Below are positions 1 to 58,786 of a stretch of 58,786 bases of DNA, one piece after another; position 1 is the stretch's first letter, and the number at the start of each line of letters is the position of its first letter. A program made the position numbers and the translations under genes. The notes under the pieces are model-generated. The model had not been told where the DNA came from and ran no database searches. It worked only from the letters and a program-made list of their open reading frames with translations. Origin of the DNA: a virus (lineage: Duplodnaviria > Caudoviricetes); the IMG/VR virus record IMGVR_UViG_3300033067_002133, positions 1 to 58,786 of that record. One strand, 5' to 3'.

Positions 1-210
1 GGCTTAGAATGTGCTGCGGGGGAGAAGGGGGGGGGTGTGGTTTGGGGCGCGCTAAAATCCGGCGATTCGGACCTACCTTGCGGCGTGGTCGTCGTCGTCG
101 GATCGCTGCCAGGTCGCTGCCGGCTATCGTCGCGGCGGTAGGCCAAAAATCGGGTGCGGGGCTCGTGGCGTGGTTGTCGTCGTGTTGGCGGTCGTCTCGC
201 GTGTCATGGG

Positions 211-402
211 TTAGGGCTCCTTGTGGGTGGTTGTGGTAATGGGTGATGCGCTCACTTCGCGCGTGCCGCATTTAGGGCAGTAGATACTTGCTTCTCCGCT
301 GATGTTTGCGGCGTACGGTGACAATCGCACTTGCTGCGCCCATTGATGCTTACACCTAATGCACTCGCACTCTCGCACTCTTGTTGGCTCGTTGTCGTTC
401 AC
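211..402 (-). CDS. small Zn-ribbon hypothetical protein
   Basis: CxCxxC...CPKC; AGGAGCCC RBS upstream of GTG. Confidence 0.6.
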   Translation of the reverse strand: MNDNEPTRVRECECIRCKHQWAQQVRLSPYAANISGEASIYCPKCGTREVSASPITTTTHKEP

Positions 403-413
403 GGCGTGGGCTC

Positions 414-719
414 CTAGAATGTCGTGGTTGCGTCGATCAACACTTCTTGCAAGTCGTCCATTGCGTGAAAGTTCGCAGCGTATATGTCATTGGCGTGATC
501 TTCTGCGCTGTAGGCTTCCCAGTTGTCTGACGCCTGCTCTAGCGCATTGATGGCGTGATCGATGGTTATCGGTCGGCCAATGCCTGCCGTTGCGCGGTCG
601 ATCTTGGCGGTCAGTTCGTCTAACTGATACTGCATGGCGGCTACTGCTTTGCGGTGTCTTGCGTGTTCTAAGCGAAGATCAACAACTAGGGCTAGGATTG
701 CGTCGGTTGCGGTCGTCAT
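414..719 (-). CDS. hypothetical coiled-coil protein (start moved to ATG 719)
   Basis: AAGGAGCCCGAACGAC-ATG; longer ORF start overlaps the upstream gene. Confidence 0.65.
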   Translation of the reverse strand: MTTATDAILALVVDLRLEHARHRKAVAAMQYQLDELTAKIDRATAGIGRPITIDHAINALEQASDNWEAYSAEDHANDIYAANFHAMDDLQEVLIDATTTF

Positions 720-733
720 GTCGTTCGGGCTCC

Positions 734-952
734 TTATAGTCTCACTGGGCTGGAAATAAATACCGTCCATCCGCTCTCGGACAATTGCGGGTTGCAGTTG
801 GGATAATGCGATTTGACAAGCTGCAAAGCGGCGTCTTGCGCTTCCTTCAGCGTCCAACCTCTACCGATGCCGCATCTCGTGCCAACTGACATGACGTTGA
901 CAACTTCCACGGCGTAGGGCGGTTCTTGATCTGGTTTGCGTCGGCGTGCCAT
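734..952 (-). CDS. hypothetical protein
   Basis: AGGAGCCCGAACA-ATG, directly downstream of promoter motif 996-1024. Confidence 0.65.
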   Translation of the reverse strand: MARRRKPDQEPPYAVEVVNVMSVGTRCGIGRGWTLKEAQDAALQLVKSHYPNCNPQLSESGWTVFISSPVRL

Positions 953-995
953 TGTTCGGGCTCCTGGTTGGGTGTCGGATGTCTTCCACTGTAAC

Positions 996-1024
996 TATAT
1001 TGGCTAAAGCTTGTAATTGTCAAC
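996..1024 (-). promoter_or_regulatory. repeated promoter motif copy 1
   Basis: GTTGACA-attacaagctttag-CCAATATA on - strand. Confidence 0.8.
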
Positions 1025-1207
1025 AAAAGGCCAATATTGCAGGGTTTTTGCCGCTTTTCGCTGCGGTCGGAGCCCCTTTTCCAGAAACTGCCTGTTATTT
1101 AGGCAGCACTGCCTATTTTTTGGGCAATATCACATTCCTGTCGCCATTGATGCGGTTTTTGCTGTTTTCCTGCCGTTTCGCTCGGCCTGGTCGTTTTTCG
1201 CTCATGC

Positions 1208-1567
1208 TTAACTTTTCGGCACGTCTGCGGCTGTTGTCTTCTCAGATTGCCTATTTTGACAATCTGAGCGATTGATAATGTGGGTTAGGTCTTGTGCGGC
1301 GTCGGTGATTGCTTGTGCGAGTTCGGCGATTTGGCTGATTGTTTTCGTCTCGCGTGGTGTTGGTAGGTTGCTGAGCCAGTTGGCTATGCTGTTTTGTAAA
1401 TCGATCACTTCGGGGCTGTCTTTTGTTTGCCCTTTGTGAATGGTTCCGTTGTTGACTCGTGCCAGCAGTGCTGCGGTTAGTTGTCGTGCGATCAAGGCGT
1501 TTTGCTTGTCAAGTTCTTGCTTGATTGCCTGGTTGTCTGTTTGTTGGTTGTCTGGTGTCTGGTTCAT
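1208..1567 (-). CDS. hypothetical protein
   Basis: 119-aa ORF co-oriented with cluster. Confidence 0.55.
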   Translation of the reverse strand: MNQTPDNQQTDNQAIKQELDKQNALIARQLTAALLARVNNGTIHKGQTKDSPEVIDLQNSIANWLSNLPTPRETKTISQIAELAQAITDAAQDLTHIINRSDCQNRQSEKTTAADVPKS

Positions 1568-1692
1568 GTTCTGCAGCTAGCCCAGGGGGGGAATGCGGGC
1601 GGGGGCTGACGCCCCCTGCCCTGGTGTTGATGCTTGTTATCTCTCTCTTGCTGTCTGTACTGCCTTTGGTGTGTTCTATGGTGTTTTTGGTG

Positions 1693-1701
1693 CTATTTCA
1701 T
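1693..1701 (-). other. two-codon minigene ATG-AAA-TAG or nonsense-disrupted small gene
   Basis: AAGGAG RBS 9 nt upstream; the frame stays open past TAG to TGA at 1564-1566. Confidence 0.4.
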
Positions 1702-1744
1702 GGTTGGGGGCTCCTTGTGTGGGTTTGGTGGTTTTCCGGTCGTC

Positions 1745-1787
1745 ACAATGCCGCGCCGGTTCTCCTTGTCGGCGCGGGGTTGTTGCG
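1745..1787 (-). repeat. conserved intergenic GC hairpin, copy 1
   Basis: CCGCGCCG-N11-CGGCGCGG followed by CATTGT on - strand. Confidence 0.7.
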
Positions 1788-1794
1788 ACTGGGT

Positions 1795-2340
1795 TTAGTA
1801 CTGTTCCAAAATTGCCGCCAGTTTCTCGATTTGCTGCATGTTAAACACCTTGGCCATCTGATCGCTGGTTTCCTGGCAAGCTCGATAGATCGCTTCTGCC
1901 TTACGGCTGTCGGTGTCATACCCAAACTCATCCGCCCAGCTTTTGAATGTTTGAGATCCTGCCCGGGCGTCCATAATCAGGCACGATAGGACGGCTGCGG
2001 CTGCCGGCTTCTTCCCTCCGGTCCCTTTCTCTACGTCCATTGCTAGGCGGAGCGTTTCAAGTCGTCTGTCGTGCCAATCTTTGATGTTGTTGAGCCGATT
2101 ATATTTCGGGTGATGTGCGACGCCTTGCCAGAAATCGGTTTCCATTGCGGCGCCTTGATTCGGCTGGGTCATCTTTCGGAATCCTACCTTCCAAGCGATT
2201 TGCCAGTTCTTCGTTTCCTCGTCTTGCTTGCCAGGTACTTGGCGGGCTCCGTATTCGATACCCCAATCTCGCAGGCACTCATCAACGGCCGATTCTCGCT
2301 GTTGGGTCGTCATTTCGTCATAGTTGGCGGTTTCGTCCAT
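1795..2340 (-). CDS. conserved phage hypothetical protein (start moved to ATG 2340)
   Basis: GGAG RBS; C-terminal motif TFKSWADEFGYDTDSRKAEAIYRAC typical of a phage family. Confidence 0.75.
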   Translation of the reverse strand: MDETANYDEMTTQQRESAVDECLRDWGIEYGARQVPGKQDEETKNWQIAWKVGFRKMTQPNQGAAMETDFWQGVAHHPKYNRLNNIKDWHDRRLETLRLAMDVEKGTGGKKPAAAAVLSCLIMDARAGSQTFKSWADEFGYDTDSRKAEAIYRACQETSDQMAKVFNMQQIEKLAAILEQY

Positions 2341-2416
2341 CGTTTTTCTCCGTGTTTTTGGGGTTCTGTTAAACTGGGGTATTTTCATCCCATTTTTTGG
2401 GACGTTTTCAGGGCAA

Positions 2417-2455
2417 ACAATGCGGCGCGGGTTGTGAGTGCCGCGCCGGGTTGCG
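2417..2455 (-). repeat. conserved intergenic GC hairpin, copy 2
   Basis: CGCAACC-CGGCGCGG-N10-CCGCGCCG-CATTGT on - strand. Confidence 0.7.
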
Positions 2456-2459
2456 TGTC

Positions 2460-2684
2460 CTACTTCGGTCCGGTCCATGTGATTAGGTGGCTACCGTCAA
2501 CCTTGATCAATTGGGCTCGCGTTAGCATGCCTAAAACCTGGTTGTACTGGTCAAGGGTCATAAAGGCCATCACGGAATTGGAGTAAAGATGCCCGCTCGG
2601 TACGGTTCCGAGGGCTCGGATCGCGTCGGCGATTGCTCGGATCGCTTGGATTGCGGCTTGTTTTTGTGCTGGGGTTGCGTTCAC
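2460..2684 (-). CDS. small hypothetical protein, possible winged helix (start moved to GTG 2684)
   Basis: ATG 2741 lies inside the promoter motif; GGAGAAAGAAGCA-GTG is in frame. Confidence 0.6.
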   Translation of the reverse strand: MNATPAQKQAAIQAIRAIADAIRALGTVPSGHLYSNSVMAFMTLDQYNQVLGMLTRAQLIKVDGSHLITWTGPK

Positions 2685-2729
2685 TGCTTCTTTCTCCGTG
2701 TTTGTTGTTGTCGTCTCGGTCACTGTCTT

Positions 2730-2758
2730 TATATTGGCCATAACTTTTATTTGTCAAC
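2730..2758 (-). promoter_or_regulatory. repeated promoter motif copy 2
   Basis: GTTGACA-N14-CCAATATA. Confidence 0.8.
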
Positions 2759-3068
2759 AGTCAGCCGTTTCGCCATTGGTTGCCGTCTGGGTTGCCGTCA
2801 AGCTGCCTGGTTTGTCTACTTCGGTCCACGGCGCGAACGGGTCAATCCCGCTGGCCATTACTGGGCTCGCGCTTCGCCATCGTCCGTCGATCGTTTTGGC
2901 TGCGATCACTCTCCACTGGTTATCCTCCCACTGGGCCACGGCGCTATCGGTGGCGTTGCGCGCGTATCGCTGGTGGCGATATCCGTTGTGCCTGATTAAG
3001 TCGGTCGCGGTCGTTTCTGGTGTCGGGTCAATCATTGTTTCGGGCTCCGTGTTGTTTGTTTTTGCCAT
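2754..3068 (-). CDS. hypothetical protein
   Basis: 104-aa ORF; an internal ATG with GGAGCCC RBS may be the true start. Confidence 0.55.
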   Translation of the reverse strand: MAKTNNTEPETMIDPTPETTATDLIRHNGYRHQRYARNATDSAVAQWEDNQWRVIAAKTIDGRWRSASPVMASGIDPFAPWTEVDKPGSLTATQTATNGETADC

Positions 3069-3223
3069 TGGTTAATCCATAGGGCCGAATAAAACGGTTT
3101 ATGGTCCTTGTAAAGCAATCGCGTTACATTCCCTCCCGTCCATGTTTCGATCTGTCCGCTGCCGTCCACCATTGCGAAACAATACCAATCTTCGCCCATC
3201 AAATCGGGCATCTTTTCTGAATG

Positions 3224-3406
3224 CTAAATTGCCGCTCCGCCTTCATTGCTTAACCGGAATAACCAGCGCTCAAGCCGCTGCCGTGATCTGGTAACGGTTG
3301 GTGTTTGCTCCATGTTACGGCGCGCCATTACTCGACGGCGAATGTCTTCGACAATGGATTGCTTACGCCTCTCGCGTCGTTCCGTTGTTCGTTTTTTAGT
3401 TTTCAT
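3224..3406 (-). CDS. small Arg/Lys-rich protein (start moved to ATG 3406)
   Basis: GGAG RBS; the track start lies inside promoter copy 3. Confidence 0.6.
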   Translation of the reverse strand: MKTKKRTTERRERRKQSIVEDIRRRVMARRNMEQTPTVTRSRQRLERWLFRLSNEGGAAI

Positions 3407-3450
3407 GTTCGTTCGGACTCCGGTTTGCGTTGTTGTTCTCAACTCGATCC

Positions 3451-3479
3451 TATATTGGTTTAATCCGTTTGCTGTCAAC
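3451..3479 (-). promoter_or_regulatory. repeated promoter motif copy 3
   Basis: GTTGACA-N14-CCAATATA. Confidence 0.8.
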
Positions 3480-3498
3480 GTGGCGATTTCGCCATTGA

Positions 3499-3747
3499 TT
3501 ACTGGATGCCGATTTCCTTATCAAAAGCTTTCGCGTCTTCGATTGCGTGTCTTAGCTTCTGCTCGATGCTGTCTTCGTGCGGGTCCATCATTTGGGTCAA
3601 GTCGTCTTTGATGTCGTCGATTGTGCCTATGATGTCGTGATCGTGTCCGCTGCATAGTTCGGCCACTTCCGCCAAGCGTTCCTGAATTCGGTCAATGCTC
3701 GCGCGCAGGTCGTCGCGGATTTCGGTAATCATGTCTTGCGCTTTCAT
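3499..3747 (-). CDS. acidic helical hypothetical protein
   Basis: AAGGAG RBS, 82 aa. Confidence 0.7.
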   Translation of the reverse strand: MKAQDMITEIRDDLRASIDRIQERLAEVAELCSGHDHDIIGTIDDIKDDLTQMMDPHEDSIEQKLRHAIEDAKAFDKEIGIQ

Positions 3748-3785
3748 CGTCGTTTTCTCCTTGTTCTGTTTGTTTCTAAGTCCTC

Positions 3786-3824
3786 ACAATGCGGCGCGGG
3801 GTTCCAATGCCGCGCCGGGTTGCG
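3786..3824 (-). repeat. conserved intergenic GC hairpin, copy 3
   Basis: CGCAACC-CGGCGCGG-N10-CCGCGCCG-CATTGT on - strand. Confidence 0.7.
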
Positions 3825-3832
3825 GTGACTCT

Positions 3833-4096
3833 TTAGACTTCAGCCAGGTTAAGATTGTCGCGCAGTGCGATTGCAAGTCTTGCGTTCATCGCCTCTAAAC
3901 TTACTCGCTTTTTGTGGTCGGGCTCGATCTTGTTTAGGTGCTTTCCGGTCGTCGGTCCCCATTGGTTTTCGACTACCGTATAGCCTTTACCGGCAACGTG
4001 GAATCCTACGGCCGTTTCGTAGCTAAAATAGATCGTTACGTCTCCCATTTCCACGGATGTAAAGTTCGGCGCGATTTGCTTTAGTTTTACTGACAT
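3833..4096 (-). CDS. conserved small phage protein
   Basis: YFSYETxV...TTGKHLN motif common in phage early proteins. Confidence 0.75.
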   Translation of the reverse strand: MSVKLKQIAPNFTSVEMGDVTIYFSYETAVGFHVAGKGYTVVENQWGPTTGKHLNKIEPDHKKRVSLEAMNARLAIALRDNLNLAEV

Positions 4097-4141
4097 TGTT
4101 TTGCTCTCGTGTTAGTTGTTGTTGTCACTCGTTCACGCTTC

Positions 4142-4170
4142 TATATTGGTTTTATCTGCTACCTGTCCAC
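4142..4170 (-). promoter_or_regulatory. repeated promoter motif copy 4
   Basis: GTGGACA-N14-CCAATATA (1 mismatch). Confidence 0.75.
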
Positions 4171-4358
4171 GCTTTTATTTTTCGCTGTTGATTCACGATT
4201 TCGCGCTCAAGCTCGTCGATCTTGGCGGTTAGCCGATCAATTTCGGCATAGGCTTCGTTTGCTGCGCCTTTCCATAGTCCGGCCATAATGTAGGGCCGGT
4301 CGCGCGGTTGTTCGTTTCTTACGATCTGCTGGGCTTCGTCGTCTGTGAGTCGTTTCAT
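4152..4358 (-). CDS. small coiled-coil hypothetical protein (start moved to ATG 4358)
   Basis: AGGAGCCC-ATG. Confidence 0.6.
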   Translation of the reverse strand: MKRLTDDEAQQIVRNEQPRDRPYIMAGLWKGAANEAYAEIDRLTAKIDELEREIVNQQRKIKAWTGSR

Positions 4359-4377
4359 GGGCTCCTGTCCTTTGCTG

Positions 4378-4806
4378 TTAGTTTCCGCTGGCCATAATCC
4401 GCTGACACTCTGGGCCGATACCGCTATCAATCGATTCGGGTACTGTCAAGGTTCGACCGCAACGGCCACAACGGCCCTCGTGATGGATCGAATAACCTTC
4501 GGGCAATTGTCCGAATCTTTCAAGCTGGTTGATTGCCCAATTAATTACCTTCACCGGCAAGCTGTCCGCGCTCATCCGGCTGGCGCGGGTTGTGATTACC
4601 CTGTTCCCCTCGACCAACATACCCAAATAGGTGTAGTCGATTTCGTTATCTGCGCCGGTCAACAACGAAACAAACGTCGATTCGCGGTCATATCCGTGGG
4701 TCATTTTTGATCGCTTCACTTTGTAGGTATATCGCACTCCCGCGCTGTTGCTGATTGTGAAAGTCGCGTTACCAGCCAAAATAAAATCAAGGTTAATCAT
4801 TGTCAT
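4378..4806 (-). CDS. DUF6011-like Zn-finger protein
   Basis: C-terminal CGRCGRTLTVPESIDSGIGPEC. Confidence 0.75.
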   Translation of the reverse strand: MTMINLDFILAGNATFTISNSAGVRYTYKVKRSKMTHGYDRESTFVSLLTGADNEIDYTYLGMLVEGNRVITTRASRMSADSLPVKVINWAINQLERFGQLPEGYSIHHEGRCGRCGRTLTVPESIDSGIGPECQRIMASGN

Positions 4807-4820
4807 TGTCTCCTTGCTTG

Positions 4821-4849
4821 TATATTGGTTTTATCTTGTGCGTGTCAAC
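4821..4849 (-). promoter_or_regulatory. repeated promoter motif copy 5
   Basis: GTTGACA-N14-CCAATATA. Confidence 0.8.
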
Positions 4850-4862
4850 GCGATAATTGCCG

Positions 4863-5192
4863 CTATTCCATTCCGAGAAACATCGTTTTCAAATACTTGG
4901 CAATTATCTTGTTCACCTTTTGCATGTCGTCCACCGTCAAGCTCCACGCTTCGACGTCTCCGTGCAGCCACAATCCGTATTGCTGGTCCCTTGCGATCAA
5001 GGTGGTCAAGTAGTACCTACTGACGAATTGACCGCGCTCGGTATGCATATGGCGCTGATCGTAAAATTCAACAAGCGGGTCCATTTTGTCGTGAGTCAGG
5101 CAATCATTTAAGCCGTATCTGTCGCCGTGGTCAACAATGCGAATTGTCCAATTGATTCCACGGCTGGATTTAATCGTTTCGGTGTGTGCCAT
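4863..5192 (-). CDS. conserved phage hypothetical protein
   Basis: GDRYG..DCLTH..PLVEFYD..GQFVSRYY motif; AAGGA RBS. Confidence 0.75.
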   Translation of the reverse strand: MAHTETIKSSRGINWTIRIVDHGDRYGLNDCLTHDKMDPLVEFYDQRHMHTERGQFVSRYYLTTLIARDQQYGLWLHGDVEAWSLTVDDMQKVNKIIAKYLKTMFLGME

Positions 5193-5209
5193 TGGCCTGG
5201 TTTCCTTGT

Positions 5210-5554
5210 TTAGTGTTTGTCGTTTGCGATTGCGAGAATTTGACGGTTTAATGCTGTGAGTTGCTCAACGCTTGGCAATTGTGATTCGAGCCGGTTGGCT
5301 CGGTCGATCACTGCCCGATAGTCTCGTGTGATTCGATCAAGCTCGGCGCGCTTTGCTTTGATCTGCTCGGTCAGGTCTTTGATGTCGGCCATCATTCTGG
5401 CCGTTCGTCCGTGGAAGTCAGTAAAGCAAAGATCGTTTCGGATTGCGTCAACGATTGCAACCCGCTCGGTCGTCAAGATATCTTTGAGATATCCGTCACT
5501 TAGGCCGCTAATAATCGAATCAAGTTTGGCGATTTCGTCTTGCTTTTCACTCAC
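5210..5554 (-). CDS. coiled-coil hypothetical protein
   Basis: AAGGA RBS, GTG start. Confidence 0.7.
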   Translation of the reverse strand: MSEKQDEIAKLDSIISGLSDGYLKDILTTERVAIVDAIRNDLCFTDFHGRTARMMADIKDLTEQIKAKRAELDRITRDYRAVIDRANRLESQLPSVEQLTALNRQILAIANDKH

Positions 5555-5593
5555 TGCCGTTATCCTTGTGTTAGTTGTTAATCATCACACAAC

Positions 5594-5622
5594 CATATTG
5601 GTTTTAACTTGTGACTGTAAAC
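5594..5622 (-). promoter_or_regulatory. repeated promoter motif copy 6
   Basis: GTTTACA-N14-CCAATATG (2 mismatches). Confidence 0.7.
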
Positions 5623-5624
5623 AT

Positions 5625-5658
5625 AAAAACGGAGCGCCAATTTCCCTATTGGCGCTCC
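5625..5658 (-). terminator. intrinsic terminator
   Basis: GGAGCGCCAAT/ATTGGCGCTCC stem followed by GTTTTT on - strand. Confidence 0.8.
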
Positions 5659-5671
5659 CGTCCGTGTTTCG

Positions 5672-6166
5672 TTACAGTCCTGGGTCGGCGTCACTGTGAC
5701 AATCTTCATAATCAAGGCTATTCCAGCCGTATGGCTGATTTATAAGCTGTTCGCGCTTGATCTTTTGTTTCCACTTCCGCGACTCCCATGCCTCGGCGAT
5801 TGTCTTTCGGATTAAGTCCTCAAGGCGTCCATGCTGTTGCGCCTCTAAGTGAACATCTCGCACCCAATTGCTGGGTATCGATTTTTCTTCCCTGCTTCTG
5901 GTGGTAAATACCATCGGCTCCGCGCTACCTTTTGCTTTGATCGCTTCCGCGAACCATTGCACGCTGTCAACGCTGCACTGGAGCCGGTTCATATTGCACC
6001 TGATTAACATCTGAATGTGAGGATCAATTGCAATCATTTGGTCGATGTCTTTTGTTAGTACCTGACCGCATTGCTGGCGAATAATGCGGCGTAAAAACTG
6101 GCGATTTTTCCGATTTCGAATTGTCTGTTTGATCTTTGCCGTGTTGATAATCAACTGGAACGTCAT
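5672..6166 (-). CDS. hypothetical protein
   Basis: GAGGAG RBS, 164 aa. Confidence 0.7.
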   Translation of the reverse strand: MTFQLIINTAKIKQTIRNRKNRQFLRRIIRQQCGQVLTKDIDQMIAIDPHIQMLIRCNMNRLQCSVDSVQWFAEAIKAKGSAEPMVFTTRSREEKSIPSNWVRDVHLEAQQHGRLEDLIRKTIAEAWESRKWKQKIKREQLINQPYGWNSLDYEDCHSDADPGL

Positions 6167-6217
6167 TTGTATCGTCTCCTCGTGTTTGTGTTGCTACTGG
6201 TAACAATCGGTTATTCG

Positions 6218-6670
6218 TTATTTTGTCGGAATGTTAAATCTGAGAATATCTTCGAATTCAAGCTCGCTATTACATTCCTCGCACCAATACTCGCAATTAT
6301 CAAACAACGATATGCTCGCCTCGTCGTCTGGGTCGGTGGCTCCTGATGCCAACAATGACGTGGTCGCTCTTGCGTCGTGCAATTTGAGAACTCCTCCGCG
6401 CTGCTTGCAAACTGGGCAAGCCGCCTGCTGATGACGATCTGAATGCTGCTTGTCATAATCCTCTGCGTGTCTTGATGTCATACCCCACTTCTTTGGAATA
6501 TCTTGCTTGTAACTGCGTAGTCGATTGACAAGAAATTCGAAACATTCTTCGATTGGATGGCCAACGCCTGCGCATTGGTGGCGGATTTGATACAACTCGT
6601 CAATCGTTTTCTGCACTGCCTCAGTTAGTTTTACCTGTACTTGCTTGATTGATTCCGCTGCGCTGAACAT
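6218..6670 (-). CDS. Zn-ribbon-containing hypothetical protein
   Basis: CPVC...CEEC; GAGGA RBS. Confidence 0.7.
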   Translation of the reverse strand: MFSAAESIKQVQVKLTEAVQKTIDELYQIRHQCAGVGHPIEECFEFLVNRLRSYKQDIPKKWGMTSRHAEDYDKQHSDRHQQAACPVCKQRGGVLKLHDARATTSLLASGATDPDDEASISLFDNCEYWCEECNSELEFEDILRFNIPTK

Positions 6671-6715
6671 GGTCGTTGTCCTCGTGGTTGTTGTGGTTGT
6701 TCTCGTGCCTACTGA

Positions 6716-7222
6716 TCAATATTCAATCGAATCTTTTGCTTCTTTGATCAATGTTTTGATTGCCTCGATTTTAACTTTGATGTCGTCAACCATTTCTTCG
6801 TGCTGATCGATTTCCTTTTGATGGTCGTCTCTCGATGCAAGCTCAATGTTTTCATCATCAAGCTGTTCCTGTAGCTCGCTAATAAAATCCTTCACTCCGT
6901 CGAGTTCGATTTCCAGTTCCGCGATTTCGGCGTCGCACTCGTCAATGTACTCGTCAAGCAAGTCCATCAACTCCTTTTCGGGGTAGATCTCGTTTTCGAA
7001 ACGCTTGTAGCCCGAATCCACTAAATAATCGTCGTGTTCCGAAACTCCGATATGATAATCGGTAGGGCTCATTTCCTTCAGCACTCGCGCCGGTTCCATA
7101 CTCGCAAACGGCCCTCCAACGTCTTTGAACGAATAGATTTCGTTCATTGATTCGTCGAAACTTTTCTCAACGTCCACTGCTTCAATGCTTTGATCGCTCA
7201 TCCAGTCGGTAAACTTTTGCAT
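6716..7222 (-). CDS. highly acidic protein, possible DNA mimic
   Basis: about 50 Asp/Glu vs about 16 Lys/Arg in 168 aa (hand count); GGAG RBS. Confidence 0.7.
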   Translation of the reverse strand: MQKFTDWMSDQSIEAVDVEKSFDESMNEIYSFKDVGGPFASMEPARVLKEMSPTDYHIGVSEHDDYLVDSGYKRFENEIYPEKELMDLLDEYIDECDAEIAELEIELDGVKDFISELQEQLDDENIELASRDDHQKEIDQHEEMVDDIKVKIEAIKTLIKEAKDSIEY

Positions 7223-7262
7223 GGTATTTCTCCGGTTGTGTTGTTGTTTCGGTCACTGGTTG

Positions 7263-7291
7263 TATATTGGCTATACCCTGTCAATGTCAAC
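7263..7291 (-). promoter_or_regulatory. repeated promoter motif copy 7
   Basis: GTTGACA-N14-CCAATATA. Confidence 0.8.
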
Positions 7292-7745
7292 AAGTAAAAT
7301 CGACCGCTATTCCTGGGTTGTGGACTGTAGTGAGTCGCTCATCATCCAGTGTTTTCCAGCCGTAACATTGATCGCTGCCTAGTTCGGCTTTCACTTCCGC
7401 CATTGCAAGCTCTCGCAATAGATCGCCTCGTGCGTGGATTTTCATCTCTCGGTGGAATCGGAATCGCTCGTCGTCAATGTAGATATGGTAGTTCAATTTC
7501 AGATTGCCGTCATTGTAAAGTGTTGCGCCGTCAAATACTCGGCTCTCTACAATGCGGTGCGTTACCGATTTGATTTCTTGCTCGATCACTGCAAGATTGC
7601 AGTGCCACAATCGTTTTTTGTCAAATACAACTTCGGATAGATACGGCCTGGTCACAATCGTTGTGGTGGCCTTCATCACTTCAATCGTTACGTCGATGCC
7701 CTGCTTCTCGGCCTCTGTCAATGCTTTGATGATTTTCGTGTTCAC
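7287..7745 (-). CDS. hypothetical protein
   Basis: GGAG RBS, GTG start. Confidence 0.65.
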   Translation of the reverse strand: MNTKIIKALTEAEKQGIDVTIEVMKATTTIVTRPYLSEVVFDKKRLWHCNLAVIEQEIKSVTHRIVESRVFDGATLYNDGNLKLNYHIYIDDERFRFHREMKIHARGDLLRELAMAEVKAELGSDQCYGWKTLDDERLTTVHNPGIAVDFTC

Positions 7746-7782
7746 TTAATCGTCTCCGGTTTGTTGGTGGTGTCTGCTTGTG

Positions 7783-8319
7783 TTAACTTTTCTTGCTGGA
7801 TGTCAACGACTGTTTTGGGAATCGCTTGGCCATCATCTTGAGAATTTTCAGCTTTCCCGCTGTCCCTGCGTTTTTCATGTACCAAGCTAGTTGATCGGCG
7901 GCGGTTTCCCCTCGTTCCGCTCTTGATTCAACTTGATGCGGCGCTGCCGCCATTGCGTCAACGTCAATCGATTCGAACAACGATTTAATTTGCCGCTGCT
8001 CTCGCTCGTGTCTTAGTTCCGTTTCGTGTTTGCGTCGATCTCGATCAATTGCTGCCTTGATCGGACAACGCTTCTCGTTGTCGCTTCGGTAGATACGATT
8101 GATACAATCACTACCCACTTTGAATCTCTTTCCGTCCGCGCTCTTGACCCAGAATTCAAACATGATGCCATTGCAGCAATAGTCGCAACTTCCACCTGGC
8201 TGGTGTGGCGCTCCAGGATGTGAGATATAAACATTCTTCGTCATGCCGTCATATTTGAATGGTGCAACACCGAATCCTGCTCGCTCAAACGGATGTAGTT
8301 CGTGTTTTGCAAGTCCCAT
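7783..8319 (-). CDS. Zn-binding conserved phage protein
   Basis: CDYC...FKVGSDCI; abuts the upstream stop. Confidence 0.7.
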   Translation of the reverse strand: MGLAKHELHPFERAGFGVAPFKYDGMTKNVYISHPGAPHQPGGSCDYCCNGIMFEFWVKSADGKRFKVGSDCINRIYRSDNEKRCPIKAAIDRDRRKHETELRHEREQRQIKSLFESIDVDAMAAAPHQVESRAERGETAADQLAWYMKNAGTAGKLKILKMMAKRFPKQSLTSSKKS

Positions 8320-8688
8320 TTACGTTACCGTCACTTTCCAATCGGTTAGTTTCAATGCCTCTGCCAGTTTTTCGAGAACCGTTCTCGATGTCAACTTTTC
8401 TGGGAACGGATCGGTCGTTTTAACTCCTGCCTGATGCAGAGACTCGATCAAGCTTTCGGTTAGCTTTCGCTCCCCGTATGCAGTGCCAACGCCTCGCCGG
8501 CGAATGCCTCGATAGTCGATCTCCAGCATCGACGTTCGTTTAGTTCCGCTTTTGTTGGCCTTCTCAATAATCTGAGCGGCCGGTTTTAGTTCACCGCCAT
8601 CATAATAAAGCAATGTGGTGATCTTCATGCCAAAGTAGGCAATACCAACCGGCCGCTCTGACCAGCAATCTTCAATTTCAAGCTTCAA
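8320..8688 (-). CDS. hypothetical protein
   Basis: fills the gap between coupled genes; GGAG RBS, TTG start. Confidence 0.6.
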   Translation of the reverse strand: MKLEIEDCWSERPVGIAYFGMKITTLLYYDGGELKPAAQIIEKANKSGTKRTSMLEIDYRGIRRRGVGTAYGERKLTESLIESLHQAGVKTTDPFPEKLTSRTVLEKLAEALKLTDWKVTVT

Positions 8689-9082
8689 CCGTACTCCAGT
8701 TCAAAACATTGTTTGTGGTTTTCGCCTCGTCAACCTTCTCCTCGGTTTGCGTGATATCGAATACAGTGCCGATAATAAAACCGGTCCCTGCTTGCTCCTC
8801 GCCTTCCTTCTTCTTCCGGCTGATCGGAACCCAGATACCAAGCCCTTTTTCGCCTTTTCGCACCACACGACCGGCTTTCATCCACTGCTGGAATCCACCA
8901 ACTACTGTTGCACCTGGCCGCTGCCGAATCACAAAGCAAGAATTGAATGGGCTAAGTGGTTTTTGGTCGATCGTCATAATCGCGCCGCAATTGGCTACAA
9001 TCTCGTGCCGCTGTTCCTGACTCATCGCACTGATCTCTTTCGCCAATGCTTGCAATTGCTCGCGTCTTTCGTTCGTTTTCAT
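8678..9082 (-). CDS. ArdC N-terminal-like ssDNA-binding domain protein (start moved to ATG 9082)
   Basis: SPFN..QRPGATVVGGFQQW..GRVVRKGEKG..IWVP..VFDITQT. Confidence 0.8.
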   Translation of the reverse strand: MKTNERREQLQALAKEISAMSQEQRHEIVANCGAIMTIDQKPLSPFNSCFVIRQRPGATVVGGFQQWMKAGRVVRKGEKGLGIWVPISRKKKEGEEQAGTGFIIGTVFDITQTEEKVDEAKTTNNVLNWSTVEA

Positions 9083-9249
9083 CGGTTCGCTCCCTTTTGT
9101 TGGTTTAGATAAAAATTGTGGCGTGAACATATTGAACTAAGCTCAATCAACTGCATTCCGTATTTGTTCGCAATTGCCTGGTATGCTTGGGTCGATACCT
9201 TGAATTGCTTCCATAGTCGGTATGCTTTTTTTAAGTCGGTCGGGCTCAT
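9079..9249 (-). CDS. 56-aa hypothetical protein (below ORF-track cutoff)
   Basis: AGGAG RBS, MSPTDLKKAYRLWKQ..., ATGA overlap with the ArdC-like gene. Confidence 0.6.
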   Translation of the reverse strand: MSPTDLKKAYRLWKQFKVSTQAYQAIANKYGMQLIELSSICSRHNFYLNQQKGANR

Positions 9250-9282
9250 TCGTTCACTCCTACCACTTGTTCGTTACAACAC

Positions 9283-9311
9283 TATATTGGATATATCCGA
9301 TAGATGTCAAC
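9283..9311 (-). promoter_or_regulatory. repeated promoter motif copy 8
   Basis: GTTGACA-N14-CCAATATA. Confidence 0.8.
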
Positions 9312-9337
9312 AAACAAAATCGGCATTTTACTGCCGA
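9312..9337 (-). terminator. possible intrinsic terminator after the sigma-domain gene
   Basis: TCGGCA-GTAAAA-TGCCGA-TTTTGTTT. Confidence 0.5.
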
Positions 9338-9344
9338 CATTGAT

Positions 9345-12329
9345 TTACGCTTTTTCTTGCTCGATATCGATCATTGCGTCGTGGACATCGCCTTTTAGGT
9401 CTGGGCGATTATCGTTGATGTATTTGATCATTAACCGCTGATGTATTGGCTGTGTGTTTGACAGAACGCGATATACGTCTGATCGTCTAAGCTTGCTGAT
9501 ATCATCTGCCGCTATCTTTACCATCGCGTCTGGATTGAAATCGTGTATCGATACCGATTTGCTTTCAGGTTTTCGTACCAACTCATCTGGAACGCCTGGC
9601 TCATCCAAGAATTGCGTTTGTCCTGCAAGTCCGCTGGTGCTGAATAGTGCCGATTGCGTTTCCTTGGGTTGCGGTGCTGTCGGTTTCTTGACGGCTTGCG
9701 GTTTAACGTCATTGCCAAATAAGTCTTTGCTCATCGCTTTCTCCTGTGGTGGTTGTTGCGACTCACTTATTGGCTTTTCCTTTGACTTGTCAACACCTTT
9801 CAGCCGCTCCATTACCATGTTAACGCGACGGCTTTGGGTTTCCGCCATTGGTCTAATCTTGTCGATCGACCGCTTGATGATCATGTTGATATTCTGCCGC
9901 GACTCGCCCATTTCCTTGGCTACGTCCGTTTGCTTCTGTCCTTTGATGTAAACCTTCTCAAGAATAGTTCTCTCCCGCTCTGGAAGTTCTGATAAAAACG
10001 ATTTAACCGAATTTCTCAAGTCCACTTGCGTCGGTTCATCCGGCTCTCGCATTTCGGCTGCGCGGTGATCGGCCACGTTGGCAATCATGTCGCCTTCGAC
10101 ATTGGAGCCTAGCGCTGGCTGATTCAAGCTCACAGTCGATCGATCGTCGCGTTTTTTTCTCGTCTCGTGACGATACATATTAATTCGTGTCGTATTGGCA
10201 ATCGCAGCAATCCACGTTGAAAACTTAAAGCCTTTTGCTGGATCAAATCGATGCCTGTTTTGATGCGCTGCAAGTAGCACCTCTTGAGTGAAGTCGTCAA
10301 GATAATCCTCGCCTTTCTTGCCGAGCCCTTTCTTGACTGCCCATTTTCGAATACCGTTATGAATCTTCGGATCGTTGATTAGCTCATCGAAGTTTGCAAC
10401 CGCTTGCGGTTTTTCTTCGGGCTCAACAATACTGACGGCGGCGCTCTCTGGTTTTTCTTGCGCGGCTGGTACTTCCGGTTCATCGCTAGGCTCGTCAATC
10501 TTTACCGCTGCCGCCTGCTCCTCTTGAGCGCGTTTCTGTTTGAATAATTCTTGAGCCCTGGCTCGTGCTGGATGAATCGGCTTGTCGGCCACCATGCTGT
10601 CTCGCATTTGGATCATGCGAAACATATCTTTTTTGGTTAAGTTCTCGCCTCTCGACAAGTCCCAAATGTTTTTGTTTTCAGCGATCGACTGCTGAACGAT
10701 TCGCTTGATTTTGTCGTCAACGCTTTCGGGCTGCGATTTCGGCGTCTCGCTGACTGGGGAATCTTCTGGCTCTTTGATCTCGACCGCCTCGCTGTCCATC
10801 GGCAATCGCATAACCATCTGACCGCCGCGATCGACGGCTTCCACCTTCGGTCCTTGACCAACCGGCTTTTTGCTTTCGTTATCATCGAATAGCGATTTTG
10901 TCTTTTGCTTAGCTACGAATGCCGCCATTTCATCGTAGGCTGATGTTTTCTTGGTCGGGCGTTCAACCATTTGCAGTGGATTAGTCGGCTTGATCGGGCC
11001 ATCGTTTCCATGCTCTAACGTTTCTGGAGGATCTCCATGCGGATCAAACAAAACGCCTTGATTCGGATCGAAGTCTTTGAGCAAGTGCCAGCGAGGCTTT
11101 CCTGCTGTCGTGTCCTTCAAAATGTACGTGTGGCCGTCAACCTTTTTCAACGAACCGATCTTCCAAACCTTAGCATTGAACATCTCGCGGCCCATCGCAT
11201 TAGTCGTTGGTCCTAATGGCATGGCGTATCGCAGTGGATTTCCTTTTGAAAACGGAACGCTATCGTCTCGCTTTTCTGGCTTCCAGTTTTCATCTTCAGA
11301 ATCCTTTCCGTCGCCGTCATAAAACGCTTGGGATCGATCGTAGTAATGAGTTCCCATCAACTTGTCGGTGTCCAGATACTTGTCAACCGCCTTGAAAATT
11401 TCTGGGTCGTGAGGCTGGATTTCTGGCTTCACTCCCATTCGAATTGCATCGGCAAATACTTCAAGCGGATCAGTTTGAGCGCCTGAAACATTCTTTTGCA
11501 TGTGACTCATAAGCACTGGTAAATGATGCTCGTACTGACTCATGTGCGTATCGAATCCGCGAATAGAATCGACATCGCTGTTTTCCAGCGCTTTGGTTAC
11601 TTTATTCTTGAACGATCGTCGATTCTCACCGCTAATGTCTTTGACTGCGGCATTCCAATCACGAATACCGTCATTTCGTCGACCGGCTTCTTCCAGTGCT
11701 GCTTGCTTGATCAATGGAAACACTTCAGGGTGATCGCCATACCGCGCCACGATATTTGTATCTAACGCTTTTCTGCGGTCGTATGTAACCGGCGTGTAGT
11801 TTTTCTTCCCTGTATCGTTGTAAACCGGGTGATAGTGTTCTCTCTCAAAATCATTAGGCGCATGGATATCTCTCGCTTGCGGCTCCCAACCTTCTGGAAC
11901 ATGAGACAGATCGACATTGTAGTCTCCATGCTCGTTTGGACTGATGACTGCGAACGACTTTTTATTCAAATCGAGATGGTCCGCATGTTCTGGAAAGTTC
12001 GAATCGTGAAAGTAGTGATAATCCGCTTTCGGGTTTCCAAAATGCGTGGCGTGATTGTTGAATAGATGCATGTGATCGCCCGTTCGCACCATCACCGCAT
12101 CGTACTGTGCAAGATCAGGCGAAAATGAGGAATCACCAACATGCGAATCGTACAGATTTTTAGCGATAGACTTGCCATTGTCTCCCATGTCCGGCATTTT
12201 TGGTTTTGGCGCATTAATGTTGAATTCATCTGGATCGAATGAATCATCTTCTTGCGTGGCCAACGAACCAAAAAAATCGTCGTCTTCTGGGGTGTCGACG
12301 CCATCTTTGTTGTATCGCATTTTGAGCAT
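9345..12329 (-). CDS. ~994-aa multidomain protein with embedded sigma-70 family domain (regions 2 and 4, ~9850-10370)
   Basis: DDFTQEVLL..RFDPAKGFKFSTWIAAIA; VSLNQP; LSELPERERTILEKVYIKGQKQTDVAKEMGESRQNINMIIKRSIDKIR; AAGGAG RBS at the portal stop. Confidence 0.85.
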   Translation of the reverse strand: MLKMRYNKDGVDTPEDDDFFGSLATQEDDSFDPDEFNINAPKPKMPDMGDNGKSIAKNLYDSHVGDSSFSPDLAQYDAVMVRTGDHMHLFNNHATHFGNPKADYHYFHDSNFPEHADHLDLNKKSFAVISPNEHGDYNVDLSHVPEGWEPQARDIHAPNDFEREHYHPVYNDTGKKNYTPVTYDRRKALDTNIVARYGDHPEVFPLIKQAALEEAGRRNDGIRDWNAAVKDISGENRRSFKNKVTKALENSDVDSIRGFDTHMSQYEHHLPVLMSHMQKNVSGAQTDPLEVFADAIRMGVKPEIQPHDPEIFKAVDKYLDTDKLMGTHYYDRSQAFYDGDGKDSEDENWKPEKRDDSVPFSKGNPLRYAMPLGPTTNAMGREMFNAKVWKIGSLKKVDGHTYILKDTTAGKPRWHLLKDFDPNQGVLFDPHGDPPETLEHGNDGPIKPTNPLQMVERPTKKTSAYDEMAAFVAKQKTKSLFDDNESKKPVGQGPKVEAVDRGGQMVMRLPMDSEAVEIKEPEDSPVSETPKSQPESVDDKIKRIVQQSIAENKNIWDLSRGENLTKKDMFRMIQMRDSMVADKPIHPARARAQELFKQKRAQEEQAAAVKIDEPSDEPEVPAAQEKPESAAVSIVEPEEKPQAVANFDELINDPKIHNGIRKWAVKKGLGKKGEDYLDDFTQEVLLAAHQNRHRFDPAKGFKFSTWIAAIANTTRINMYRHETRKKRDDRSTVSLNQPALGSNVEGDMIANVADHRAAEMREPDEPTQVDLRNSVKSFLSELPERERTILEKVYIKGQKQTDVAKEMGESRQNINMIIKRSIDKIRPMAETQSRRVNMVMERLKGVDKSKEKPISESQQPPQEKAMSKDLFGNDVKPQAVKKPTAPQPKETQSALFSTSGLAGQTQFLDEPGVPDELVRKPESKSVSIHDFNPDAMVKIAADDISKLRRSDVYRVLSNTQPIHQRLMIKYINDNRPDLKGDVHDAMIDIEQEKA

Positions 12330-12331
12330 GA

Positions 12332-15300
12332 CTATCTCCTTCTTCGGTGGTGCATATGTGACGACATCACCCACATTACCGCCAACAATCCTGCCAGGAT
12401 CAGCAAATTTCGTTTTCCGCCCACTGCGTCCGCTAAACTGTCGTACCATCCTTTGGTTGACTTTTGTTCGCTCAAATGGTTTAACGACGCAACCAGCGAC
12501 TCTTGATACATTTTCATGGCCTTCTTGTCACCACGAACCAAGTGTTCCTTCAATACGCTCATGGTGTACGGAGGCTTAAACCCTCGCTTCATTGCGGTTT
12601 GCAGAATATGCTGCGCGGCTTTCGTCGACTGAACATATCGACTATGCGCTGGATTTGGTTGCCAGCCAAGATTGATCGCTGCGGCGCTTAGCTTATCCAA
12701 TCGCTCAGTTTGCTGATGCAGGAACTTGCCGGCCGCAATTGTTTGCTCCTCTTTGCTCGCTCCTCGCATGTTGAGCCCTAAATGATGGGCTGTCTGCCGA
12801 ATGAAATTGCCGACTGCATTTTGATTGTGCAAGTTTCTTTCATTAAATCCAAACGCTACGGCAACTTTGTTGATCTTCCGCATTGTGCCTGGCGGAATCT
12901 TCATTGTGGTTGCCTTGTCTTCCGGTTGCTGACCTGGGACACCTGTTGGATTTTTCTGATGCCAATCTACTGCCTCTTGAAACAGCTTTGGATCGACCTT
13001 TGATCCGAAATCGTCGTCGTTGACAAGATCTGGAATCTGGCGATTTTCCCAAGCAGTTATACCGGTAGTCTTATCGTGGATCTTCTCCCAATCACCGATT
13101 TTAGTTCCAACCGGCATTGATCGAACATGCAAGATGTCTGGCTTGCTTCCTGTTGGCGATTGCTGCGGTGCGGCTGGCTGTGTCGGTTTCGCCTGCTGCT
13201 CTTGCGTCAGCATTGGTTCTGGCGACTGAGGGGACTGGGAATCTGGCGCTGGTGCGTCAACTGATTCGTCTTGTGGAACTTCCGTCAACGCTTGTTCATC
13301 TTGCGGCACAACCGTTTTTGCTTGCTCTGCATCGAGCGACTGTTTCTGCGATACCGCTTCCAATCGTTTCTGCCAATCACCAACATTGCCGCCAAGATGC
13401 TTAATGACCTGGCCTGCGTCTGCCGGAATTTGACTGCCTTCGATCCAGAATTTTCCGTGTTGCTTTTTAACGCCATCGATCTCTGCTCCATCAGGCAGTG
13501 CGTCAAGCTTTCCTTTGACATCTGACATGCGAAGCGATTCCTGCGCAACTGGCTGTTGCTGAATGTCGACTGGTGCGGCATCACCAGCTTTGTGCGGGAA
13601 CATTTGGTCGACCACTTGTTGGCCTTTTTCGCTCGTTAGCCAATCAGTCATTTCGCCTGGATGTGTGAATTGGGATTTCATCGCGTGTGCAAGTTCATCG
13701 GCCTTCATAACCGAACCCGCGTCTCGATGACCACGCTCCCATGCCAATTGAATCAAGCTACTGGAGCCCGGCGCCATCTTTTTCTCTTGCGGTGGATTAC
13801 CAAGCTGCATTTGCAACAAAACCGTTTCTGCTTGTTTTTTGTTTAGCTTTGTGGCTGCATTAGCTTGCTTGCTCCAAATCGCTTTGTGTTCGTCAATCTT
13901 CTTTGCTTTCTCTTGCTCAACTCGTGCCGCCTCTGCGGCCGCTTCTTGCTGCTTTCGTTGCTCCATTGCCTGCGAAACATTAGCGGCATGCTTTTCGATA
14001 GTTTGGGGATCATACCCTTCGTCCGAAAAACTGAAATCGCCGCCTTTGCCGAACAGCGTATTTCCATTTACCTTCATACCGTTTTGATCGGACTTCCACG
14101 TATCGTTCCCTAAATGGGTGTACGAGCCCTTCGTCGGTGACTGAGCCACCAAATTGGTAGGCAGCACTGAACGCTGCTCTTTACTTGCGATGTGATTCTT
14201 GAAATCAAACTTCCGCGCTGGATCGTTGTTTGCTTCCAGATATGCCTGCCGCTCCTCGTTTGACGCTTCTTCAAACTCTTTTCGTGGAATCAATTGGCCG
14301 TACTCAAACTGTTTTCCTGCCAGCGTGACTCCGCCAAATGGAGCATAGCCACGATGAACCATGTCGTTGTGCAACTCTCGACGTTTGAGCATCGGCCTGT
14401 GGCCATCATCGACCTGTTTTTCGTCTTGTGGCTCAACTGGCTTCGGCTGATCAACTTGAGGCTGCTGTGGCTCAACTGGCGCGGGGTCTTGTTTTGGCTC
14501 TGCCTGTGGCTGCGATTGAATATTTTCATCCGAACTAACGCTAGATTCACCAGATTGCTTTTGAACTGGCGCTGCCGATTTCCTGGCTGCTGCCCATGCT
14601 TGCATATTCGGTGCTTCGACTGAAGCCTCGGCCGGCTTCACCTTCTTCAGCTTTGGCATTTTCACCTGGCGAACCTCGCCATGCTGCATGCCCTTCATTT
14701 GCTCCTTAACGCTATCGTGAACCGCCTTGGCGTGATGCAATAGTTCTTCTTCGGGGAGCCCGTGTTCGGCCACCAGCTTGTCTCGCAACTTGGCAACCTG
14801 GATCGCATGCTGGCCTTGGCTTTTCTGGTCAGTTTTGCCACTGGCCAAACGAGTCATCTTTGCGGCACTGGCATAATCGTGAAGATCCCGGTGAAGCGGG
14901 TTTTCAAACTGAACCGTCCCATGATTCATGCCGGCGATGTAATTCCTGGTCAGGTTGGACGGTTTTTGGCCTGCTGGAGCCCCTGGCTTCAATTCTGGCG
15001 CTGGTTTGCTATCGTCAGCCTTCCATCGGCCACCCTGTAGCGTTTCCTGGCCTCCTGAGTCGCTAATGCGGCTTGAGCCCGGTTGTGGGTCTATTCCGCC
15101 CTTAACCTCGGCCTCGGCGCCCGGTTCAGGCAAATCGATCTTTGGCGGTTTGGCTGGCAAGCCGATTTTCGATTCACTCGGCTCTTGGACGTACCGTTCA
15201 GGCTGCTTGCCCTTTCGATACCGCGGATGGCCTTCGAATTGATCGTACTGCTCGTCGATTCCATGCGGATCGTGATCTGGGTGATTCGGATCGGTTTCTG

Positions 15301-16924
15301 GATCGCCGCCTCCCGGCCCTTCTGGTCCTGAATCGTTGGGCGGTCCACCGCTCGGCCCACCGTCTGGTCCCTGGCCTGGCAATTGCGTTCCTGGCGGCAT
15401 CTGATTTCCGCCCTGCTGCATCACCTGCTCCTGCTGTTTCAATTGAAGCTTTTGAGCGACGATCGCAGGATTGAACAGCTTCAGATCTCCGCGGCCTGGG
15501 GCATTCAAGCCTAACCTAGCCAGAACTTCCGCTCCGTTCAATTCGGCGCCCATGTCCCAAGCAGCTTTCATCGCCATTAACTCCTGCTGAGGAATCGTCG
15601 ATTCAGGATTCAGCCGAAAGTAAAACGGGACGTTGCGATACTGAGGATAATTCCAATCACGCAGAACATCGACCTTCTCCCTGGTGACAGTTTCCTCCAG
15701 CGCCGCCGAGTCACTCCTGACGATCTGCTTCAAGCTGTCGTGCTGCAAATCGGCAACACCGCTGTTGCCAATACCACCACCTGCCGCCTTGGTTGACAGT
15801 GTTTGACCAAGAATAAACCTGGTGATCATATCACCAAAGTAATTGTCGATTAGATTTTGCAATGCCTGCATGCCGGCCGTGTTCATCGGAATCTGCTCTA
15901 CCGTTGGCATCTGCGGCATCGCCGGATCGTAAGGCGCAAGAATCACATTAGTCTTGCCCTGCTGCGCGGCAACCTTCTCGATCTCTTGCTTGTAAGTGTA
16001 ATTGCCTGTTGGGTAGTAATAGATCGTGAACCCCATCGCTGTCCGCTCGACGATTTCGACAAGCTGTGCGAGGGTTTCTTGCTTTTGATACCAAGTCCAG
16101 TACAAAAAGTTTCGTATGCCAACACCTTGGACGTAACCGGCCGACACCGGATCTTCGTACTCGCCATCACGAATCATATGCTTATGAACGATGATTCGAC
16201 GACGCTCCCACCCATCAAAAAACACCGCGGGACCATCGGGCGTTAAGTCTGCTTTTAAGTTGTGATACAATCCTCCTTCATTGTTTCGATTCAAATGAGA
16301 CATGCTAACTTTGATACCAACCCCATCTGGATCATAGCTGCCTGAATTATCATCAAATCGAAACACAAGCTTATCGCCATTAATTGGCATCCACTTGTTG
16401 ATATGCCACTGCGGCTTTCCGGCTCGATCGTGACTTCTCGCTGCACTATGCAAAATCGCATACTTCCCATACCAAATTGCCTCGCTCAAAACGCGAAGGT
16501 ACTCGGTGAATCGATATGTCTTCGAAACCAGCCTGGTCAAATGCGCTGCCGCCTGAAGTAGTTGCTTGTCATGCTTATCTTCGGGCTCAATACTCCAATT
16601 CAACAACGACACCATTCGCTGCCGCGCTTGCAGCGGTCCAGAGATTACCGGATCGTTAAGCATCGCTGCCGCATTTTGAACATTATGCAAAATAGCCTGA
16701 TCGGCATTCCTGTAAACCTTGGCGAGACTACTGACGAGTCCGCCAAACGTGTAGATGTGAGGGATAACCGTCTTTCCAAAATTAGACGGCATCGAAGTTC
16801 CACTCGTTGGATCTACGTTTAACTGTTGTCGATACTTGATTGGCGCAAGCTGACCTGGTAGGTAGTTGGTTCCTCCCGCGCGAAAACCACCTGGCATATC
16901 GACTACAAATTGATGGTCACTCAT
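12332..16924 (-). CDS. Mu gp29-like (DUF935) portal protein with ~1000-aa C-terminal extension
   Basis: EAIWYG, G.GI...LYW.W, ILGQTLST, LEETVT..V..L.D.N in the first ~490 aa; located after terL. Confidence 0.85.
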   Translation of the reverse strand: MSDHQFVVDMPGGFRAGGTNYLPGQLAPIKYRQQLNVDPTSGTSMPSNFGKTVIPHIYTFGGLVSSLAKVYRNADQAILHNVQNAAAMLNDPVISGPLQARQRMVSLLNWSIEPEDKHDKQLLQAAAHLTRLVSKTYRFTEYLRVLSEAIWYGKYAILHSAARSHDRAGKPQWHINKWMPINGDKLVFRFDDNSGSYDPDGVGIKVSMSHLNRNNEGGLYHNLKADLTPDGPAVFFDGWERRRIIVHKHMIRDGEYEDPVSAGYVQGVGIRNFLYWTWYQKQETLAQLVEIVERTAMGFTIYYYPTGNYTYKQEIEKVAAQQGKTNVILAPYDPAMPQMPTVEQIPMNTAGMQALQNLIDNYFGDMITRFILGQTLSTKAAGGGIGNSGVADLQHDSLKQIVRSDSAALEETVTREKVDVLRDWNYPQYRNVPFYFRLNPESTIPQQELMAMKAAWDMGAELNGAEVLARLGLNAPGRGDLKLFNPAIVAQKLQLKQQEQVMQQGGNQMPPGTQLPGQGPDGGPSGGPPNDSGPEGPGGGDPETDPNHPDHDPHGIDEQYDQFEGHPRYRKGKQPERYVQEPSESKIGLPAKPPKIDLPEPGAEAEVKGGIDPQPGSSRISDSGGQETLQGGRWKADDSKPAPELKPGAPAGQKPSNLTRNYIAGMNHGTVQFENPLHRDLHDYASAAKMTRLASGKTDQKSQGQHAIQVAKLRDKLVAEHGLPEEELLHHAKAVHDSVKEQMKGMQHGEVRQVKMPKLKKVKPAEASVEAPNMQAWAAARKSAAPVQKQSGESSVSSDENIQSQPQAEPKQDPAPVEPQQPQVDQPKPVEPQDEKQVDDGHRPMLKRRELHNDMVHRGYAPFGGVTLAGKQFEYGQLIPRKEFEEASNEERQAYLEANNDPARKFDFKNHIASKEQRSVLPTNLVAQSPTKGSYTHLGNDTWKSDQNGMKVNGNTLFGKGGDFSFSDEGYDPQTIEKHAANVSQAMEQRKQQEAAAEAARVEQEKAKKIDEHKAIWSKQANAATKLNKKQAETVLLQMQLGNPPQEKKMAPGSSSLIQLAWERGHRDAGSVMKADELAHAMKSQFTHPGEMTDWLTSEKGQQVVDQMFPHKAGDAAPVDIQQQPVAQESLRMSDVKGKLDALPDGAEIDGVKKQHGKFWIEGSQIPADAGQVIKHLGGNVGDWQKRLEAVSQKQSLDAEQAKTVVPQDEQALTEVPQDESVDAPAPDSQSPQSPEPMLTQEQQAKPTQPAAPQQSPTGSKPDILHVRSMPVGTKIGDWEKIHDKTTGITAWENRQIPDLVNDDDFGSKVDPKLFQEAVDWHQKNPTGVPGQQPEDKATTMKIPPGTMRKINKVAVAFGFNERNLHNQNAVGNFIRQTAHHLGLNMRGASKEEQTIAAGKFLHQQTERLDKLSAAAINLGWQPNPAHSRYVQSTKAAQHILQTAMKRGFKPPYTMSVLKEHLVRGDKKAMKMYQESLVASLNHLSEQKSTKGWYDSLADAVGGKRNLLILAGLLAVMWVMSSHMHHRRRR

Positions 16925-17910
16925 TGAAGACCTCTAGGGTTGTTGTACCCTGGTAAATTTGAAACTAAGAATGGCCGTCGCCCTTGACCGATAGACGGAA
17001 CGGAACGAACGCGAAAGCCTAAACTAGATGACTTGCGCGGCGTGTAAGCTGCAAACGATCCATTGCCAAGCGATAGGAATGTTGGAGTCACCAATTGATA
17101 CGTGTACTGATGCTCCCAAAGACTTCCGCAAACTCGCAATCGCTGCCAAACGAATTCGCCCTTACTCATTGCTTTTCGCATTTCATTGAACACGGACTGC
17201 GGCACTGGTTTTGCGCGACTTCCGTAGGCGTAAAGCGGGCCTGGAATATGCGCCTTGTGTCCCATCATGTACGGTTTGCCGTTACATTGATTTATCTGTC
17301 CGGTGTAATGCGTTGGAGTGGTCTGAGCCTTGTACTGCACATAAAGAATTCCGCTTTCGGCATCATAATTGAAACCGTAAACGTTGCTGCTCTCTGGAGT
17401 CTGAATCAAATTTCCGACAACATCGCCGGCTGATCCATCCTCAACTCCCATCGCTTTCAGCAAGCTATCTCGCTGGATCTTTTGTCGCCGACTTCCGATA
17501 CCGCCGACTGTGGGGACCGTCGCCACTTCAAACGTGGGAGTTTTTAATCCGAACTCTTGCGGCCCCAATCGAATCGGACCTTCTGGTGGGATCTCGTTTC
17601 CAAATCGAATCATCTCAAGCTGATCTGGAGTCGATAGCTCGTTTTGGTTTGGAACTTGCACGATCGTTTCGTACTCGTACAAACTAGGATCTGGCTCCCC
17701 TTTACTGGCGAATCCAGATTGCTCCATAAGTTCGGCGCTACGGCGGATATCATCTGGGGTTGCGGCGCCACCGGTACGGAAGATATCGACAACTGCACCA
17801 AACAATCGGCCGACTTGGCCGTGTGTCCGAGACAGCGCTTCAGAAAACGAACCGCCAAATGCGGATTTCATTAGACCGTAAACGCGGCTTAGTAGTCCTT
17901 TGTCCTTCAT
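16921..17910 (-). CDS. KTSC-domain protein
   Basis: ESSNVYGFNYD...LYVQY...YAY..VPQSVF..M..AMSKGEFV. Confidence 0.75.
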   Translation of the reverse strand: MKDKGLLSRVYGLMKSAFGGSFSEALSRTHGQVGRLFGAVVDIFRTGGAATPDDIRRSAELMEQSGFASKGEPDPSLYEYETIVQVPNQNELSTPDQLEMIRFGNEIPPEGPIRLGPQEFGLKTPTFEVATVPTVGGIGSRRQKIQRDSLLKAMGVEDGSAGDVVGNLIQTPESSNVYGFNYDAESGILYVQYKAQTTPTHYTGQINQCNGKPYMMGHKAHIPGPLYAYGSRAKPVPQSVFNEMRKAMSKGEFVWQRLRVCGSLWEHQYTYQLVTPTFLSLGNGSFAAYTPRKSSSLGFRVRSVPSIGQGRRPFLVSNLPGYNNPRGLQ

Positions 17911-17979
17911 TATGGCTTCCTGGTAACTGCCGCGTCTTGCGAAGATTTTCAGAATTGTAGCATGTCGTTTGCGTAAATT

Positions 17980-19551
17980 CTATCTGGAAAATTTTACACC
18001 TTTTCCCATTTCGCCCTTGATGATCAAAGGCGTCATTTTCATGCCCTCTCCGGTCCTATCGGTATGAATCATGTATCGTAGAGCATCAACGCTATCATCA
18101 TCAAATTTGAGTGGAACAGGCCTTGCCGATCGCGGGTTGAGCCCTCTTTGGCTACTTTTCTCCCATCGGTAAGTTGACATTTGCCTGGCAAGCTTTGGAC
18201 ATCTATTTCGGTCGATAATGATTCCTGGGGTGTCTGTTCTTGGGTCTTTTCGCAAAACTTTTCGGACACTTTCAATCCCCTCATAAACCGCATTGTTCGC
18301 AGCCGTCATGTAAATTCCAAACGATGCAAACTCACGAAACAAGTCCGGCCGACTTGGATCTCCATAAGTCTGCAAGTGGTATCCGTCCTGCTCCCAGGTC
18401 TTACGCCTTTTGATTTCTGCCGCGTGATCTTTCCATAGATAGGTTTGGCTGTTTGACCAGTATTCGTCAAAAATGTACCAAATACCAGTAGCATCCTTGA
18501 ACCCCCAAAGACAAACGAATGGATGTTCCTCGCTGGAGCCCCAGTCGATCGACCGTTTGAAGAAAACGTAATCAGGAATCACAATCGAGTCGACCAAATG
18601 GACCTTCGGTGAAAATGTTTTGTAAACAACACCTTCGTATGTTGCAAAAACACCTTTTTTCCGAGTCTCCATCATCTCGTCGCTGACGCCGGCAAAAAAC
18701 GTGTCGTACCACGCCTTATCGACATGGCCTGCGTTCATGGCCGATTCAGTATTCAGGTGATAGAACGACCAATTCCTAAACCGCTCGTCTCCAACGGTCC
18801 AGTGTTGATAGATCTCCTGCAACCGGATCGCCTTCTCTGGATCGATAGGCGTTTGCTCGCAGATGATACTCCCTGGGAATGCACATTCACGAACACCGCG
18901 AAGAACTTCCTCAAACACATCGTAAGGAAACTGTTCTGTGAACCAAGCGCCGCCGATCGCCGCGGCCTGCATTAGCTCGCGTCCCTGCTCGTAACTCTTG
19001 AATTCGATAATCCAGTTTTTGTCTGTGCCTGGCTTTTGCGGGTGAAGTGGAACGGAGAATGGCCATTGGCGATTTGTGTTGTACCAACTGATCCGGTCTG
19101 TATCGACCCATTCTGCTGGAAGTATGTTTTTCAGCTTTTGAAACCATGCTGTCGAACAAACTTGCTCGTAAGTATTGGAGATGATCCAAAAAGGCGTGTC
19201 TTTGAATGGCGGTGGCGTCGTTCGCAGAAACTCCGCTACTTTTTGTGCCGCGACAAACGTTTTTCCAGATCCATTGCCTCCTATGGCAATTGAAACCAGC
19301 TTGTTTGATTCATAGAAGCCGGTTTGTTCATCGCCTTGACTGATCTTGTCCGGCCGCGGCTCGAAGCTGTCAAAAGGGTGATTGAACAATCGATCGACAT
19401 AAGCGTTGATCGTTTTGTCATTTAGCTTTTCAAGATCCTTGAGAATTCGAGGGTTGTCGGCAATATCTTGGCGCAACTGCTTTCTGTCGCGCCAAGTCTT
19501 AGCACCGACTAATCGATTGAGCCATTGTTTTACCGCGCTAACTTTCTTCAT
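17980..19551 (-). CDS. terL: terminase large subunit
   Basis: Walker A GGNGSGKT; FKSYEQG; nuclease IDWG, YGDPS, DDSVDALRY. Confidence 0.92.
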   Translation of the reverse strand: MKKVSAVKQWLNRLVGAKTWRDRKQLRQDIADNPRILKDLEKLNDKTINAYVDRLFNHPFDSFEPRPDKISQGDEQTGFYESNKLVSIAIGGNGSGKTFVAAQKVAEFLRTTPPPFKDTPFWIISNTYEQVCSTAWFQKLKNILPAEWVDTDRISWYNTNRQWPFSVPLHPQKPGTDKNWIIEFKSYEQGRELMQAAAIGGAWFTEQFPYDVFEEVLRGVRECAFPGSIICEQTPIDPEKAIRLQEIYQHWTVGDERFRNWSFYHLNTESAMNAGHVDKAWYDTFFAGVSDEMMETRKKGVFATYEGVVYKTFSPKVHLVDSIVIPDYVFFKRSIDWGSSEEHPFVCLWGFKDATGIWYIFDEYWSNSQTYLWKDHAAEIKRRKTWEQDGYHLQTYGDPSRPDLFREFASFGIYMTAANNAVYEGIESVRKVLRKDPRTDTPGIIIDRNRCPKLARQMSTYRWEKSSQRGLNPRSARPVPLKFDDDSVDALRYMIHTDRTGEGMKMTPLIIKGEMGKGVKFSR

Positions 19552-20143
19552 TCGTGATTCGCAATTTGTTTCGCTTTAGTGTTTCTTGCAAACCAGAATA
19601 AAGCGCCTCCGCGCCTTGTGCGGCAGCGTTGATGGTGATGTTATTCACCGTCTTTTGTTGCTTCTTGGTTTTGTATTTCGGGTTGTTAGCCTTCAATACA
19701 GTCGCCAACAAGTAATCGCTGCCTTCCAAGGCGCGTTGGATCGCTATTTCTTCCAAAAAAGCAAAGCCAATACGCATTGCTGCATTACTGGCCTTGAGAA
19801 ACTTCGTGCTTGACTGTCGCCATTTGTAGACTTTTTTTACATCTACGCCGGCAATCGATGCAGCCTTGGTTATCGATGGGAAATGCTGCAATACTTTAAT
19901 GACTGCTTTCTGCTCCTGAGTTAAAGCGAAAAACTCCGCTTTCCTCTGGTCAGACTTGTGCATCTTGCTACGGTAATTGCGTCCAAAAGAATTCACGATC
20001 TCGACATCGGATTGTAAGCTCTCCGATTCGGACTCGATAAACGGTTGTGTCGATTCCTCCTGGTCCGAATTCAAGTTCGGAGATGGGATTTCCTCCGGCT
20101 GATTCGTATCCTTCGATGATTCCGACTTGTCGTTCAAATCCAT
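19538..20143 (-). CDS. terS: terminase small subunit
   Basis: HTH SITKAASIAGVDVKKVYKW; LEEIAIQRA..GSDYLL..LKA..P.Y; overlaps terL start. Confidence 0.75.
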   Translation of the reverse strand: MDLNDKSESSKDTNQPEEIPSPNLNSDQEESTQPFIESESESLQSDVEIVNSFGRNYRSKMHKSDQRKAEFFALTQEQKAVIKVLQHFPSITKAASIAGVDVKKVYKWRQSSTKFLKASNAAMRIGFAFLEEIAIQRALEGSDYLLATVLKANNPKYKTKKQQKTVNNITINAAAQGAEALYSGLQETLKRNKLRITNEES

Positions 20144-20206
20144 TGCTTACCTCAGCATGACTCCCGATCGAACGGGCTCCAGCCATTAATGCGAAACGAT
20201 AAACCA

Positions 20207-21184
20207 TTATTGCACCGCTTCTTGTTCTTGCAAAAATTTCGTGACCCGCTTGATCAAATTCTTTGGAGCGATCTCAGAATTGAAAGCAATTCCCAGTGAA
20301 GTTGCATACTCCTTCAACTCTTTGGCTGTCATGGTATTCAATCGAGCCACAATCGGATCGTCGCCTTCGATTTCAGCCGTGGATTCTTCGTCCTCCACAA
20401 CTGGAATTTCTTCAGGGATCTCGAAAGTCTTCTTCACTTCCTGGTTTTTGTTTTTGGCAAACTTGGCAAGCGATTCGTACTCTTTCTGGGCGTCGGCAAT
20501 GGTAACGCCCTTCATCTCGGCAGCTTGACGAACATCTACGTCTTGCTGGTATAACTCCAGCCAAGACTCGTGGCATGGCTTGAAAGTCTCCTCGGCCTCG
20601 CTTTCCATTTCGTCGTTGTAGAACGCATCAAGCGCTTTGTTAAACGCTTTCTGACGCTTCTGCCGATCAAGCTCTCGCGGGTGAACCCAGTTATCTGGAA
20701 TTACAGACCCAGGCTGTCGAAGCTCTTGATCGACTTTGTGGCGCTGTGGAATTCCGTTTGCGCCAACCAAGCCATAGATCTCGGCAATCTGCTCATACGG
20801 CACTTCGTTCTTGGCAAGCATTTGCATCGACTCGACAACGACCGGTGTGGTGATGATACGATCAAACACATCCAACTCGTAAAACAAACCGCCGATCTCG
20901 CGCCAAAATAGATCCGATGGCGAAACCGTGTCTTCTTCGTCGAAAGCCTGCTTAGCTTTCAATAGCTTATCGATGGCCAGTGTGAAGTTTTGACCCAGGA
21001 ATGTCGGGTGGCCGGTATCGTTCAGTTCGACGATTTCTTCGATGATGTCCCAAAGCTTAACTGGTGGTATGTCCTGCGACCCAGAATTGATCCATTGAGA
21101 ATGAACCTCTCGCAACCGTTTTGTTGCTTCGTACATTTGAACGCTAACACGATCGCAAACGTGTTCTTTTTGAGCTACGGACAT
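20207..21184 (-). CDS. hypothetical protein with C-terminal HeH/Rho-N-like motif
   Basis: LNTMTAKELKEYATSLGI...LIKRV; AGGAG RBS. Confidence 0.7.
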   Translation of the reverse strand: MSVAQKEHVCDRVSVQMYEATKRLREVHSQWINSGSQDIPPVKLWDIIEEIVELNDTGHPTFLGQNFTLAIDKLLKAKQAFDEEDTVSPSDLFWREIGGLFYELDVFDRIITTPVVVESMQMLAKNEVPYEQIAEIYGLVGANGIPQRHKVDQELRQPGSVIPDNWVHPRELDRQKRQKAFNKALDAFYNDEMESEAEETFKPCHESWLELYQQDVDVRQAAEMKGVTIADAQKEYESLAKFAKNKNQEVKKTFEIPEEIPVVEDEESTAEIEGDDPIVARLNTMTAKELKEYATSLGIAFNSEIAPKNLIKRVTKFLQEQEAVQ

Positions 21185-21196
21185 AACCTTCTCCTT

Positions 21197-21436
21197 TTAG
21201 CTTTTCTTGCTCTTGTCGTTCCGCAAACCAATTGCGGTTTTAACGAACTTACCAGGATCGTCAACAAACTCCTTCTTCAGCGCCGAGGCCTCCATCGGAG
21301 TGAGCGACACAACATTTGTCTCTAACGGCATCGTCAAAATAGCCGTAGTCGACGCTCCAGTTTCGGTATATAGCATAATAACCGCTGGACCATCAACTAC
21401 AATCGCACCGCTATTTTTGACTTTGCGTGTTAGCAT
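21197..21436 (-). CDS. small hypothetical protein
   Basis: 79 aa, TAATG coupling to upstream gene. Confidence 0.6.
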   Translation of the reverse strand: MLTRKVKNSGAIVVDGPAVIMLYTETGASTTAILTMPLETNVVSLTPMEASALKKEFVDDPGKFVKTAIGLRNDKSKKS

Positions 21437-21708
21437 TAGTTTTCAACAGTCACCGACACTTCAGTTGTCGCGCTGGCGCCAATGATCTCAAAGTTCAGAT
21501 CGCCATACATCGGCGGGTAGGCATAAACACCAGCACCCGACAAAACATCCACATTTTGCGGCCGAGCGGCGCCCACTGGAGATAGCTGCATTTGAATCTT
21601 TGCGTCACCCAATGTCCCTTCGACATAAACTGTGAACGCATCCGACACTGTTTGAACTGTACTCGAACCGTTGGCTGTATCGTCAGTAAAATGAGATGTT
21701 TGTGCCAT
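21436..21708 (-). CDS. small beta-rich putative virion protein
   Basis: 90 aa, T/S/G/V-rich, follows the tail spike gene. Confidence 0.6.
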   Translation of the reverse strand: MAQTSHFTDDTANGSSTVQTVSDAFTVYVEGTLGDAKIQMQLSPVGAARPQNVDVLSGAGVYAYPPMYGDLNFEIIGASATTEVSVTVEN

Positions 21709-21717
21709 GATAAAACC

Positions 21718-24700
21718 CTACTTCCTTAAAATTGGCCGATATGGACTACTAGCGAAAAACGTTTTTCTTGAACGAGAGTTTAACGGATGATACGCTATTG
21801 AGATATCTTTTTCTTCTGGCCAATAAAACAATCCGAGCAATTTAATGTCTTGGACGTAGCTGAAATTGTAATCTCCGATCTGAATCGATGTTGGAGAAAA
21901 CTCGCCAACAGTAGTATCCGTCGCAAAACCGGATTGCTTTCCAGATCGCGCGTAACAGTCCACATTGACACCATCACACGAAACAAAAACCTCCACGACA
22001 TCACCGTAATCAATTGCATCCACGGTAACGTCAACATTATCAGTAACACCAGCAATAGTCACTGCAAACCGAACCGTGGTAACTGCGGTCAAGCTGATTT
22101 TGACCATGTTGGTTGCATTTTCAACGATCGTGCAAAATACGCGAGAATACCCGTTTGTCGCGTCAACAACACCTTTGCAACTTTCTGGATAAACAAACAC
22201 CGCACTGACGGACCACTGGGCCGACGATTCTAGGCTAAAATACAATTGCTCATCTGGGTTATTTTCGATCGAGCCCGCACGAATTGGATAAGAAACGCTG
22301 TCTTTGTCGGCAACACCTACAAACGCGACTAAAACGTTGTTGCTTGGGTAGTTATTCGAACTCGACGCACCGATATACCCAACCCACCTTGCTGCGCTAG
22401 CCTGGCGACTTGTCGGATCGGCAATTTCACTGCAATCAATCCAACCCTGATTATCGGATGTCAAAACTCCTTTTTCGGTATCCACAAAACCAGTCGTTCC
22501 GCACTGCGCCGTCAAGGAAAATCCCTGGCCCAATGTAACTTCCAATCCTGGGCTTTTTGCCATATTGAAAGCGTAAACATTGAATGCGATGTTTTTCGTG
22601 CTGTCGCAAACCGCGGAGCTTAGCGTGTAACCTCCCGCACCCCTGCCTCCTGTAGTTGAAAATTGACGAAACAATGTTCCTTCCGGAAACACACTGGCTG
22701 GCGGTTGAGGATCTAGGGCTCCATCACCAGAAACGTATCTCCATGTTGTGGTTTCCGAATCCCAGTAAACTGCCTGAACAGTAACGCCGGCCGTTGGCGC
22801 CGCGATCTGCGTTAATTGGTCAAGAATATTTCTTCCACCTGGCCGAATACAAACCGGCCTAACCGCCGATATCGAAGGTATTCTTGCAACCTCGACATTG
22901 CCGGAATTAGACCTTAAAAATCGAGAATGATCATAAAAGAAAATCGACCCCTCGTGCTTAGCCCAAACAACGCCATTTGACGAATAAAACGGACTAACAA
23001 TTCGTTTTGTGCCAAGCATGTATCCACGCAACTCATTTGCGCCATCGTAAGTCGTCCCTGACAGACTGTTTTTGATCTGCTCTGCGAGAGTTTGAACCAA
23101 CAAGCAGTTATTGATTGCATCCCACGTGTACAAACCAACAGCCGGTGATGATTCATCTCCAGCCGCAATGTGCGTTCCAAAAACCGCACCAGGCATAGCG
23201 CAAACAGGCTGCGGCGCCGTTCGGTACACTGTGTTGACATCCGAATATCCGCCATAGACTTCATGGGTATCAATCGCTGCGTTTTGGTAATCCGATAAAT
23301 CCAGCAAGTGAATCCATGATCTGTTTCGGTAATCTACGTCTCCACTGTGGCTGATCAAGCCTTCAGGACATACGGCGCCAGTGTGCATGTGGGTTCCATT
23401 GCCTGATGCTCCAACCTCCCAAAATTGGTAAATCTCCCTGACGTTTTGGACGGTCCATTGATCTCCGATTGCCGAGCGAGTCATTCGAAACAGAAATAAC
23501 TGACCACCTTGCGGTGAACTGGTTTTTGCAATGTAGTCAGCGACGGGGATAAATACGTCTGTATTTTCACTGCCAACAGAATACGGGTATGCTCCAGAAA
23601 TCGAATAACGATGCCCTCGTTCTTTCCCAGATGAAACATCTCCAGAGATGATCGGAAGATCGCCACCACCAACCGCTTCAATCCGCTCAAATGTCAATCC
23701 ACAATCTTGACTTATTGCCAACCCTACGCCTTTGATGACACCAGAAACAAGGCGCTCGCACTGCATGATGATCGCGCCGTTGTAAATGAACACTCCAGGC
23801 GTTGGCTTGTAGGTTGTCGTTCCCAAATCGCCGTCCATGATGTCGTCTGTAGCCCACGATCGAACAATCGTAGTGCCACGCAAGAAATACCATGTATTGC
23901 TGGATGAACGATACCAAACCGACAACGGTGTATGACCATCGTGATCAACACCAGACGATCGAAAAGCTGCATCGGTCCCTGGAATGGCCATCAACACTTC
24001 CCATTCCAGCGCAGGCATGTATGCGATCTCTTTACCGAATCTGACTTGATTCCGGCTAACCGCAACGCCTTTTTCGTCGATGGTTGAAACGTCACGACTG
24101 AAAACGAACGGAACATTGACGTTTCGTATGCTGTTCGAGACTGCTGCTGCCGATGATCCCGCGGCCGACTTAATCCCGATAGTAATTCCTATCCATTGCT
24201 CCGACGCGGACATCGACCAACTCACAGTTCCGGTCGAACCAGCGACATCTTGCACTTTGTAGGAAATTCCTTGCTCAGCGCTAGCGGCTCCCGTTCCAGA
24301 TTGGTGATTCAAAACTGGAGTCCAGCCTGTTGGGTTAACAATCGTCACTCCACCAGCATTGTCATTCGTATGCAACTTCAGAACGAGAACATCGTCCTCT
24401 GTCGTCGAATAAGAGGACGTATCACTTCCATTGCTCGTGGCGTTTGCAGTGTTGAATCCGTCAATCGGACTTGCTGAAACGTTGGCGCCATCAATTGCAA
24501 TTATTGACGCGACCACGCGACCACCGCCCGTCCAGGGAAACGTGTAGCTTGACGGCTCAGATCCAGCGTCAGTAACCACCTTAAACCAAGTCGCCGCGTG
24601 CGCTGGGTTCAAATCGACATTCGTTATCAATGTCCAACCAGATGGAGGCGTTCCCCAAGTGATCGTCGCAACCGCTCTAATGAGCGATACTGTCGCAATC

Positions 24701-24804
24701 ATCACTGTTCCGTTTTGAACATAGGGTGGCTTGTCAACAGTAGCCGAAACCGCTGTCGTGCCGTTGTCGATCCATGTTTTTATGGCTACTGGAGATGCTG
24801 GCAT
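21718..24804 (-). CDS. putative tail spike / receptor-binding protein (Asp-box, lectin-like C-terminus)
   Basis: 1028 aa, beta-rich; Asp-box SQDCGLTF; in fibre cluster. Confidence 0.65.
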   Translation of the reverse strand: MPASPVAIKTWIDNGTTAVSATVDKPPYVQNGTVMIATVSLIRAVATITWGTPPSGWTLITNVDLNPAHAATWFKVVTDAGSEPSSYTFPWTGGGRVVASIIAIDGANVSASPIDGFNTANATSNGSDTSSYSTTEDDVLVLKLHTNDNAGGVTIVNPTGWTPVLNHQSGTGAASAEQGISYKVQDVAGSTGTVSWSMSASEQWIGITIGIKSAAGSSAAAVSNSIRNVNVPFVFSRDVSTIDEKGVAVSRNQVRFGKEIAYMPALEWEVLMAIPGTDAAFRSSGVDHDGHTPLSVWYRSSSNTWYFLRGTTIVRSWATDDIMDGDLGTTTYKPTPGVFIYNGAIIMQCERLVSGVIKGVGLAISQDCGLTFERIEAVGGGDLPIISGDVSSGKERGHRYSISGAYPYSVGSENTDVFIPVADYIAKTSSPQGGQLFLFRMTRSAIGDQWTVQNVREIYQFWEVGASGNGTHMHTGAVCPEGLISHSGDVDYRNRSWIHLLDLSDYQNAAIDTHEVYGGYSDVNTVYRTAPQPVCAMPGAVFGTHIAAGDESSPAVGLYTWDAINNCLLVQTLAEQIKNSLSGTTYDGANELRGYMLGTKRIVSPFYSSNGVVWAKHEGSIFFYDHSRFLRSNSGNVEVARIPSISAVRPVCIRPGGRNILDQLTQIAAPTAGVTVQAVYWDSETTTWRYVSGDGALDPQPPASVFPEGTLFRQFSTTGGRGAGGYTLSSAVCDSTKNIAFNVYAFNMAKSPGLEVTLGQGFSLTAQCGTTGFVDTEKGVLTSDNQGWIDCSEIADPTSRQASAARWVGYIGASSSNNYPSNNVLVAFVGVADKDSVSYPIRAGSIENNPDEQLYFSLESSAQWSVSAVFVYPESCKGVVDATNGYSRVFCTIVENATNMVKISLTAVTTVRFAVTIAGVTDNVDVTVDAIDYGDVVEVFVSCDGVNVDCYARSGKQSGFATDTTVGEFSPTSIQIGDYNFSYVQDIKLLGLFYWPEEKDISIAYHPLNSRSRKTFFASSPYRPILRK

Positions 24805-24805
24805 G

Positions 24806-25672
24806 TTAAATCACTTCCATTCTTAAACCGTGTAAGCCTTGCTGGATCGAAACCCCTTGTCCAGCGTCTTTTATTAGTTGCGAAAACGACCATCGCTTTG
24901 CAACTTTAGACGGAACTAAACCGTCATTGAATTTGACCAATGTTCCTGCCGATCCACCACTTACCAACGCAAATTCACCGGGGATCTCAGACGTTTGAGA
25001 ATCGATCTTCAGCATGTTAACCACGACCAGGCAGTTATTTCGCCCTTGATCTCCAAGCTTTACCAGGCATCGATCTTTAATGGTTGTCCAGATACCAGAA
25101 ACGTAGACGATCCCGCCATACTGCAAATCTAAACCACATTCACAAAGCAGTGTATGAGGGCTATCGATGACATGCCCCATACTTTGGTCGTTTCTGGTTG
25201 ACAATATGGATCTTGCGAATTGCAATCGCGGCCGAATGATAGCAATTTGATCGCAATGACCATCAAACTTCGTTTCGCCGGCAATGACAAAATCATAACC
25301 CCTTGCGTGGTCTGCGCACGTCACACTAATGTCTTCGATGACCGCTTTTCCATCCGCAAATTTAGGCTGATCTACAAACTGAAAAACGCCATTTACTGGT
25401 GACGCCAAATGAATATGAAATCCACCAATATTGAGTCCAGATCCCATTGATCGGAACATCGGTTTATCAGGCGGTCCATTCCAGATCATCTCAACCGTCG
25501 CTGACGGCTTGGCGCGACCCATCATTGATGATGCACCAGTCATTTTCAGCCCGTTAATTTTTCCGATGTCGATTGTGTCAGTAACCACAATTGGACCACC
25601 AACAAGCTGTACTGGAGATCGCGTAAGCTCCGCCTCTTTGATCGCCGCGCTCAAATCCGATTGATTAAACAT
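24806..25672 (-). CDS. putative pectin-lyase-fold (beta-helix) protein
   Basis: L.AAI..A...V.L.GG...VTDTI.I....GLK.TG opening typical of beta-helix enzymes. Confidence 0.55.
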   Translation of the reverse strand: MFNQSDLSAAIKEAELTRSPVQLVGGPIVVTDTIDIGKINGLKMTGASSMMGRAKPSATVEMIWNGPPDKPMFRSMGSGLNIGGFHIHLASPVNGVFQFVDQPKFADGKAVIEDISVTCADHARGYDFVIAGETKFDGHCDQIAIIRPRLQFARSILSTRNDQSMGHVIDSPHTLLCECGLDLQYGGIVYVSGIWTTIKDRCLVKLGDQGRNNCLVVVNMLKIDSQTSEIPGEFALVSGGSAGTLVKFNDGLVPSKVAKRWSFSQLIKDAGQGVSIQQGLHGLRMEVI

Positions 25673-25684
25673 GAAATCTCCAAA

Positions 25685-26962
25685 TCAAAACGATATTGTT
25701 GTGAATTCGCCACCACCAGACGGCGCCGATGGATTATCAATTAGTTTTATCTGCGCCTCGATTGTCATCGGATTGAACATATGGTTTATTTGCGTGTTGC
25801 TCTGCTCTCGCAAAAACGGATCGTTTTTATTGAACACTGCAATTCCTTCACCTTCATGCAGTCTAACCCTAAACCCGTCCTTTTGATCCAAGAGCGGTAC
25901 AGCAACGCTACTCAGGTTGTTAGTAGTGTTGCTTGTTCCACCGGCAGTACGAGACAGTCTTGTATGCTTCCACCATGCCAACAACTCACGGCTACACCAA
26001 CCTGGGCTAGGTCGTCTATCTGGAGTATGTTGCGTTACTTGGCACTCCTGACGCAAGATAATGCCAGACGGAATATCATCGGCATCCGAATCAAGTTTTA
26101 CCGCACTGACCTGACTTCCTTCGTTCAATCCAATAATCGGCTCAACGGTAATGTAAGGAATTATTTGCATGCCAGTATTCGACAACGCCATTGCAATGGG
26201 CAAACAAAAATGAAGATCATTTACTTCAACAACATCACTGATAGTGTTGTTTTCAATAGCGAACACAAGTGCCCACGGATTCACGGTTAAATCCTGCGCT
26301 GTTCGTCCACAAAAAGCACGAAACGCATAAGACTCGCCTGAAATAGTTATAGTGCCAGTAACGTCCATAGGTACTGCATAGGCAATGCTAGTATTGACAT
26401 TCTCTACTGACAGTCCAACCCGTTCACCCGGCCTTAGTGTAAATCTTTGAGACGATGACCTTGCTTTGAAAAATTGGGATGGTGACGCAATGCTCCCGAA
26501 TCCAGGCGTTACGAATATTTGCGTATCAAGCAAACGAGTATTTCGCGTGACCAAGCTCGAACGCATCACTGGTTCAGATGTCGGCAAACTTGGACCCCAA
26601 CATTCACCAACAAACACATCTGCTGGAAATGCAGAGTTATCACTGTCAAGGGCAGTTATCTGTGCTGGTTTGCGCTGCACGACAGACGACGGCACAACCA
26701 TTCGAACAACTGGAAAAATTGTGGACGAGATTGTTGGATAATCTGGCAACCATTTTAACGACTGTATTTCAATGATTTTTTCTGACCCAACTTCATTGAA
26801 AATAGCCAAATATGCATCGCTGCTAATTTGAGGAACATCAAAACCGCTAAGCCTCGACGCGCTAGCTGCGGCCCCGCTAAGAAATACTTGCGGTTGACCA
26901 GCATCCGATCGTGCTATCTGCTGCGTTAATTCGCCGAAAATTTCAACAAACAATTGATACAT
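25685..26962 (-). CDS. putative tail-associated protein with two internal repeats (start moved to ATG 26962)
   Basis: AAGGA RBS; two copies of AI.N..LDSD..L..GE. Confidence 0.6.
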   Translation of the reverse strand: MYQLFVEIFGELTQQIARSDAGQPQVFLSGAAASASRLSGFDVPQISSDAYLAIFNEVGSEKIIEIQSLKWLPDYPTISSTIFPVVRMVVPSSVVQRKPAQITALDSDNSAFPADVFVGECWGPSLPTSEPVMRSSLVTRNTRLLDTQIFVTPGFGSIASPSQFFKARSSSQRFTLRPGERVGLSVENVNTSIAYAVPMDVTGTITISGESYAFRAFCGRTAQDLTVNPWALVFAIENNTISDVVEVNDLHFCLPIAMALSNTGMQIIPYITVEPIIGLNEGSQVSAVKLDSDADDIPSGIILRQECQVTQHTPDRRPSPGWCSRELLAWWKHTRLSRTAGGTSNTTNNLSSVAVPLLDQKDGFRVRLHEGEGIAVFNKNDPFLREQSNTQINHMFNPMTIEAQIKLIDNPSAPSGGGEFTTISF

Positions 26963-26963
26963 G

Positions 26964-27494
26964 CTATTCCTTAGTGAACTCCATCCACGTATCAAGTAAT
27001 CCTGCTGCTCCAGACACGTTGTACACCATCGCCATCTGGTTGCCACCACTGCCACGCAGCGTTAATGGCTGGACATTAGAGTCTCCATAACCAGCATCCC
27101 AAATAATATTGAGCGGAACGAATGTCTCAAATTCATCTTGAGTATTACCAGTGATAGCAGCTTCGTCAGACGACCAAAAAATTCGCCTTAACGTCAATGG
27201 GGTTCCGGCAATAGTTCCAGCATGACCGTAAGTTGCCGTGGTAGGTGGTGTATTTGTAGAATCATGTGCAATCGGCGTGATCGTTGTTGGAGCCGTCAAA
27301 CCAGGCGAGCCACCTTGGAAGACTCTTAGTTCAATCGCACACTGAACACCAGTAACAGCGGCAGTTTGCGCATTCAAAAGTCCTACACGACGAATCTTCA
27401 AAATTTCCGTCGCGTGACCATTGATAATTGCAGCCATATTTTTGGTTGCAGCAAAAGCAATACCGTTATAGTACGCTGTAAATGTTTCGGCCAT
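26964..27494 (-). CDS. putative tail-associated protein, single-domain paralogue of the downstream gene
   Basis: AIINGH..ILKIRRV..HDS..PLTLRG. Confidence 0.6.
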   Translation of the reverse strand: MAETFTAYYNGIAFAATKNMAAIINGHATEILKIRRVGLLNAQTAAVTGVQCAIELRVFQGGSPGLTAPTTITPIAHDSTNTPPTTATYGHAGTIAGTPLTLRRIFWSSDEAAITGNTQDEFETFVPLNIIWDAGYGDSNVQPLTLRGSGGNQMAMVYNVSGAAGLLDTWMEFTKE

Positions 27495-27500
27495 CGAAAT

Positions 27501-27764
27501 CTACCTTTGATATAAAACTTTTTCTTCGTCTTGAAAACGACTAACGATATTTTGCTGGACACAAGCCCAACCTTTTTCTATCAAAATACCGATTGCCAAT
27601 TTGCCCTGTTCTTTTCGATCGCCGGGCGGCATGCCTCGAACACGATCAGTCTGCGATTTAATTGTGAAATCAACAACTCGCTGAAGTTCCATTGGTGACA
27701 GCGCTTGCGGAACATCGCAAATCCAACCGCGCATCGCATCGAAGTGCATCCGAACCTTGTTCAT
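27501..27764 (-). CDS. hypothetical protein
   Basis: 87 aa, TAATG coupling. Confidence 0.65.
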   Translation of the reverse strand: MNKVRMHFDAMRGWICDVPQALSPMELQRVVDFTIKSQTDRVRGMPPGDRKEQGKLAIGILIEKGWACVQQNIVSRFQDEEKVLYQR

Positions 27765-29239
27765 TATGTTTTTGCCACTGCGATTGTTAAAACCAAGTTG
27801 CTAATCCCAGAACACGATTCAACTTCAACTGCCAATTGATTTTCGGCCACTAGCCCTGTAGTCCACCCGGTAAGGTTGGTGTGCCGCGTGTTTTGCTGCG
27901 CGCTTAATGTCGGCTTACTGCTACCGGTTATTGTGTCAGTGTTTGTTGGCAATCCTGCTGCTGACCACAAATCAATGACAACGCTTCCGGTTGCATTGGC
28001 TGTCATTTCGATAAATTGTATCGTTCCTGAGTACGGTATCCGCGCGGTTTCCTTGAACCCTGTTGTTATATCCGATCCAGACGAGTTTTTGATCGTAATT
28101 GTAATGTATTCCAAGCCGGTATTAACGCCGCTGATTGTTGCATCACCAGCAAACGTCAATGCTCTGTTCGCATCATTCAACACGACAGATAGCGTTCGGT
28201 TTGCGCTGAGATTTTCACCAATGGAAACCTGCGCATAATGATTAGCACCGGTGTCGTTGAGCCGGATCGCAGCTAACGCCACTGTGGATTGCAGATTAAG
28301 CGTCCCTGCGGCAAACGATAAATTCGCACCGACTGTCACCGCGGACCATGTATCCGCAGCCGACCGATAGTAGATCGTGTTGGTTCCACTTAGCGCGGCA
28401 ATCGCAGTGAGATCGGCATCAAGAGGTTGCTTTCCAGCCAAGTCGGTCGTCAGATTCGTAATGTCTGACTGTGCATGCGTGTGGCTTGCTGCCGCTGCAC
28501 CAACGTCAGCATAACCAAGAACAACAGTGCCAGTTTGACCGTTTACGCTTACGATTGTTGGAAGCGGATAATCCCACTCCCTCCAATCAGTCAGTTCAGT
28601 TGGATCGTCACCGAATAAAATCCAGACAGTTCCGGTATCTGCTCGATAACAAAGATCGCCCTTTTGAGCATCAAGCAATAGCATTTCGACTTGATCGGCG
28701 GCATCAAAAGTATCGACGATCGCCAAGCTTGGTATTTGGCTGGTAGGCACTAAACCGCCAACCAGGTCTGCTTTGGCTGTCAATACAGAAACCAGGCCAG
28801 TCACATCGCTTTGAGCGTGTGTGTGACTTGAAGCGGCGAATGCTGACGAGGCCTGTGTCGCTGCCGTCCCCAGGCCTAAAGTTGTCCTCTGCGCGGCGGC
28901 ATCGACATCATCCAGCAAATTTTTGCCGGCCGTAGTAACGTCTCCACCCAATTTTGAAGTACTAACGGCGCCAGTGTCGATTGTCCAGGTTGCTCCAGAC
29001 GCACTAACAACAATATCGCCTTTATCTCCATCGGCAATCGCACTTTTGTCGGCCCACGCAACATCGAAGTTTGTTGCGCTTTGTTTTTCGATGACCTGAC
29101 CCGTTGTTCCACCAGCGGGAATCCCGGCGCCGATTAGTCCGTTTGAAATGTTGACCGAAAATTGAGTCTGCGGCGACGTTACACTAACACTGTAAGCCTG
29201 AACAACTGTCGTTATGTTTACAGTGATGTTTTCGCTCAT
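27764..29239 (-). CDS. tail fibre protein
   Basis: PAGGTTGQV, DGDKGDI, two SHTHAQSD repeats, SVNGQTG motifs. Confidence 0.8.
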   Translation of the reverse strand: MSENITVNITTVVQAYSVSVTSPQTQFSVNISNGLIGAGIPAGGTTGQVIEKQSATNFDVAWADKSAIADGDKGDIVVSASGATWTIDTGAVSTSKLGGDVTTAGKNLLDDVDAAAQRTTLGLGTAATQASSAFAASSHTHAQSDVTGLVSVLTAKADLVGGLVPTSQIPSLAIVDTFDAADQVEMLLLDAQKGDLCYRADTGTVWILFGDDPTELTDWREWDYPLPTIVSVNGQTGTVVLGYADVGAAAASHTHAQSDITNLTTDLAGKQPLDADLTAIAALSGTNTIYYRSAADTWSAVTVGANLSFAAGTLNLQSTVALAAIRLNDTGANHYAQVSIGENLSANRTLSVVLNDANRALTFAGDATISGVNTGLEYITITIKNSSGSDITTGFKETARIPYSGTIQFIEMTANATGSVVIDLWSAAGLPTNTDTITGSSKPTLSAQQNTRHTNLTGWTTGLVAENQLAVEVESCSGISNLVLTIAVAKT

Positions 29240-29580
29240 CGAGTAACATCCTGATCGATAACAAGCGTGCCTTCAATCGGCGTTCGAATAACACCTGACG
29301 CATCTGTAAATTCGACATCCCAGTACCAATTTCCAACACCGAGATCCAGCACTTGCGCTGGAATGTTGACGATCCAATCATCTGCATCTGTGATGGTGAT
29401 TGTTGCCGGGCTCTGCAAGCTTAAATCAGCATCTCCTTCGCTGTTTTTTCGCTTCCTGAATTGCATCCTGACCGACGACAACGCGACCGGTGGGGTTGCA
29501 TTGTCAATTTCGACCGTGATCGTCATCCCTGGCCACGTATCGCCATACTTAATGCTTGAAAGCGTAACTCGTTCGGCCAT
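29236..29580 (-). CDS. BppU-like baseplate/fibre adaptor
   Basis: I.YGDTW...MQFR...WDVEFTDASG...EG.L.I..DVT. Confidence 0.65.
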   Translation of the reverse strand: MAERVTLSSIKYGDTWPGMTITVEIDNATPPVALSSVRMQFRKRKNSEGDADLSLQSPATITITDADDWIVNIPAQVLDLGVGNWYWDVEFTDASGVIRTPIEGTLVIDQDVTR

Positions 29581-29605
29581 TCAGGGTTATCCTTGAAACG
29601 TTAAT

Positions 29606-29863
29606 TCATTGTTTAATCTTTGCCAATGCTGAAGCATTCTCTCGCAGCGCGATCGTGTTGTCACGAACAACATTAGCCATATTGTCGACCAACACCTTGT
29701 ACTGCGCGATTCGTTCTGCATCGCGCAAATCATAGTTGTCATCTCGATCTTTGATGAATTTGAGAAACTTGATAACAAGTATCAGCATCGCAACAGCAAT
29801 TGGGCTCGATTCTAACAGCCCGGTAAGCACTGATATCATAGGATCTACCACCTGTGCAATCAT
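29606..29863 (-). CDS. single-TM membrane protein, holin-like candidate
   Basis: N-terminal hydrophobic helix then coiled coil. Confidence 0.5.
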   Translation of the reverse strand: MIAQVVDPMISVLTGLLESSPIAVAMLILVIKFLKFIKDRDDNYDLRDAERIAQYKVLVDNMANVVRDNTIALRENASALAKIKQ

Positions 29864-30066
29864 CCAGCACCCCCTCCTGATTGATTACAGCCATGCGTCA
29901 CCAAAGACGCCTGAACAGCCGCAATTTGAGCGTCTTTAATTTCTTTCGCTGCCATCAGCGCCGCTAGTTCCGCTTGCAGTTCGGCTAGCTGAGCCCTCAA
30001 CAGTGGACAATTCGGATCTTCGTCTAGCATCGCTGATGTGTTGTTCTGCTTGTCTCCTGAGTTCAT
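29860..30066 (-). CDS. small coiled-coil protein
   Basis: heptads flanked by two Cys; ATGA coupling downstream. Confidence 0.5.
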   Translation of the reverse strand: MNSGDKQNNTSAMLDEDPNCPLLRAQLAELQAELAALMAAKEIKDAQIAAVQASLVTHGCNQSGGGAG

Positions 30067-30280
30067 ACGAAAGTACCTTTCCAGGGTTTGCCTGATAGCC
30101 GATCCAACCGCCGAACAAAAATGCTAACATTAGCACCCATGCCCTACAGAGAATTGACGATAACCAGTTAATTCGAGCCACCGATATCCTCACAAGCAGC
30201 GACGAATAAAATCGACTACCCATCTCAGGACTGTCAGGAAAATCAAAAGGTGAATTAGGAAACGTTCGAGGGCTTGCCAT
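29936..30280 (-). CDS. putative membrane protein
   Basis: GGAG RBS; hydrophobic segment ending LAFLFGGWIGY. Confidence 0.45.
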   Translation of the reverse strand: MASPRTFPNSPFDFPDSPEMGSRFYSSLLVRISVARINWLSSILCRAWVLMLAFLFGGWIGYQANPGKVLSYELRRQAEQHISDARRRSELSTVEGSASRTASGTSGADGSERN

Positions 30281-30372
30281 TTTTTACTCCGCTTCATTCG
30301 CTGGGTCACGGTCGTTTTGTCCGTGGCCTGCATCGATCCTCCATTCCCCTTACTCAAACACTCGACACGTAG

Positions 30373-30687
30373 TTAAAGCAGCTTGCGGTCCATGTTCCCT
30401 ACATACACCGGCTGCTTTGCCATTCCAAGCAAAACACCGAACCACGGATTTACGTACATTTCCAGCAATCGAACAATCGCGTAGTAGGCCATGCCAACCA
30501 TCCACCCAACTAGCGGTTCTAGCGCTGCCAAAAATGACGCAAGCAGCTTATTAAACTCGGCAATCGTTTCTTCAGGAAATTCAATGTTGTACTTCTCTTT
30601 CAATGCCGTCATAACGACGCTAATTAGCGAGACAATGCCGGCACGAATCGATGATGCTAAAAAATCTTTGAATTTATCCACGCTCAA
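30373..30687 (-). CDS. multi-TM membrane protein, holin candidate
   Basis: hydrophobic helices; YYAIVRLLE...PWFGVLLG.AKQPVY. Confidence 0.6.
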   Translation of the reverse strand: MSVDKFKDFLASSIRAGIVSLISVVMTALKEKYNIEFPEETIAEFNKLLASFLAALEPLVGWMVGMAYYAIVRLLEMYVNPWFGVLLGMAKQPVYVGNMDRKLL

Positions 30688-30701
30688 TCTCCTTGGGTAA
30701 A

Positions 30702-30742
30702 TAAAGAAGCCCCCTGCCGCGGCGGCGCGTGCGACAGGGGGC
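30702..30742 (-). terminator. probable intrinsic terminator
   Basis: GCCCCCTG..CAGGGGGC stem followed by TTCTTTATTT. Confidence 0.55.
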
Positions 30743-30755
30743 GCGGCGATGGGAA

Positions 30756-31352
30756 TTATCGGCGAAATAATCGCCTACCATATGACTGGTTTGTCGGACA
30801 CCGGCCACCAGGACACGACTGGTTGATCAACGACTGCCTAGTTACAGTTCTTGACCGGACAATCTCCTGATTTCCTGACACGACCACCGATCGTATTCTG
30901 CTAGAACCGTCCCACGCCCAACCTTCATGCAGATTGTCATGGATTGCTCGAAGTTCCGATAACGCTCGGCCATCAAGTTGTTCGACTGGGATCTGGTGAT
31001 TGCTTCCAAGCAAGTGAGATCGCAATGAACCCACCGTCCACGAAACACTATTGATCGTCCATTCAGACAAAGCGCGACGGACAATTTGGATCCGCGCTGG
31101 TTTTTTAACCTCTACCGTCCGAACAACAACGGAAGGCCTTTCCGTGGCCGTAGACTTGCGCGGGAGTACATTCGCAAGCTGGCTTTCATAGCGTACTGCG
31201 GGCGTTGGATCATTGCTGAGCCCGAATGTTTCGGCGCTTGAAACAACAGACGCCTCGGCGACCCCCGCATCTCCCAGACCGAACATATCGTCTGCGAAAC
31301 AAGCGGCCGGACACAACAAGACGATTAAAATCAAAGTACTTAACGTTTTCAT
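30756..31352 (-). CDS. secreted protein
   Basis: signal peptide MKTLSTLILIVLLCPAACFA; C-terminal CPGGRCP..RRLFRR. Confidence 0.7.
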   Translation of the reverse strand: MKTLSTLILIVLLCPAACFADDMFGLGDAGVAEASVVSSAETFGLSNDPTPAVRYESQLANVLPRKSTATERPSVVVRTVEVKKPARIQIVRRALSEWTINSVSWTVGSLRSHLLGSNHQIPVEQLDGRALSELRAIHDNLHEGWAWDGSSRIRSVVVSGNQEIVRSRTVTRQSLINQSCPGGRCPTNQSYGRRLFRR

Positions 31353-32257
31353 AGCCCAAAAGTTTCCTCCGAGATATCACCTGGGTCCACTGCTCCAGAT
31401 TGACTTTGTTCAATGGAACGAATTTCCGAATCCATCTGGTCACGATACTTCCTGAGCGATTCCACGTATCGAGACTTCCACTTCAGATCGCTTGGATCAC
31501 TCGGCGGATCGACTGGTGGGTCACTCGGCTTCACATCCTCGGCCCAGATCGGCCACATTTCACTTGCGGCGCGAGCGGTCCAGTAACAGTCTTTGACAGT
31601 CGGATCGCTCAAGCCGTCCGTATCGTAATTAACGTCTCCACCTGGCAGTTCGATAAACTCCCAGTCTTTAGGACGCGGGAATCCTTTGACGATTCGGCCT
31701 CGCATTTGGTCGTAGATCGTGTTCGTCAACTGGCCACCGCCATACCAGCGATTTCCTTGACGAATCGACCACGTTAGCAAAGCTTTCATCAAGTGGTCAG
31801 AGTCACCCCAAACACCGGAGCCAGATTGACCGCCGATCGCATTGGGGAGCCACAACAAGACGCCATTGTTGATGGTTTGAAATTGTGCAATGTCGGTCCC
31901 TGCATGCTTGACGCATTTGGGGTATCCCTTCGTGTACATGCTCTCATTCTTTGCCGGCAAACCTTTCGTAAGATAAACCGGTTGAACTTGAGTTAGCCCT
32001 GGAACATAAAGCAGCGCCCAGTCGGCGCCGATTTCGTTCCGGTTGTACATAACCTCGACAATGTTTCCAGTGAACCGTTTGTTTCCGAGCGACTCAGCCT
32101 CGACAACAATGTCTCGATCTGGATCAGTCCCGGCAACGTGGCCATTAGTCATCACCAACGAACCGTCTTTCCACTTTCCACACACTGAACCTGAACCACA
32201 ACTGTTTTGATTCAGTATTCGACAAACAGCCCTTGTTGCCGGTCCTGTTGAACTCAT
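31349..32257 (-). CDS. trypsin-like serine protease
   Basis: triad motifs TNGHV, ADWAL, GGQSGSGV. Confidence 0.85.
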   Translation of the reverse strand: MSSTGPATRAVCRILNQNSCGSGSVCGKWKDGSLVMTNGHVAGTDPDRDIVVEAESLGNKRFTGNIVEVMYNRNEIGADWALLYVPGLTQVQPVYLTKGLPAKNESMYTKGYPKCVKHAGTDIAQFQTINNGVLLWLPNAIGGQSGSGVWGDSDHLMKALLTWSIRQGNRWYGGGQLTNTIYDQMRGRIVKGFPRPKDWEFIELPGGDVNYDTDGLSDPTVKDCYWTARAASEMWPIWAEDVKPSDPPVDPPSDPSDLKWKSRYVESLRKYRDQMDSEIRSIEQSQSGAVDPGDISEETFGL

Positions 32258-32324
32258 TTTTAAACCCTACATCCACAATTAAAATTTTGACGATTTTTTT
32301 TTACAACGATTGAACGCACTCGAA

Positions 32325-32810
32325 CTAGCAAGCCATGTCGTACTGCGTTGTCATCACTGCATAAAACTCGATTTGTCGAAGCATAGGGTGCGCGTTTTCG
32401 ATCCATGAAAATGCGTCTAACAATTGAAGCAAGAGCGGGATGAATTTTTCAAGAAACGCGGCAATGCCTTCCCAGTTTATAGATCCGCGATCTATCTGAC
32501 CGTCCTCGCCAATGGGCGCCGCTTCTGAACCGCTTGCCGACATCTGCAAAACCGCCATGTCTTCGGCTTGCTTGCGAAACGCCGGCGTGATCATTGCAAC
32601 TCGCAACCGAACAACGTCCAGACGCTTAATCTTCCCCTCTTTGTGAGCCTTAATTGCTGCCTGAATTACGGCTCGATGAAAACTGTCTTGAGCCTCGCGG
32701 ACCTCAACCTTGGATGGCTCTTGCTCTTGCCGTCCGTCCGACACCCCGCCGATCGCCGAAAGGACAGTAAAAAACACCGCAAACAAAAACAACCTTGCAT
32801 AGCTACTCAT
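32325..32810 (-). CDS. exported/membrane protein (start moved to ATG 32810)
   Basis: N-terminal signal/TM; amphipathic INWEGIAAFLEKFIPLLLQLL. Confidence 0.65.
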   Translation of the reverse strand: MSSYARLFLFAVFFTVLSAIGGVSDGRQEQEPSKVEVREAQDSFHRAVIQAAIKAHKEGKIKRLDVVRLRVAMITPAFRKQAEDMAVLQMSASGSEAAPIGEDGQIDRGSINWEGIAAFLEKFIPLLLQLLDAFSWIENAHPMLRQIEFYAVMTTQYDMAC

Positions 32811-32947
32811 ACCGACCGCCTTTGAAAAAGTTTGAGAATGAAACACCATTACAGCGAGATAATTCTAGGATCACCCCCCTTCTTGGCTAAAAGTCAATCT
32901 TTCTGCGACTTTATATCGCTGAGTTTTAACTTTCAACAAGCCACAAA

Positions 32948-33196
32948 TCAATTTTTTGATGGAGTTTCTGGTTTTACGACCGAATCAAAGGATTTTATCA
33001 GCGCGCCTTCAATCAATTTCAAGGACACGGCAAAGTCGTCGGACTGACGCAACTTGGCAATTTGAAGGCTGATATTCATGCGGTCGATAGGGTCAAGGCG
33101 AGACAATTCTGAAGCGCATCGCTGGCAAATTGGCGTAATTTGCAGCGGTTTACTGACTGAACAGGTGCAAAGATAGCATGGGCGAACAATATTCAT
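32948..33196 (-). CDS. small Zn-finger protein
   Basis: CYLC..CQRC. Confidence 0.5.
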   Translation of the reverse strand: MNIVRPCYLCTCSVSKPLQITPICQRCASELSRLDPIDRMNISLQIAKLRQSDDFAVSLKLIEGALIKSFDSVVKPETPSKN

Positions 33197-33230
33197 AAAA
33201 AAAGCTTGGTAGATTTTACTCTACCAAGCT
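33197..33230 (-). terminator. intrinsic terminator
   Basis: AGCTTGGTAGA/TCTACCAAGCT stem followed by T-run. Confidence 0.85.
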
Positions 33231-33291
33231 CAGAACCCTGCAACAACCCTCAAGGAGACACTTTTTATATCGACACCAGATTCGATGTCAA

Positions 33292-33645
33292 CTAAAATTC
33301 GATCTCATTTTTTTCTTGTGGCGTATTTACGCCAACCGGATCAGACTCGGCTTCATCGGCCGTCACCGAGGGCTCGTCGCATTGCTTTTGCAGCAACTCG
33401 TTCATCGACGATGGGTGAACGGACTCGTTGGCGACCTCATCGATCGTCGGGCAGTAATGAGGCACGGCGCAACAACCTTCCGGTTTTGGGCCGATCTCAA
33501 CTTTTGCAACAAACGCCAAACCAGCACTGTCAGGAGAAAACACATTCAGATTGACAGTCCCGTTTGGATTCGTACTGACAATGATTGCTGCCAACGGCTG
33601 GCTGCTCTCGGTACGGTAAAAATCAACAACTTCCCCTACTCGCAT
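33292..33645 (-). CDS. conserved phage hypothetical protein
   Basis: VG.VV.FY..PLAAII....VNLNVF..D motif; AAGGA RBS. Confidence 0.7.
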   Translation of the reverse strand: MRVGEVVDFYRTESSQPLAAIIVSTNPNGTVNLNVFSPDSAGLAFVAKVEIGPKPEGCCAVPHYCPTIDEVANESVHPSSMNELLQKQCDEPSVTADEAESDPVGVNTPQEKNEIEF

Positions 33646-33647
33646 CT

Positions 33648-33914
33648 TTAATTCCTTGACGGCGAAACACCTGCTGTAACCAATGGAAGATCCTTCAGCA
33701 TCGCCGTAATCTCTGAAACGATCTTATCCAATGTCTCGTCTGCGACCGTCCTGTCCATCGACCGGACTACAAGCCACACTCCGACCCTAACAAAATCCTC
33801 TCCAACTTCCTTTTGAGCGCAACGAGTCAACGCACCCGCTCCAACCAGTTCTTCAACCAGTTGTGTGGATTGTATCGCAGCAACAATTCTCGCAATCGCT
33901 ATACCCTTGTCCAA
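33648..33914 (-). CDS. hypothetical protein
   Basis: fills the operon gap. Confidence 0.55.
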   Translation of the reverse strand: MDKGIAIARIVAAIQSTQLVEELVGAGALTRCAQKEVGEDFVRVGVWLVVRSMDRTVADETLDKIVSEITAMLKDLPLVTAGVSPSRN

Positions 33915-34336
33915 AACAATACACCATCCTTGCCATCTTCGATGTCTGAAACCAACCTACTCTTAAACGACAAAGACTTGAATATCCGTATGGCTGGTTC
34001 ATTGTTTTCTGGAACAAGCGAAGTAATTGTGAAAAAATCTTTGCGACTACCGTACTCCTCCACCACTCGTTGAATCATGTCGCTCGCAATACTTCGGCAA
34101 CGATAATCCTGCCGAACACCAAACCTTGCAATCTCTACCGTCTTCAATGCCTTGAACACTTTGAGAAGTGCGTACCCGATCATAATCCCAGACACCTTGT
34201 AGCCGATAGAACCTGGCTCCCAAATCTTACTTGGCATGCCATTGTAAAATATCGACCTGTCGGGCTCTGGTATTCCAGACTCGAAGCAAGCCCTATCAAG
34301 AGCGCTGATGTCCATCACATCCATATCATTGATCAT
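33899..34336 (-). CDS. GNAT (RimI-like) acetyltransferase
   Basis: EIARFGVRQDYRCRSIA..VPENNEPAIRIFKSLSF. Confidence 0.75.
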   Translation of the reverse strand: MINDMDVMDISALDRACFESGIPEPDRSIFYNGMPSKIWEPGSIGYKVSGIMIGYALLKVFKALKTVEIARFGVRQDYRCRSIASDMIQRVVEEYGSRKDFFTITSLVPENNEPAIRIFKSLSFKSRLVSDIEDGKDGVLFWTRV

Positions 34337-34763
34337 TCTGAATGGCCTCGATGGTTATCCAAACTCCGATAGTTTCCGAATACCGCTTTCGGTTCACCTG
34401 CTCAACAACTTGAGAATCATCTTTGTACGCTATGCCAGTCAATCCATCTTCGACGGCTCTAACCATCTTTGTTAGATCTGGCTTAAACAGATGAAACTCT
34501 GACTTGCCTTTCTTTAAGTCGCCTTTTTTCGTGAAGTGAGAAACCGGCCTTCCCAGTTGAAATTCAAGCACTAACCTCACTGGACCTGCAATGGGATCAG
34601 TAAAATGCTGACTGGCATTAAACCCAACCCACTCCATCCATCCTTTAGCTTTTGGGTTGTCGTGAGTAACCGAAACTCCCAACTTTCCATTTGCCTTACG
34701 GAAAGGAAACGCATGCTTGCTTCCTGCTGTGGCCGGTTCGCCACTCACAAAAAATGTTATCAT
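34326..34763 (-). CDS. rusA: RusA Holliday junction resolvase
   Basis: KPDLTKMVRAVEDGLTGIAYKDDSQVV. Confidence 0.9.
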   Translation of the reverse strand: MITFFVSGEPATAGSKHAFPFRKANGKLGVSVTHDNPKAKGWMEWVGFNASQHFTDPIAGPVRLVLEFQLGRPVSHFTKKGDLKKGKSEFHLFKPDLTKMVRAVEDGLTGIAYKDDSQVVEQVNRKRYSETIGVWITIEAIQNDQ

Positions 34764-35989
34764 TTTCCACGCGACTTTCTGATTTCGGCGCAGCGGTCAT
34801 CTGTTTCGGCGTTGATTGCTTCCTTGTAGACAAAAGCGTCCTGGCCATCGCCTTTAATCATCTCTATGTATTTGGCGGCGATCTTCTTGCATTCAAGGAC
34901 TGCATCACAATCTGCCAACTCTTTTTTAACTTTTGCAAACAACGCCATATTTGGATTTTTATCACCAGAAACGGACGTTGATTCCTCGGCAGAATCTTTC
35001 TCCGGTTTCTTCTCGACCGCATCGGCAACAACCGGTTTTTCGCTGACTTCCGATGTTGTCGAAACGAATTTGTCGGCAGCTATTGTTTTGGCCGATGATT
35101 CACTAACCACCGGCTCGACTTTGATCGGATCGTTTTTTCCGTCGACCAAGATCTCCGTCACCTGAGCCAGCGTTCGCCGCGTCTCGACCGGCTTTACAAC
35201 TTCGCTCTCGTCGATAACTGGCTGGATGTCCATGTCCATCGCTCGAATCGCTTCGGTATCGTCAATGACGCACCAGCCACGTGCAACTCCGTAATGCATC
35301 GCTGTCTTCATGGCCATCGGAACATAATGAATGTGCCACGGATCGCTCGATTGAGCCCACGACTCCTTCAAAGCAAACTGATAGCTATCACTTTCATCCC
35401 GTCGCTGATTAATGAGTTTCTTTGGAACCCACCCGCGACTAATTGTGTGTCCCGTACTGATCTGCTTGACAACCAACACGATGCCACGCAATTCTTCTTC
35501 GGTCGTCGGCGGATCATCGAAATCAATGTTTCGAATCTCCACATCACCGTCTCTGGTGATCTGAATATCGTCATTGTATCCAATAGGAACAGCCAGCATG
35601 GTCATGTTCGATCGCTGAGCAAGGGCGTTGAGCCCGCGGTGGCTAAGCTGATAGGTCAAATTGGGTTTCTGGTCTTCCCGCCTCGCTCTCCTTGGAATCG
35701 CATAGGCAAGCGATGTCGGTCCGCTGCTTGGCATAATGTTGGTCAGCGCTGCAACCGCAATCACCGCTCCAACACTAGCCGGCGTACAGTTGTAGAATTC
35801 TTCCGGCTTTCGGCTGCACTGAGCAGCTTGCGACAATGCGACAGCAATCCGCGCCGATGCCGCTTTCGCTCTGTCTTCGCCAACCCAATCAACCAAAAGG
35901 CTGTTTGCGTTTTTCGTGGCCATATCACGAAACTGACGAGGCACTGACATTTCTTTTTTTTGTTCAATTTTTGCTACTTCATTATTCAT
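34760..35989 (-). CDS. recT: RecT-like single-strand annealing protein (start moved to ATG 35989)
   Basis: CTPASV, LAYAIP, YQLSHRGL..LA.RS, PW..HY..MA.KT; next to YqaJ. Confidence 0.8.
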   Translation of the reverse strand: MNNEVAKIEQKKEMSVPRQFRDMATKNANSLLVDWVGEDRAKAASARIAVALSQAAQCSRKPEEFYNCTPASVGAVIAVAALTNIMPSSGPTSLAYAIPRRARREDQKPNLTYQLSHRGLNALAQRSNMTMLAVPIGYNDDIQITRDGDVEIRNIDFDDPPTTEEELRGIVLVVKQISTGHTISRGWVPKKLINQRRDESDSYQFALKESWAQSSDPWHIHYVPMAMKTAMHYGVARGWCVIDDTEAIRAMDMDIQPVIDESEVVKPVETRRTLAQVTEILVDGKNDPIKVEPVVSESSAKTIAADKFVSTTSEVSEKPVVADAVEKKPEKDSAEESTSVSGDKNPNMALFAKVKKELADCDAVLECKKIAAKYIEMIKGDGQDAFVYKEAINAETDDRCAEIRKSRGK

Positions 35990-36915
35990 GCTTTTTTTCC
36001 TGATCGCCTTAAAACTCTGCGCGTATGCGCTGCTGTAACACACTCTTTCCGTTCTTCGGTTAAATAGCTGTAGCTCCCAACCGCAAACGGTAGAATTCCT
36101 TCTTCTGCATCACCGATCGCAAACTTCAATTTGTTTTTCAGCGATGCTTCTTCAGTTTTCAATCTTTTAATATCCTCTTGCACTTCAAGCAAGCGACGAT
36201 CCCACTCGATTGCCTCCTCTGGAAGAACAATGGACTTCCTCTCTTGTTTTGGATAAGCAACCCTCAGCCAATCCGAAGTCGCTTCGCTGCCATCAATCGG
36301 CGGAACTTCCATCCGGTTGACATATCCCCAAAACTCAGACAACTTCAAAATCATAGCGGCAATAAATGCATTGTCGCGTTTGATTTTTTTGACAAACAAT
36401 TCATTGCCTCCAACTAATCCAGCTAGATAGCAATACCTTGCTCCAGTAACCGCCATCTGATGCTGACACTGAATCTCATATTTTAGAATCGGTTCGTCGC
36501 CCTTCCAAGCTTTCTTCAAATACGCATCATTATATTTGAATTCCACCGGAACCGCTTCGTCGTCTTCAAGTGCAATTCGATCTAGCGTCGCCGCAAGCCA
36601 CGGAAAAGTCGGATGGTAGAATATCGTGTAATCGCCTGGATCATAAATCGGAATCTTCAAATCGTCGGCCACTTCATCCGAAATAATTCCTTCCATCCGT
36701 TTGCCGCGCTCAACACGCTTTTTCACATCTGGCGGAAATTCAACTTCAGGCCCACCCGTCTTGCTGCTCCAGACAGTCACGATACTCTGAGACACATAAC
36801 CCATCCCAAAGATTCCGGCCGTATCACTAGCGCCAATCGCTAGGCGCCTTGCATCCCTCCATTCTGCTTCGTTTTCATACGAAACACTTCGACATCCGTT
36901 TGGAAATTGAATCAC
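35986..36915 (-). CDS. YqaJ-like viral recombinase exonuclease
   Basis: W..ARR.AIGASD, G..ME, LAATLDR, EFK, Y.IQCQHQMAV. Confidence 0.9.
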   Translation of the reverse strand: MIQFPNGCRSVSYENEAEWRDARRLAIGASDTAGIFGMGYVSQSIVTVWSSKTGGPEVEFPPDVKKRVERGKRMEGIISDEVADDLKIPIYDPGDYTIFYHPTFPWLAATLDRIALEDDEAVPVEFKYNDAYLKKAWKGDEPILKYEIQCQHQMAVTGARYCYLAGLVGGNELFVKKIKRDNAFIAAMILKLSEFWGYVNRMEVPPIDGSEATSDWLRVAYPKQERKSIVLPEEAIEWDRRLLEVQEDIKRLKTEEASLKNKLKFAIGDAEEGILPFAVGSYSYLTEERKECVTAAHTRRVLRRSGKKA

Positions 36916-38369
36916 AAAACCTCTGATCGTAATTCACCAGAATCAACTTGAGCCGCAAACACCAGCAACCCACGATCTTTCGCCATCTGAGCGACTTCAA
37001 CACGCTTCTCTGGATCGAGCGATTGCCAGCCTTCTTGCTGAATACTGAGAATCGCATTTCTCCCAAGCCCCTTGGCGGCAATATCAAATGCCAGCCTCCA
37101 GCGCTCTCCAGTCGACAACTCAGAAACGGGCTCCATGCCTCGATCGCTGTGAACGCAAAGACGGCCATCCGATACGCGAATCATGTCAAAACCTGACTTG
37201 ATCAACGACTCCTCCAGCACTGCATCCATGCTTCGGGCTCGCACCCGCATTTTCTCCGCAATCGCCTGCTCCTCAAGACCTGATGCCTCGCTTTTCACTG
37301 CTCGATCCCAGGTTTCCTTTCCGCGACGAACAACTTCTGCGTTTTTGATTCGATCCGCGGCTTTGTTGACGTACAACTGAGCGTCGCCGATCGCGTCTTC
37401 GTCAACTTCATCGGGAATCGCAACCGAAACCGTTTTTCGAAGCGATTCAATCTTCTGCTGCCGGCTTCGCTCCGTCGCCAATGAAGCCCGAAGCGATTCG
37501 ATTTCTTTTCCAAGAGCATCGAACTCCAACTCCTTCTGCTCCACCAAACGACGAAACCGAACAAGCTCTCCTTCCGCAACCTCTCGCGCTGAACTCTTAG
37601 CCTCTATCTCACGCTCAAGCAAGAGAATGTCAACGCCGCTCTCGCTGTTTATTCGCTGGATCTCCTGGTCAGCAATTTTGACAGCCTGCATTGACTTTTC
37701 CCTCGCTGTCTTTGCGGCGTTCAATGCTGCCAATGTCTGATACGCTTCGTCGTACTCCGACTGCAATTTCTTGGCGTCACACGGCGCTGTCAAATCGATA
37801 TCTTTCACTGATTTCTTGAGCGCCGCGGCCTCGCTCAGATACGAATCGGCCTTTTTTTCACGACTCAGCGCGACATTGTGCAATGCTCGCCGAATCTTGT
37901 CGGACGTTTTGACCGGATCATCAACCACTAGGTCGTTAACCACGATCAACTCGCCAAACTCCCCAACCGTTTCGATCCATTTTTCCTGTGGAATCGTAAT
38001 GCCGGCCAAACGTACCACTGTCTCCAGCCGCTTTGAATCTGCGGCTTGCGGATCTTTGATTCCTGGGTCAACCAGAACGCTTGGATCAACTCCAGCATCA
38101 ATCGATTCGACCTCCAACTCGCCAAGTGCCGTTGTGCGACGACCCAACCGAACAGTCACACCAAAACCCTTGATCATGCCGTGATCGGCGCCGTCTGTAA
38201 CCGAAAGCTTTTTCCTGTCGTCAGCATCGGACAGCGCATTAATCGCAGCCAACGCATGCGTCTTTCCGCTTCCACATCGACCTCGCAGCAAAACGACACC
38301 ACCTTCTTCAGGAACATTCAACTCGAAGTTCTGAATAGGACCAACTTTTTTGATTTCAATCGTCTTCAT
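36912..38369 (-). CDS. Rad50/SbcC-like ABC ATPase with coiled coil (start moved to ATG 38369)
   Basis: Walker A GRCGSGKT, long coiled coil, signature LSTGE, QEGWQSLD. Confidence 0.75.
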   Translation of the reverse strand: MKTIEIKKVGPIQNFELNVPEEGGVVLLRGRCGSGKTHALAAINALSDADDRKKLSVTDGADHGMIKGFGVTVRLGRRTTALGELEVESIDAGVDPSVLVDPGIKDPQAADSKRLETVVRLAGITIPQEKWIETVGEFGELIVVNDLVVDDPVKTSDKIRRALHNVALSREKKADSYLSEAAALKKSVKDIDLTAPCDAKKLQSEYDEAYQTLAALNAAKTAREKSMQAVKIADQEIQRINSESGVDILLLEREIEAKSSAREVAEGELVRFRRLVEQKELEFDALGKEIESLRASLATERSRQQKIESLRKTVSVAIPDEVDEDAIGDAQLYVNKAADRIKNAEVVRRGKETWDRAVKSEASGLEEQAIAEKMRVRARSMDAVLEESLIKSGFDMIRVSDGRLCVHSDRGMEPVSELSTGERWRLAFDIAAKGLGRNAILSIQQEGWQSLDPEKRVEVAQMAKDRGLLVFAAQVDSGELRSEVL

Positions 38370-38692
38370 ATCACTCCCGCCAAAACAAACATAAAAAAAC
38401 AAATCACAATCAAGCAAACAACGAACAGCAGGCGCCGCCGGCCCTCCGTCACTGCATCTATTTCACTAACGACATTACTTCCAAACCTTGACATCCCGTA
38501 GTAACCATACGCCTCAATCAGAACAGCCCTTCGTATCGCTCGCTTGTCATCGCGGCTCAACGACTGCTTTGAAACCCAATAGACAAGGCGACGGTACATC
38601 CCTACTTCGTCAAAAGCAAACGCATCAATGCCTGGAACGCTTACGCTGATCCATTTTCCCTTCCGCTCTACCCTCCACTCTTGGTTCATCAC
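38366..38692 (-). CDS. hypothetical protein with C-terminal TM helix
   Basis: LLFVVCLIVICFFMFVLAGVI. Confidence 0.55.
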   Translation of the reverse strand: MMNQEWRVERKGKWISVSVPGIDAFAFDEVGMYRRLVYWVSKQSLSRDDKRAIRRAVLIEAYGYYGMSRFGSNVVSEIDAVTEGRRRLLFVVCLIVICFFMFVLAGVI

Positions 38693-38852
38693 AAATCAAC
38701 TCCTTCCTGACAAACTCCACGTGACTAGGCGCATCCAACCCAACCTTGACGACACCGCTTCGAATGGCGTTGATTGTTATCTCGTAACGACTTCCCGTTT
38801 CGTGGTCAATAACAACAATAACCTCGTCAACTTTCCTTCCCAACACTAACAT
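38625..38852 (-). CDS. csrA: CsrA/RsmA family RNA-binding protein
   Basis: MLVLGRKVDEVIVV...VKVGLDAPSHVEFVRKEL. Confidence 0.85.
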   Translation of the reverse strand: MLVLGRKVDEVIVVIDHETGSRYEITINAIRSGVVKVGLDAPSHVEFVRKELICDEPRVEGRAEGKMDQRKRSRH

Positions 38853-38873
38853 TGCTTCCCTGCTCTTTCTTTC

Positions 38874-39080
38874 TTACTGCGATGCAGTCAAAACGTCCAC
38901 GATATTTTTACGAATCACTTTGCAATAACGCTTGATAGTGCTAATCGTAAGCTCATCACCCGAATGCTCAATCTCAGAAACCCAAGATTGCGATACATTC
39001 AACTGCTCAGCAATCTGCACTTGCGTTTTTCCCAACTGAGCGCGAAACTCAGCTAGAACAACACCTATTTTCTTTGGCAT
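38874..39080 (-). CDS. Cro/XRE HTH regulator
   Basis: R..LGKTQVQIAEQLNVSQSWVSEIE; AGGAG RBS. Confidence 0.85.
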   Translation of the reverse strand: MPKKIGVVLAEFRAQLGKTQVQIAEQLNVSQSWVSEIEHSGDELTISTIKRYCKVIRKNIVDVLTASQ

Positions 39081-39119
39081 TATTTCTCCTTTTGTAGTTT
39101 ACTTGAACCATGTTTAGCT

Positions 39120-39149
39120 TATATTAGCTGTAGCATATATTGTGTCAAC
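39120..39149 (-). promoter_or_regulatory. variant of the repeated promoter motif at the divergence point
   Basis: GTTGACA-N15-CTAATATA upstream of the Cro-like gene. Confidence 0.6.
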
Positions 39150-39168
39150 ACAAAATCTGGATAAAAAC

Positions 39169-39942
39169 ATGAACGAACTCTTGTCGCCGATCGATCGCCA
39201 AACACTTCGCCGCCTGGAAAAGCTTATAGACGACAACATAAAGGCGTTTCTAAAATGCGGAAATGCTTTGAAGGAAATCAGGGACAATAAGCTTTACAGG
39301 GAAACTCACAAAACATTTGAGGCGTACTGCGAGGATCGGTTTGAATTCGGCAAGTCCCAGGCGTACCGGTTGATTGACGCTGCGGATGAAATGGCGTCGA
39401 TCCAGCACCTACCAGGCTCGGAAGCAATCACCAGTGTTGCTCAGGTTTCCAGCATCGCAAAACTAAAACCTGAAGACAAGCCAAGCGTTCTTGCCGATAT
39501 TGCCGCAAGCAAGAAAACCAAAAAGTCGGTCAACAGTATTATCAAAGACAAAATCAACGAAACTATCGACATACCGCTTTCTGAAGCCGTTGACAAGATT
39601 ATCGAAAAGCGCATAGAAGACGACGAGGCGCCACCTCACACTGCTGGCGCCGCAGACAGACGGCCGAAAATCTGGGCCGCGGCCAACAAGCTTGATGGCT
39701 TGCTGAGTGATCTGAAAGCAATCGCCGTAACAGACGGTGGACAGTACGTTAAAAAAGATCTGGAGATGTTCGAGAACGAACTAATGCTTTTGAAGCAGCG
39801 AATTCGTTCATGCGCCTATCATGCAATCTGCCCATCGTGTGACGGTCGAAAATGCAGAACATGCCTAAAGACTGGGTGGATTGCGAAAAACGTCCTTCCG
39901 ATGCTTTCTCCTACTGAACGAGACAAACTGGGGATTCAATGA
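39169..39942 (+). CDS. phage DNA-binding protein with C-terminal Zn finger (start moved to ATG 39169)
   Basis: GNALKEIRD.KLYR..TFEAYC..RF....AYRLIDAA; CPSC..CRTC. Confidence 0.7.
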   Translation: MNELLSPIDRQTLRRLEKLIDDNIKAFLKCGNALKEIRDNKLYRETHKTFEAYCEDRFEFGKSQAYRLIDAADEMASIQHLPGSEAITSVAQVSSIAKLKPEDKPSVLADIAASKKTKKSVNSIIKDKINETIDIPLSEAVDKIIEKRIEDDEAPPHTAGAADRRPKIWAAANKLDGLLSDLKAIAVTDGGQYVKKDLEMFENELMLLKQRIRSCAYHAICPSCDGRKCRTCLKTGWIAKNVLPMLSPTERDKLGIQ

Positions 39943-41747
39943 AATTTTTGTTTGAAGATTTTTTCACCAAAGAAAAGTCGACCGAGATTGTTTCTGAAAT
40001 CAGCAAGCAGTCTGTTGTCCTTCGAGACTATCAGATTGCGGCCGTCAACAACGCCTACGCCTGTCTGGAAAAACACCAGTCGACTCTGATTAACCTTCCA
40101 ACCGGAACGGGAAAGTCCGTTTGTTTTTCAGAGTTTATGCGTCGATGGGAGGGCGGTCGAATTTTGCTGATGGCTCACCGCAAGGAACTAATCTACCAGG
40201 CTGTCGGACACGCCGGCAGAGCCAACCTGACGGCCGGAGTTGAAATGGGCGCCAAGCGATGCCGGGGCGATGAGGATGTTATCGTTTCATCCGTTCAGAC
40301 CTTGATCGCGCCTTCCAAGTGCCAGGATTGCATGGGCGCCGGATGTTCTGTTTGCGGTGGATCTGGGAAGGTTAGGCGGATGACTCGCTTCTCTCCGTTT
40401 GACTTTGGGCTTCTCGTGATCGACGAGGCCCACCACGCGGTTGCCGACTCATATCGAACAATTATGGGGTTTTTTGGCCGAAACCCCAACATGAAAGAGC
40501 TTCTCGTCACGGCAACACCGCAACGAGCGGACAAAAAGGGTCTGCACAACATTTGCACATCCGTCGCCTACGAAATGAGCCTGCCGGATGCGATCGATCT
40601 TGGATGGCTTGTCCCTATTCGGCAGAAATTTGTCACTGTTGACGGGCTGGATCTGAGCAAAGTTGATGTCTCGAAGGGCGATTTAGTCGCAAGCCAGCTT
40701 GAAAGCGCCTTTCTGGGGACCGATGAAGATGAAGAACGAATGCTCCACGCGATTGCCAAGCCCGCGGTGGATCTCGCTGCCGGCCGCTCTACGCTTGTTT
40801 TCTCAAGCGGCAAAGAGCATGCGGTTAAATTGACTGCTGCATTCAACGCTTACGAGGGGGTGACTGCCGCCTGCGTTATCGAAGACACCGACCCGCTCGT
40901 GCGAGATCAGGTGATCAGCGATTACAAGGCCGGCCGAATCCAGATTCTTGTCAACTGCATGGTTTTCACTGAAGGGTTCGACGCGCCCAACACCGCGGTT
41001 ATCGTCAATTGCCGGCCAACGAAAAGCGAATCATTGATCGCTCAAATCATCGGTCGAGTAACCAGACCACTGCCTGGGGTTGTCGACGGCCCGCAGACGC
41101 CGGACGAACGCAAACAAGCAATAGCAGACAGCGCCAAGCCATACGGGCTCGTGCTTGATTTTGTCGGCAATTCTGGCCGTCACAAAATAGTCACGACGAT
41201 CGACATCTTGTGCGGCGATAAAGTTGACCCACTGGACATCGAGGAGGCTTTGAAAGTCGCTCAAAAATCAGAAGAACCGGTCGACATGGAAGAACTGGCT
41301 GAAAAGGCAAAACAAGCACGAGAGGAGCGCGAAAAACGAAAAGAACTCGATCGGCTACTGCGATTGACCACTTCGAACTATGCCAACGCGGCCGACTATA
41401 GCGCGGTCGACGTAAGCCTGTTTACTGGAGAAAACTTTGAATTTCAAGCGGATGATCAGCCGGCCACGAAAAAGCAAGCCGGTTTTATGAACCATTTTTG
41501 CGGAATCCCTTTTAAGCAGGGAATCAAACTTACCAGCCGGCAAGCAAATGCCATTATCTCTGAATCACGGCACAAAGCTGCTTCTGACTGGGAGAAGATT
41601 TTCTCAATGGCTCGATCAAAAGAAGATCTTCGGAGGGCCGGTCTTCAACTCAACAATCGAAAATCGAAAGACAGATTGATTAGCCACAACGCGACTCTTT
41701 CTCGACTTCGAGATTTTTACAACAAAAAAATGAAGGATCTTGATTGA
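39939..41747 (+). CDS. superfamily 2 (DEAH) helicase
   Basis: LRDYQ, PTGTGKS, DEAHH, TATP, TEGFD, QIIGRVTR. Confidence 0.92.
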   Translation: MKFLFEDFFTKEKSTEIVSEISKQSVVLRDYQIAAVNNAYACLEKHQSTLINLPTGTGKSVCFSEFMRRWEGGRILLMAHRKELIYQAVGHAGRANLTAGVEMGAKRCRGDEDVIVSSVQTLIAPSKCQDCMGAGCSVCGGSGKVRRMTRFSPFDFGLLVIDEAHHAVADSYRTIMGFFGRNPNMKELLVTATPQRADKKGLHNICTSVAYEMSLPDAIDLGWLVPIRQKFVTVDGLDLSKVDVSKGDLVASQLESAFLGTDEDEERMLHAIAKPAVDLAAGRSTLVFSSGKEHAVKLTAAFNAYEGVTAACVIEDTDPLVRDQVISDYKAGRIQILVNCMVFTEGFDAPNTAVIVNCRPTKSESLIAQIIGRVTRPLPGVVDGPQTPDERKQAIADSAKPYGLVLDFVGNSGRHKIVTTIDILCGDKVDPLDIEEALKVAQKSEEPVDMEELAEKAKQAREEREKRKELDRLLRLTTSNYANAADYSAVDVSLFTGENFEFQADDQPATKKQAGFMNHFCGIPFKQGIKLTSRQANAIISESRHKAASDWEKIFSMARSKEDLRRAGLQLNNRKSKDRLISHNATLSRLRDFYNKKMKDLD

Positions 41748-42022
41748 TGCGAGACACACCGGAATACCAAGAGCGAGAAGCCATTATGAAGTTTGATGGC
41801 AAGGTTTCTGACGACGAACTCACTGTCATGCTGCCATACCAGCACGCGCTTGCATTAATCGATTCTGCTGGAGGCATTCTTGAATTGATGGAAATTGCAG
41901 CTATGCTAAAAAAAGAAGTCGAAAACAACTACGAATGGACAAAAGGCCCGCTTCTCGGCATTGTCAAGAAAAAGTGGGCGTCCAAAAAAAATTCGTTTAC
42001 ATCAAACGAAAAAGCCGAATAA
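41744..42022 (+). CDS. hypothetical protein
   Basis: coupled to the helicase stop; EREAIM.FDG motif. Confidence 0.6.
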   Translation: MMRDTPEYQEREAIMKFDGKVSDDELTVMLPYQHALALIDSAGGILELMEIAAMLKKEVENNYEWTKGPLLGIVKKKWASKKNSFTSNEKAE

Positions 42023-42352
42023 CCAAATTACATCTTAATCCAGGGGTAGCCCCTGCGAACTGATGGCGGGCTCGACCCGGTACCAGGGCTGGCTACATGA
42101 AACACCAAGATAGAAAATGTTTGTCCCAAAAAATGGGACGAATCTTACCTAGATTAACATTTCTCTATCCGTGGACAGGAGCGCCCGCGGGCGTCGGTGG
42201 ATACCACGATAAAAACACGGAGGGCGATCGAAAGCGGTGGGGGCGATGGGTGGTGAAGACAACCTTTCGTTTACTTTCGACTGAGCCTGCAAGGGCTCTC
42301 TCTGCTCAAAGGGCTCCGAATAGTGAAACACAACAAGGACCGAGCGGTGCAA

Positions 42353-42769
42353 ATGGAAAGTCAACAACAGTCGGGGCGCGCGCAGGGCGATGATCCTGTG
42401 AAAAATTTCACAAAGTCTCCCGAATCTTCAAACGTAATTGTCGAAATGTGCCATGACGGGTGCATTAAAGTTTACGGACCAAAGAATGTGAATGTCACAT
42501 TTGTAAATCGACCGAAAGTTTCTTCTGTTGATGCCGAATTAAAGCTCGAAGAATTGATAGAATCGAGCCTTCCCATTCGTTTCGCTGAGAATTACTACCC
42601 AAACGCACTTCGGGCTCAAAACGTGTTTAAGCCGCAAACAATGCAAGAGTTTCAGCATACCGTCTGGGCTCTTTCTGCCGACGACGCGATAAGGCGCGCT
42701 GGTAATCCAGATTTCTACGTCCAGAAAATGAGAAACTTGGTGGCGAGGGCTCTTGAAATCACTCGTTAG
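42353..42769 (+). CDS. hypothetical protein (start uncertain, 42323 or 42353)
   Basis: ends convergently with the tail operon. Confidence 0.55.
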   Translation: MESQQQSGRAQGDDPVKNFTKSPESSNVIVEMCHDGCIKVYGPKNVNVTFVNRPKVSSVDAELKLEELIESSLPIRFAENYYPNALRAQNVFKPQTMQEFQHTVWALSADDAIRRAGNPDFYVQKMRNLVARALEITR

Positions 42770-43197
42770 CGCCCGAAAGCGATCAAACCGTTCGTCTCGT
42801 CAAAATAGATCGGCGCCGCACTTCCCGATGGAACCTGCCTCAAGAATCCGTAATCGATGCCACCGATAATCTCATCGGCTGGAGCCGTATCGTTCAGGAC
42901 GATCAATGTTCGGTAAGCAGCCATTCCGGCTCCACTGCTCGTCCAAACTGGTGAAGCAATGATTAACCTTGGGATGTCATTGCTATCGAGCCCCCACGAT
43001 GTGACGGTCAATGTAACTCCTCCGGTCGTGTATCCATTGCCGTTGGCAATTTCATCTCCAGAGCAATCCGCCCATTCATTCCAGTCAAGATCCAGCGCAG
43101 AGGTTATTAGCCTCGCTTTTAATGTGTCTGAGCCTAGCGTGTGCTTTTCCGCGGCAAGTGCCAAAATGAATTGGTTTGATATTTGAAACTGAGACAT
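42766..43197 (-). CDS. virion tail-associated protein
   Basis: DTLKARL..EIANGNGYTTGG.TL..IGGIDYG. Confidence 0.7.
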   Translation of the reverse strand: MSQFQISNQFILALAAEKHTLGSDTLKARLITSALDLDWNEWADCSGDEIANGNGYTTGGVTLTVTSWGLDSNDIPRLIIASPVWTSSGAGMAAYRTLIVLNDTAPADEIIGGIDYGFLRQVPSGSAAPIYFDETNGLIAFGR

Positions 43198-43208
43198 TGT
43201 TTTTTTCC

Positions 43209-45719
43209 TTAAACCATTTCAGTGTCCGCTCCACTGTCAGGCGACAGAAGGCCTCGTGATGTTATGATTTGAATGTTTTCCGTGTCGACAACGCTAGCCG
43301 GATCTCCATAGATATCAACGGACTGTAGAACCTGAACAATTGCTTGTCCTGGTCCACCACCGCCCGGTCCTCCTGGCCCACCGCCACCACCACCAGATGA
43401 CGGCGAAAACTCCCACGGTGCTACTTCGTTCATTGTTAAACAAAACTTTCCGATTGCAAGATAAGCTCCAACGCTTGCTGGATGACTTGGGTTGTTGTTG
43501 AATCCTGTCATTTGAACATGAAGGCTTAATCTTGAAGTTTGAATGCCAGGCCTTGTTTGAAGTATAAATGGTATTGTAAATGGCAATCTAAATGGGAATG
43601 TTGATGTCGAATCTGATGGTGGAAGCAATCCGAATCCCTGCGGAGAAATTTCTACTGGATTAGCAATTAAATTGTTGTTGTCAGAAACATCACTTGAATG
43701 TCTAAGCGTCAACACAGCGTAAAATGTTTGAGCTATTGCGAATTGAAGTTCGCCAACATTTATTGATCTACCTTGCAGGGAAACATTTACATATCCAGAT
43801 AAAACACCTCTCCATGTCGATGGTCCATCGAACCTTAATCCATTGTCGAAATTAACGATATTCGCTGTTGAGTTTTTAGCAAATTTGTAATTTGATCCAT
43901 TGCCTTGTGGACCTAACCAGCACAATCCAGAAGCCGTAGGCTGTGACGCGGTAGTCTGAAAACCTGGAGCCATTCCAAATCCGTAAAGCCCTACCCAGCC
44001 TGGCTCATCGTGATACTTCAGATCAATGATTGCCCATTTCTCACCAGTTCCATTTTCTCGCCATAGAATCGGAAATCCAAGATTGTTTTCATTGTGAAGT
44101 GCTTCAAGTCGTTGCGTCGGGCTAGATCGAGCGATGTGTGCAAATCGAGGTGTGGTCTGAAATTCAGAGTAAACTTTCACTGGAACATGACCAGTGATTC
44201 GACATGGGACCACCGCGCCGGCTGCGCATTCTTCTAAAACAACAGCGAGTCGTTTAGAGTACGTTGAAAACGTTGGCGTTGATCCCCAAAAAATTGTTCC
44301 GATCAAATCCGTTGGTAATGTGCCACCAGCGTTTTCTATGTGATTGATTTCAAGAATGCCGTACTGAGGAACTGTTGATTCAGATGTGTTTCGAATATAA
44401 ACCAGTTCTTGAGAGTCGCAGCATTCATTTCGCTTGTCTGGATCTGATTGAGCGAAGTGAGTGTTTCGAATTTGGTGAATCTCAAAATACTTCGAACTAA
44501 CCTGGCATCGGTATTGCTTTCTCGGATTGTCAAACCGAAAAGAAAAGTGCCAATACTCCACACCGTAAATGCCGGCATAAGCATTGTAGATCCCATCGGC
44601 TAACGACTGAGCAATCGTAATCAAATTCGCTTCATTGGTAGGCGTAGTGTCCGTTCCGGTAAACTTGGCGTAGTAGCTGCTGTAGATCGGGTATGGCGCT
44701 GTGTTGTTGACGCCTCCGTATTCGGTCGTCGTTGTCGCTGTTTTTGTGTATGACGTTTCACCACACCCTGGTTCATTGTCGACCATCTTGGGAAAGATGA
44801 CGACGAAGTTTTTTGGGAAGTATTGGTGATAATCAATAAATGAATTATTGGACGGCGATCGGGATTCGTCAGTATAGGCAGTTGTGTCAAAAACGCCTGG
44901 TATCTCGCCGGCATACATTCCCGGCCAATTGGTTTGATTTCTCCATGGCGCTGTTATTAAAGCGTATGGAATGCAAAGAGAATCGCAAACCGCTTTGATA
45001 AGTGGGCCTATTGGATGTCCTGGTCGATAAAGCTGGATAGAGTCAGGGTATCCAAAACTGGATTCCGCGCTGCTTATGTATGAAGCAACATTTGAGAAAA
45101 CTTCACTCAATCCAGCGGTTGACAATGCACTGTCAATCGAATCGGTTAGCGTTGACCACTGAGCAGTCTCCGGCCATTCGCCAACTGTCATTGCTGTTGT
45201 TTGCCAAAAATATCGCTCGTCAACGATCGTTATGATGTCAACGGAAGTGTTGAGTTTCTTGCCGATATCATAATCAGTTCCAACAGTTTGAGATGAAACG
45301 ATTTTCACATTGATTGTATGAGTTGTTCGCTCTCCATTTCCATCGATAGACTTGATCGACAACGACAAAAATTCGTTTCGCTTTTTCATCAATTCAATGG
45401 AGTCTTCTACTGTTACAAGTAGATACCCAACCATCCAAGCAGTTGGAGACAGCGGGTAATAAATATCACCCACTTTCATTGCCGGCCGCGGCGATAGGTT
45501 GTCCAGTGGCAGGTTTCTCAGTGGATGTGGGCAAGATTGATTATTGAGCGAGTAGTGACCAAAATAGCTTGACTTGTCGTTGCCGTCTGTAGCCTGCGGG
45601 CAATAGAGATCCAGCATGTCGTTAAGCTTTCCTTCAGGATCGGCCAACAGGACAGGCTTTCCGTCAAGGAGTATCTCGACATTGCTAAACCATGCTTCCG
45701 ACATTACGACATATCCCAA
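43209..45719 (-). CDS. putative tail tip/baseplate hub protein
   Basis: 836 aa in the tail operon; Gly-rich linker near the C-terminus. Confidence 0.6.
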   Translation of the reverse strand: MGYVVMSEAWFSNVEILLDGKPVLLADPEGKLNDMLDLYCPQATDGNDKSSYFGHYSLNNQSCPHPLRNLPLDNLSPRPAMKVGDIYYPLSPTAWMVGYLLVTVEDSIELMKKRNEFLSLSIKSIDGNGERTTHTINVKIVSSQTVGTDYDIGKKLNTSVDIITIVDERYFWQTTAMTVGEWPETAQWSTLTDSIDSALSTAGLSEVFSNVASYISSAESSFGYPDSIQLYRPGHPIGPLIKAVCDSLCIPYALITAPWRNQTNWPGMYAGEIPGVFDTTAYTDESRSPSNNSFIDYHQYFPKNFVVIFPKMVDNEPGCGETSYTKTATTTTEYGGVNNTAPYPIYSSYYAKFTGTDTTPTNEANLITIAQSLADGIYNAYAGIYGVEYWHFSFRFDNPRKQYRCQVSSKYFEIHQIRNTHFAQSDPDKRNECCDSQELVYIRNTSESTVPQYGILEINHIENAGGTLPTDLIGTIFWGSTPTFSTYSKRLAVVLEECAAGAVVPCRITGHVPVKVYSEFQTTPRFAHIARSSPTQRLEALHNENNLGFPILWRENGTGEKWAIIDLKYHDEPGWVGLYGFGMAPGFQTTASQPTASGLCWLGPQGNGSNYKFAKNSTANIVNFDNGLRFDGPSTWRGVLSGYVNVSLQGRSINVGELQFAIAQTFYAVLTLRHSSDVSDNNNLIANPVEISPQGFGLLPPSDSTSTFPFRLPFTIPFILQTRPGIQTSRLSLHVQMTGFNNNPSHPASVGAYLAIGKFCLTMNEVAPWEFSPSSGGGGGGPGGPGGGGPGQAIVQVLQSVDIYGDPASVVDTENIQIITSRGLLSPDSGADTEMV

Positions 45720-46192
45720 TCAAATTGTAAGTGGAATGCGACTTGAAACGATGAATTGTCACGAGACGGTTTGTACCAAGCATAATTGTCTGGGAATAAT
45801 GGCTGATTCACGATAATGTCGCTTGAATCCGCTGGAGCCCAACCGGCCAATGCTTTGATAACTGGTTTTGCTTTGATAAACAAACCTGTATCTGCGTTGT
45901 TAAACATTTCCTTCGCGCGGGCCGGCTCGTCTCGCTGGCTAGAATTGTGAACCGTTACGATGATCATCGTGTTGACCGTCATAACGCCTTGACCACCTCC
46001 ATCAAAGCATCGGCCGTCAAACGTCCCCTTGGGCGCTGGGCTAACAATGTAATAAATCTCTCCAGCCGATGGTGGATCGGAGTCTGGATTGTCGCTGATA
46101 AAGCACAACGGCTCGGCTACTGAAAGTTGAGATCGTAGTCGCGCAGCAATCGCTTCGAGAATAACACTCGGCAATCCATCGGTCATCGCCAT
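45704..46192 (-). CDS. putative tail completion/terminator-like protein
   Basis: ILEAIAARL opening, size and position. Confidence 0.45.
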   Translation of the reverse strand: MAMTDGLPSVILEAIAARLRSQLSVAEPLCFISDNPDSDPPSAGEIYYIVSPAPKGTFDGRCFDGGGQGVMTVNTMIIVTVHNSSQRDEPARAKEMFNNADTGLFIKAKPVIKALAGWAPADSSDIIVNQPLFPDNYAWYKPSRDNSSFQVAFHLQFDWDMS

Positions 46193-46200
46193 GACAAATC

Positions 46201-47823
46201 CTATGCAATAACGGAGTCTGGTACTGTGCCTGGGCTGTCAATCGGAAAGACAAGATCGTTTTCTCGAAGCGAGAATATCCGATTCATCCATTCGTGAAGT
46301 TCACCAGCGCGATCGTTCGTGACCGTGAGCGTTATCGTATCACCAACGCCCCAGTTTGTCGAATTAGGGATGATGGCAATATACGGTCCACCCGCATAAA
46401 GTCTCGTAGCTGGTTGCATTCGAACTTGATTGATAAACACACTGCTCGTATTGCTTACGGCAGTCGTGATTCGTATTCGCAGGTACAACAGGCCGGGAAG
46501 GTTGGTTGGTGTCCTGAACATCGCGCCGTGAACTTGATGTGCAGAGTTGCTCAGTGCCGAACAAGTGATTGTAAACGTGTTGTTCGTGCCTTCATCGTCG
46601 GCAACAACCGAACCGCCAATGCCGTCAACAAGATCCACGGTGATTACACCCGCGGCCGGGACCGAATCAACTTTAGCAAGCAAGCTTACGGCGTAGGTTG
46701 TCAAAGGCTCGGCGGTTACAAGCTGCTGAATGGTTGTAAGCTCGACTCCATTGGAATCGAATTCCAACGCTCGATCGCTACGGACCACATTAGCGCTGCC
46801 GGCAGTGGTCGTGTTGTGCGCGATACTTCCAGTGTTGAAAAAGTTTTCGCTTGTTAGTTGCGCTGGATTCGGTACGCCGTAGAATGTAACCGTGTATGTG
46901 TAGTTTGGAGCGGAGCCCGATCGGACGACTTCGACTTCTTCCAGTCCAGTAATCGCTCGCAAGGCCAACTGAACGGTCGTGGCGGTTGCATCAAACGCAA
47001 TCGGCTCAGTAACAGAAACCTTACTGTTTGAATCAGTGAATCGCAGTAAAAAATAACCGCTGGCCGGCGATCCACTGAACACGATCGTTTGGATCTCAAC
47101 GGTCGTAACCTTCAGCGTTGTTCCAAGTGTCGCCGTGATGACATTCCAGCTAGTTGGCCGGTGAATGCTGTAGGTGTCGTCGGTGTCAGTAAAATTTCCG
47201 TTATCGATTAAGTTGTCAGCAAACTGAACGTAATCTGATGTGGCGGTCAAAGACACCCCTGAACCGCTTGGAAACGTTGGGCTCAACGGCGAATCAGCGC
47301 TGCGATCGGATACACCTTGAAACGAAACGGCCGTACCGAATACGTCTCTGGCTGTGAACACGATGTCTTCAGCGAAACAGAACTCGGCAATCTTTCCGTT
47401 GTCAAGTTTGGTTGAAACTAACAGCGATCCATTGCCGACATTCGATCCGCCATACGCCAAGCTCGAACCAATTGCCGACGAATCAAACGTATCTGATTGC
47501 GCAACAAACTCATCAATCCATCGGCTAGATACAGCCAGGTCGCTGCGGTCGATCGACTCATCTTCTGCCACCATCGTTTCAACCAGAAATGTTTTCACAC
47601 TCTCAGCGATTGACGATACCAGCGATGAACATGCGCTCGCGCTTTGTTGGCTTATATCGTAGGCCGTCTCGATCGCTCGTCGCTGCTCAACGCTCTCGGC
47701 AGTAAAGCTATCGACATAATCTTGCAGTCCTGCAACCGTCGCGGCATGCTGCGTCTCTCGTGTTTTGGCGATTGCCAAACCTGCGCCGACTACACCGAAA
47801 ATATCAGCAATAACGATTGCCAT
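46201..47823 (-). CDS. virion structural protein with carbohydrate-binding-like domains
   Basis: NLIDNGNF; EIQTI..GYFLL.F..TEPIAFDA..VQLAL module. Confidence 0.6.
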   Translation of the reverse strand: MAIVIADIFGVVGAGLAIAKTRETQHAATVAGLQDYVDSFTAESVEQRRAIETAYDISQQSASACSSLVSSIAESVKTFLVETMVAEDESIDRSDLAVSSRWIDEFVAQSDTFDSSAIGSSLAYGGSNVGNGSLLVSTKLDNGKIAEFCFAEDIVFTARDVFGTAVSFQGVSDRSADSPLSPTFPSGSGVSLTATSDYVQFADNLIDNGNFTDTDDTYSIHRPTSWNVITATLGTTLKVTTVEIQTIVFSGSPASGYFLLRFTDSNSKVSVTEPIAFDATATTVQLALRAITGLEEVEVVRSGSAPNYTYTVTFYGVPNPAQLTSENFFNTGSIAHNTTTAGSANVVRSDRALEFDSNGVELTTIQQLVTAEPLTTYAVSLLAKVDSVPAAGVITVDLVDGIGGSVVADDEGTNNTFTITCSALSNSAHQVHGAMFRTPTNLPGLLYLRIRITTAVSNTSSVFINQVRMQPATRLYAGGPYIAIIPNSTNWGVGDTITLTVTNDRAGELHEWMNRIFSLRENDLVFPIDSPGTVPDSVIA

Positions 47824-47831
47824 AACTCACC

Positions 47832-49547
47832 TTACGAAATTGGGGGGTAATTATTGCCCGGTGTCAACTGTAATTCAGGTCCGAGATAGTTTGTTGCAAC
47901 ATTATTTGCAATGTACGGCGGATGACCAGATGGCAATTTTTCGTTTAATCGTGGGGCTCGCGCCATCAAGTATTCAATGTGCATGTTGATGCTGTAAAGC
48001 GTCTTACGTCCGTCCGCAGAGATCTGTGGCAACTGTAGTTCTGGTTGCCAAACCTGCGGATAGTTCATAATGTTGTTCATGTCTCGGAACGCTTTTTTAG
48101 CCGGAATGATCGGGTACTCGTTGATTCGACTCGCTTCGATGTCGATGATCCGCTTGGCAGTCGGCGCCGTGATTCGAGTAATGTAGTTTTCGCTTCCTCG
48201 GAATGAGGATACTGGATACTGAACAAGATTTTCCTGTACGTCGATCGTGCTGGATAAGTAATAGATCGGCGTTGATGTATTTCCTTTTCGGTTTTGAGCC
48301 GCTACAACATCTTCACTTGGCATGGCGCCATTTTGCTTGTCACCCGACTTCTTCTTTTCTTTCGGGTAGTTCTTGTTTGTTCCGTCTTCTCCGACACCAT
48401 AATCCTGCTGGAGCGGCTTGCTCCACGGATCGATCGCGGTGCATGGATCTTTGTAAAGTGCCTGGGCAAAGATTCCGCGAAGTCCGGCCGATTTGACTGG
48501 ATGTGGAAAATCGCCATTGAACTTGGGGTCCAGCGGTTTAAGAAATGTTCGTCGATTGCCAAGCAAGTTAGCAAGGTTAGTATGCATAACTTTGGCATGG
48601 GCCGATATGCTATTCGTGGTGATATCTTCATCGAATCTTATGTACTGAATGAGATCACCACCCTCATTGATGACATCGTTCAGGTAAAGCTTGGCGACAA
48701 GAATGTTGTAGCAAACTTTGAACAGTTCTTCCTTGGCGATGTACGGAGGACCGTTGACGGACAATCGGTATTCGCTTTCTGCTTTGTTGGCGCCTTCTGT
48801 TGGAAAGATGACGCTATGCTGCCCGCGCCACGAGACTGCTGGAAACGGCGGATAGGCGTAGACTTGCCGATCAACGATCGTGAAGTCCAGTGTTAGACCA
48901 TCGGGGCTCTCACTGAAGTTCATACTGTTTCGCATGAACCCTCTAATCAGTGGCGGCAGAACCCAGCCTTGGAATGAATGGACGCCAATGTCTGGCCGAG
49001 ACACAACAAGATGGCCTCGGTAAGTCCTGGTGGCAAACCAGTTCTCGTTGATATCTTCCATTTGCCAAAACTTCAACGAAACGATATCGGTGTTGTTTCG
49101 CTGGCTATTGTCTCCGCAAGCTTTGGTCCAAAATGTAACTGAAAATTCAATACGCGCTGATTTGTTGCCAACGATATGAAGTAACTTGGCGTGAGTGATT
49201 GGTCCATTTTTAATGTCGTTAAGCGCAGTGCCGCGTGATGCTGATCCTTTGCCGAAAACAGTCCAAACTGCTGTTCCGTCAATGAAGTAATAAAACGTTT
49301 GCTGCGGTCTGGATAGAGTTTTGATGATGTTGTCGATATTGGACGAAAGACCGCCTGAAATAGTGATTCCAAGCGGGTCTGTTGATGTACTGGTATTTGC
49401 TAAAAGATAAACAATACCAGTGACGGTTATTGTTGTTCGCCTGTAAAGCGGATTCGCCCCAGATTTATCCATCTCAACGGATTGTTCGATCGATTCAGTT
49501 AGAACATCGTAAATTGAGATGCCATCATATCGAATGATTGTTGCCAT
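47832..49547 (-). CDS. putative distal tail/baseplate protein
   Basis: 571 aa immediately after the tape-measure candidate. Confidence 0.55.
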   Translation of the reverse strand: MATIIRYDGISIYDVLTESIEQSVEMDKSGANPLYRRTTITVTGIVYLLANTSTSTDPLGITISGGLSSNIDNIIKTLSRPQQTFYYFIDGTAVWTVFGKGSASRGTALNDIKNGPITHAKLLHIVGNKSARIEFSVTFWTKACGDNSQRNNTDIVSLKFWQMEDINENWFATRTYRGHLVVSRPDIGVHSFQGWVLPPLIRGFMRNSMNFSESPDGLTLDFTIVDRQVYAYPPFPAVSWRGQHSVIFPTEGANKAESEYRLSVNGPPYIAKEELFKVCYNILVAKLYLNDVINEGGDLIQYIRFDEDITTNSISAHAKVMHTNLANLLGNRRTFLKPLDPKFNGDFPHPVKSAGLRGIFAQALYKDPCTAIDPWSKPLQQDYGVGEDGTNKNYPKEKKKSGDKQNGAMPSEDVVAAQNRKGNTSTPIYYLSSTIDVQENLVQYPVSSFRGSENYITRITAPTAKRIIDIEASRINEYPIIPAKKAFRDMNNIMNYPQVWQPELQLPQISADGRKTLYSINMHIEYLMARAPRLNEKLPSGHPPYIANNVATNYLGPELQLTPGNNYPPIS

Positions 49548-50554
49548 TATGGTCCAATTCCGCCTTTCTTTGCTGCTGGTCGAACAAGCGGATTGTTGGG
49601 TTGGCCACCAAGTGGAGCGATGATTCCCTGGGCAAACTGTTGGACAAGTTGATTTGTCGGTTGATTGTTATTGGTTGGCGCTAACGCTGCTCCAGCCAGA
49701 GCCGCAAGCAATGGTTGGGTTGAGGCTAAAATGTGAACTAATGCATCTATCTGTGGCTTCATTACAGCGGTAATGACTTCAAGTTTTATTAGCAGATCTT
49801 CGATGACTCGAATCAAGTTTGTCAGAAGCTTGTTGATCAAATTGGTTATTGTGTCTCGAAGACTTTGAAGTCTGTCAGATAGATCGGCAAGCGCTTCCTC
49901 TCTCGCTGCAACTGAACCCGAAACTCGATTGGCACTGCCGATGTCTCGCATGATTCGGCGCCGCTCGCTCATTGTGTAAGCGATAGCAATCTGAGCGTTG
50001 TATTTCGTGAGATGCTCTTGGCTTTTGCTTAGCTCAAGCCCCCACCGCTCAACGATCGCCGGCATTTCAGCAAACTGCTTGGTGATATCCAAGACAGAAG
50101 ATATCTTTTCGCCTGGGCCGGATAGCGGGTTGAGGAAAGACGAAACATTGCCACCGAATCGCTGTGCCTCGCCAAGCATTTTGCTGGGGACAGTCCCAAC
50201 ATCGCGCGAACTGTAGGTTTCCAGTGTTGACATCGGATTGGGGATCTCCGGTGGCGCAAGAAATTTTGCCACCTGCTGGCCGATCATGTTTCCAGCGGCA
50301 ACCCCAAGCCCGATTTTTAGAGATCCAGCAAACCCTGATTCTCCATCGTTTTTTGTTGCTTCTCCAAGCTCATCGTAGATATCGCCAGGCTTGGCGCTTT
50401 TGAGAGATCGTGGTGGGCCTATGAAGTCTGGGTCAGTATGCTCTTGCTTTACATTTTTCTCGGCTTTAGATTTTCTGCCGTTGCCCATAAAGTCGACAGC
50501 GGCGTCCATTGCCAGTTGGCCGGCGATTCTCGCTAGTATTGCTGGAATGGCCAT
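49547..50554 (-). CDS. short tape measure protein candidate
   Basis: follows the frameshifting chaperone; helical, A/G/L-rich. Confidence 0.55.
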   Translation of the reverse strand: MAIPAILARIAGQLAMDAAVDFMGNGRKSKAEKNVKQEHTDPDFIGPPRSLKSAKPGDIYDELGEATKNDGESGFAGSLKIGLGVAAGNMIGQQVAKFLAPPEIPNPMSTLETYSSRDVGTVPSKMLGEAQRFGGNVSSFLNPLSGPGEKISSVLDITKQFAEMPAIVERWGLELSKSQEHLTKYNAQIAIAYTMSERRRIMRDIGSANRVSGSVAAREEALADLSDRLQSLRDTITNLINKLLTNLIRVIEDLLIKLEVITAVMKPQIDALVHILASTQPLLAALAGAALAPTNNNQPTNQLVQQFAQGIIAPLGGQPNNPLVRPAAKKGGIGP

Positions 50555-50557
50555 CGG

Positions 50558-51174
50558 TTAACCTTTTCTGCGACTTGCTATTGCTGCTCTATGTTCCTTC
50601 CATAGCTCCATACCCTCCTCTTGGCTGGATGAAACTGAAGTGAACCATTCTTGATCATAAACTCCAGTATTAGCAATCGCAACACCGCGCCTAATCACTT
50701 CAGCGTGGAACACTGCCACGAGGCCTTGGTTGAGAATTAATCCAAGTCGAACGTCGCTGTCGATTGTTCCGTCTGGGTTTCTGACCCATTCGAGCCCGAA
50801 CCGTCCGACAAGCTCTGCTGTTGATTGCGTTTTTTTTTAATCGAGTCTAAAAAGTCAAACAACTCAACGAGAAGATCTTCAATGTCGCTGAGTGTTAATC
50901 CTTGCGTTGCGTTTACCGGATCGAAAACAGTCAAATTAAGAGACTTGGCAGCGTGGTCCATCAACTTAAACATCGCTTCATCACGATCTTTAGCTGGCAG
51001 GTTTGGCGCTTGGTATGTTTTCAGAAGCATTGGAAAATCAATGCCATCTGTATAGAACAATCGATGGTACGCAATAACGGGATCGATTCCGCTTTGCTTT
51101 TTACCGTCAAAATAATCAAAAACAACCGGCTTGCGGGCCGGTGCTTTGAATAGGCGTTTGATCCAATTGAACAT
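50558..51174 (-). CDS. tail assembly chaperone long form (G-T type) via -1 frameshift at 50830-50838, ~205 aa
   Basis: A9 run in KKK codons; -1 frame open 90 codons to TAA at 50558-50560. Confidence 0.75.
50737..51174 (-). CDS. tail assembly chaperone short form
   Basis: between tail tube and TMP; GGAG RBS. Confidence 0.75.
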   Translation of the reverse strand: MFNWIKRLFKAPARKPVVFDYFDGKKQSGIDPVIAYHRLFYTDGIDFPMLLKTYQAPNLPAKDRDEAMFKLMDHAAKSLNLTVFDPVNATQGLTLSDIEDLLVELFDFLDSIKKKRNQQQSLSDGSGSNGSETQTEQSTATFDLD

Positions 51175-51208
51175 CTTGCTCTACTCTCCGTCTTGGATTG
51201 TTTGCAGA

Positions 51209-51685
51209 TTACGGCGTGGTGAACGAATACAGAACCAAATCTGTTGGGTTGTTGACCCAAACCTCAAATGAAACTCGGTGGCCGCGAACTCGCATGCCTT
51301 TATTCATTGTCTGCGGACTTCGCGGAAACGCAATATTGTAAGTGCCAACTTCTTTTGTCCCGGTCAGCACAAGCGCACCATAAGCAGATTCTTGTCGCAT
51401 TAACGTACCAAATGGAAGAACAACGCCGGCCGTACCGGTTTTCTTCCACGTTGCAATGATATCCAAGTTTGTCTTGTTGTACTTGATCAAATCAAGATGG
51501 ACTGTTCCGATCGCGCCCATGAATTGAGTGTCTGATGCGGCTCCGCTCGTTCCTGCCCAATCGTCCGAATGAACATCGGAGAATCGCGGTTCAAGCGTTA
51601 CCTCAACGCCATCACGAGTGTATCCGATTTCCAAAGAGTTAAAGGAAACCAGCACCGGGCCATCGTAAAAATGTGTTGAAGCCAT
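51209..51685 (-). CDS. major tail tube protein
   Basis: 158 aa; GP..V....IGYTRDGVEV; position. Confidence 0.7.
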   Translation of the reverse strand: MASTHFYDGPVLVSFNSLEIGYTRDGVEVTLEPRFSDVHSDDWAGTSGAASDTQFMGAIGTVHLDLIKYNKTNLDIIATWKKTGTAGVVLPFGTLMRQESAYGALVLTGTKEVGTYNIAFPRSPQTMNKGMRVRGHRVSFEVWVNNPTDLVLYSFTTP

Positions 51686-51691
51686 GTTTGA

Positions 51692-52192
51692 TTACCCTGA
51701 AACTCGTCTAGGCGGATAGAAACGTCCTCTGGCAGCGTCAACGATCAAGTTGTATCGCTGCACTTCTACCAAGCTTACTGCTGTAGCTTCGATAACACCA
51801 GCATCCTTGGTTGCTTCAACGTCAAACACTTGCTGGCCGCTTCGAAGCATTTCCAGCGCTTCATTGGACGATTTTTCGGCTGCGGCTCTGGCTTGCTCGT
51901 ATCGATCGCTCCAAGGCTTTCGCTGCCACAGCTTCCAGAATGCAATTCGGCAAATCAAATCTCGAAGATAGGCGCCGCTCGATTCAGTTAGACCGTTCAG
52001 ATCCTCAAACGAATATCGCTTGCCTTTGAAGCATGCAGCAATCAACTCACCCGTCGCCGACTCAAGAGCCGTGAGCATCTTTTCGTCGGAGGATAGGTTT
52101 ATCTCGGTTGTTCTGGTCGAATCGCTGACGAGATCCCCAAGGGTTCTTACGTCATATCGATCGATCATGTCTTGTGGCGATGCAAGAGCCAA
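51692..52192 (-). CDS. Mu gp36-like (DUF1320) head-tail adaptor
   Basis: AS..DM..RY..L..L; ALESATGE; RY; L..L.C.IA...L. Confidence 0.75.
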   Translation of the reverse strand: MALASPQDMIDRYDVRTLGDLVSDSTRTTEINLSSDEKMLTALESATGELIAACFKGKRYSFEDLNGLTESSGAYLRDLICRIAFWKLWQRKPWSDRYEQARAAAEKSSNEALEMLRSGQQVFDVEATKDAGVIEATAVSLVEVQRYNLIVDAARGRFYPPRRVSG

Positions 52193-52193
52193 A

Positions 52194-53039
52194 TTACCTT
52201 GCTCCCATTGCGTCCACGGTCAGCGTTTTGATGGTGGTGGTGCGCGAATTAACGCCGGCGAACAAACACAAATCGATTGTCGGCCGAACGGCGCCCGCTG
52301 CGAGGGTTCCGACTTGTGTGCCGTTGATGTATCCGATCGCCGATCCGTCAGTGTCGACAATCAGGATGAAATCGACATACGTGTCTGCAACTGGAGCGAC
52401 GGCCGTGTCAACGTGCGTGGCGTCGACATCGTTTGCCACGCCAATCAACCGGAACGTGTCCGTGGTTGCGGCCGTGTCGTACAAAAACCCGATCGCATCG
52501 GTTGCATTTGTGGTGTAAGTCGTACCACTGAGCGAGGCTGGCTGCTCCAGTGTTCCGCTGGAAAGCGTATCGGTGAATCCAAAGAACATCCAAACATCGG
52601 AAATATTGCTGATCTTGGCTCGCCAATAAGCGACAATCTTGCCTTCTTCAGCCTCAAACACCAATGGACTGCAAATAACGCTACCGTCCGCGGCAATGCC
52701 AGTGCCAGCATCACCGGAAACAAGCGTGATCTCGCCGTTTGGCGCACCAGTGACGGCGGTTGCAATGACCGATTGAGGATCTGAGCCTTTTGTCGTCGTC
52801 CAGATGGTCGAATTGATGCCGCCGCCAAAATCATCGTAAAGATGACGAGGGCTCGCGGCACTGTAAACTGCTCGGCCGTCAACCGGAATCAGCATGCCGG
52901 GCCAGATGTGATCGGCAACTGCGAACAATCGCCGATCCGTTTGGTCCCAGAATACCTCACCGCTGTTTGCAGGTCGATTTCCAAGCGGTCGTGCTGTCTT
53001 CGGGCCTGTCAGGTCTTGCCCGTTGTAAACATTGCTCAT
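52194..53039 (-). CDS. putative capsid decoration / lectin-like virion protein
   Basis: directly after MCP; beta-rich, LYDDF. Confidence 0.55.
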   Translation of the reverse strand: MSNVYNGQDLTGPKTARPLGNRPANSGEVFWDQTDRRLFAVADHIWPGMLIPVDGRAVYSAASPRHLYDDFGGGINSTIWTTTKGSDPQSVIATAVTGAPNGEITLVSGDAGTGIAADGSVICSPLVFEAEEGKIVAYWRAKISNISDVWMFFGFTDTLSSGTLEQPASLSGTTYTTNATDAIGFLYDTAATTDTFRLIGVANDVDATHVDTAVAPVADTYVDFILIVDTDGSAIGYINGTQVGTLAAGAVRPTIDLCLFAGVNSRTTTIKTLTVDAMGAR

Positions 53040-53095
53040 ACTTAACCCCAGAAGAACGATTGCTTGAAAAACTAACTCAACAACCAGGCTAGTGC

Positions 53096-54139
53096 TTACG
53101 CGCTGATTGGATCAGTGAACACGAATCCCGAAATCGGCGCGGTTGCGTGGATTCCGTAATCGTCAACAGTGCGGCCGAGATGTCGTCGATTGTCGATGTC
53201 GTGCTTCGATTCGACAGTCATTTCTTCCTTGAAGAACATTGTCCAAGTGCTGAACGATGGACTTCCTTCGATGCCTTCCAAACCGCCTGGCCGGGCCATC
53301 ATCACAACGGCGGTGCTTGGCATGACAAAGCTCTTGGCGGCGGTCGCGCCTTTTCGGCTCGTGACCTTGACTGCGTTTTCGACCACCAGTTTGTAGTCGT
53401 ACAGCCGATCAGGCATGCCAAAGTTGTTGGCCGGACCCAAGTTTCCAAGGATCGTCTTTTCGGCGGCGGGCGATTGCTTGATGTGATCGCGGATCTCTTG
53501 AGTAACCGAGATTCGCTGTGCAACCCGCGGTCCCATGACGACGATCAAGTCTTCAGGCTGAACGGCGCCCAATGTTGCAATCATAATTTGCTCGGCGGCA
53601 TAATCAAGAGATCGCTTGATGTCCATCCGAACCGTGGTCGAAAGATTCCAACGTCCGGTAACACCAGAAATCGACTCGACAGCGCTGTAGTGGCCAGTCG
53701 GGTAGTTGGAAGTGTTGATCATTCGCGTAACTGCTCGGAGCGTTCGGGCAGTCATTGCTCGCTGAGCATTGATTCGAGCAAATTGAGCAAGCAGCTTCCA
53801 ATCAGCGTTTTCATCGGCTTCTTGCGGCAATCGAAACGCCGGAGCAAACCGACGAGTTTCCACTGCCTTGAATTCGAAGCCTTCCTCCGAACCCTCGCCG
53901 CTGGGGGCGTCAGCGCCGTATGGCCATGCAATGTCTTCAGCGTCCGAACCGAGAATTCGACCGGCCTGTTCGACCGTCATCTCGATGTACAAGCCACGAG
54001 GCTTTTTGATCGGGACGTATTGCATGTACTCTGGCAGCTTAAATTTTTTGGGATTGCGGCTGAAGTCAACCACCAAATTATTTGTTGCCTCCGTACTCGG
54101 CACAAATGTATTTGTACCGGAAGGGTAAACTTTGGGCAT
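53096..54139 (-). CDS. major capsid protein (start moved to ATG 54139)
   Basis: ~347 aa after scaffold and cement genes; AGGAG RBS; C-terminal GFVFTD. Confidence 0.75.
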   Translation of the reverse strand: MPKVYPSGTNTFVPSTEATNNLVVDFSRNPKKFKLPEYMQYVPIKKPRGLYIEMTVEQAGRILGSDAEDIAWPYGADAPSGEGSEEGFEFKAVETRRFAPAFRLPQEADENADWKLLAQFARINAQRAMTARTLRAVTRMINTSNYPTGHYSAVESISGVTGRWNLSTTVRMDIKRSLDYAAEQIMIATLGAVQPEDLIVVMGPRVAQRISVTQEIRDHIKQSPAAEKTILGNLGPANNFGMPDRLYDYKLVVENAVKVTSRKGATAAKSFVMPSTAVVMMARPGGLEGIEGSPSFSTWTMFFKEEMTVESKHDIDNRRHLGRTVDDYGIHATAPISGFVFTDPISA

Positions 54140-54199
54140 AGCCAAGCTCCTGAAACGTCAAATTAAAAACAACTCTGGAAACAACAAAAAAGTCAGTGA

Positions 54200-54604
54200 T
54201 TAAGCCTTGGTGTAAACCGGGCCGGTAATCAAACCGCGAACCAATTCGCCTTCGAGTGCAGATTCGAATGGCAAGAAAAAGCCATAGTCATCCGATGTGA
54301 TCGAGACGCCTTTACCGTCTGCGTCTGGTTTCAGGTAGACGCCGCGAGTGGCGCCACCAGATCCGACTTCGAGCAGCGATTCACTGCCAAACGATTTGTA
54401 CTGGAATTGGTATCCGTCAGATGCAGCAAGAACGCTGCTGTTTTGGGGGATCGGCGCTTCCTGACTGCCAGCTTGCGAAATACCAACAACATCTTTGTCG
54501 CCGGAATTCGATTCAACCAGAACGTGATTTGCGGCGCCGACCGACACGAAACGATTTGTTCGGATGTCACCACCGGCAGTTGCGGATAAAACGTGTGCAG
54601 GCAT
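54200..54604 (-). CDS. capsid cement protein (DUF2190-like)
   Basis: AGGDI..NRFV; VVGIS; LKPDADGKGV; ALEGELV. Confidence 0.65.
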   Translation of the reverse strand: MPAHVLSATAGGDIRTNRFVSVGAANHVLVESNSGDKDVVGISQAGSQEAPIPQNSSVLAASDGYQFQYKSFGSESLLEVGSGGATRGVYLKPDADGKGVSITSDDYGFFLPFESALEGELVRGLITGPVYTKA

Positions 54605-54664
54605 TGTATTGCTCTCTGTTGACAAAAACTACAAAAAACGAACTACCGAATATTGATTCAGCGA

Positions 54665-56209
54665 CTATTCAGGGAACTTGTCGCTGTCGTTGTTGATCAT
54701 CCATTCCAAGACATCTTGATAAGGAATATCCTTGAGGTTTTTCGCTCGTCGATCAAACACAACTTTCGATGCCGACTTGGCGTATTTCTGGCTCTTGCTT
54801 TCCGGCGCGTACTTTACCGGCCGCTGGAAATCAGCTTCGAATCCAGTAGCTCCGATCGGAACCTTTTGGTATCGGCGACGAACCTTTTCGATGTGCTTAC
54901 CGAACTCGTCATCGGTCATGCGGTTGCATTCGTTCATTTCTTCGTCTGCATCCAGCACATAGCCTTCGACTTGGGCAAGCTCAGCCAGTGCGGCGTGTCG
55001 CTTGGCGTATCGAGCGGCTTTGTTCGCTTCTGCAACCGCGTCGGCATTCTTTTGTGCCGCGGCTTTCAGCGCCTTGTTTTCTTCAACGACTTTTTGGTAG
55101 CGAACGGACATATCGTTGTATTGCTTGCGGTACATTTCAGGACCGTTTGACGATTTTTCATCGCCTTTTTTCTGGTTTTGACCAGTGCATTTGCAGTATC
55201 GCTCTCGCTGATCTGCATCGTCACAGTGGTGCTTCATGTAGCGAGACAAAAGCTTTCGGTCTTCCGAGTCCATCGCATTGATGTATTTCTTTGCAACTTC
55301 CTCGTCGAACGATCCGTCGACGCCGCAGCTTCGCTTGCTGAACCGCTTGGCCATTCCACCGGCAGCGGCCATGTCGTCGTCATCGTCGATCGGTGGCTCG
55401 CCCTCATCGCCTGCTGGGGATTCTGGCATTGGCATGTCGCCGCCAACCGGGCCGGCCGGAGGAGCCGATGGATTGTCCATTGGCAAATCAGCATCACCGT
55501 TTTTGCCAACCATCGCTTCACTGACCATTTCCTGAATGACAGGTTTGAAGGCGTCAAGCAATTGATTGATCTGTTCTGGTGAAAATGAATGAGTCATCGA
55601 GTCGCCTTTGCTGTTTTGGTCTGGCATTTCAATCATGTCTGGAGCCGATGTGTTCGTACCGCTTGGTGCAGTCATCGCGCTCATAGAATAACGGTACGGT
55701 TGCCGTGCGCCGGTTTTGGCATAAGTGATCATGCCAAGATCCCGTCTTGGAGTCTCGGCGCCAAGCAAGGCAATCGGATCGATGTAGCTGTTTTCAGGCT
55801 TGTCTTCTGGCCAAATTTCAACAGAACGCCGCGGGCGGTTCCTGAACGTGTCGATCTTATCCTTGTGGATTCGGAATCGAGCGTAAATAGCCCAACGAGG
55901 TTTCTTTTTGCCAAAACGCTTGACGGTGAACTGATCGGCGAACCCAACGATTTCTGGATCTTTTGCAGGATCTTTGTCTTCGGGTGTGTGGTGGCCAACA
56001 ATGGGAACCAGATCGCCGGTGTCAGCGATTCGATCGTTGTTGTTCGCTGCTATGCATTGAAGCAACGCGCGATCGTATTTGATTCCATCTTCAGTTTCGT
56101 GTTCATCAAAAATGGGAATGTCTTCGTAGACGTAACAATCACGGCCGTCATGGAGTTTGTCCAAAACAGGGACTTTTACGTCTCGATCTACAGTACCAGC
56201 AGCCGACAT
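54665..56209 (-). CDS. prohead protease/scaffold fusion (Mu gp32-like; start 56209 or 56236)
   Basis: P.VGHH, VGF, RRSVE, IALLG..P protease motifs; charged helical scaffold C-terminus. Confidence 0.8.
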   Translation of the reverse strand: MSAAGTVDRDVKVPVLDKLHDGRDCYVYEDIPIFDEHETEDGIKYDRALLQCIAANNNDRIADTGDLVPIVGHHTPEDKDPAKDPEIVGFADQFTVKRFGKKKPRWAIYARFRIHKDKIDTFRNRPRRSVEIWPEDKPENSYIDPIALLGAETPRRDLGMITYAKTGARQPYRYSMSAMTAPSGTNTSAPDMIEMPDQNSKGDSMTHSFSPEQINQLLDAFKPVIQEMVSEAMVGKNGDADLPMDNPSAPPAGPVGGDMPMPESPAGDEGEPPIDDDDDMAAAGGMAKRFSKRSCGVDGSFDEEVAKKYINAMDSEDRKLLSRYMKHHCDDADQRERYCKCTGQNQKKGDEKSSNGPEMYRKQYNDMSVRYQKVVEENKALKAAAQKNADAVAEANKAARYAKRHAALAELAQVEGYVLDADEEMNECNRMTDDEFGKHIEKVRRRYQKVPIGATGFEADFQRPVKYAPESKSQKYAKSASKVVFDRRAKNLKDIPYQDVLEWMINNDSDKFPE

Positions 56210-56329
56210 CTTGAAACCTGCCTGCAAAATAAGCACAAATGCCCAAACAATAGGCAGTTATCGTTAAAATGATTTTTGTTAACTAAAAAATTTACACAAA
56301 ACTTTGAATTTCGCTAGTTTTAAGCGCAT

Positions 56330-56364
56330 AAAAAAAGCACCAGGCCTGTTCAGACCTAGTGCTT
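56330..56364 (-). terminator. intrinsic terminator
   Basis: AAGCACTAGGTCTG/CAGGCCTGGTGCTT stem (G-U pairs) plus T-run. Confidence 0.75.
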
Positions 56365-56392
56365 CACCTGAAATTGTCCCGATCCATACGGA

Positions 56393-56848
56393 TCAAAACA
56401 TGATCGTTTCGTCTTGAAATTTAGGGCCGAGCCCAAGCGATCTCAAGTTTTGGTCAATTAATTTTTCATAGTCTTCCACCTTTGATGCGAGGTAAAATCG
56501 GCTAAGCGACTTGTTTTTATGGCGTTGAGATTCTAGCCATGATATACGCTTTTCACCGATCTTGTCAATCAAAAACGATCGATACATTTTTAAGTTTCCG
56601 TGTCTGGCAATGTTGCAATCAGGGCATTGTGGCCAAACATTATCCGGCTCAAGCAGGATTGACATTGACCGGCCAGCAACAAAATGGCCACCGTGAAATC
56701 TATCGAACGGTCCTTTTGCGACACACGAACAACACGAGCAGTCGCCGTTCACATCCGCCTCCTCAATCCTCCTGAGAAGCTGAAACCTGGATGCTGCGAT
56801 GTTTGCGAGTCCTTTAAGATTCAAGTCAAACCTGAGATCCACTGTCAT
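56393..56848 (-). CDS. ninG: NinG/Rap-like endonuclease
   Basis: CCSC..HGGHF..R....N..PQC..CN...GN...Y...LI.KIG. Confidence 0.85.
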   Translation of the reverse strand: MTVDLRFDLNLKGLANIAASRFQLLRRIEEADVNGDCSCCSCVAKGPFDRFHGGHFVAGRSMSILLEPDNVWPQCPDCNIARHGNLKMYRSFLIDKIGEKRISWLESQRHKNKSLSRFYLASKVEDYEKLIDQNLRSLGLGPKFQDETIMF

Positions 56849-57152
56849 CGATCGTCTCCCCTGGGTAGTATCGCTTCACCAGTCTTACCGGTTTAGGGTT
56901 TCCCTCTGCATCAAGAGTCGCCTTCAATATCAACTCGAATTTTTTCTGTTCGGCAGTAAGAAGTGTCTTGCCGTTGTTTCGGTACTGCCTGAGAAGCCCG
57001 TCGACTTTCCATTGCCGTCTCAGGATCATCAAAATGTATTTGTTGATTGTCAGCTTGTGTTTTTTTGCTTTTGCTTTAATGAGCATTTCGATCTCGATCG
57101 GGAATCGAATCACAAAATGCCAGTAAGGTATTTTCTTTCTTCGCCTTGCCAC
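56826..57152 (-). CDS. basic protein, possible ribbon-helix-helix
   Basis: FVIRFP......IK.KA.....TINKYI. Confidence 0.5.
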   Translation of the reverse strand: MARRRKKIPYWHFVIRFPIEIEMLIKAKAKKHKLTINKYILMILRRQWKVDGLLRQYRNNGKTLLTAEQKKFELILKATLDAEGNPKPVRLVKRYYPGETIDDSGSQV

Positions 57153-57446
57153 CTACTCGCCCTTCATTAAAACATCTTCAATCAGCGATGCCAGGCTCAT
57201 TAATTTATCATCGGTAACATCGATGTTTAAGTGCTGCAAACATTTTGTTGCGATCGACATATAAATACACGATTCGTTTTTGGTAAGCACTCGAAGCGAT
57301 CGCGCTGTATCTGAAAGATTTCGTATTACAGCAGGCGATATGATGTCGAGCCCTATTCGTGTTCCAGCATGCTTCGCAATCAAACATCCAACGATCATCT
57401 GGTCGATATTTATCGACTGCTTTTTTGCTTGTTCAATATCGTTCAT
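57153..57446 (-). CDS. hypothetical protein
   Basis: ATGA coupling. Confidence 0.55.
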   Translation of the reverse strand: MNDIEQAKKQSINIDQMIVGCLIAKHAGTRIGLDIISPAVIRNLSDTARSLRVLTKNESCIYMSIATKCLQHLNIDVTDDKLMSLASLIEDVLMKGE

Positions 57447-58096
57447 TGTTCCACTCTCTTAAACTCGTAAACAAACACCCACGGATTAGCGGCCCAAGTG
57501 TGTTGTTTGGTCTTGTGGTGTATTTCGTCCCACGTGTAGGCAAACGTCGAAACGAACGAACCGCAATCGCCTGGAAGAATAATTGATTCACGAACACCTT
57601 CCGCCTTTGCGTCATCTTCTGATATATCCTGCACCCGTTCACACCGGACGCCGGTTATCTCGATGAACGTGCGAGCGGCCCAGCGTGGCATAAACATGGG
57701 GGATCGCTTAACAAAATCAAAGGTGTAGTAATTGTCTGGCCAACCATCATCGGCAGGGGGGTTGTTTGTTAATCGACGGCCAATCAAAGCTGACGGATGC
57801 GTGCTGATATTTCCGTCTCTGTATGCGGTGATTCCATCAGACTCTCGGAAGTAGATTTCCTCTTTGACGTACAGAACGTCGCCAACGGTGTAACGACTGT
57901 TGATTGGTTCTAGGATTCTGTTGCGACATTGACGATCAACATAGTTGTCCATAGCAACCCAGTGTTCGGCAAAAAAGTCGTAAAGGATTTCTCCTGTGTT
58001 GCTTGGCGGCTGCGGCTTAACAATCCGCCGCGTCTGCGTCTTGCTCCCGTCCCGAACTTTTGCCGGATTGTCGCCGGTGAAGATGATGCTTTTCAT
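57443..58096 (-). CDS. ASCH/PUA-like conserved phage protein (start moved to ATG 58096)
   Basis: GSKTQTRR..KPQP; MPRWAAR; ERVQDIS..DA.AEG; NPWVFV.EF. Confidence 0.8.
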   Translation of the reverse strand: MKSIIFTGDNPAKVRDGSKTQTRRIVKPQPPSNTGEILYDFFAEHWVAMDNYVDRQCRNRILEPINSRYTVGDVLYVKEEIYFRESDGITAYRDGNISTHPSALIGRRLTNNPPADDGWPDNYYTFDFVKRSPMFMPRWAARTFIEITGVRCERVQDISEDDAKAEGVRESIILPGDCGSFVSTFAYTWDEIHHKTKQHTWAANPWVFVYEFKRVEQ

Positions 58097-58314
58097 TGGG
58101 ACGCCTTGTTGCATTTCTGATCGTGCAACTCGATATAGAACCCAGGATTGTTTGTGTATGGGTGCAATCGTTCGCCGCACTCGTTACAGGTAACTTCGAA
58201 TGTAGCACGCGATGAATGAGTAGACGTTCCCACTGACTCAATTGTGTACTTGCGTTTTTGTTCGTCCGTTAATTGCTTTTCAGACCATGACGGCAGTTCC
58301 CAAATCGATGTCAT
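58093..58314 (-). CDS. small Zn-binding protein
   Basis: CNEC..H...C; ATGA coupling on both sides. Confidence 0.6.
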
Positions 58315-58786
58315 CCTCCCACCCCCGCCGCTTTTCGCAAATCTTCCATCGCTTCTTCGTTAGACGCAAAGAAATTAGGACATGGAACCCCAGGCCGCGA
58401 TGATTCGTAAATCAATCGGCCCGCTAGATATGACGATGTTTGTCTTTCCAGTGCGTAGCCATCTTCGCCAGCCAAGTGAATCGCCCACCCAGCGCGGCAA
58501 TGCGTTGTTTCGCACGAATGCCAATCTGACATTTTTAGCGTTCCTCCCGCTTCGATTGCAGCAAGAATTTTTGCGTCGATGTTTTCGACGACTGGTGCAG
58601 TTGGAAGTCCTGTGGCACCACTGAGATCGGCACAACTGAGAACGGCATCACAGAGATCGGCATCACAGAGATTGGCACCACTGAGATTGGCACCACTGAG
58701 ATAGGCACCACTGAGATTGGCACCACGGAGATAGGCACCACTGAGATTGGCACCACGGAGATCGGCACCACTGAGATTGGCACCAC
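58311..58786 (-). CDS. pentapeptide-repeat protein, 5'-truncated by the window edge
   Basis: A[NDYV]L[SRC][GDC] x11 in frame with ...[16 protein letters not shown]. Confidence 0.85.
58613..58786. repeat. 15-bp tandem repeat encoding the pentapeptide repeats
   Basis: unit GGCACCACTGAGATT with variants, about 11 copies. Confidence 0.9.

Follow-up and report, generated by a model that had tools for sequence, protein, structure and literature searches.

A sigma factor domain in a polyvalent-type protein of a Mu-type-portal phage, possibly injected to read an adjacent battery of promoter-like motifs

The window analysed here, a 58.8-kb phage contig taken whole, encodes an ECF-like sigma domain within a 994-aa polyvalent-type protein, directly after the portal gene and beside an island of small genes that carries eight copies of one promoter-like motif. 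We tentatively propose that, in this Mu-type-portal clade of phages, one of the modules of an injected polyvalent head protein is a sigma factor, that in this phage the sigma reads the eight motifs as a private promoter battery, and that sigma domains have been recruited in this way at least twice, a count taken from alignment and not from a tree; as a whole, we hold the proposal to be possible rather than probable. An incoming genome would thereby bring its own promoter-recognition subunit and program the host core polymerase at time zero. Other metagenomic proteins again combine sigma cargo with InPase and topoisomerase IB, so that the strategy may be a general one for host take-over that has gone unrecognised.

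The sigma-bearing gene lies directly after the portal gene, with the terminase genes upstream; in relatives, scaffold and capsid genes follow. The genes concerned are:

19538-20143, minus strand, terminase small subunit, upstream of the portal gene
17980-19551, minus strand, terminase large subunit, upstream of the portal gene
12332-16924, minus strand, portal gene, 1530 aa (Mu-type portal PF06074, E 5.6e-34)
9345-12329, minus strand, sigma-bearing polyvalent-type protein, 994 aa (ATG at 12329; Pfam and PHROGs sigma matches; modules common to the metagenomic protein P0013)

The portal domain is confined to residues 86-473 of 1530 (nt 15506-16669), which leaves a C-terminal extension of ~1050 aa that terminates in a hydrophobic stretch and RRRR. 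The portal stop codon (TAG, 12334-12332) is separated by 2 nt from the sigma ATG at 12329, and the ribosome-binding site of the sigma gene, AAGGAG, falls within the final arginine codons of the portal gene, in agreement with the translational coupling of the two genes put forward in a preliminary description of this DNA. The longest open frame of the sigma gene spans 9345-12449 on the minus strand (1034 aa), and in a public gene call the start is a GTG, for a protein of 1009 aa. A -1 frameshift fusing portal and sigma protein was also considered and seems improbable. A formal A_AAT_TTG heptamer does occur in the final 27 portal codons, with the sigma frame open for 40 codons before the ATG; the downstream 82 nt fold no better than shuffled sequences (z = +0.84), and the strong ribosome-binding site and ATG make a separate sigma gene the simpler explanation. 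At third codon positions A exceeds T in the portal extension (+0.16), the sigma gene (+0.08) and the island (+0.23), a bias common to the three that is not seen in the portal core (-0.28) or in the head and tail genes (-0.04). Relatives of the portal are found mostly in Planctomycetota MAGs (six of eight).

Within the 994-aa protein the following parts were recognized:

11910-12179 and 9576-9731, minus strand, further modules common to P0013 (BLASTP)
10767-11252, minus strand, middle module common to the polyvalent protein P0013 (BLASTP, E 3e-18)
9852-10304, minus strand, ECF-like sigma domain (region 2 at 10158-10304, region 4 at 9852-9995, ~50-aa linker between them)
9348-9593, minus strand, C-terminal helical domain of ~80 aa (phrog_20105 match; model pLDDT 84.8)

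The presence of a sigma-70 domain buried in this long protein, noted at the outset, is borne out by matches of both sigma regions above the Pfam curated cut-offs. Region 2 matches Sigma70_r2 (PF04542; E 1.7e-10, 40.9 bits against a cut-off of 24) and region 4 matches Sigma70_r4 (PF04545; E 1.3e-9, 37.8 bits against 24.1) as well as PF08281 (26.6 bits against 25.7), and the protein also matches the PHROGs sigma families phrog_351 (4.9e-20) and phrog_1740 (1.5e-17). The two Pfam matches lie ~50 aa apart with no match to region 3, and in an alignment with ECF-like relatives the domain keeps the FSTWI..IA.N and LPERER motifs; the Sigma70_ECF model itself is reached by the homologues P0010, P0014 and P0021, and not by the window protein. 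The sigma domain is intact and ECF-like, with binding of core RNA polymerase and promoter-specific initiation as its predicted functions. No polymerase catalytic domain was detected in the protein, the sigma domains being the only ones of the transcription machinery found with Pfam and PHROGs. In the alignment, the recognition helix of region 4 departs from RpoS/sigma-70 at positions that we take to be the TTGACA contacts of those proteins, differences that neither support nor exclude a reading of TTGACA.

Such a domain could also have ceased to initiate transcription and serve only as a handle on RNA polymerase or DNA, for example by tethering the genome or its cargo to the host polymerase. 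Its divergence, with best PDB sequence matches at E ~6e-6 in separate weak stretches, and a linker between regions 2 and 4 of just ~50 aa would fit this role. Against it, both regions exceed their curated cut-offs, the residues conserved across ECF-like relatives are retained, and related sigma domains occur in at least five other long proteins with recognition helices that vary, as they would for working sigmas of differing specificity; we therefore consider loss of initiation improbable.

The protein as a whole is a composite of several unrelated modules, i.e. the N-terminal and middle parts as in P0013, the sigma domain, and a widespread C-terminal helical domain. P0013 is a 2087-aa protein with ART-PolyVal and LPD1 domains, and the modules that it shares with the window protein are three in number and collinear (E 3e-18, 4e-6 and 7e-6). 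Elsewhere the C-terminal domain forms stand-alone proteins of 58-85 aa or closes proteins that are 700-2400 aa long, and it accounts for 27 of the 150 matches listed in the protein search; despite a confident model, it matched no PDB fold with E <1. The N-terminal 520 aa gave no usable match in the ESM Atlas. None of the hallmark polyvalent domains (zincin MPTase, LPD, ART-PolyVal, InPase) was detected in the 994-aa protein, nor did Pfam return a MuF (Phage_Mu_F, to E 0.1), LPD or peptidase domain there, or a MuF domain in the portal extension at E up to 0.1. Searches with the whole protein for close homologues returned only the protein itself, twice, among 5.8 billion proteins (word-based search), nothing in IMG/VR, and among deposited phages only a stand-alone sigma of a Fusobacterium phage.

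Kinship with polyvalent proteins extends to the sigma domain and to the position of the gene. Among the matches listed by an exhaustive HMMER search, the nearest sigma domains belong to the long metagenomic proteins P0012, P0014, P0010 and P0021, including one that combines InPase, sigma and topoisomerase IB (P0014, 1024 aa) and one that joins a sigma domain to the same C-terminal domain as in the window protein (P0010, 1746 aa); a search for the genomic context of these two found only InPase or other partial relatives, none with sigma. Hallmark domains are present in homologues or positional equivalents of the window protein, with ART-PolyVal and LPD1 in P0013, InPase in P0014 and P0005, and LPD1 together with InPase in P0004. 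The slot between the portal and protease/scaffold genes of four relatives is either empty or occupied by polyvalent cargo. In relative L001 the portal, LPD1, InPase and a methylase are fused in a single 2752-aa ORF; the window portal is 46% identical to its portal part, and residues 1886-2007 of the fusion match window portal residues 1351-1469, at the end of the window portal extension. A complete 100-kb relative, L002, encodes between portal and scaffold a 1577-aa protein with Sigma70_r2, Sigma70_r4 and InPase. Its sigma is RpoD/group-3-like, not ECF-like, and 23.5% identical to that of the window, so that from this identity and the alignment, rather than from a tree, it looks like a second, independent recruitment. 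Within the stretches fetched, a sigma domain was present in two of the 24 portal-clade loci examined, the window included.

Annotations given to InPase-bearing proteins in deposited phages are internal head, minor head, virion structural or DarB-like protein. By analogy with polyvalent proteins, and given these annotations, we regard virion delivery of the sigma protein as plausible and, on balance, somewhat probable. Iyer et al. (2017; PMC5512222) predicted that polyvalent proteins are packaged and that, once injected, they 'jump-start transcription or replication'; the main text of that paper, as distinct from its supplements, does not contain the word 'sigma'. Our literature search found no report of a packaged sigma factor.

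Two further candidate head genes lie elsewhere in the window:

54665-56236, minus strand, protease/scaffold-like head gene (synteny and alignment with relatives)
53096-54145, minus strand, probable major capsid gene (by position; 38-47% identical to its syntenic counterpart in four relatives)

In relatives the protease/scaffold gene directly follows the portal or polyvalent gene, while here it is parted from the portal and sigma genes by the island and the contig break. Its product had no sequence match in the PDB, and the major capsid candidate had none in Pfam, PHROGs or the PDB. A model of the scaffold (pLDDT 56) returned viral fold matches (capsid maturation protease, prohead scaffold, peptidase) with TM-scores of ~0.2 or less, which we treat as hints only. 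The preliminary description had likened [RK]Y motifs of the portal extension and the sigma protein to those of the scaffold. The motif is indeed enriched in the scaffold, in its C-terminal half (8 found against 2.3 expected, a count reached by none of 2000 shuffles), and in three of four scaffold homologues. No such enrichment is seen in the portal extension (3 against 1.7 expected, p=0.24), in the sigma protein (5 against 3.4, p=0.26) or in the polyvalent proteins of relatives, and we accordingly reject the view of [RK]Y as a protease-site motif common to these proteins. The conserved protease/scaffold junction (…[RK]Y…AP..TN…), searched for as a profile, scored at best 0.0 bits in 10 polyvalent-type proteins, where shuffles reach 6.7. 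The suggestion of a packaged, cut and injected sigma thus retains the shared polyvalent modules, the portal-scaffold slot of relatives and the InPase annotations on its side, and loses the [RK]Y link to cleavage.

Within and downstream of the sigma gene, the following promoter-like motifs, terminator-like hairpins and small ORFs were recognized:

9766-9794, minus strand, ninth motif copy, weaker than the others and within the sigma gene (7/7 and 6/8 matches, spacing 14)
9319-9338, minus strand, terminator-like hairpin that separates the sigma stop codon from motif copy 1
211-9249, minus strand, island of ~23 small ORFs, most without family
9283-9311, minus strand, motif copy 1, exact match
8678-9130, minus strand, ArdC-N-like anti-restriction gene in the island
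7263-7291, minus strand, motif copy 2, exact match
5594-5622, minus strand, motif copy 3, 2 mismatches, with a strong hairpin (5631-5658) before it
4821-4849, minus strand, motif copy 4, exact match
4378-4806, minus strand, DUF6011 gene in the island
4142-4170, minus strand, motif copy 5, 1 mismatch
3451-3479, minus strand, motif copy 6, exact match
2730-2758, minus strand, motif copy 7, exact match
996-1024, minus strand, motif copy 8, exact match

All eight copies reported earlier in the small-gene cluster after the sigma gene were located, all on the minus strand, as a 29-bp motif, GTTGACA-N14-CCAATATA, for which 100 shuffled controls gave no match. Seven copies have at most one mismatch and the eighth has two, and the spacer is exactly 14 nt in every copy. 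All eight are confined to the island beside the sigma gene, with none elsewhere in the 58.8-kb contig, and none ahead of any structural gene. Each lies in a non-coding gap, 14-45 nt before the start of a small ORF with a GGAG-type ribosome-binding site, and two copies have a terminator-like hairpin directly upstream (9319-9338 and 5631-5658). After the ninth copy come a CA-rich leader, AGGAG and, in frame, an ATG at 9734. With its terminators, leaders and ribosome-binding sites, the battery is promoter-like. The motif holds 34 bits of information over 29 nt, ~10 of them in the spacer. It had been called non-canonical, a term that does not suit the upstream half, which is a perfect TTGACA in six of the eight copies, and that holds for CCAATATA, for the rigid spacing and for those positions of the spacer that are conserved.

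The canonical -35 half raises the question of which sigma factor reads these promoters. The sigma protein could be head cargo while the eight motifs are ordinary strong early promoters for the host primary sigma, in which case the injected sigma would read a few other sites, or compete for core and shut off host transcription. From TTGACA, TATA stands at 18 nt and CAATAT at 15 nt, and the site at 39121-39148 (TTGACA-16-TAATAT, ahead of recombination genes), the best sigma-70-like match that the genome has outside the battery, resembles the battery with one extra spacer base; given this likeness and the canonical -35, the host primary sigma may read the battery. The polyvalent-type kinship, which favours packaging, and a sigma-bearing relative without such a battery (G002, see below) point the same way. 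However, no reading yields a good primary-sigma promoter: in the 18-nt reading the final -10 position is T in just three of the eight copies, and a spacer of 15 nt is short. A primary-sigma -10 hexamer does not explain the invariant CC before AATATA, which together with the fixed spacing and the ~10 bits of spacer information exceeds what a primary sigma needs; the motif is, moreover, restricted to the island adjoining the sigma gene. On these grounds we think this combination, a packaged sigma protein with a battery read by the host primary sigma, unlikely, although deserving of serious attention.

Beyond the window, the expected co-occurrence of sigma fusion and motif was not found, the motif being present in no relative. 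None of the 15 portal-related loci searched has it, and no IMG/VR contig has more than one copy; 65 contigs with a single exact match each are consistent with chance. G002, the only other relative found with a sigma domain, was searched with crude gene calling over the first 100,000 of its 100,267 bases, and neither dyad counts nor intergenic k-mers nor repeat families revealed a comparable promoter battery.

We also weighed the possibility that the sigma protein is not packaged at all and acts, once made late, as a regulator of the island late in infection or of late transcription generally. Phage sigmas usually work within the infected cell that produces them, and no known head-targeting domain was found in the window protein, as might be expected of such a regulator. 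It is, on the other hand, a large multi-module protein with polyvalent kinship, encoded in the portal-scaffold slot where relatives fuse cargo to the portal. The ArdC-N-like anti-restriction gene of the island would be of little use late, and no structural gene is preceded by the motif, all of which makes a purely intracellular late role rather improbable.

The explanation that we prefer is that the 994-aa protein would be made late, from the portal message, as a polyvalent head-cargo protein, packed in the capsid, and brought into the next cell with the DNA. There its ECF-like sigma domain, possibly after proteolytic release, would bind the host core RNA polymerase, and the resulting phage-sigma holoenzyme would read the eight 29-bp promoters that drive the adjacent accessory island, including the ArdC-like gene. 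Packaging, release, injection, core binding and recognition of these promoters are steps that we infer. Read by an injected sigma, the island would be transcribed from time zero independently of the host sigma; and a sigma made late could serve an anti-restriction island only if carried over in the virion. The entire chain, from injected cargo to early expression of the island through a private battery, is in our view a reasonable possibility that still falls short of an even chance.

To our knowledge, phages have three routes to host transcription at the start of infection. They use the host holoenzyme unchanged, bring in a complete polymerase (N4 and crAss-like phages), or deliver a polymerase-modifying enzyme (T4 Alt). 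Injection of a sigma, if true, would be a fourth and cheaper route in which a small specificity subunit makes a few host core enzymes phage-specific ahead of all phage gene expression. The known polyvalent cargo would then reach beyond anti-defence enzymes to a basal transcription factor, and the sigma with its eight ready-made promoter variants would form a natural, orthogonal sigma/promoter pair. The claim is directly testable with recombinant protein, without phage culture.

Several known systems share parts of this arrangement. Morons and accessory islands are promoter-gene(-terminator) cassettes inserted between head genes of late operons. The island is like them in its cassettes between head genes and in the cassette-level insertions and deletions seen among strains; it is unlike them in having eight cassettes with one rigid 29-bp promoter, adjoining a sigma gene. 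Stand-alone phage sigmas such as T4 gp55 and phiEco32 gp36 redirect the host core to phage promoters with their own consensus, and are small proteins, made early or mid-infection, that switch on later genes. SPO1 gp28 and gp33/34 are described as further stand-alone phage sigma factors (PMC13401047). The sigma reported here, in contrast, is embedded in a 994-aa protein of a late head operon, and its candidate targets look early or accessory.

The closest likeness in architecture is to the polyvalent proteins as outlined in PMC5512222, given a large multi-module protein beside the portal and terminase genes, modules common to an ART-PolyVal/LPD1 protein, and relatives that carry InPase, LPD1 and methylase modules, some of them fused to the portal. 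It differs from them as described there in that the cargo is a sigma-70-family domain and that no LPD, zincin or MuF domain was detected in the 994-aa protein. The N4 virion RNA polymerase, counted among polyvalent proteins by Iyer et al. (PMC5512222), is likewise a virion-carried transcription component for dedicated early promoters according to PMC4496689, a role that is here proposed from sequence. N4, in that account, injects a complete single-subunit polymerase that uses hairpin promoters (PMC4496689), whereas the phage described here would supply just a specificity subunit, would need the host core, and has bipartite, sigma-70-like promoters; the likeness is one of function, not of family membership. 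T4 Alt, a packaged ADP-ribosyltransferase, is presented in PMC5512222 as a head protein that biases the host RNA polymerase to phage early promoters, as we propose for the sigma protein; Alt modifies the polymerase enzymatically (PMC5512222), while the sigma would replace its promoter-recognition subunit.

The window is the entire record of a virus contig (58,786 bases); its genes lie almost all on the minus strand, no tRNA genes were found in it, and no near match to it exists among 50,697 deposited phages. The recognisable features are as follows.

Features of the window (source in brackets)
4378-4806, island: DUF6011 gene
8678-9130, island: ArdC-N-like gene
17980-19551: large terminase subunit (PHROGs)
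19538-20143: small terminase subunit (PHROGs)
27764-29239: tail protein (PHROGs)
34760-36915: RecE/RecT-like genes (PHROGs)
39939-41747, plus strand: helicase (PHROGs)
56.4-58.8 kb: NinG-like gene (56393-56848), two unknown genes and a pentapeptide gene

The portal (12332-16924, 1530 aa) carries a Mu-type portal domain at residues 86-473 (Pfam), followed by a C-terminal extension of ~1050 aa in which no Pfam family was found. Its 3' end reads CAC CAC CGA AGA AGG AGA TAG, and the sigma ATG at 12329 starts 2 nt past the portal stop, which places AAGGAG, within the portal end, at the usual distance from it. The coupling of the two genes proposed in the preliminary description is thus borne out, as is the length of the product (994 aa from this ATG). 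The sigma-70 domain reported inside this long protein was likewise recovered, with Sigma70_r2 and Sigma70_r4 both above Pfam curated cut-offs and matches to two PHROGs sigma families. The sigma frame is also open for 40 codons upstream of its own ATG (12332-12449, minus strand), overlapping the portal end, and the portal frame has, ~25 codons ahead of its stop, a heptamer (A_AAT_TTG) that formally qualifies as a -1 slippery site. A -1 frameshift there would join portal and sigma, comparable to the single giant ORF of the related contig L001; no structure was found downstream of the heptamer (z = +0.84).

Judged from its domains and relatives, the sigma protein appears to have the build of head cargo. 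In L001 (59 kb), positions 9710-17968 form a single 2752-aa ORF in which a Mu-type portal is followed by LPD1, InPase and methyltransferase domains, and its residues 1886-2007 align with the terminal part of the portal extension in the window. The main text of Iyer et al. (2017; PMC5512222) treats LPD1 and InPase as signature domains of 'polyvalent proteins', predicts that such proteins are packed in the capsid and injected, and names Burkholderia virus BcepF1 as having InPase fused to the portal. In L002, a complete 100-kb relative with terminal repeats, the portal and scaffold genes flank one for a 1577-aa protein that combines InPase with Sigma70_r2 and Sigma70_r4. When 1.84 billion representatives were searched exhaustively with HMMER, the 994-aa query gave 410 matches at E <= 0.001, and a Pfam scan of eight of the long matches found sigma domains in six. 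These metagenomic proteins include P0014 (1024 aa; InPase, sigma and topoisomerase IB) and P0010 (1746 aa), which combines a sigma with a C-terminal domain common to the window's sigma protein, while P0013 (2087 aa) has ART-PolyVal and LPD1 without sigma and shares three collinear modules with the window's protein (E 3e-18, 4e-6, 7e-6). Proteins with InPase in deposited phages carry the annotations internal head, minor head, virion structural, DarB-like antirestriction or portal protein; sigma and InPase do not come together at one place in any deposited-phage record. In the polyvalent proteins of L001 and L002, modules are repeatedly joined by a short linker motif of the type HPR…G(K)(F/W), which also features in the consensus preceding the sigma domain of P0010, P0012, P0014 and P0021; in that form the motif was not seen in the window's sigma protein.

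In alignment, the window sigma groups with those of P0010, P0012, P0014 and P0021, with which it shares FSTWIG.IA.NH and RKKRD.G, the recognition helices differing. The L002 sigma is RpoD/group-3-like and 23.5% identical to that of the window, and because the two differ in kind, sigma domains seem, as judged from the alignment and this identity, to have been taken up by polyvalent proteins beside the portal on two or more occasions. Our own sigma profile detected a sigma in the window and L002 only among the fetched stretches of 24 portal-clade loci, and Pfam found one in one of five whole related records; the distribution of this putative cargo is sporadic. Portal relatives in genome bins (L093-L100, 36-41% identity) were from Planctomycetota in six of eight cases, and none of the eight had a sigma domain in the fetched stretches. 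These Planctomycetota bins belong to Pirellulales, Thermogutta and allies; one of the eight portals lies on a 2.4-Mb contig, and several are extended to 770-1150 aa (stop-to-stop frame lengths).

ORFs of five related IMG/VR contigs were compared with the window by BLASTP. Four (L002, L003, L007, L008) kept the order large terminase, 329-aa protein, portal and protease/scaffold-like gene, followed by a 141-aa protein, a capsid-like 349-aa protein and three small head/tail genes; L001 matched only at terminase, 329-aa protein, portal and one gene further upstream, its fetched stretch stopping shortly past the giant portal ORF. The 329-aa protein (16921-17910, minus strand), between large terminase and portal, is conserved in all five and has a weak KTSC-domain match, and L007 carries two portal homologues (9941-11506 and 16779-19232) ~5 kb apart. 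Synteny, a long-helix C-terminal half and weak fold hints from a low-confidence model mark the product of 54665-56236 as a putative protease plus scaffold. The C-terminal half of this protein shows strong enrichment of [RK]Y, whereas the portal extension and the sigma protein have no more of it than chance would give, so the earlier claim that all three share the motif fails, and with it goes the basis on which a prohead protease had been proposed to cut the sigma free. A junction-motif profile built from five protease/scaffold homologues had no match in the polyvalent proteins. The homologues themselves (window, L002, L003, L007, L008) share a junction …[RK]Y…(A/L/M)P…N(T/V)…P past the N-terminal domain (invariant Y183, P191, N195 and P199 in window numbering), and four of the five, the window included, have [RK]Y-enriched helical C-terminal halves.

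Portal and protease/scaffold gene have the sigma gene and the island of small genes between them in the window. The island thus represents an insertion into the head module. The genes at 56.4-58.8 kb, at the opposite contig end, are part of the same insert, which ends in a 14-bp-stem terminator (56334-56365); the NinG-like gene is followed by this terminator, an AT-rich stretch and then the head genes. The contig ends are not the physical genome end: the right one truncates the pentapeptide-repeat gene (58311-58784), and an independent assembly contig extends ~47 nt beyond position 1. The few recognisable island genes are accessory or early-type. Contigs from another study hold a 90-98% identical relative of portal, sigma gene and island. 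Deletions the size of a cassette (6167 to 6720, 9093 to 9264) occur in them, the pattern expected if the island is a fluid accessory region. Variants without the 150-aa gene at 6218-6670 occur in two sequencing runs with slightly different joints, and in one variant 17 other letters stand in place of 9094-9263, the small ORF that comes first after promoter 1. One independent data set with a near relative is labelled a freshwater metagenome. Positions 1-15500 form a compositional island relative to the rest, with a third-codon-position bias of A over T of +0.23 in the small-gene island, +0.16 in the portal extension and +0.08 in the sigma gene; the bias is negative in the portal core (-0.28), the head/tail genes (-0.04) and the 20-38 kb genes (-0.12).

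The promoter-like motif, GTTGACA-N14-CCAATATA, occurs in seven copies with at most one mismatch and one with two, all on the gene strand within 996-9311, and was absent from shuffles. The eight copies of the preliminary description were therefore found, but its 'non-canonical' label does not hold for the upstream half, which is canonical TTGACA. Every copy falls within a gap; the start codon that follows 14-45 nt downstream has a GGAG-type ribosome-binding site, in most cases behind a CA-rich leader, and terminator-like hairpins stand directly ahead of the copies at 9311 and 5622. The 29 positions of the element together hold ~34 bits of information; 'spacer' positions, with A at +4, G at +8 and T at +10, contribute ~10 of these. 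A ninth, weaker copy, GTTGACA-N14-CCAATAAG, lies within the sigma gene towards its 3' end (9732-9794, minus strand), followed by an island-type CA-rich leader, AGGAG and an in-frame ATG at 9734. Given this arrangement, the last 129 aa of the sigma protein, which include a widespread helical domain, might also be made alone as the island's first product; alternatively, this stretch may descend from an island gene that became joined to the sigma protein.

We propose that the sigma protein would be made late, together with the portal, packed as head cargo, carried in the virion and injected, and that it would then read the eight island promoters, with the anti-restriction and accessory genes as candidate targets. 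Such genes are useful early in infection only, and a sigma made late has no way to act on early genes other than via the virion, which favours the cargo reading; we consider the sigma protein a probable virion cargo. The full chain of packaging, injection and reading of these promoters is a tentative proposal, with chances somewhat short of even, the link between sigma and promoters being weaker than the cargo claim. Rigid spacing and high information content are typical of ECF-type or phage-specific sigmas, and their presence in the motif favours the link. So do the invariant CC and the conservation within the spacer, both dispensable for a primary sigma, the restriction of the motif to an island that starts 34 nt after the sigma stop, and the composition common to portal extension, sigma gene and island. 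Against it stand the canonical TTGACA half and a near-consensus primary-sigma site at 39121-39148 that resembles the motif plus one spacer base. Two further results weigh against the link: none of the relatives searched carries the motif, and no comparable battery was found in the other sigma-bearing genome. Matches to sigma-70-type consensus in a genome-wide scan were no commoner than in shuffles, and so the scan cannot decide who reads the promoters.

Full-text literature searches turned up neither a sigma factor described as packaged in virions nor a polyvalent or MuF protein described as containing a sigma domain; the word 'sigma' is absent from the main text of Iyer et al. (2017; PMC5512222), and a 2021 jumbo-phage survey (PMC7824862) discusses phage sigmas apart from polyvalent proteins. 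Head cargo of the polyvalent type that jump-starts transcription is already known; the new element is a sigma factor as head cargo, possibly with a private promoter set. The N4 virion polymerase and T4 Alt follow the same logic, in which a late-made protein is carried in the virion to serve early genes.

Follow-up and report, generated by a model that had tools for sequence, protein, structure and literature searches.

The stretch of DNA analysed here, termed the window, comprises 58,786 nucleotides of a virus (Duplodnaviria; Caudoviricetes; positions 1 to 58,786 of IMG/VR record IMGVR_UViG_3300033067_002133), and the source record is a metagenomic contig estimated to be 83% complete. On its minus strand the genes for terS, terL, a KTSC protein and a Mu-type portal follow one another, and the gene for a large mosaic protein, designated P0001, stands last in the series.

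19538-20143, minus strand: terS, in the strand block upstream of the P0001 gene
17980-19551, minus strand: terL, in the same upstream block
16921-17910, minus strand: KTSC-domain protein, 329 aa, in the same upstream block
12332..16924, minus strand: Mu-type portal gene, 1530 aa (Pfam Portal_Mu, 118.4 bits)
12335..12341, minus strand: Shine-Dalgarno sequence AAGGAGA, read from the sequence, 5 nt before ATG 12329 and within the last portal codons
12334-12332, minus strand: portal stop codon TAG, read from the sequence
9345..12329, minus strand: P0001 gene, 994-aa mosaic protein (ORF list and translation; alternative starts GTG 12374 and ATG 12449)
9319..9338, minus strand: terminator-like hairpin, then TTTGTTTGTT, 7 nt past the P0001 stop codon

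The ATG at 12329 is the likely start of P0001 (994 aa), since AAGGAGA at 12341-12335 precedes it within the last codons of the portal gene; a public gene call of the same gene, P0002 (1009 aa), begins 15 codons further upstream, and the longest version of the reading frame extends over 9345..12449 on the minus strand (1034 aa from the first ATG). P0001 is translationally coupled to the portal gene, which it directly follows. An earlier note, made from the sequence alone, had called the packaging operon an unusual location for a sigma factor, and the gene does indeed close the terS-terL-KTSC-portal block. The portal domain itself occupies residues 86-473 of the portal protein and is followed by a C-terminal extension of ~1030 aa that ends in a hydrophobic segment and RRRR; this extension is collinear with a portal-sigma fusion from another phage (L099, below), and comparison with P0001 showed no relation.

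Residues ~655-830 of the 994-aa P0001 constitute a complete sigma-2/sigma-4 domain.

10146..10367, minus strand: sigma-2 domain, residues ~655-728, regions 2.1-2.4, containing RFDPAKGFKFSTW (Pfam, TIGR02937, AF2 helices)
10020..10145, minus strand: sigma-2/sigma-4 linker, residues ~729-770, containing SLNQP (pLDDT <50)
9840..10019, minus strand: sigma-4 domain with helix-turn-helix, residues ~771-830 (Sigma70_r4, Sigma70_r4_2, 8jzt_A)

That a protein of ~1000 aa harbours a sigma-70-family domain (sigma-2 plus sigma-4), as had been proposed from the letters, is confirmed by the agreement of Pfam, TIGR02937 and fold. The Pfam scan places both the region 2 and the region 4 helix-turn-helix above their cut-offs: Sigma70_r2 at residues 676-724 (41 bits, cut-off 24), Sigma70_r4 at residues 779-826 (37.9 bits, cut-off 24.1) and Sigma70_r4_2 (26.7 bits, cut-off 25.7). 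The NCBIfam sigma70-ECF superfamily model TIGR02937 covers residues 655-826 with 76.3 bits (cut-off 42.9; model positions 13-162 of 165), the PHROG sigma families 351 and 1740 match with E-values of 4.7e-20 and 1.5e-17, and a PDB structure of SigF region 4 (8jzt_A) matches sigma-4 with an E-value of 7.7e-5. The flanks are likewise as first described, with ~654 aa before and ~165 aa after the domain. The region 2 containing RFDPAKGFKFSTW is present, as noted earlier, but its assignment to a group 1-3 style does not hold, because TIGR02937 is the best model, the Planctomycete ECF subfamilies TIGR02984 and TIGR02989 come next and ECF sigma-H and sigma-L are the best structural matches, all of which places it nearest to the minimal two-domain ECF type. 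P0001 has sigma-2 and sigma-4 without region 3 and the short form of region 2.3 (FSTW...IANT). Its scores stay below the two subfamily cut-offs (53 versus 183.75 bits for TIGR02984, 39.3 versus 124.55 bits for TIGR02989). Similarly, SLNQP does lie in the sigma-2/sigma-4 linker, but what had been read as a region-3.2-like segment is simply a predicted disordered linker.

In an AlphaFold2 (AF2) model of the sigma domain built from a 5-row alignment (mean pLDDT 71.7), sigma-2 and sigma-4 are confident and the linker (residues ~729-770) falls below a pLDDT of 50; a single-sequence model of the whole of P0001 was poor (pLDDT 41.7) and was excluded from the fold search. The best Foldseek match of the domain is ECF sigma-H (6jcx_F, E 2.4e-6), followed by sigma-L, SigB, AlgU, sigma-E and SigW; 51 PDB chains matched at E <= 0.001, and all among the matches listed are sigma factors, with a TM of only ~0.3 against solved sigma factors because the two domains are placed differently. 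A complex predicted for the P0001 sigma domain and residues 1-420 of Rhodopirellula baltica RpoC scored 0.83 (runs 0.83, 0.83 and 0.82), against 0.01 for the best of three controls, a result which, sigma and RpoC being a textbook pair, speaks for likeness to solved holoenzymes and not for binding. Of 80 solved complexes, 58 attain the mark applied to such scores, as do 2 of 110 mismatched pairs; the runs agreed in at least 65% of contacts with a partner pLDDT of at least 68. In the model, the clamp helices of beta' (250-328) would face sigma-2 residues 673-690, and linker residues 725-737 are also predicted to contact beta'. A prediction of this kind can pass because the predictor has memorised holoenzymes already solved.

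The sigma domain is intact, and the gene has a close variant. Contig L211, from a separate metagenome, spans residues 561-924 at 98.2% nucleotide identity and without gaps; of the 20 changes in 1094 nt, 16 are synonymous and 4 non-synonymous, and the share of residues 655-830 is 8 synonymous changes and a single V-to-I exchange. Judged by this comparison, the substitutions show a gene under purifying selection. The same contig bears on the possibility that a chimeric assembly or a mis-joined frame has placed a sigma gene within a long ORF, to which the metagenomic origin and 83% estimated completeness of the contig, as well as protein libraries devoid of a full-length homologue, might lend weight. 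However, the gapless and mostly synonymous match to L211, the occurrence of sigma domains within long portal-linked ORFs of four other phages in separate records, and the ORF's own Shine-Dalgarno sequence and terminator make such an artefact extremely improbable.

Outside the sigma domain, P0001 contains five modules, each of which is also met independently in giant proteins of other phages, the sigma domain being its one named domain.

11910..12179, minus strand: Module A, residues 51-140, common to the N-terminus of the polyvalent protein P0003 (BLASTP E 4e-6)
11247..11789, minus strand: Module B, residues ~181-361, helical, common to P0004, L121/L122, L203 and L206
11040..11252, minus strand: Module C, residues ~360-430, small beta module 'GKPRWHLL', also in P0003 (BLASTP E 3e-18; strands in the model)
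9576..9731, minus strand: Motif D, residues 867-918, 'DLFGN.VKP ... GVPD', shared with P0003 (BLASTP E 7e-6)
9348..9539, minus strand: Module E, residues 931-994, helical, also present in giant ORFs of L159, L142 and L143 and in phrog_20105

The partner carrying Module B in L121/L122 is a 1114-aa InPase protein, L203 and L206 are prophage loci, and Modules B and E recur in giant ORFs bearing InPase or a methyltransferase. Module E is missing from L211, so that its presence differs between close variants. P0003 is a 2087-aa protein with ART-PolyVal (72.8 bits) and LPD1 (74.6 bits), and three stretches of P0001 match it collinearly. This collinearity, together with the modules in giant post-portal ORFs and the polyvalent domains that fill the corresponding slot in relatives, upholds the proposal that P0001 is of polyvalent type. 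Pfam found no polyvalent hallmark (LPD, ART-PolyVal, InPase, zincin peptidase and the like) in P0001; these hallmarks sit in the module-sharing P0003 and L121 and in the sigma-bearing P0005. Phage_Mu_F (PF04233) is absent from P0001, and from the window at E <= 10 in six frames. The only homologues found outside the sigma domain in very large protein libraries were P0003 and P0004, so that the module kinship rests on few pairwise matches, some with E-values of 1e-4 to 1e-6. A word-indexed search of 5.8 billion proteins for full-length relatives returned only the window's own protein, and the same search with the sigma part alone returned itself and, among shorter proteins, nothing. A search with P0001 found no relatives in IMG/VR and one match among GenBank phages, a standalone annotated sigma factor; tblastn against 81 loci gathered through P0003 gave only P0001 itself; and in the ESM Atlas the whole protein led to short sigma clusters only and residues 1-640 to nothing. 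An ART polyvalent protein in L002 proved unrelated to P0001 on comparison, and a linker motif, '[LM]F[GD]..V', considered as a cleavage site was abandoned because it was not general, with 7 matches in 4 of the 12 proteins examined.

Sigma domains also recur beside related portals. Of 82 viral loci whose Mu-type portal is related, searched by an iterated HMM scan with Pfam/NCBIfam confirmation, five carry a sigma payload, contiguous with the portal in four (L083, L099, L104 and L164). In L099 and L104 a single 1419-aa ORF unites Portal_Mu with Sigma70_r2 (43.7 bits) and a region 4 (23.4 bits, cut-off 24.1); in L083 a 1577-aa post-portal ORF carries region 2 (63 bits), region 4 (50 bits) and InPase; and in L164 a portal-InPase ORF precedes one of at least 1073 aa that carries region 2 (40.4 bits). 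In the fifth locus, L105, exonuclease and endonuclease VII genes lie between the portal and a nearby 522-aa sigma protein. TIGR02937 scores 72.2 bits in L099, 63.8 in L105 and 76.5 in L164. P0001 and its relatives are all uncultured metagenomic sequences, and none of 30 portal loci on bacterial MAG contigs had a sigma payload. Sigma payloads are thus a minority among related portal loci. The slot is otherwise filled in relatives by InPase, LPD1/3, ART-PolyVal (L084, L111 and L159), PBECR1, GNAT, SNF2, methyltransferases, Topo I and SAM lyase. Several candidates did not withstand scrutiny: the portal ORF of L146 is a doubtful sigma carrier (39.6 versus 42.9 bits, nothing in Pfam), the sigma of L098 is a standalone 181-aa ORF and not a fusion, by NCBIfam neither a small ORF of L108 nor the window ORF 1208-1567 is a sigma factor, and comparison of a 523-aa head-module protein of the window with the trypsin-like protein of L092 and with the sigma protein of L105 showed no relation.

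On the portal tree the nearest relatives of the window are the portal-sigma fusions L099 and L104 (SH-aLRT 99), and the sigma label requires at least three changes. At least two types of sigma domain are represented, which suggests repeated recruitment. An alternative is that P0001 is an ordinary phage sigma factor acting in the cell that produces it, on middle or late genes and possibly under its own control, with extra domains but without being packaged, and that its adjacency to the portal reflects mosaic gene shuffling. Many ECF sigma factors are autoregulated, and standalone phage sigma factors are common, PHROG 351 and 1740 being annotated as such; the single GenBank-phage match carries a sigma-factor annotation, two nuclease genes part the L105 sigma protein from its portal, and L098 has its 181-aa standalone relative. 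However, a sigma factor for late genes must exist before the late operon that encodes it, the sigma domain of L099 and L104 is part of the portal polypeptide, and the regions preceding the structural operons yielded no repeated late-promoter motif, so this alternative is considered rather unlikely.

What such a sigma factor might read was sought in the window, where the only repeated promoter family is TTGACA-N14-CCAATAT, with eight members, each ahead of a small gene.

9284..9310, minus strand: first member of the promoter-like family, immediately following the terminator and ahead of a small ORF and an ArdC-N gene
997-1023, minus strand: exact family member (motif search)
2731-2757, minus strand: exact family member (motif search)
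3452-3478, minus strand: exact family member (motif search)
4822-4848, minus strand: exact family member (motif search)
7264-7290, minus strand: exact family member (motif search)
about 4143-4169, minus strand: degenerate family member (motif search)
about 5595-5621, minus strand: degenerate family member (motif search)

The seven further members (997..7290) are conserved in L211. The family combines a consensus sigma-70 -35 element (TTGACA) with a TATA-type -10 element at 18 nt, and the member at 9284-9310 can also be read as TTGACA-18-TATAGT (11/12). To judge by these elements, the host primary sigma factor could serve all eight members, and there is therefore no promoter set that requires the P0001 sigma; if P0001 does direct transcription, the family would be the only candidate seen for its promoters. 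No ECF-type promoter motif was found; dyad counts ahead of the window's annotated starts added nothing, and the same counting in two complete sigma-bearing relatives gave weak candidates only. The exact motif is absent from the records of 10 relatives; five one-mismatch matches lie at two distinct places, each common to G001 and G005, plus one in G002. A literature search for a Planctomycete promoter consensus was uninformative.

These observations bear on a further scenario, in which a sigma-like domain, delivered or made late, occupies the host core polymerase or displaces host sigma factors, and so shuts off host transcription or stress and defence transcription instead of initiating at phage promoters. 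The putative core-binding surface is the best supported part of P0001 in the models, and no visible promoter family clearly needs a non-housekeeping sigma factor. Planctomycetota have many ECF sigma factors; the closest subfamily models being Planctomycete ECF groups, P0001 could compete with those of the host. Polyvalent proteins are, moreover, credited in passages of PMC5512222 and PMC7824862 with modules that hijack the host by targeting RNA polymerase. However, the sigma-4 helix-turn-helix is intact and above its Pfam cut-off, its change relative to L211 is synonymous only, and both domains are kept in all relatives; a pure core-binding decoy could do without a region 4 that reads DNA, although the beta flap is also bound by region 4. 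A decoy function is thus distinctly unlikely; if true, it would represent a new way to shut off host ECF-type responses.

Taken as a whole, the analysis favours a model, given a probability of roughly one half, by which P0001 is a cargo protein packaged in the capsid and injected, handing a sigma factor to the RNA polymerase of the host, which is probably a member of the Planctomycetota. Capsid packing and delivery with the DNA are suggested by a sigma domain that lies directly behind the portal and is portal-fused in relatives. The domain and its integrity, the place in the operon, the mosaic kinship with polyvalent proteins and the recurring architecture are observed, whereas packaging, ejection, processing and promoter choice are inferred. 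P0001 would be made late, alongside terminase and portal, and take its place in the capsid close to the portal, where the modules other than sigma would serve in packaging or anchoring. On ejection it would accompany the DNA into the next cell, perhaps following cleavage, and there sigma-2 could bind the beta' clamp helices of the host core RNA polymerase and sigma-4 the -35 element, such that the host polymerase might be reprogrammed from the first moment of infection with no need for new protein synthesis.

Virion delivery is also how domains like those in the slot of the relatives, including portal and MuF fusions, are read by Iyer et al. 2017 (PMC5512222). Like the polyvalent proteins described there (Iyer, Burroughs, Anand, de Souza, Aravind 2017, PMC5512222), P0001 is a large mosaic among late or virion genes that adjoins the portal, and it shares modules with ART-PolyVal, LPD1 and InPase proteins while its relatives hold classic polyvalent domains in the slot; unlike them, it carries a sigma-70-family domain as payload, with no Pfam hallmark and no peptidase domain. 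The word 'sigma' has 0 occurrences in the main text of PMC5512222, which names just 'other HTH domains', and the literature searched contained no report of a packaged or portal-fused sigma factor. The N4 vRNAP and N4-like polyvalent RNAP modules, as PMC4496689 and PMC5512222 present them, offer a parallel for the proposed late-made, capsid-packed machinery of first transcripts; however, N4 delivers a whole single-subunit polymerase, P0001 would be a specificity subunit borrowing the host core, and the sequences are unrelated. The T4 ADP-ribosyltransferase Alt, in the summary given in PMC5512222, is packaged and modifies the host polymerase covalently. P0001 is proposed to resemble Alt in being carried by the capsid and directed at the host RNA polymerase when infection begins, but to replace the sigma subunit stoichiometrically in lieu of a covalent modification.

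The sigma-2/sigma-4 architecture of the sigma-70 family is shared with standalone phage sigma factors (PHROG 351, 1740), which are, however, small separate proteins made de novo in early or mid infection, whereas that of P0001 is embedded at residues 655-830 of 994, encoded in a packaging operon and portal-fused in relatives. SPO1 gp28 and T4 gp55 are examples of the standalone kind. Bacterial ECF (group 4) sigma factors, including TIGR02984 and TIGR02989, have the same two-domain layout and short region 2.3 and supply the best structural matches to the P0001 domain; unlike them, P0001 falls far below the subfamily cut-offs and bears 654 aa and 165 aa of unrelated flanking modules. No anti-sigma partner for P0001 was seen.

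By extension, a class of capsid-borne sigma factors may tentatively be envisaged, in which Planctomycetota phages would more than once, with a minimum of three events on the portal tree, have built sigma-2/sigma-4 into cargo that is fused to the portal or adjacent to it. Entering together with the DNA, some dozen copies might then take over the core polymerase of the host at time zero and switch on the conserved early cluster of eight promoters (ArdC-N anti-restriction and small takeover genes), free of control by host sigma and anti-sigma factors, and the portal-fused forms might recruit polymerase to the entering DNA end. To our knowledge, there is little experimental biology of Planctomycetota phages. 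Phage infections are known to start by three routes, from the host sigma-70, from an injected whole polymerase (N4, crAss-like) or with injected polymerase-modifying enzymes (T4 Alt). A packaged sigma factor, if true, would be a fourth and cheaper route, in which only the specificity subunit is supplied and the catalytic core of the host is borrowed. The portal-sigma fusions, if packaged, would provide a defined and testable object, with a copy number of 12 and a known location within the capsid, and a transcription-initiation factor would join the repertoire of polyvalent and portal-fused cargo domains.

In the linear record (58,786 bases, CheckV completeness about 83%), the ORF listing of the window gives an open reading frame from 12449 to 9345 on the minus strand, whose product, P0001, likely begins at ATG 12329 and so has 994 aa. 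AAGGAGA at 12341-12335 precedes this codon, with the portal stop codon (TAG, 12334-12332) between them, and the public gene call, P0002, starts 15 codons further upstream and yields 1009 aa. As terS, terL, a KTSC-domain protein and a Mu-type portal are encoded upstream on the same strand, and a hairpin with a T-rich tail (9338-9319) begins 7 bases past the stop codon, the gene is placed as the final cistron of the packaging block. The portal itself has 1530 aa, of which the Pfam portal domain spans only residues 86-473; its C-terminal extension of about 1030 aa (12332-15424, minus; residues ~500-1530) holds no Pfam domain and terminates in a hydrophobic stretch, LLILAGLLAVMWVM, followed by HHRRRR. 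A MuF domain is absent from the window.

That a real gene here encodes a real sigma domain is very nearly certain, and the domain is complete. Pfam Sigma70_r2 scores 41 bits (cut-off 24) and Sigma70_r4 37.9 bits (cut-off 24.1), and the NCBIfam model TIGR02937 covers residues 655-826 at 76.3 bits (cut-off 42.9; model positions 13-162 of 165), with Planctomycete and Verrucomicrobium ECF subfamilies among the runner-up models at scores far under their own cut-offs. Region 4 of SigF is among the PDB sequence matches, with weaker ones to RpoS and RpoE. AlphaFold2, given a five-row alignment (A4) of the P0001 sigma domain and its phage relatives, returned a mean pLDDT of 71.7, with confident sigma-2 and sigma-4 halves and a disordered linker. 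With this model Foldseek retrieved 51 PDB chains at E <= 0.001, all of the matches listed being sigma factors, led by the M. tuberculosis ECF sigma-H (E 2.4e-6) and then sigma-L; TM scores were only about 0.3, because the two halves differ in relative orientation. The earlier note had described a sigma-70 domain within a protein of about 1000 aa encoded in a packaging operon, and both points are borne out, the first by these profile and structure matches and the second by the gene order and the 3' hairpin. A predicted complex with Rhodopirellula baltica RpoC (residues 1-420) scored 0.83 (runs 0.83, 0.83 and 0.82), where the highest of three controls had 0.01; of 80 solved complexes 58 reached this mark, and of 110 mismatched pairs 2 did. 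The runs shared at least 65% of their contacts, and the partner's pLDDT was no lower than 68. The modelled interface joins P0001 residues 673-690 to the beta' clamp helices (RpoC residues 250-328). Since sigma and beta' are a textbook pair, the score speaks for an intact-looking core-binding face and not for binding.

The flanks of P0001 appear, from module matches, to be a polyvalent-type mosaic. Across 5.8 billion proteins, word-indexed searching yielded no full-length relative, and residues 1-640, run by exhaustive HMMER against 1.84 billion representatives, gave only two matches besides self, P0003 (2087 aa, E 2e-14) and P0004 (216 aa, E 6.5e-6). Both ART-PolyVal (72.8 bits) and LPD1 (74.6 bits) domains are present in P0003, which matches P0001 along three collinear stretches:

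P0001 51-140 with P0003 67-158 (E 4e-6)
P0001 360-521 with P0003 835-1001 (E 3e-18)
P0001 867-918 with P0003 1149-1205 (E 7e-6)

In addition, residues 181-361 resemble the C-terminal portion of an InPase protein of 1114 aa (loci L121 and L122), and residues 931-994 match internal segments of the giant ORFs of L159, L142 and L143 as well as phrog_20105. No polyvalent hallmark domain was found by Pfam in P0001 itself. A short motif, [KQ]x[LM]F[GD]xxV, occurs at module borders in P0001 (476-483, 867-875), P0003 (~1149-1157) and P0005, the sigma and InPase protein of locus L083 (~92-100, ~1400-1408); when relaxed to [LM]F[GDAS]xx[VIL], it gave 7 hits in only 4 of 12 proteins tested. The matches to P0003 and the InPase protein bear out the polyvalent-type assignment; the overall proposal of a sigma domain embedded in a polyvalent-type protein was confirmed as an observation and supported as an interpretation. 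A separate metagenome contig, L211, aligns without gaps to window 10650-9557 at 98.2% identity, with 16 of 20 differences synonymous; residues 655-830 differ by 8 synonymous changes and one V665I. By this alignment, the gene is under selection and is no assembly artefact. The L211 protein stops directly after residue 924 and therefore lacks module 931-994, a modular indel among close variants.

Related portals (33-55% identity) were gathered with the window portal domain and then with a ten-row portal alignment, A2 (best 80 of 98 relatives), giving 82 distinct IMG/VR loci, in which every stop-to-stop ORF of at least 80 aa was scanned by phmmer and, in two rounds, by an HMM that took the P0001 sigma domain as its seed; candidates were checked by Pfam (19 ORFs, then 23) and by NCBIfam. 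A sigma domain was found in at least 5 of the 82 loci, 4 of them contiguous with the portal, representing four distinct phages, plus one doubtful case; this is a lower bound, as the whole ORF set was covered by a seeded HMM only. Among 30 related loci in bacterial MAG contigs, none had a sigma domain within the flanks.

Sigma domains at related portal loci (scores in bits)
L099 and L104 (two records with identical portal rows): a single 1419-aa ORF with Portal_Mu 101-486, Sigma70_r2 708-778 and r4 823-879; r2 43.7, r4 23.4 (cut-off 24.1), TIGR02937 72.2
L083: post-portal ORF P0005, 1577 aa; r2 63, r4 50, InPase 111
L164: 715-aa portal-InPase ORF and, overlapping it, an ORF of 1073 aa or more that begins with the sigma domain; r2 40.4, TIGR02937 76.5
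L105: sigma protein of 522 aa, located 2.9 kb downstream from a portal of 1718 aa, nuclease genes between; r2 29, TIGR02937 63.8
L146 (doubtful): sigma-like stretch within a 1201-aa portal ORF; 39.6, under the 42.9 cut-off

At the remaining loci the corresponding slot is occupied by InPase, LPD1, LPD3, ART-PolyVal, PBECR1, GNAT, SNF2 helicase, methyltransferase, type IB topoisomerase and SAM-lyase-like domains, often fused to the portal:

L136:9887-15367, portal with a eukaryotic-type topoisomerase I catalytic domain
L100:8713-13941, portal with InPase and SNF2 helicase
L111:9899-15808, portal with ART-PolyVal and a SAM-lyase-like domain
L090:5849-7834, portal with PBECR1 nuclease

It is quite probable that the P0001 sigma domain belongs to portal-linked polyvalent cargo. 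On the portal tree (81 rows), L099/L104 group with the window (SH-aLRT 99), their joint sister group (L082, L100, L101, L165) is without sigma, and L083, L164 and L146 are placed elsewhere; the sigma label requires at least 3 changes there, or 4 counting L146. The relatives' sigma domains are 21-28% identical to that of the window and of at least two kinds, those of the window and L105 being closest to Planctomycete ECF models and those of L099, L164 and L083 closer to group 3 or RpoD/RpoS models. The window portal extension is collinear with the post-sigma part of the L099 fusion, C-terminal hydrophobic segment and basic tail included (34% identity, E 7e-30); its last ~180 residues, which hold the hydrophobic stretch, have 34% identity to the end of that fusion. 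Between these nearest relatives the sigma module thus sits in different polypeptides and is of different type, yet is kept in portal-linked cargo, which is read as repeated recruitment and argues for a function bound to this location. A 523-aa protein (54665-56236, minus) precedes the scaffold and major head genes and is 39% identical to the 518-aa gene directly after the L099 portal-sigma fusion, so the window's small-gene promoter cluster and record break interrupt a head module that is contiguous in L099. A tandem array of a 15-nt unit (58599-58786), inside a 5'-open ORF and reaching the very end of the record, probably explains why assembly stopped.

Of the 30 MAG loci, 24 are titled Planctomycetota (lineages checked for two genera), and several such contigs of 0.1 to 2.4 Mb suggest integrated prophages; the clade seems to consist largely of temperate phages of Planctomycetota. 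These titles and the ECF subfamily matches point to Planctomycetota as the host phylum of the clade, and probably of the window phage. A divergent region (38693-39141 and 39142-42769) has a small Cro/CI-like helix-turn-helix ORF beside the sole plus-strand gene block, which includes a helicase, and RecE-, RecT-, RusA- and NinG-like genes nearby in a lambdoid-like layout; no integrase was found among the window ORFs scanned.

Directly past the terminator begins a promoter-like family, TTGACA-N14-CCAATAT(A), with six exact copies (0.03 expected by chance) and two degenerate ones, some positions within the spacer being conserved too; L211 keeps six copies. All eight sites fall within the block of small genes immediately downstream of the P0001 gene, each ahead of a small gene:

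997-9310, minus, the eight promoter-like sites
8678-9130, minus, 150-aa ArdC-N protein (anti-restriction, ssDNA-binding; 26.3 bits, cut-off 22.6), first transcription unit after the P0001 gene
1208-1567, minus, 119-aa ORF whose residues 34-94 resemble P0001 748-807 (the linker and the first part of sigma-4; 30% identity, pairwise E 3e-5), with no NCBIfam sigma family match
1745-1783, 2417-2455 and 3786-3824, GC-rich inverted repeat GGCGCGG...CCGCGCC just past small-gene stops, without a T-run; may be terminators or RNA-stability elements
1-4000, strong plus-strand AT skew (-0.39), unlike the rest of the record, hence a very A-rich, T-poor coding strand

A consensus scanner reads two of the sites as TTGACA-18-TATAGT (11 of 12 positions), and a classical TTGACA-N16-TATAAA site lies elsewhere, at ~33291, so the host primary sigma may serve this family. 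In ten relatives' records the family was not found, save for one-mismatch matches at three distinct places. That these candidate promoters may or may not be served by the P0001 sigma is the main weakness of reading it as an initiating factor, and is the chief support for a decoy, whereby the domain would tie up host core polymerase or displace host sigmas without initiating at phage promoters.

That the sigma is carried in with the virion and then works as such in the next infected cell is given a probability of about 0.5. A sigma encoded in a late packaging operon, and portal-fused in relatives, would hardly serve the producing cell, and the domains sharing its slot, sometimes its polypeptide, are interpreted by Iyer et al. 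2017 (PMC5512222) as head-packed and injected with DNA, an interpretation that covers fusions to portal and MuF. On these grounds P0001 is proposed to be packaged in the virion and then ejected. In P0001 two established classes of protein come together, the polyvalent cargo protein and the phage-encoded sigma factor; the word "sigma" does not appear in the main text of the polyvalent-protein paper, which speaks only of "other HTH domains", passages of the jumbo-phage review (PMC7824862) treat the two classes separately, and no packaged, injected or portal-fused sigma factor was described in the titles and abstract openings searched. In the new cell, sigma-2 would bind the beta' clamp helices of the host core polymerase and sigma-4 would read a -35 element, so that no protein need be newly made for the polymerase to be redirected. 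Functionally, the nearest counterparts of this proposed delivery are the virion polymerase of N4 and the Alt enzyme packaged by T4, although, unlike these, P0001 would bring the specificity subunit only.

Follow-up and report, generated by a model that had tools for sequence, protein, structure and literature searches.

A Mu-type phage portal protein continues into a long mosaic extension that ends in a rare conserved module and a hydrophobic helix

Introduction

Fusions of portal proteins to other domains have been read by Iyer et al. 2017 (PMC5512222) as virion-packaged, injected proteins, and since such fusions were already read in this way, the joining of a portal to cargo is not a new principle. 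Large polyvalent proteins are also encoded separately. Gp47 of phage phi24B, a polyvalent protein of 2,811 aa, was identified by mass spectrometry as a virion component, is invisible by cryo-EM, and is proposed to be an ejection protein forming a trans-periplasmic conduit (bioRxiv 10.64898/2026.04.10.717836). Putative transmembrane helices lie near the C-terminus of T7 gp16, in which five C-terminal residues with a positive charge are required for infectivity; the T7 internal core amounts to ~1.5 MDa (PMC8954989). The portal of Mu, gp29, is shortened, with its last 124 residues absent from virions, a loss ascribed to protease I (PMC11915804). Portal C-termini are directed into the capsid (PMC4992974; for phi24B, bioRxiv 10.64898/2026.04.10.717836), and C-terminal portal barrels that extend into the head are known (PMC4992974).

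The protein described here is like the polyvalent portal fusions, for example the InPase-portal BcepF1.124 (PMC5512222), in having in-frame modules after the portal, a position in a head-gene block by the terminase, and a mosaic, fast-changing architecture in which relatives carry catalogued domains. Unlike the polyvalent proteins described in that paper, its extension matches no catalogued domain (0 Pfam families at E ≤ 1 for residues 492-1530, ~1,040 residues), and it ends in a conserved module and a hydrophobic helix; the words "transmembrane" and "sigma" each occur 0 times in the main text of PMC5512222. Phi24B gp47 is similarly very large and multi-module; it is encoded by its own gene rather than fused to a portal and has LPD and MuF-C domains, and the available parts of the preprint report no terminal hydrophobic helix for it (bioRxiv 10.64898/2026.04.10.717836). 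With the gp16-type ejection proteins of T7 and P22, which are head-internal and located at the portal (PMC8954989), it shares a C-terminal hydrophobic helix and a positive end. It differs from T7 gp16 in that it is covalently part of the portal and has a single short apolar helix rather than two transmembrane regions, and in that it has no peptidoglycan hydrolase domain; similarity in sequence or fold to gp16 or to solved ejection proteins was undetected. It belongs to the same portal family as Mu gp29 (PF06074), though Mu loses 124 residues and here 1,040 are at stake.

Results

We analyzed the whole 58,786-base record IMGVR_UViG_3300033067_002133 (the window; 83% complete), in which the minus-strand ORF 12332..16924 is a single uninterrupted frame of 1530 codons encoding 1530 aa. 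Residues 1-490 (15455..16924, minus strand) form a portal domain of the Mu/DUF935 type. Pfam Portal_Mu (PF06074) matched residues 86-473 (E 5.6e-34, 118.4 bits against a cut-off of 23.9) over profile positions 5-336 of 336, and PHROG 113, "portal protein," matched residues 85-492, which places the end of the portal near residue 490, where the initial annotation had put it. The solved portal 8rka was matched by sequence over residues 261-483 (E 1.7e-4). The gene sits in a packaging and head block adjoining the terminase genes, with a minus-strand order of terS (19538-20143), terL (17980-19551), a 329-aa ORF, and the portal, whose ATG overlaps the stop codon of the 329-aa ORF (ATGA). A separate MuF/gp30 gene had been noted as absent, and MuF/SPP1 gp7 (PF04233) was likewise not found at E ≤ 1 when all six frames of the record were searched. 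The prohead protease families PF10123 (Mu-type protease I), PF04586, and PF01343 were also without a match in the record at E ≤ 1, so that it is unlike Mu in both respects. An ArdC-N ORF lies two genes downstream of the portal, and the host is probably a planctomycete.

Beyond the portal, coordinates 12332-15460 hold the extension and the stop codon. The calculated mass of the extension is 114.4 kDa, so that 12 copies would total 1.37 MDa. It begins with a low-complexity Q/G/P-rich linker (residues 491-565, 15230..15454, minus strand) without a Pfam match, in which P/Q/G/S/E/K/D/N make up 72% of 50-residue windows (72-74% across residues 481-630), followed in the translation by the basic motif HPRYRKGKQPERYV (residues 566-579, 15188..15229, minus strand), both as originally described. 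Two further P/Q-rich linkers, at residues 781-835 (14420..14584, minus strand; 78% P/Q/G/S/E/K/D/N) and 1205-1265 (13130..13312, minus strand; 62-64%), divide more ordinary stretches of the extension. Confident AlphaFold predictions are limited to islands at residues ~860-899, ~980-1019, and ~1050-1109 and to the last 270 residues; composition and islands agree with an arrangement of small modules between P/Q-rich linkers, as had been proposed.

The first of the ordinary stretches, module "s2" (residues 640-775, 14600..15007, minus strand), is predicted to be helical at low confidence (pLDDT <50). It was matched by phmmer in the L005 portal ORF (E 3.3e-14), a sigma-bearing ORF of L055 (7.8e-13), and P0114 (6.5e-9). 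The "s2" module is also found in other cargo proteins. Next comes a mini-domain with an AP.GG-hairpin motif (residues 860-904, 14213..14347, minus strand), predicted as a beta-hairpin and two helices with pLDDT ~90; the motif recurs in relatives. The helical region at residues 979-1109 (13598..13990, minus strand) comprises a predicted ~68-residue helix and a small bundle (pLDDT 55-87), for which a fold search returned generic coiled-coil matches only (Z ≤5.3), and residues 1044-1114 are common to P0111 by phmmer. At least four conserved modules of the extension recur in other combinations among relatives, and its middle is mosaic and poorly conserved. A genuine Mu-type portal continues at its C-terminus into a mosaic "cargo" of ~114 kDa, most of it disordered.

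Across 80 related viral loci, portal ORFs were at least 1,000 aa long in 27, 600-999 aa in 24, and <600 aa in 29, and 11 of the 80 lengths are lower bounds because the ORFs are cut by a contig end. Long portals are thus usual in this clade, and the general expectation that Mu-type portals are ~500 aa, from which the initial annotation had started, fails for it. We found 18 other long portals, of 964-2447 aa. Portals of relatives are fused to InPase, LPD1, SNF2 helicase, sigma-70 regions, and DarA_C, with sigma modules inside portal fusions P0003, P0111, and P0114, and close relatives also carry LPD3 and ART-PolyVal. The next gene in the window (9345..12329, minus strand), whose ATG lies two bases past the portal stop, encodes a cargo-like protein of 994 aa with an ECF sigma-70 core at residues 655-826 in its own numbering (TIGR02937, E 2.1e-21, 76.3 bits against a cut-off of 42.9; Pfam Sigma70_r2 and r4).

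The new part of the observation is the last 270 residues. The soluble part of this conserved C-terminal module (residues 1260-1505, 12410..13147, minus strand) was predicted by AlphaFold, at a mean pLDDT of 80.2, as a small beta domain, a short linker, and a helical domain. The module is rare, with 21 other matches among 1.84 billion representatives, one of them probably spurious, and it is always placed at the C-terminal end of the protein or close to that end. A portal domain is present in 10 of these 21 proteins and missing from another 10, giving 11 portal fusions that keep the module, the query included. Stand-alone proteins ending in the module are P0112, P0113, P0116, P0117, P0123, P0124, and P0126, and the IMG/VR contigs L002 and L009 encode identical copies of P0111. 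Four of the 80 related loci encode the module at the end of a separate same-strand ORF downstream of the portal, at a distance of 0.56 kb in L007 and L074, ~0.2 kb (estimated) in L008, and ~3.3 kb in L006. The module is linked to the portal through fusion and fission. Pfam gave no match to it at E ≤ 1, and Foldseek returned nothing from PDB or BFVD at E ≤ 1e-3; its best VIA Z, 5.4, was to unrelated helical proteins, and its profile matched nothing below E 0.4 among PDB sequences. It could be one of LPD1-40 of the supplementary domain files of PMC5512222.

The protein closes with a hydrophobic helix and basic tail (residues 1506-1530, 12335..12409, minus strand), where the translation has, as first reported, a 14-residue all-apolar run, LLILAGLLAVMWVM (residues 1507-1520), and then SSHMHHRRRR. 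The pattern is conserved. In 20 of 21 family members no other 19-mer of the protein is as hydrophobic as the terminal segment, the helix ends in a conserved Trp or other aromatic followed by 1-8 Lys/Arg, and an apolar core of 13-18 residues precedes those basic residues in 21 of the 23 module-bearing proteins examined. Taking as the criterion for a bilayer span ~19-21 residues with negative insertion energy, we obtained a Kyte-Doolittle 19-residue mean of 1.68 (threshold 1.6) and, with Hessa-scale values, sums of -2.07 for the 15-residue core and +2.78 for 19 residues. Across the family, all 19-residue windows had positive Hessa insertion energies (+0.5 to +7.9). Given the length of the core and these energies, the helix is marginal or short as a membrane span, and since basic residues lie on both sides of it, its topology cannot be argued firmly. 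The Arg codons of the tail double as a Shine-Dalgarno-like AGGAG for the next gene, so the ribosome-binding site of that gene also constrains the Arg residues in this phage.

Discussion

The protein is very probably a real portal-cargo fusion of the polyvalent kind. The initial annotation had offered carriage of cargo into the head, or anchoring of assembly or ejection at the membrane, as roles for the extension; the first is supported by the portals of the clade that are fused to catalogued polyvalent domains. Because the portal C-terminus faces the capsid interior, each subunit would bring one copy into the head with no targeting signal. Our preferred reading, which we hold just short of an even prospect, is that the extension is portal-tethered internal cargo and that the helix of the C-terminal module inserts in the host membrane at entry. 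Twelve copies, at ~1.37 MDa near the mass of the T7 internal core (~1.5 MDa; PMC8954989), would be carried inside the head. The extension may be cut from the portal during head maturation, comparable to the C-terminal loss of the Mu portal, or may instead stay tethered via its long linkers. At infection, it would exit via the portal and tail channel with the C-terminal module leading, and the host cytoplasmic membrane would take up the helix and basic tail, which would help to form or anchor a DNA-entry site, as envisaged for the C-terminus of T7 gp16. Release by cleavage is unsupported here, as no prohead protease was found in a record that is 83% complete, and 12 uncut chains together with DNA would be too much for a portal channel. 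Anchoring of ejection at the membrane is plausible from the comparison with T7, and that the end module works there during entry is a tentative proposal, which we place distinctly below an even prospect.

This clade is well suited to the study of such fusions: its end module is rare and well conserved, carries a membrane-like helix, and is either joined to the portal in one chain or encoded shortly downstream, and sigma-factor modules occur in these polypeptides too. Portal-cargo fusions have been catalogued, and to our knowledge nobody has shown the fate of the cargo, be it cleavage, exit from the head, or destination. If the module does insert in the host membrane, part of the DNA-entry machinery would be fused to the portal, which would force a mechanism of either maturation cleavage or tethered ejection, and this would be one of few mechanistic leads on phage entry into planctomycetes.

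Alternatively, the extensions may stay in the head as an internal structural body, which we consider unlikely. The twelve terminal helices would bundle, together or with the helical domains, into a core along the axis above the portal, with packaged DNA bound by the Arg tails; the genome end would be organised or its release gated, in the manner of the P22 barrel or of an inner body. An all-apolar helix needs burial inside an aqueous, DNA-filled head, and a helix this short and marginal for a membrane, an Arg-rich tail, the predicted ~68-residue helix with its coiled-coil-like matches, and the precedent of portal barrels (PMC4992974) all fit such a body. The aromatic-then-basic end is, however, typical of a membrane interface, and the mosaic, poorly conserved middle suits cargo better. 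The absence of a portal domain from 10 of the 21 other module-bearing proteins also weighs against it, as twelve-fold tethering is then not required.

C-terminal loading peptides occur in other HK97-fold shells, and the module is the common part of stand-alone proteins that need an entry route to the head. The module could accordingly be a loading or retention signal that attaches to the portal crown, the scaffold, or the inside of the capsid wall, its sole use being to bring cargo proteins into the head or hold them there. We find this quite improbable, since the 11 portal fusions retain the module though their loading is ensured, which we argue points to a job beyond loading; a uniformly apolar 14-residue helix would also be an odd protein-binding tag.

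It is very improbable, though conceivable, that the extension remains uncut, that some of the twelve ~1,000-residue tails exit before the DNA and plant their helices in the inner membrane, covalently harpooning the capsid, and that sigma recruits RNA polymerase. The disordered tails, up to ~350 nm if extended, would thread through the portal and tail, with sigma lying between portal and helix in relatives (P0003, P0111, and P0114) or, here, coming from the next gene. Host RNA polymerase, recruited at the entry site, would begin transcribing the DNA end as it arrives and so help draw in the genome, a mechanism that could suit the wide, invaginated periplasm of planctomycetes.

Membrane anchoring for assembly, the remaining role put forward by the initial annotation, is unlikely, and we give very little credence to a helix that ties the portal ring to the inner membrane of the producer cell and nucleates procapsid assembly. 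The terminal hydrophobic helix does resemble a tail anchor, and T4 gp20 with gp40 sets a precedent for membrane-associated prohead initiation. A tether at the portal C-terminus would nevertheless be on the inner side of the shell and end up enclosed as the capsid grows, 10 of the module proteins have no portal domain, and in a tail-anchored protein the Arg tail would need to reach the periplasmic side, contrary to the positive-inside rule.

That mis-assembly, a sequencing frameshift, or a missed stop conceals a true portal of ~500 aa has a negligible chance, even for a metagenomic contig whose possible source, the X4 run, is the only one spanning the whole portal gene, because contigs of four runs from two studies show neither indels nor joints in the gene, their substitutions are mostly silent in the portal frame, and 10 other proteins from independent assemblies share the portal-to-module architecture. 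The portal fusion is not an assembly artefact; the frame is genuine, and the long extension that had been reported is real. The X4 contig covers 12000-17200 with zero differences to the record, and contig pieces from X1 and X2, of another study, are 95-99% identical with substitutions only and no indels or joints. A 4.6-kb open frame with mostly silent substitutions against strain variants is more than chance. Of the 36 substitutions listed in the ORF, none creates a stop; 24 leave the residue unchanged and 12 alter it, and in the extension alone the figures are 21 and 12.

A portal ORF of 1530 residues beside the terminase genes

The portal protein is encoded by a single open frame of 1530 aa at 12332–16924 (-). 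Upstream of it lie the genes for the small terminase (19538–20143, -) and the large terminase (17980–19551, -); the latter is separated from the portal by a 329-aa ORF (16921–17910, -), for which the sole match was a KTSC domain at borderline score (25.8 bits, cut-off 25). Pfam Portal_Mu was matched by residues 86–473 (E 5.6e-34, 118.4 bits, cut-off 23.9), the PHROG 113 "portal" family spans residues 85–492, and residues 261–483 match the solved portal 8rka among PDB sequences (E 1.7e-4). Residues 492–1530 returned no Pfam family at E ≤ 1 and no NCBIfam model. The uninterrupted frame with a long extension described in the initial annotation was thereby confirmed, the sequence strings it quoted were all found in the translation, and the MuF gene that it reported missing was likewise found in no frame of the 58,786-base IMG/VR record, which is linear and, by the CheckV estimate, 83% complete.

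The stop of the 329-aa ORF and the start ATG of the portal share bases as ATGA, by which the two genes are translationally coupled. On the other side, the ATG of a 994-aa gene starts two bases past the portal stop. The four terminal Arg codons and stop (CGAAGAAGGAGATAG, 12332–12346, -) hold a Shine–Dalgarno-like AGGAG six bases before that ATG, so that one set of bases encodes the basic tail and provides the ribosome-binding site. Three in-frame internal ATGs, at residues 452, 502, and 746, are preceded by a Shine–Dalgarno-like word, a signal not strong enough to infer a nested product.

The fusion in independent sequencing runs

We then examined contigs from four sequencing runs matching this region. 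One Logan contig from run X4 covers 12000–17200 with no differences, and is possibly the window's own source; identical pieces were present in run X5 of the same study. Runs X1 and X2, freshwater data of 2019 from another study, contained pieces 95–99% identical over much of 13327–15037 and elsewhere, in which every difference was a substitution; insertions, deletions, and joints were absent. Among the 40 substitutions listed (19 more exist), 36 lie inside the portal ORF, comprising 24 silent changes, 12 replacements, and no stops; within the extension (residues 636–1188), the listed changes were 21 silent versus 12 replacing. This excess of silent changes indicates purifying selection on the reading frame. 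None of the listed substitutions created the hidden stop that the initial annotation wished to see checked, and the contigs of all four runs were free of indels. The portal-to-module architecture is also encoded by independent assemblies, and with these data it is extremely improbable that the fusion is an artefact.

Long portals are common in the clade

An IMG/VR scan using the portal alignment confirmed 113 relatives, of which 80 loci were retained. With each ORF taken to begin at the first start codon that follows a stop, and 11 of the 80 truncated by a contig end, 27 portals were at least 1,000 aa, 24 were 600–999 aa, and 29 were below 600 aa. A portal of 1530 aa is therefore ordinary here, and the expectation that Mu-type portals measure about 500 aa does not hold in this clade. 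A search restricted to proteins of 841–2678 aa gave 18 other long portals (964–2447 aa) whose portal part was 36–62% identical, many bearing polyvalent-protein domains: InPase (PF18823), LPD1, LPD3, ART-PolyVal, SNF2, DarA_C, and sigma-70 region 2 with GerE. A search among shorter proteins added 89 further portals of 104–818 aa, either plain or with InPase or 2H. The whole protein matched nothing at 1e-5 by tblastn against INPHARED phage records, indicating no cultured close relative within that set.

Fusions of this kind between portal and cargo are already known from Iyer et al. 2017 (PMC5512222), where those to PBECR, 2H, and InPase domains are listed and read as injected. What sets the present case apart is the conserved module at its end, tipped by a helix, and the association of this module with sigma-bearing cargo. 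Neither "transmembrane" nor "sigma" occurs in the main text of that paper, and the end module could figure among its supplementary LPD alignments. No such protein figured among the listed papers on polyvalent and transmembrane portal proteins, judging by titles and abstract openings.

A conserved end module closes the extension

To follow the end module (residues 1260–1530), it was searched with phmmer against 1.84 billion representatives. At E ≤ 1e-3 the search returned 22 proteins, one of them the query itself, and eight passed E ≤ 1e-10. A portal domain is present in 10 of the remaining 21 (P0002, P0003, P0005, P0111, P0114, P0115, P0118, P0122, P0125, and P0127) and absent from 10, of 281–759 aa, although P0121, counted here as portal-less, begins with portal C-terminal sequence and looks fragmentary. 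A 4,336-aa HAMP protein with 11 weak stretches was rejected as probably a coiled-coil false match. In all real hits, the module sits at or near the C-terminus, with the match ending 2–124 residues short of it. A common ending was seen in 21 of 23 module-bearing proteins (counting P0007 and P0008; the exceptions are P0119 and the fragment P0121): Gly-Gly, one or more basic residues, and Asn, then 13–18 apolar residues with small-xxx-small spacing and Trp or another aromatic near the end, followed by 1–8 Lys/Arg.

Next, every ORF in the 80 viral loci was scanned with the module profile, and seven loci were positive, always on the strand of the portal. The module terminates the portal ORF in L002 and L009 (one 1419-aa protein on two contigs), and L003 has a partial copy within a 2752-aa portal ORF. 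It terminates a separate ORF in L007 and L074 (an identical ORF of 466 aa, 0.56 kb past the portal ORF), L008 (1356 aa, starting ~0.2 kb past the portal ORF as estimated from ORF length), and L006 (398 aa, ~3.3 kb past the portal ORF). Occurrence both fused to and separate from the portal points to a functional tie to the portal and to the module being an independent unit. This locus set came from the portal alignment; a search for related loci queried with the end module alone found none.

An AlphaFold model of the end module, built from a 10-row alignment (mean pLDDT 80.2, pTM 0.59), predicts a small beta domain (residues ~1275–1324), a helical domain (1345–1500), and a terminal helix (1504–1529). 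Foldseek returned nothing at E ≤ 1e-3 from PDB or BFVD, the wide VIA search gave unrelated helical proteins (best Z 5.4), and the module profile found nothing below E 0.4 among PDB sequences.

In 20 of 21 members, no other 19-mer of the protein is as hydrophobic as the terminal segment. In this portal protein, the run LLILAGLLAVMWVM contains no polar residue and is thus not an amphipathic surface helix. The apolar helix is short for a membrane span. On the Hessa scale, 15-residue cores across the family ranged from -2.4 to +2.1 and 19-residue windows were all positive (+0.5 to +7.9), with this protein at -2.07 and +2.78, respectively; the Kyte-Doolittle 19-residue mean of the segment is 1.68. 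Such marginal hydrophobicity would be expected of a protein kept soluble before insertion, and is not proof of it.

The middle of the extension is mosaic

Of the 18 long relatives, just five matched residues 491–1530 by BLASTP, and these matches were limited to residues ~843–903 and the last ~270. When seven segments were searched with phmmer against the collected proteins and locus ORFs, several modules reappeared elsewhere in shuffled order: residues 640–775 in the L005 portal ORF, the sigma-bearing ORF of L055, and P0114; the motif at 860–904 in more than 12 proteins; and residues 1044–1114 in P0111. By these comparisons the extension is a mosaic. It showed no significant similarity to the 994-aa protein encoded next (best E 0.32).

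AlphaFold modeling of residues 640–1260, from a shallow and noisy alignment, gave a mean pLDDT of 49, with confident islands only at ~860–899 (a hairpin and two helices, pLDDT ~90) and at 980–1019 and 1050–1109 (a long helix and a small bundle). The fold search with this model yielded generic coiled-coil matches only (Z ≤ 5.3), and ESM Atlas had no usable match for residues 640–1205. For the end module and the middle alike, these weak matches to predicted models establish neither a new nor a known fold.

A sigma factor gene downstream and the probable host

The 994-aa gene (9345–12329, -) codes for a protein rich in linkers that holds a complete core of an ECF sigma-70 factor (TIGR02937, 76.3 bits, cut-off 42.9); the runner-up model was a Planctomycetaceae-specific ECF subfamily, scoring under its cut-off. 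Among relatives, P0003, P0111, and P0114 have sigma regions inside the portal fusion, between portal and end module, and L018 and L055 have them on separate downstream ORFs. The presence of sigma regions within portal fusions makes the 994-aa protein a candidate virion-delivered sigma factor. Two genes past the portal is a 150-aa stand-alone ORF (8678–9130, -) matching ArdC-N (26.3 bits, cut-off 22.6), a domain characteristic of polyvalent proteins.

A portal of this clade was found at 24 loci in prokaryote genomes (L082–L105); 18 of these belong to Planctomycetota MAGs, and the end module was absent from all 24. Some of these MAG contigs are 0.1–2.4 Mb, and the Mb-scale lengths suggest that some loci are likely prophages. 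Together, this distribution and the similarity of the sigma core to the Planctomycetaceae subfamily indicate that the host is probably a planctomycete. Small shares in freshwater runs hint at a freshwater habitat.

Possible roles of the extension

C-terminal portions of portals have been described as reaching into the capsid (PMC4992974; phi24B preprint). With this topology, twelve extensions of 114.4 kDa would place a calculated 1.37 MDa within the head, close to the 1.5 MDa given for the T7 core (PMC8954989). The closest functional parallel to the end of this protein is T7 gp16, in which putative transmembrane helices lie near the C-terminus and infectivity depends on five C-terminal residues of positive charge (PMC8954989); homology was not detectable. 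For release of a portal-borne extension there is a precedent in Mu, whose portal is reported in virions to be without its last 124 residues, a loss ascribed by the authors to protease I (PMC11915804).

By analogy with these systems, our best reading is that the extension would be internal cargo tethered to the portal, with the free C-terminal module exiting first and engaging the host cytoplasmic membrane. Weighing against it, the 83%-complete record yielded no prohead protease (PF10123, PF04586, or PF01343) and no family of sheath, tube, or tape-measure proteins. The scaffold-like gene is at 54200–54625 and the capsid gene at 53096–54145; the 523-aa ORF that precedes the former had no PDB-sequence or NCBIfam match, and ORFs of 335, 571, and 836 aa, considered for the question of tail type, had no meaningful PDB-sequence match. 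A 302-aa ORF far from the head genes (31349–32257, -) weakly matched a trypsin-like peptidase (26.3 bits against a cut-off of 27.6) and was the sole protease-like gene seen.

That the extension instead forms an internal structural or DNA-binding body is unlikely, and we regard a role of the end module as a loading tag as quite improbable. An assembly anchor is very improbable, because the C-terminus faces the shell interior, the Arg tail would need to traverse the membrane, and ten module carriers have no portal. The interpretation in the initial annotation is partly supported: carriage of cargo into the head fits these results, anchoring of ejection at the membrane is plausible, and anchoring of assembly is unlikely.

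Recurrent short motifs

A hairpin motif, A-P-x-G-G-h-x-h-x-G-K-x-Y/F-x-x-G-x-x-h-P, forms the extreme N-terminus of many portals in this subclade. It is degenerate in this portal (residues 10–27; 16846–16897, -), occurs a second time within the cargo (residues 860–880; 14213–14347, -), and is found close to the N-terminus in stand-alone proteins with the end module, such as P0112. The strict pattern matched five times in non-portal six-frame ORFs totalling ~1.0 million residues, and just 4 of 73 portal ORFs in the wider viral set have it at the N-terminus. The motif may serve as a docking element.

The last ~110 residues of the sigma protein (9345–9680, -) form a second conserved end module, marked by the motif AADDI.KLR..DVYRV; it also closes portal fusion P0004 and is present in large ORFs of L030, L031, and L067. 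Finally, the extension contains a small motif with G-(R/H/K)-W-(H/K) at its end (residues 616–634; 15032–15079, -); the sigma protein has a variant that ends in GKPRWH (~11038–11139, -), and both variants also occur in relatives P0002, P0003, and P0114.
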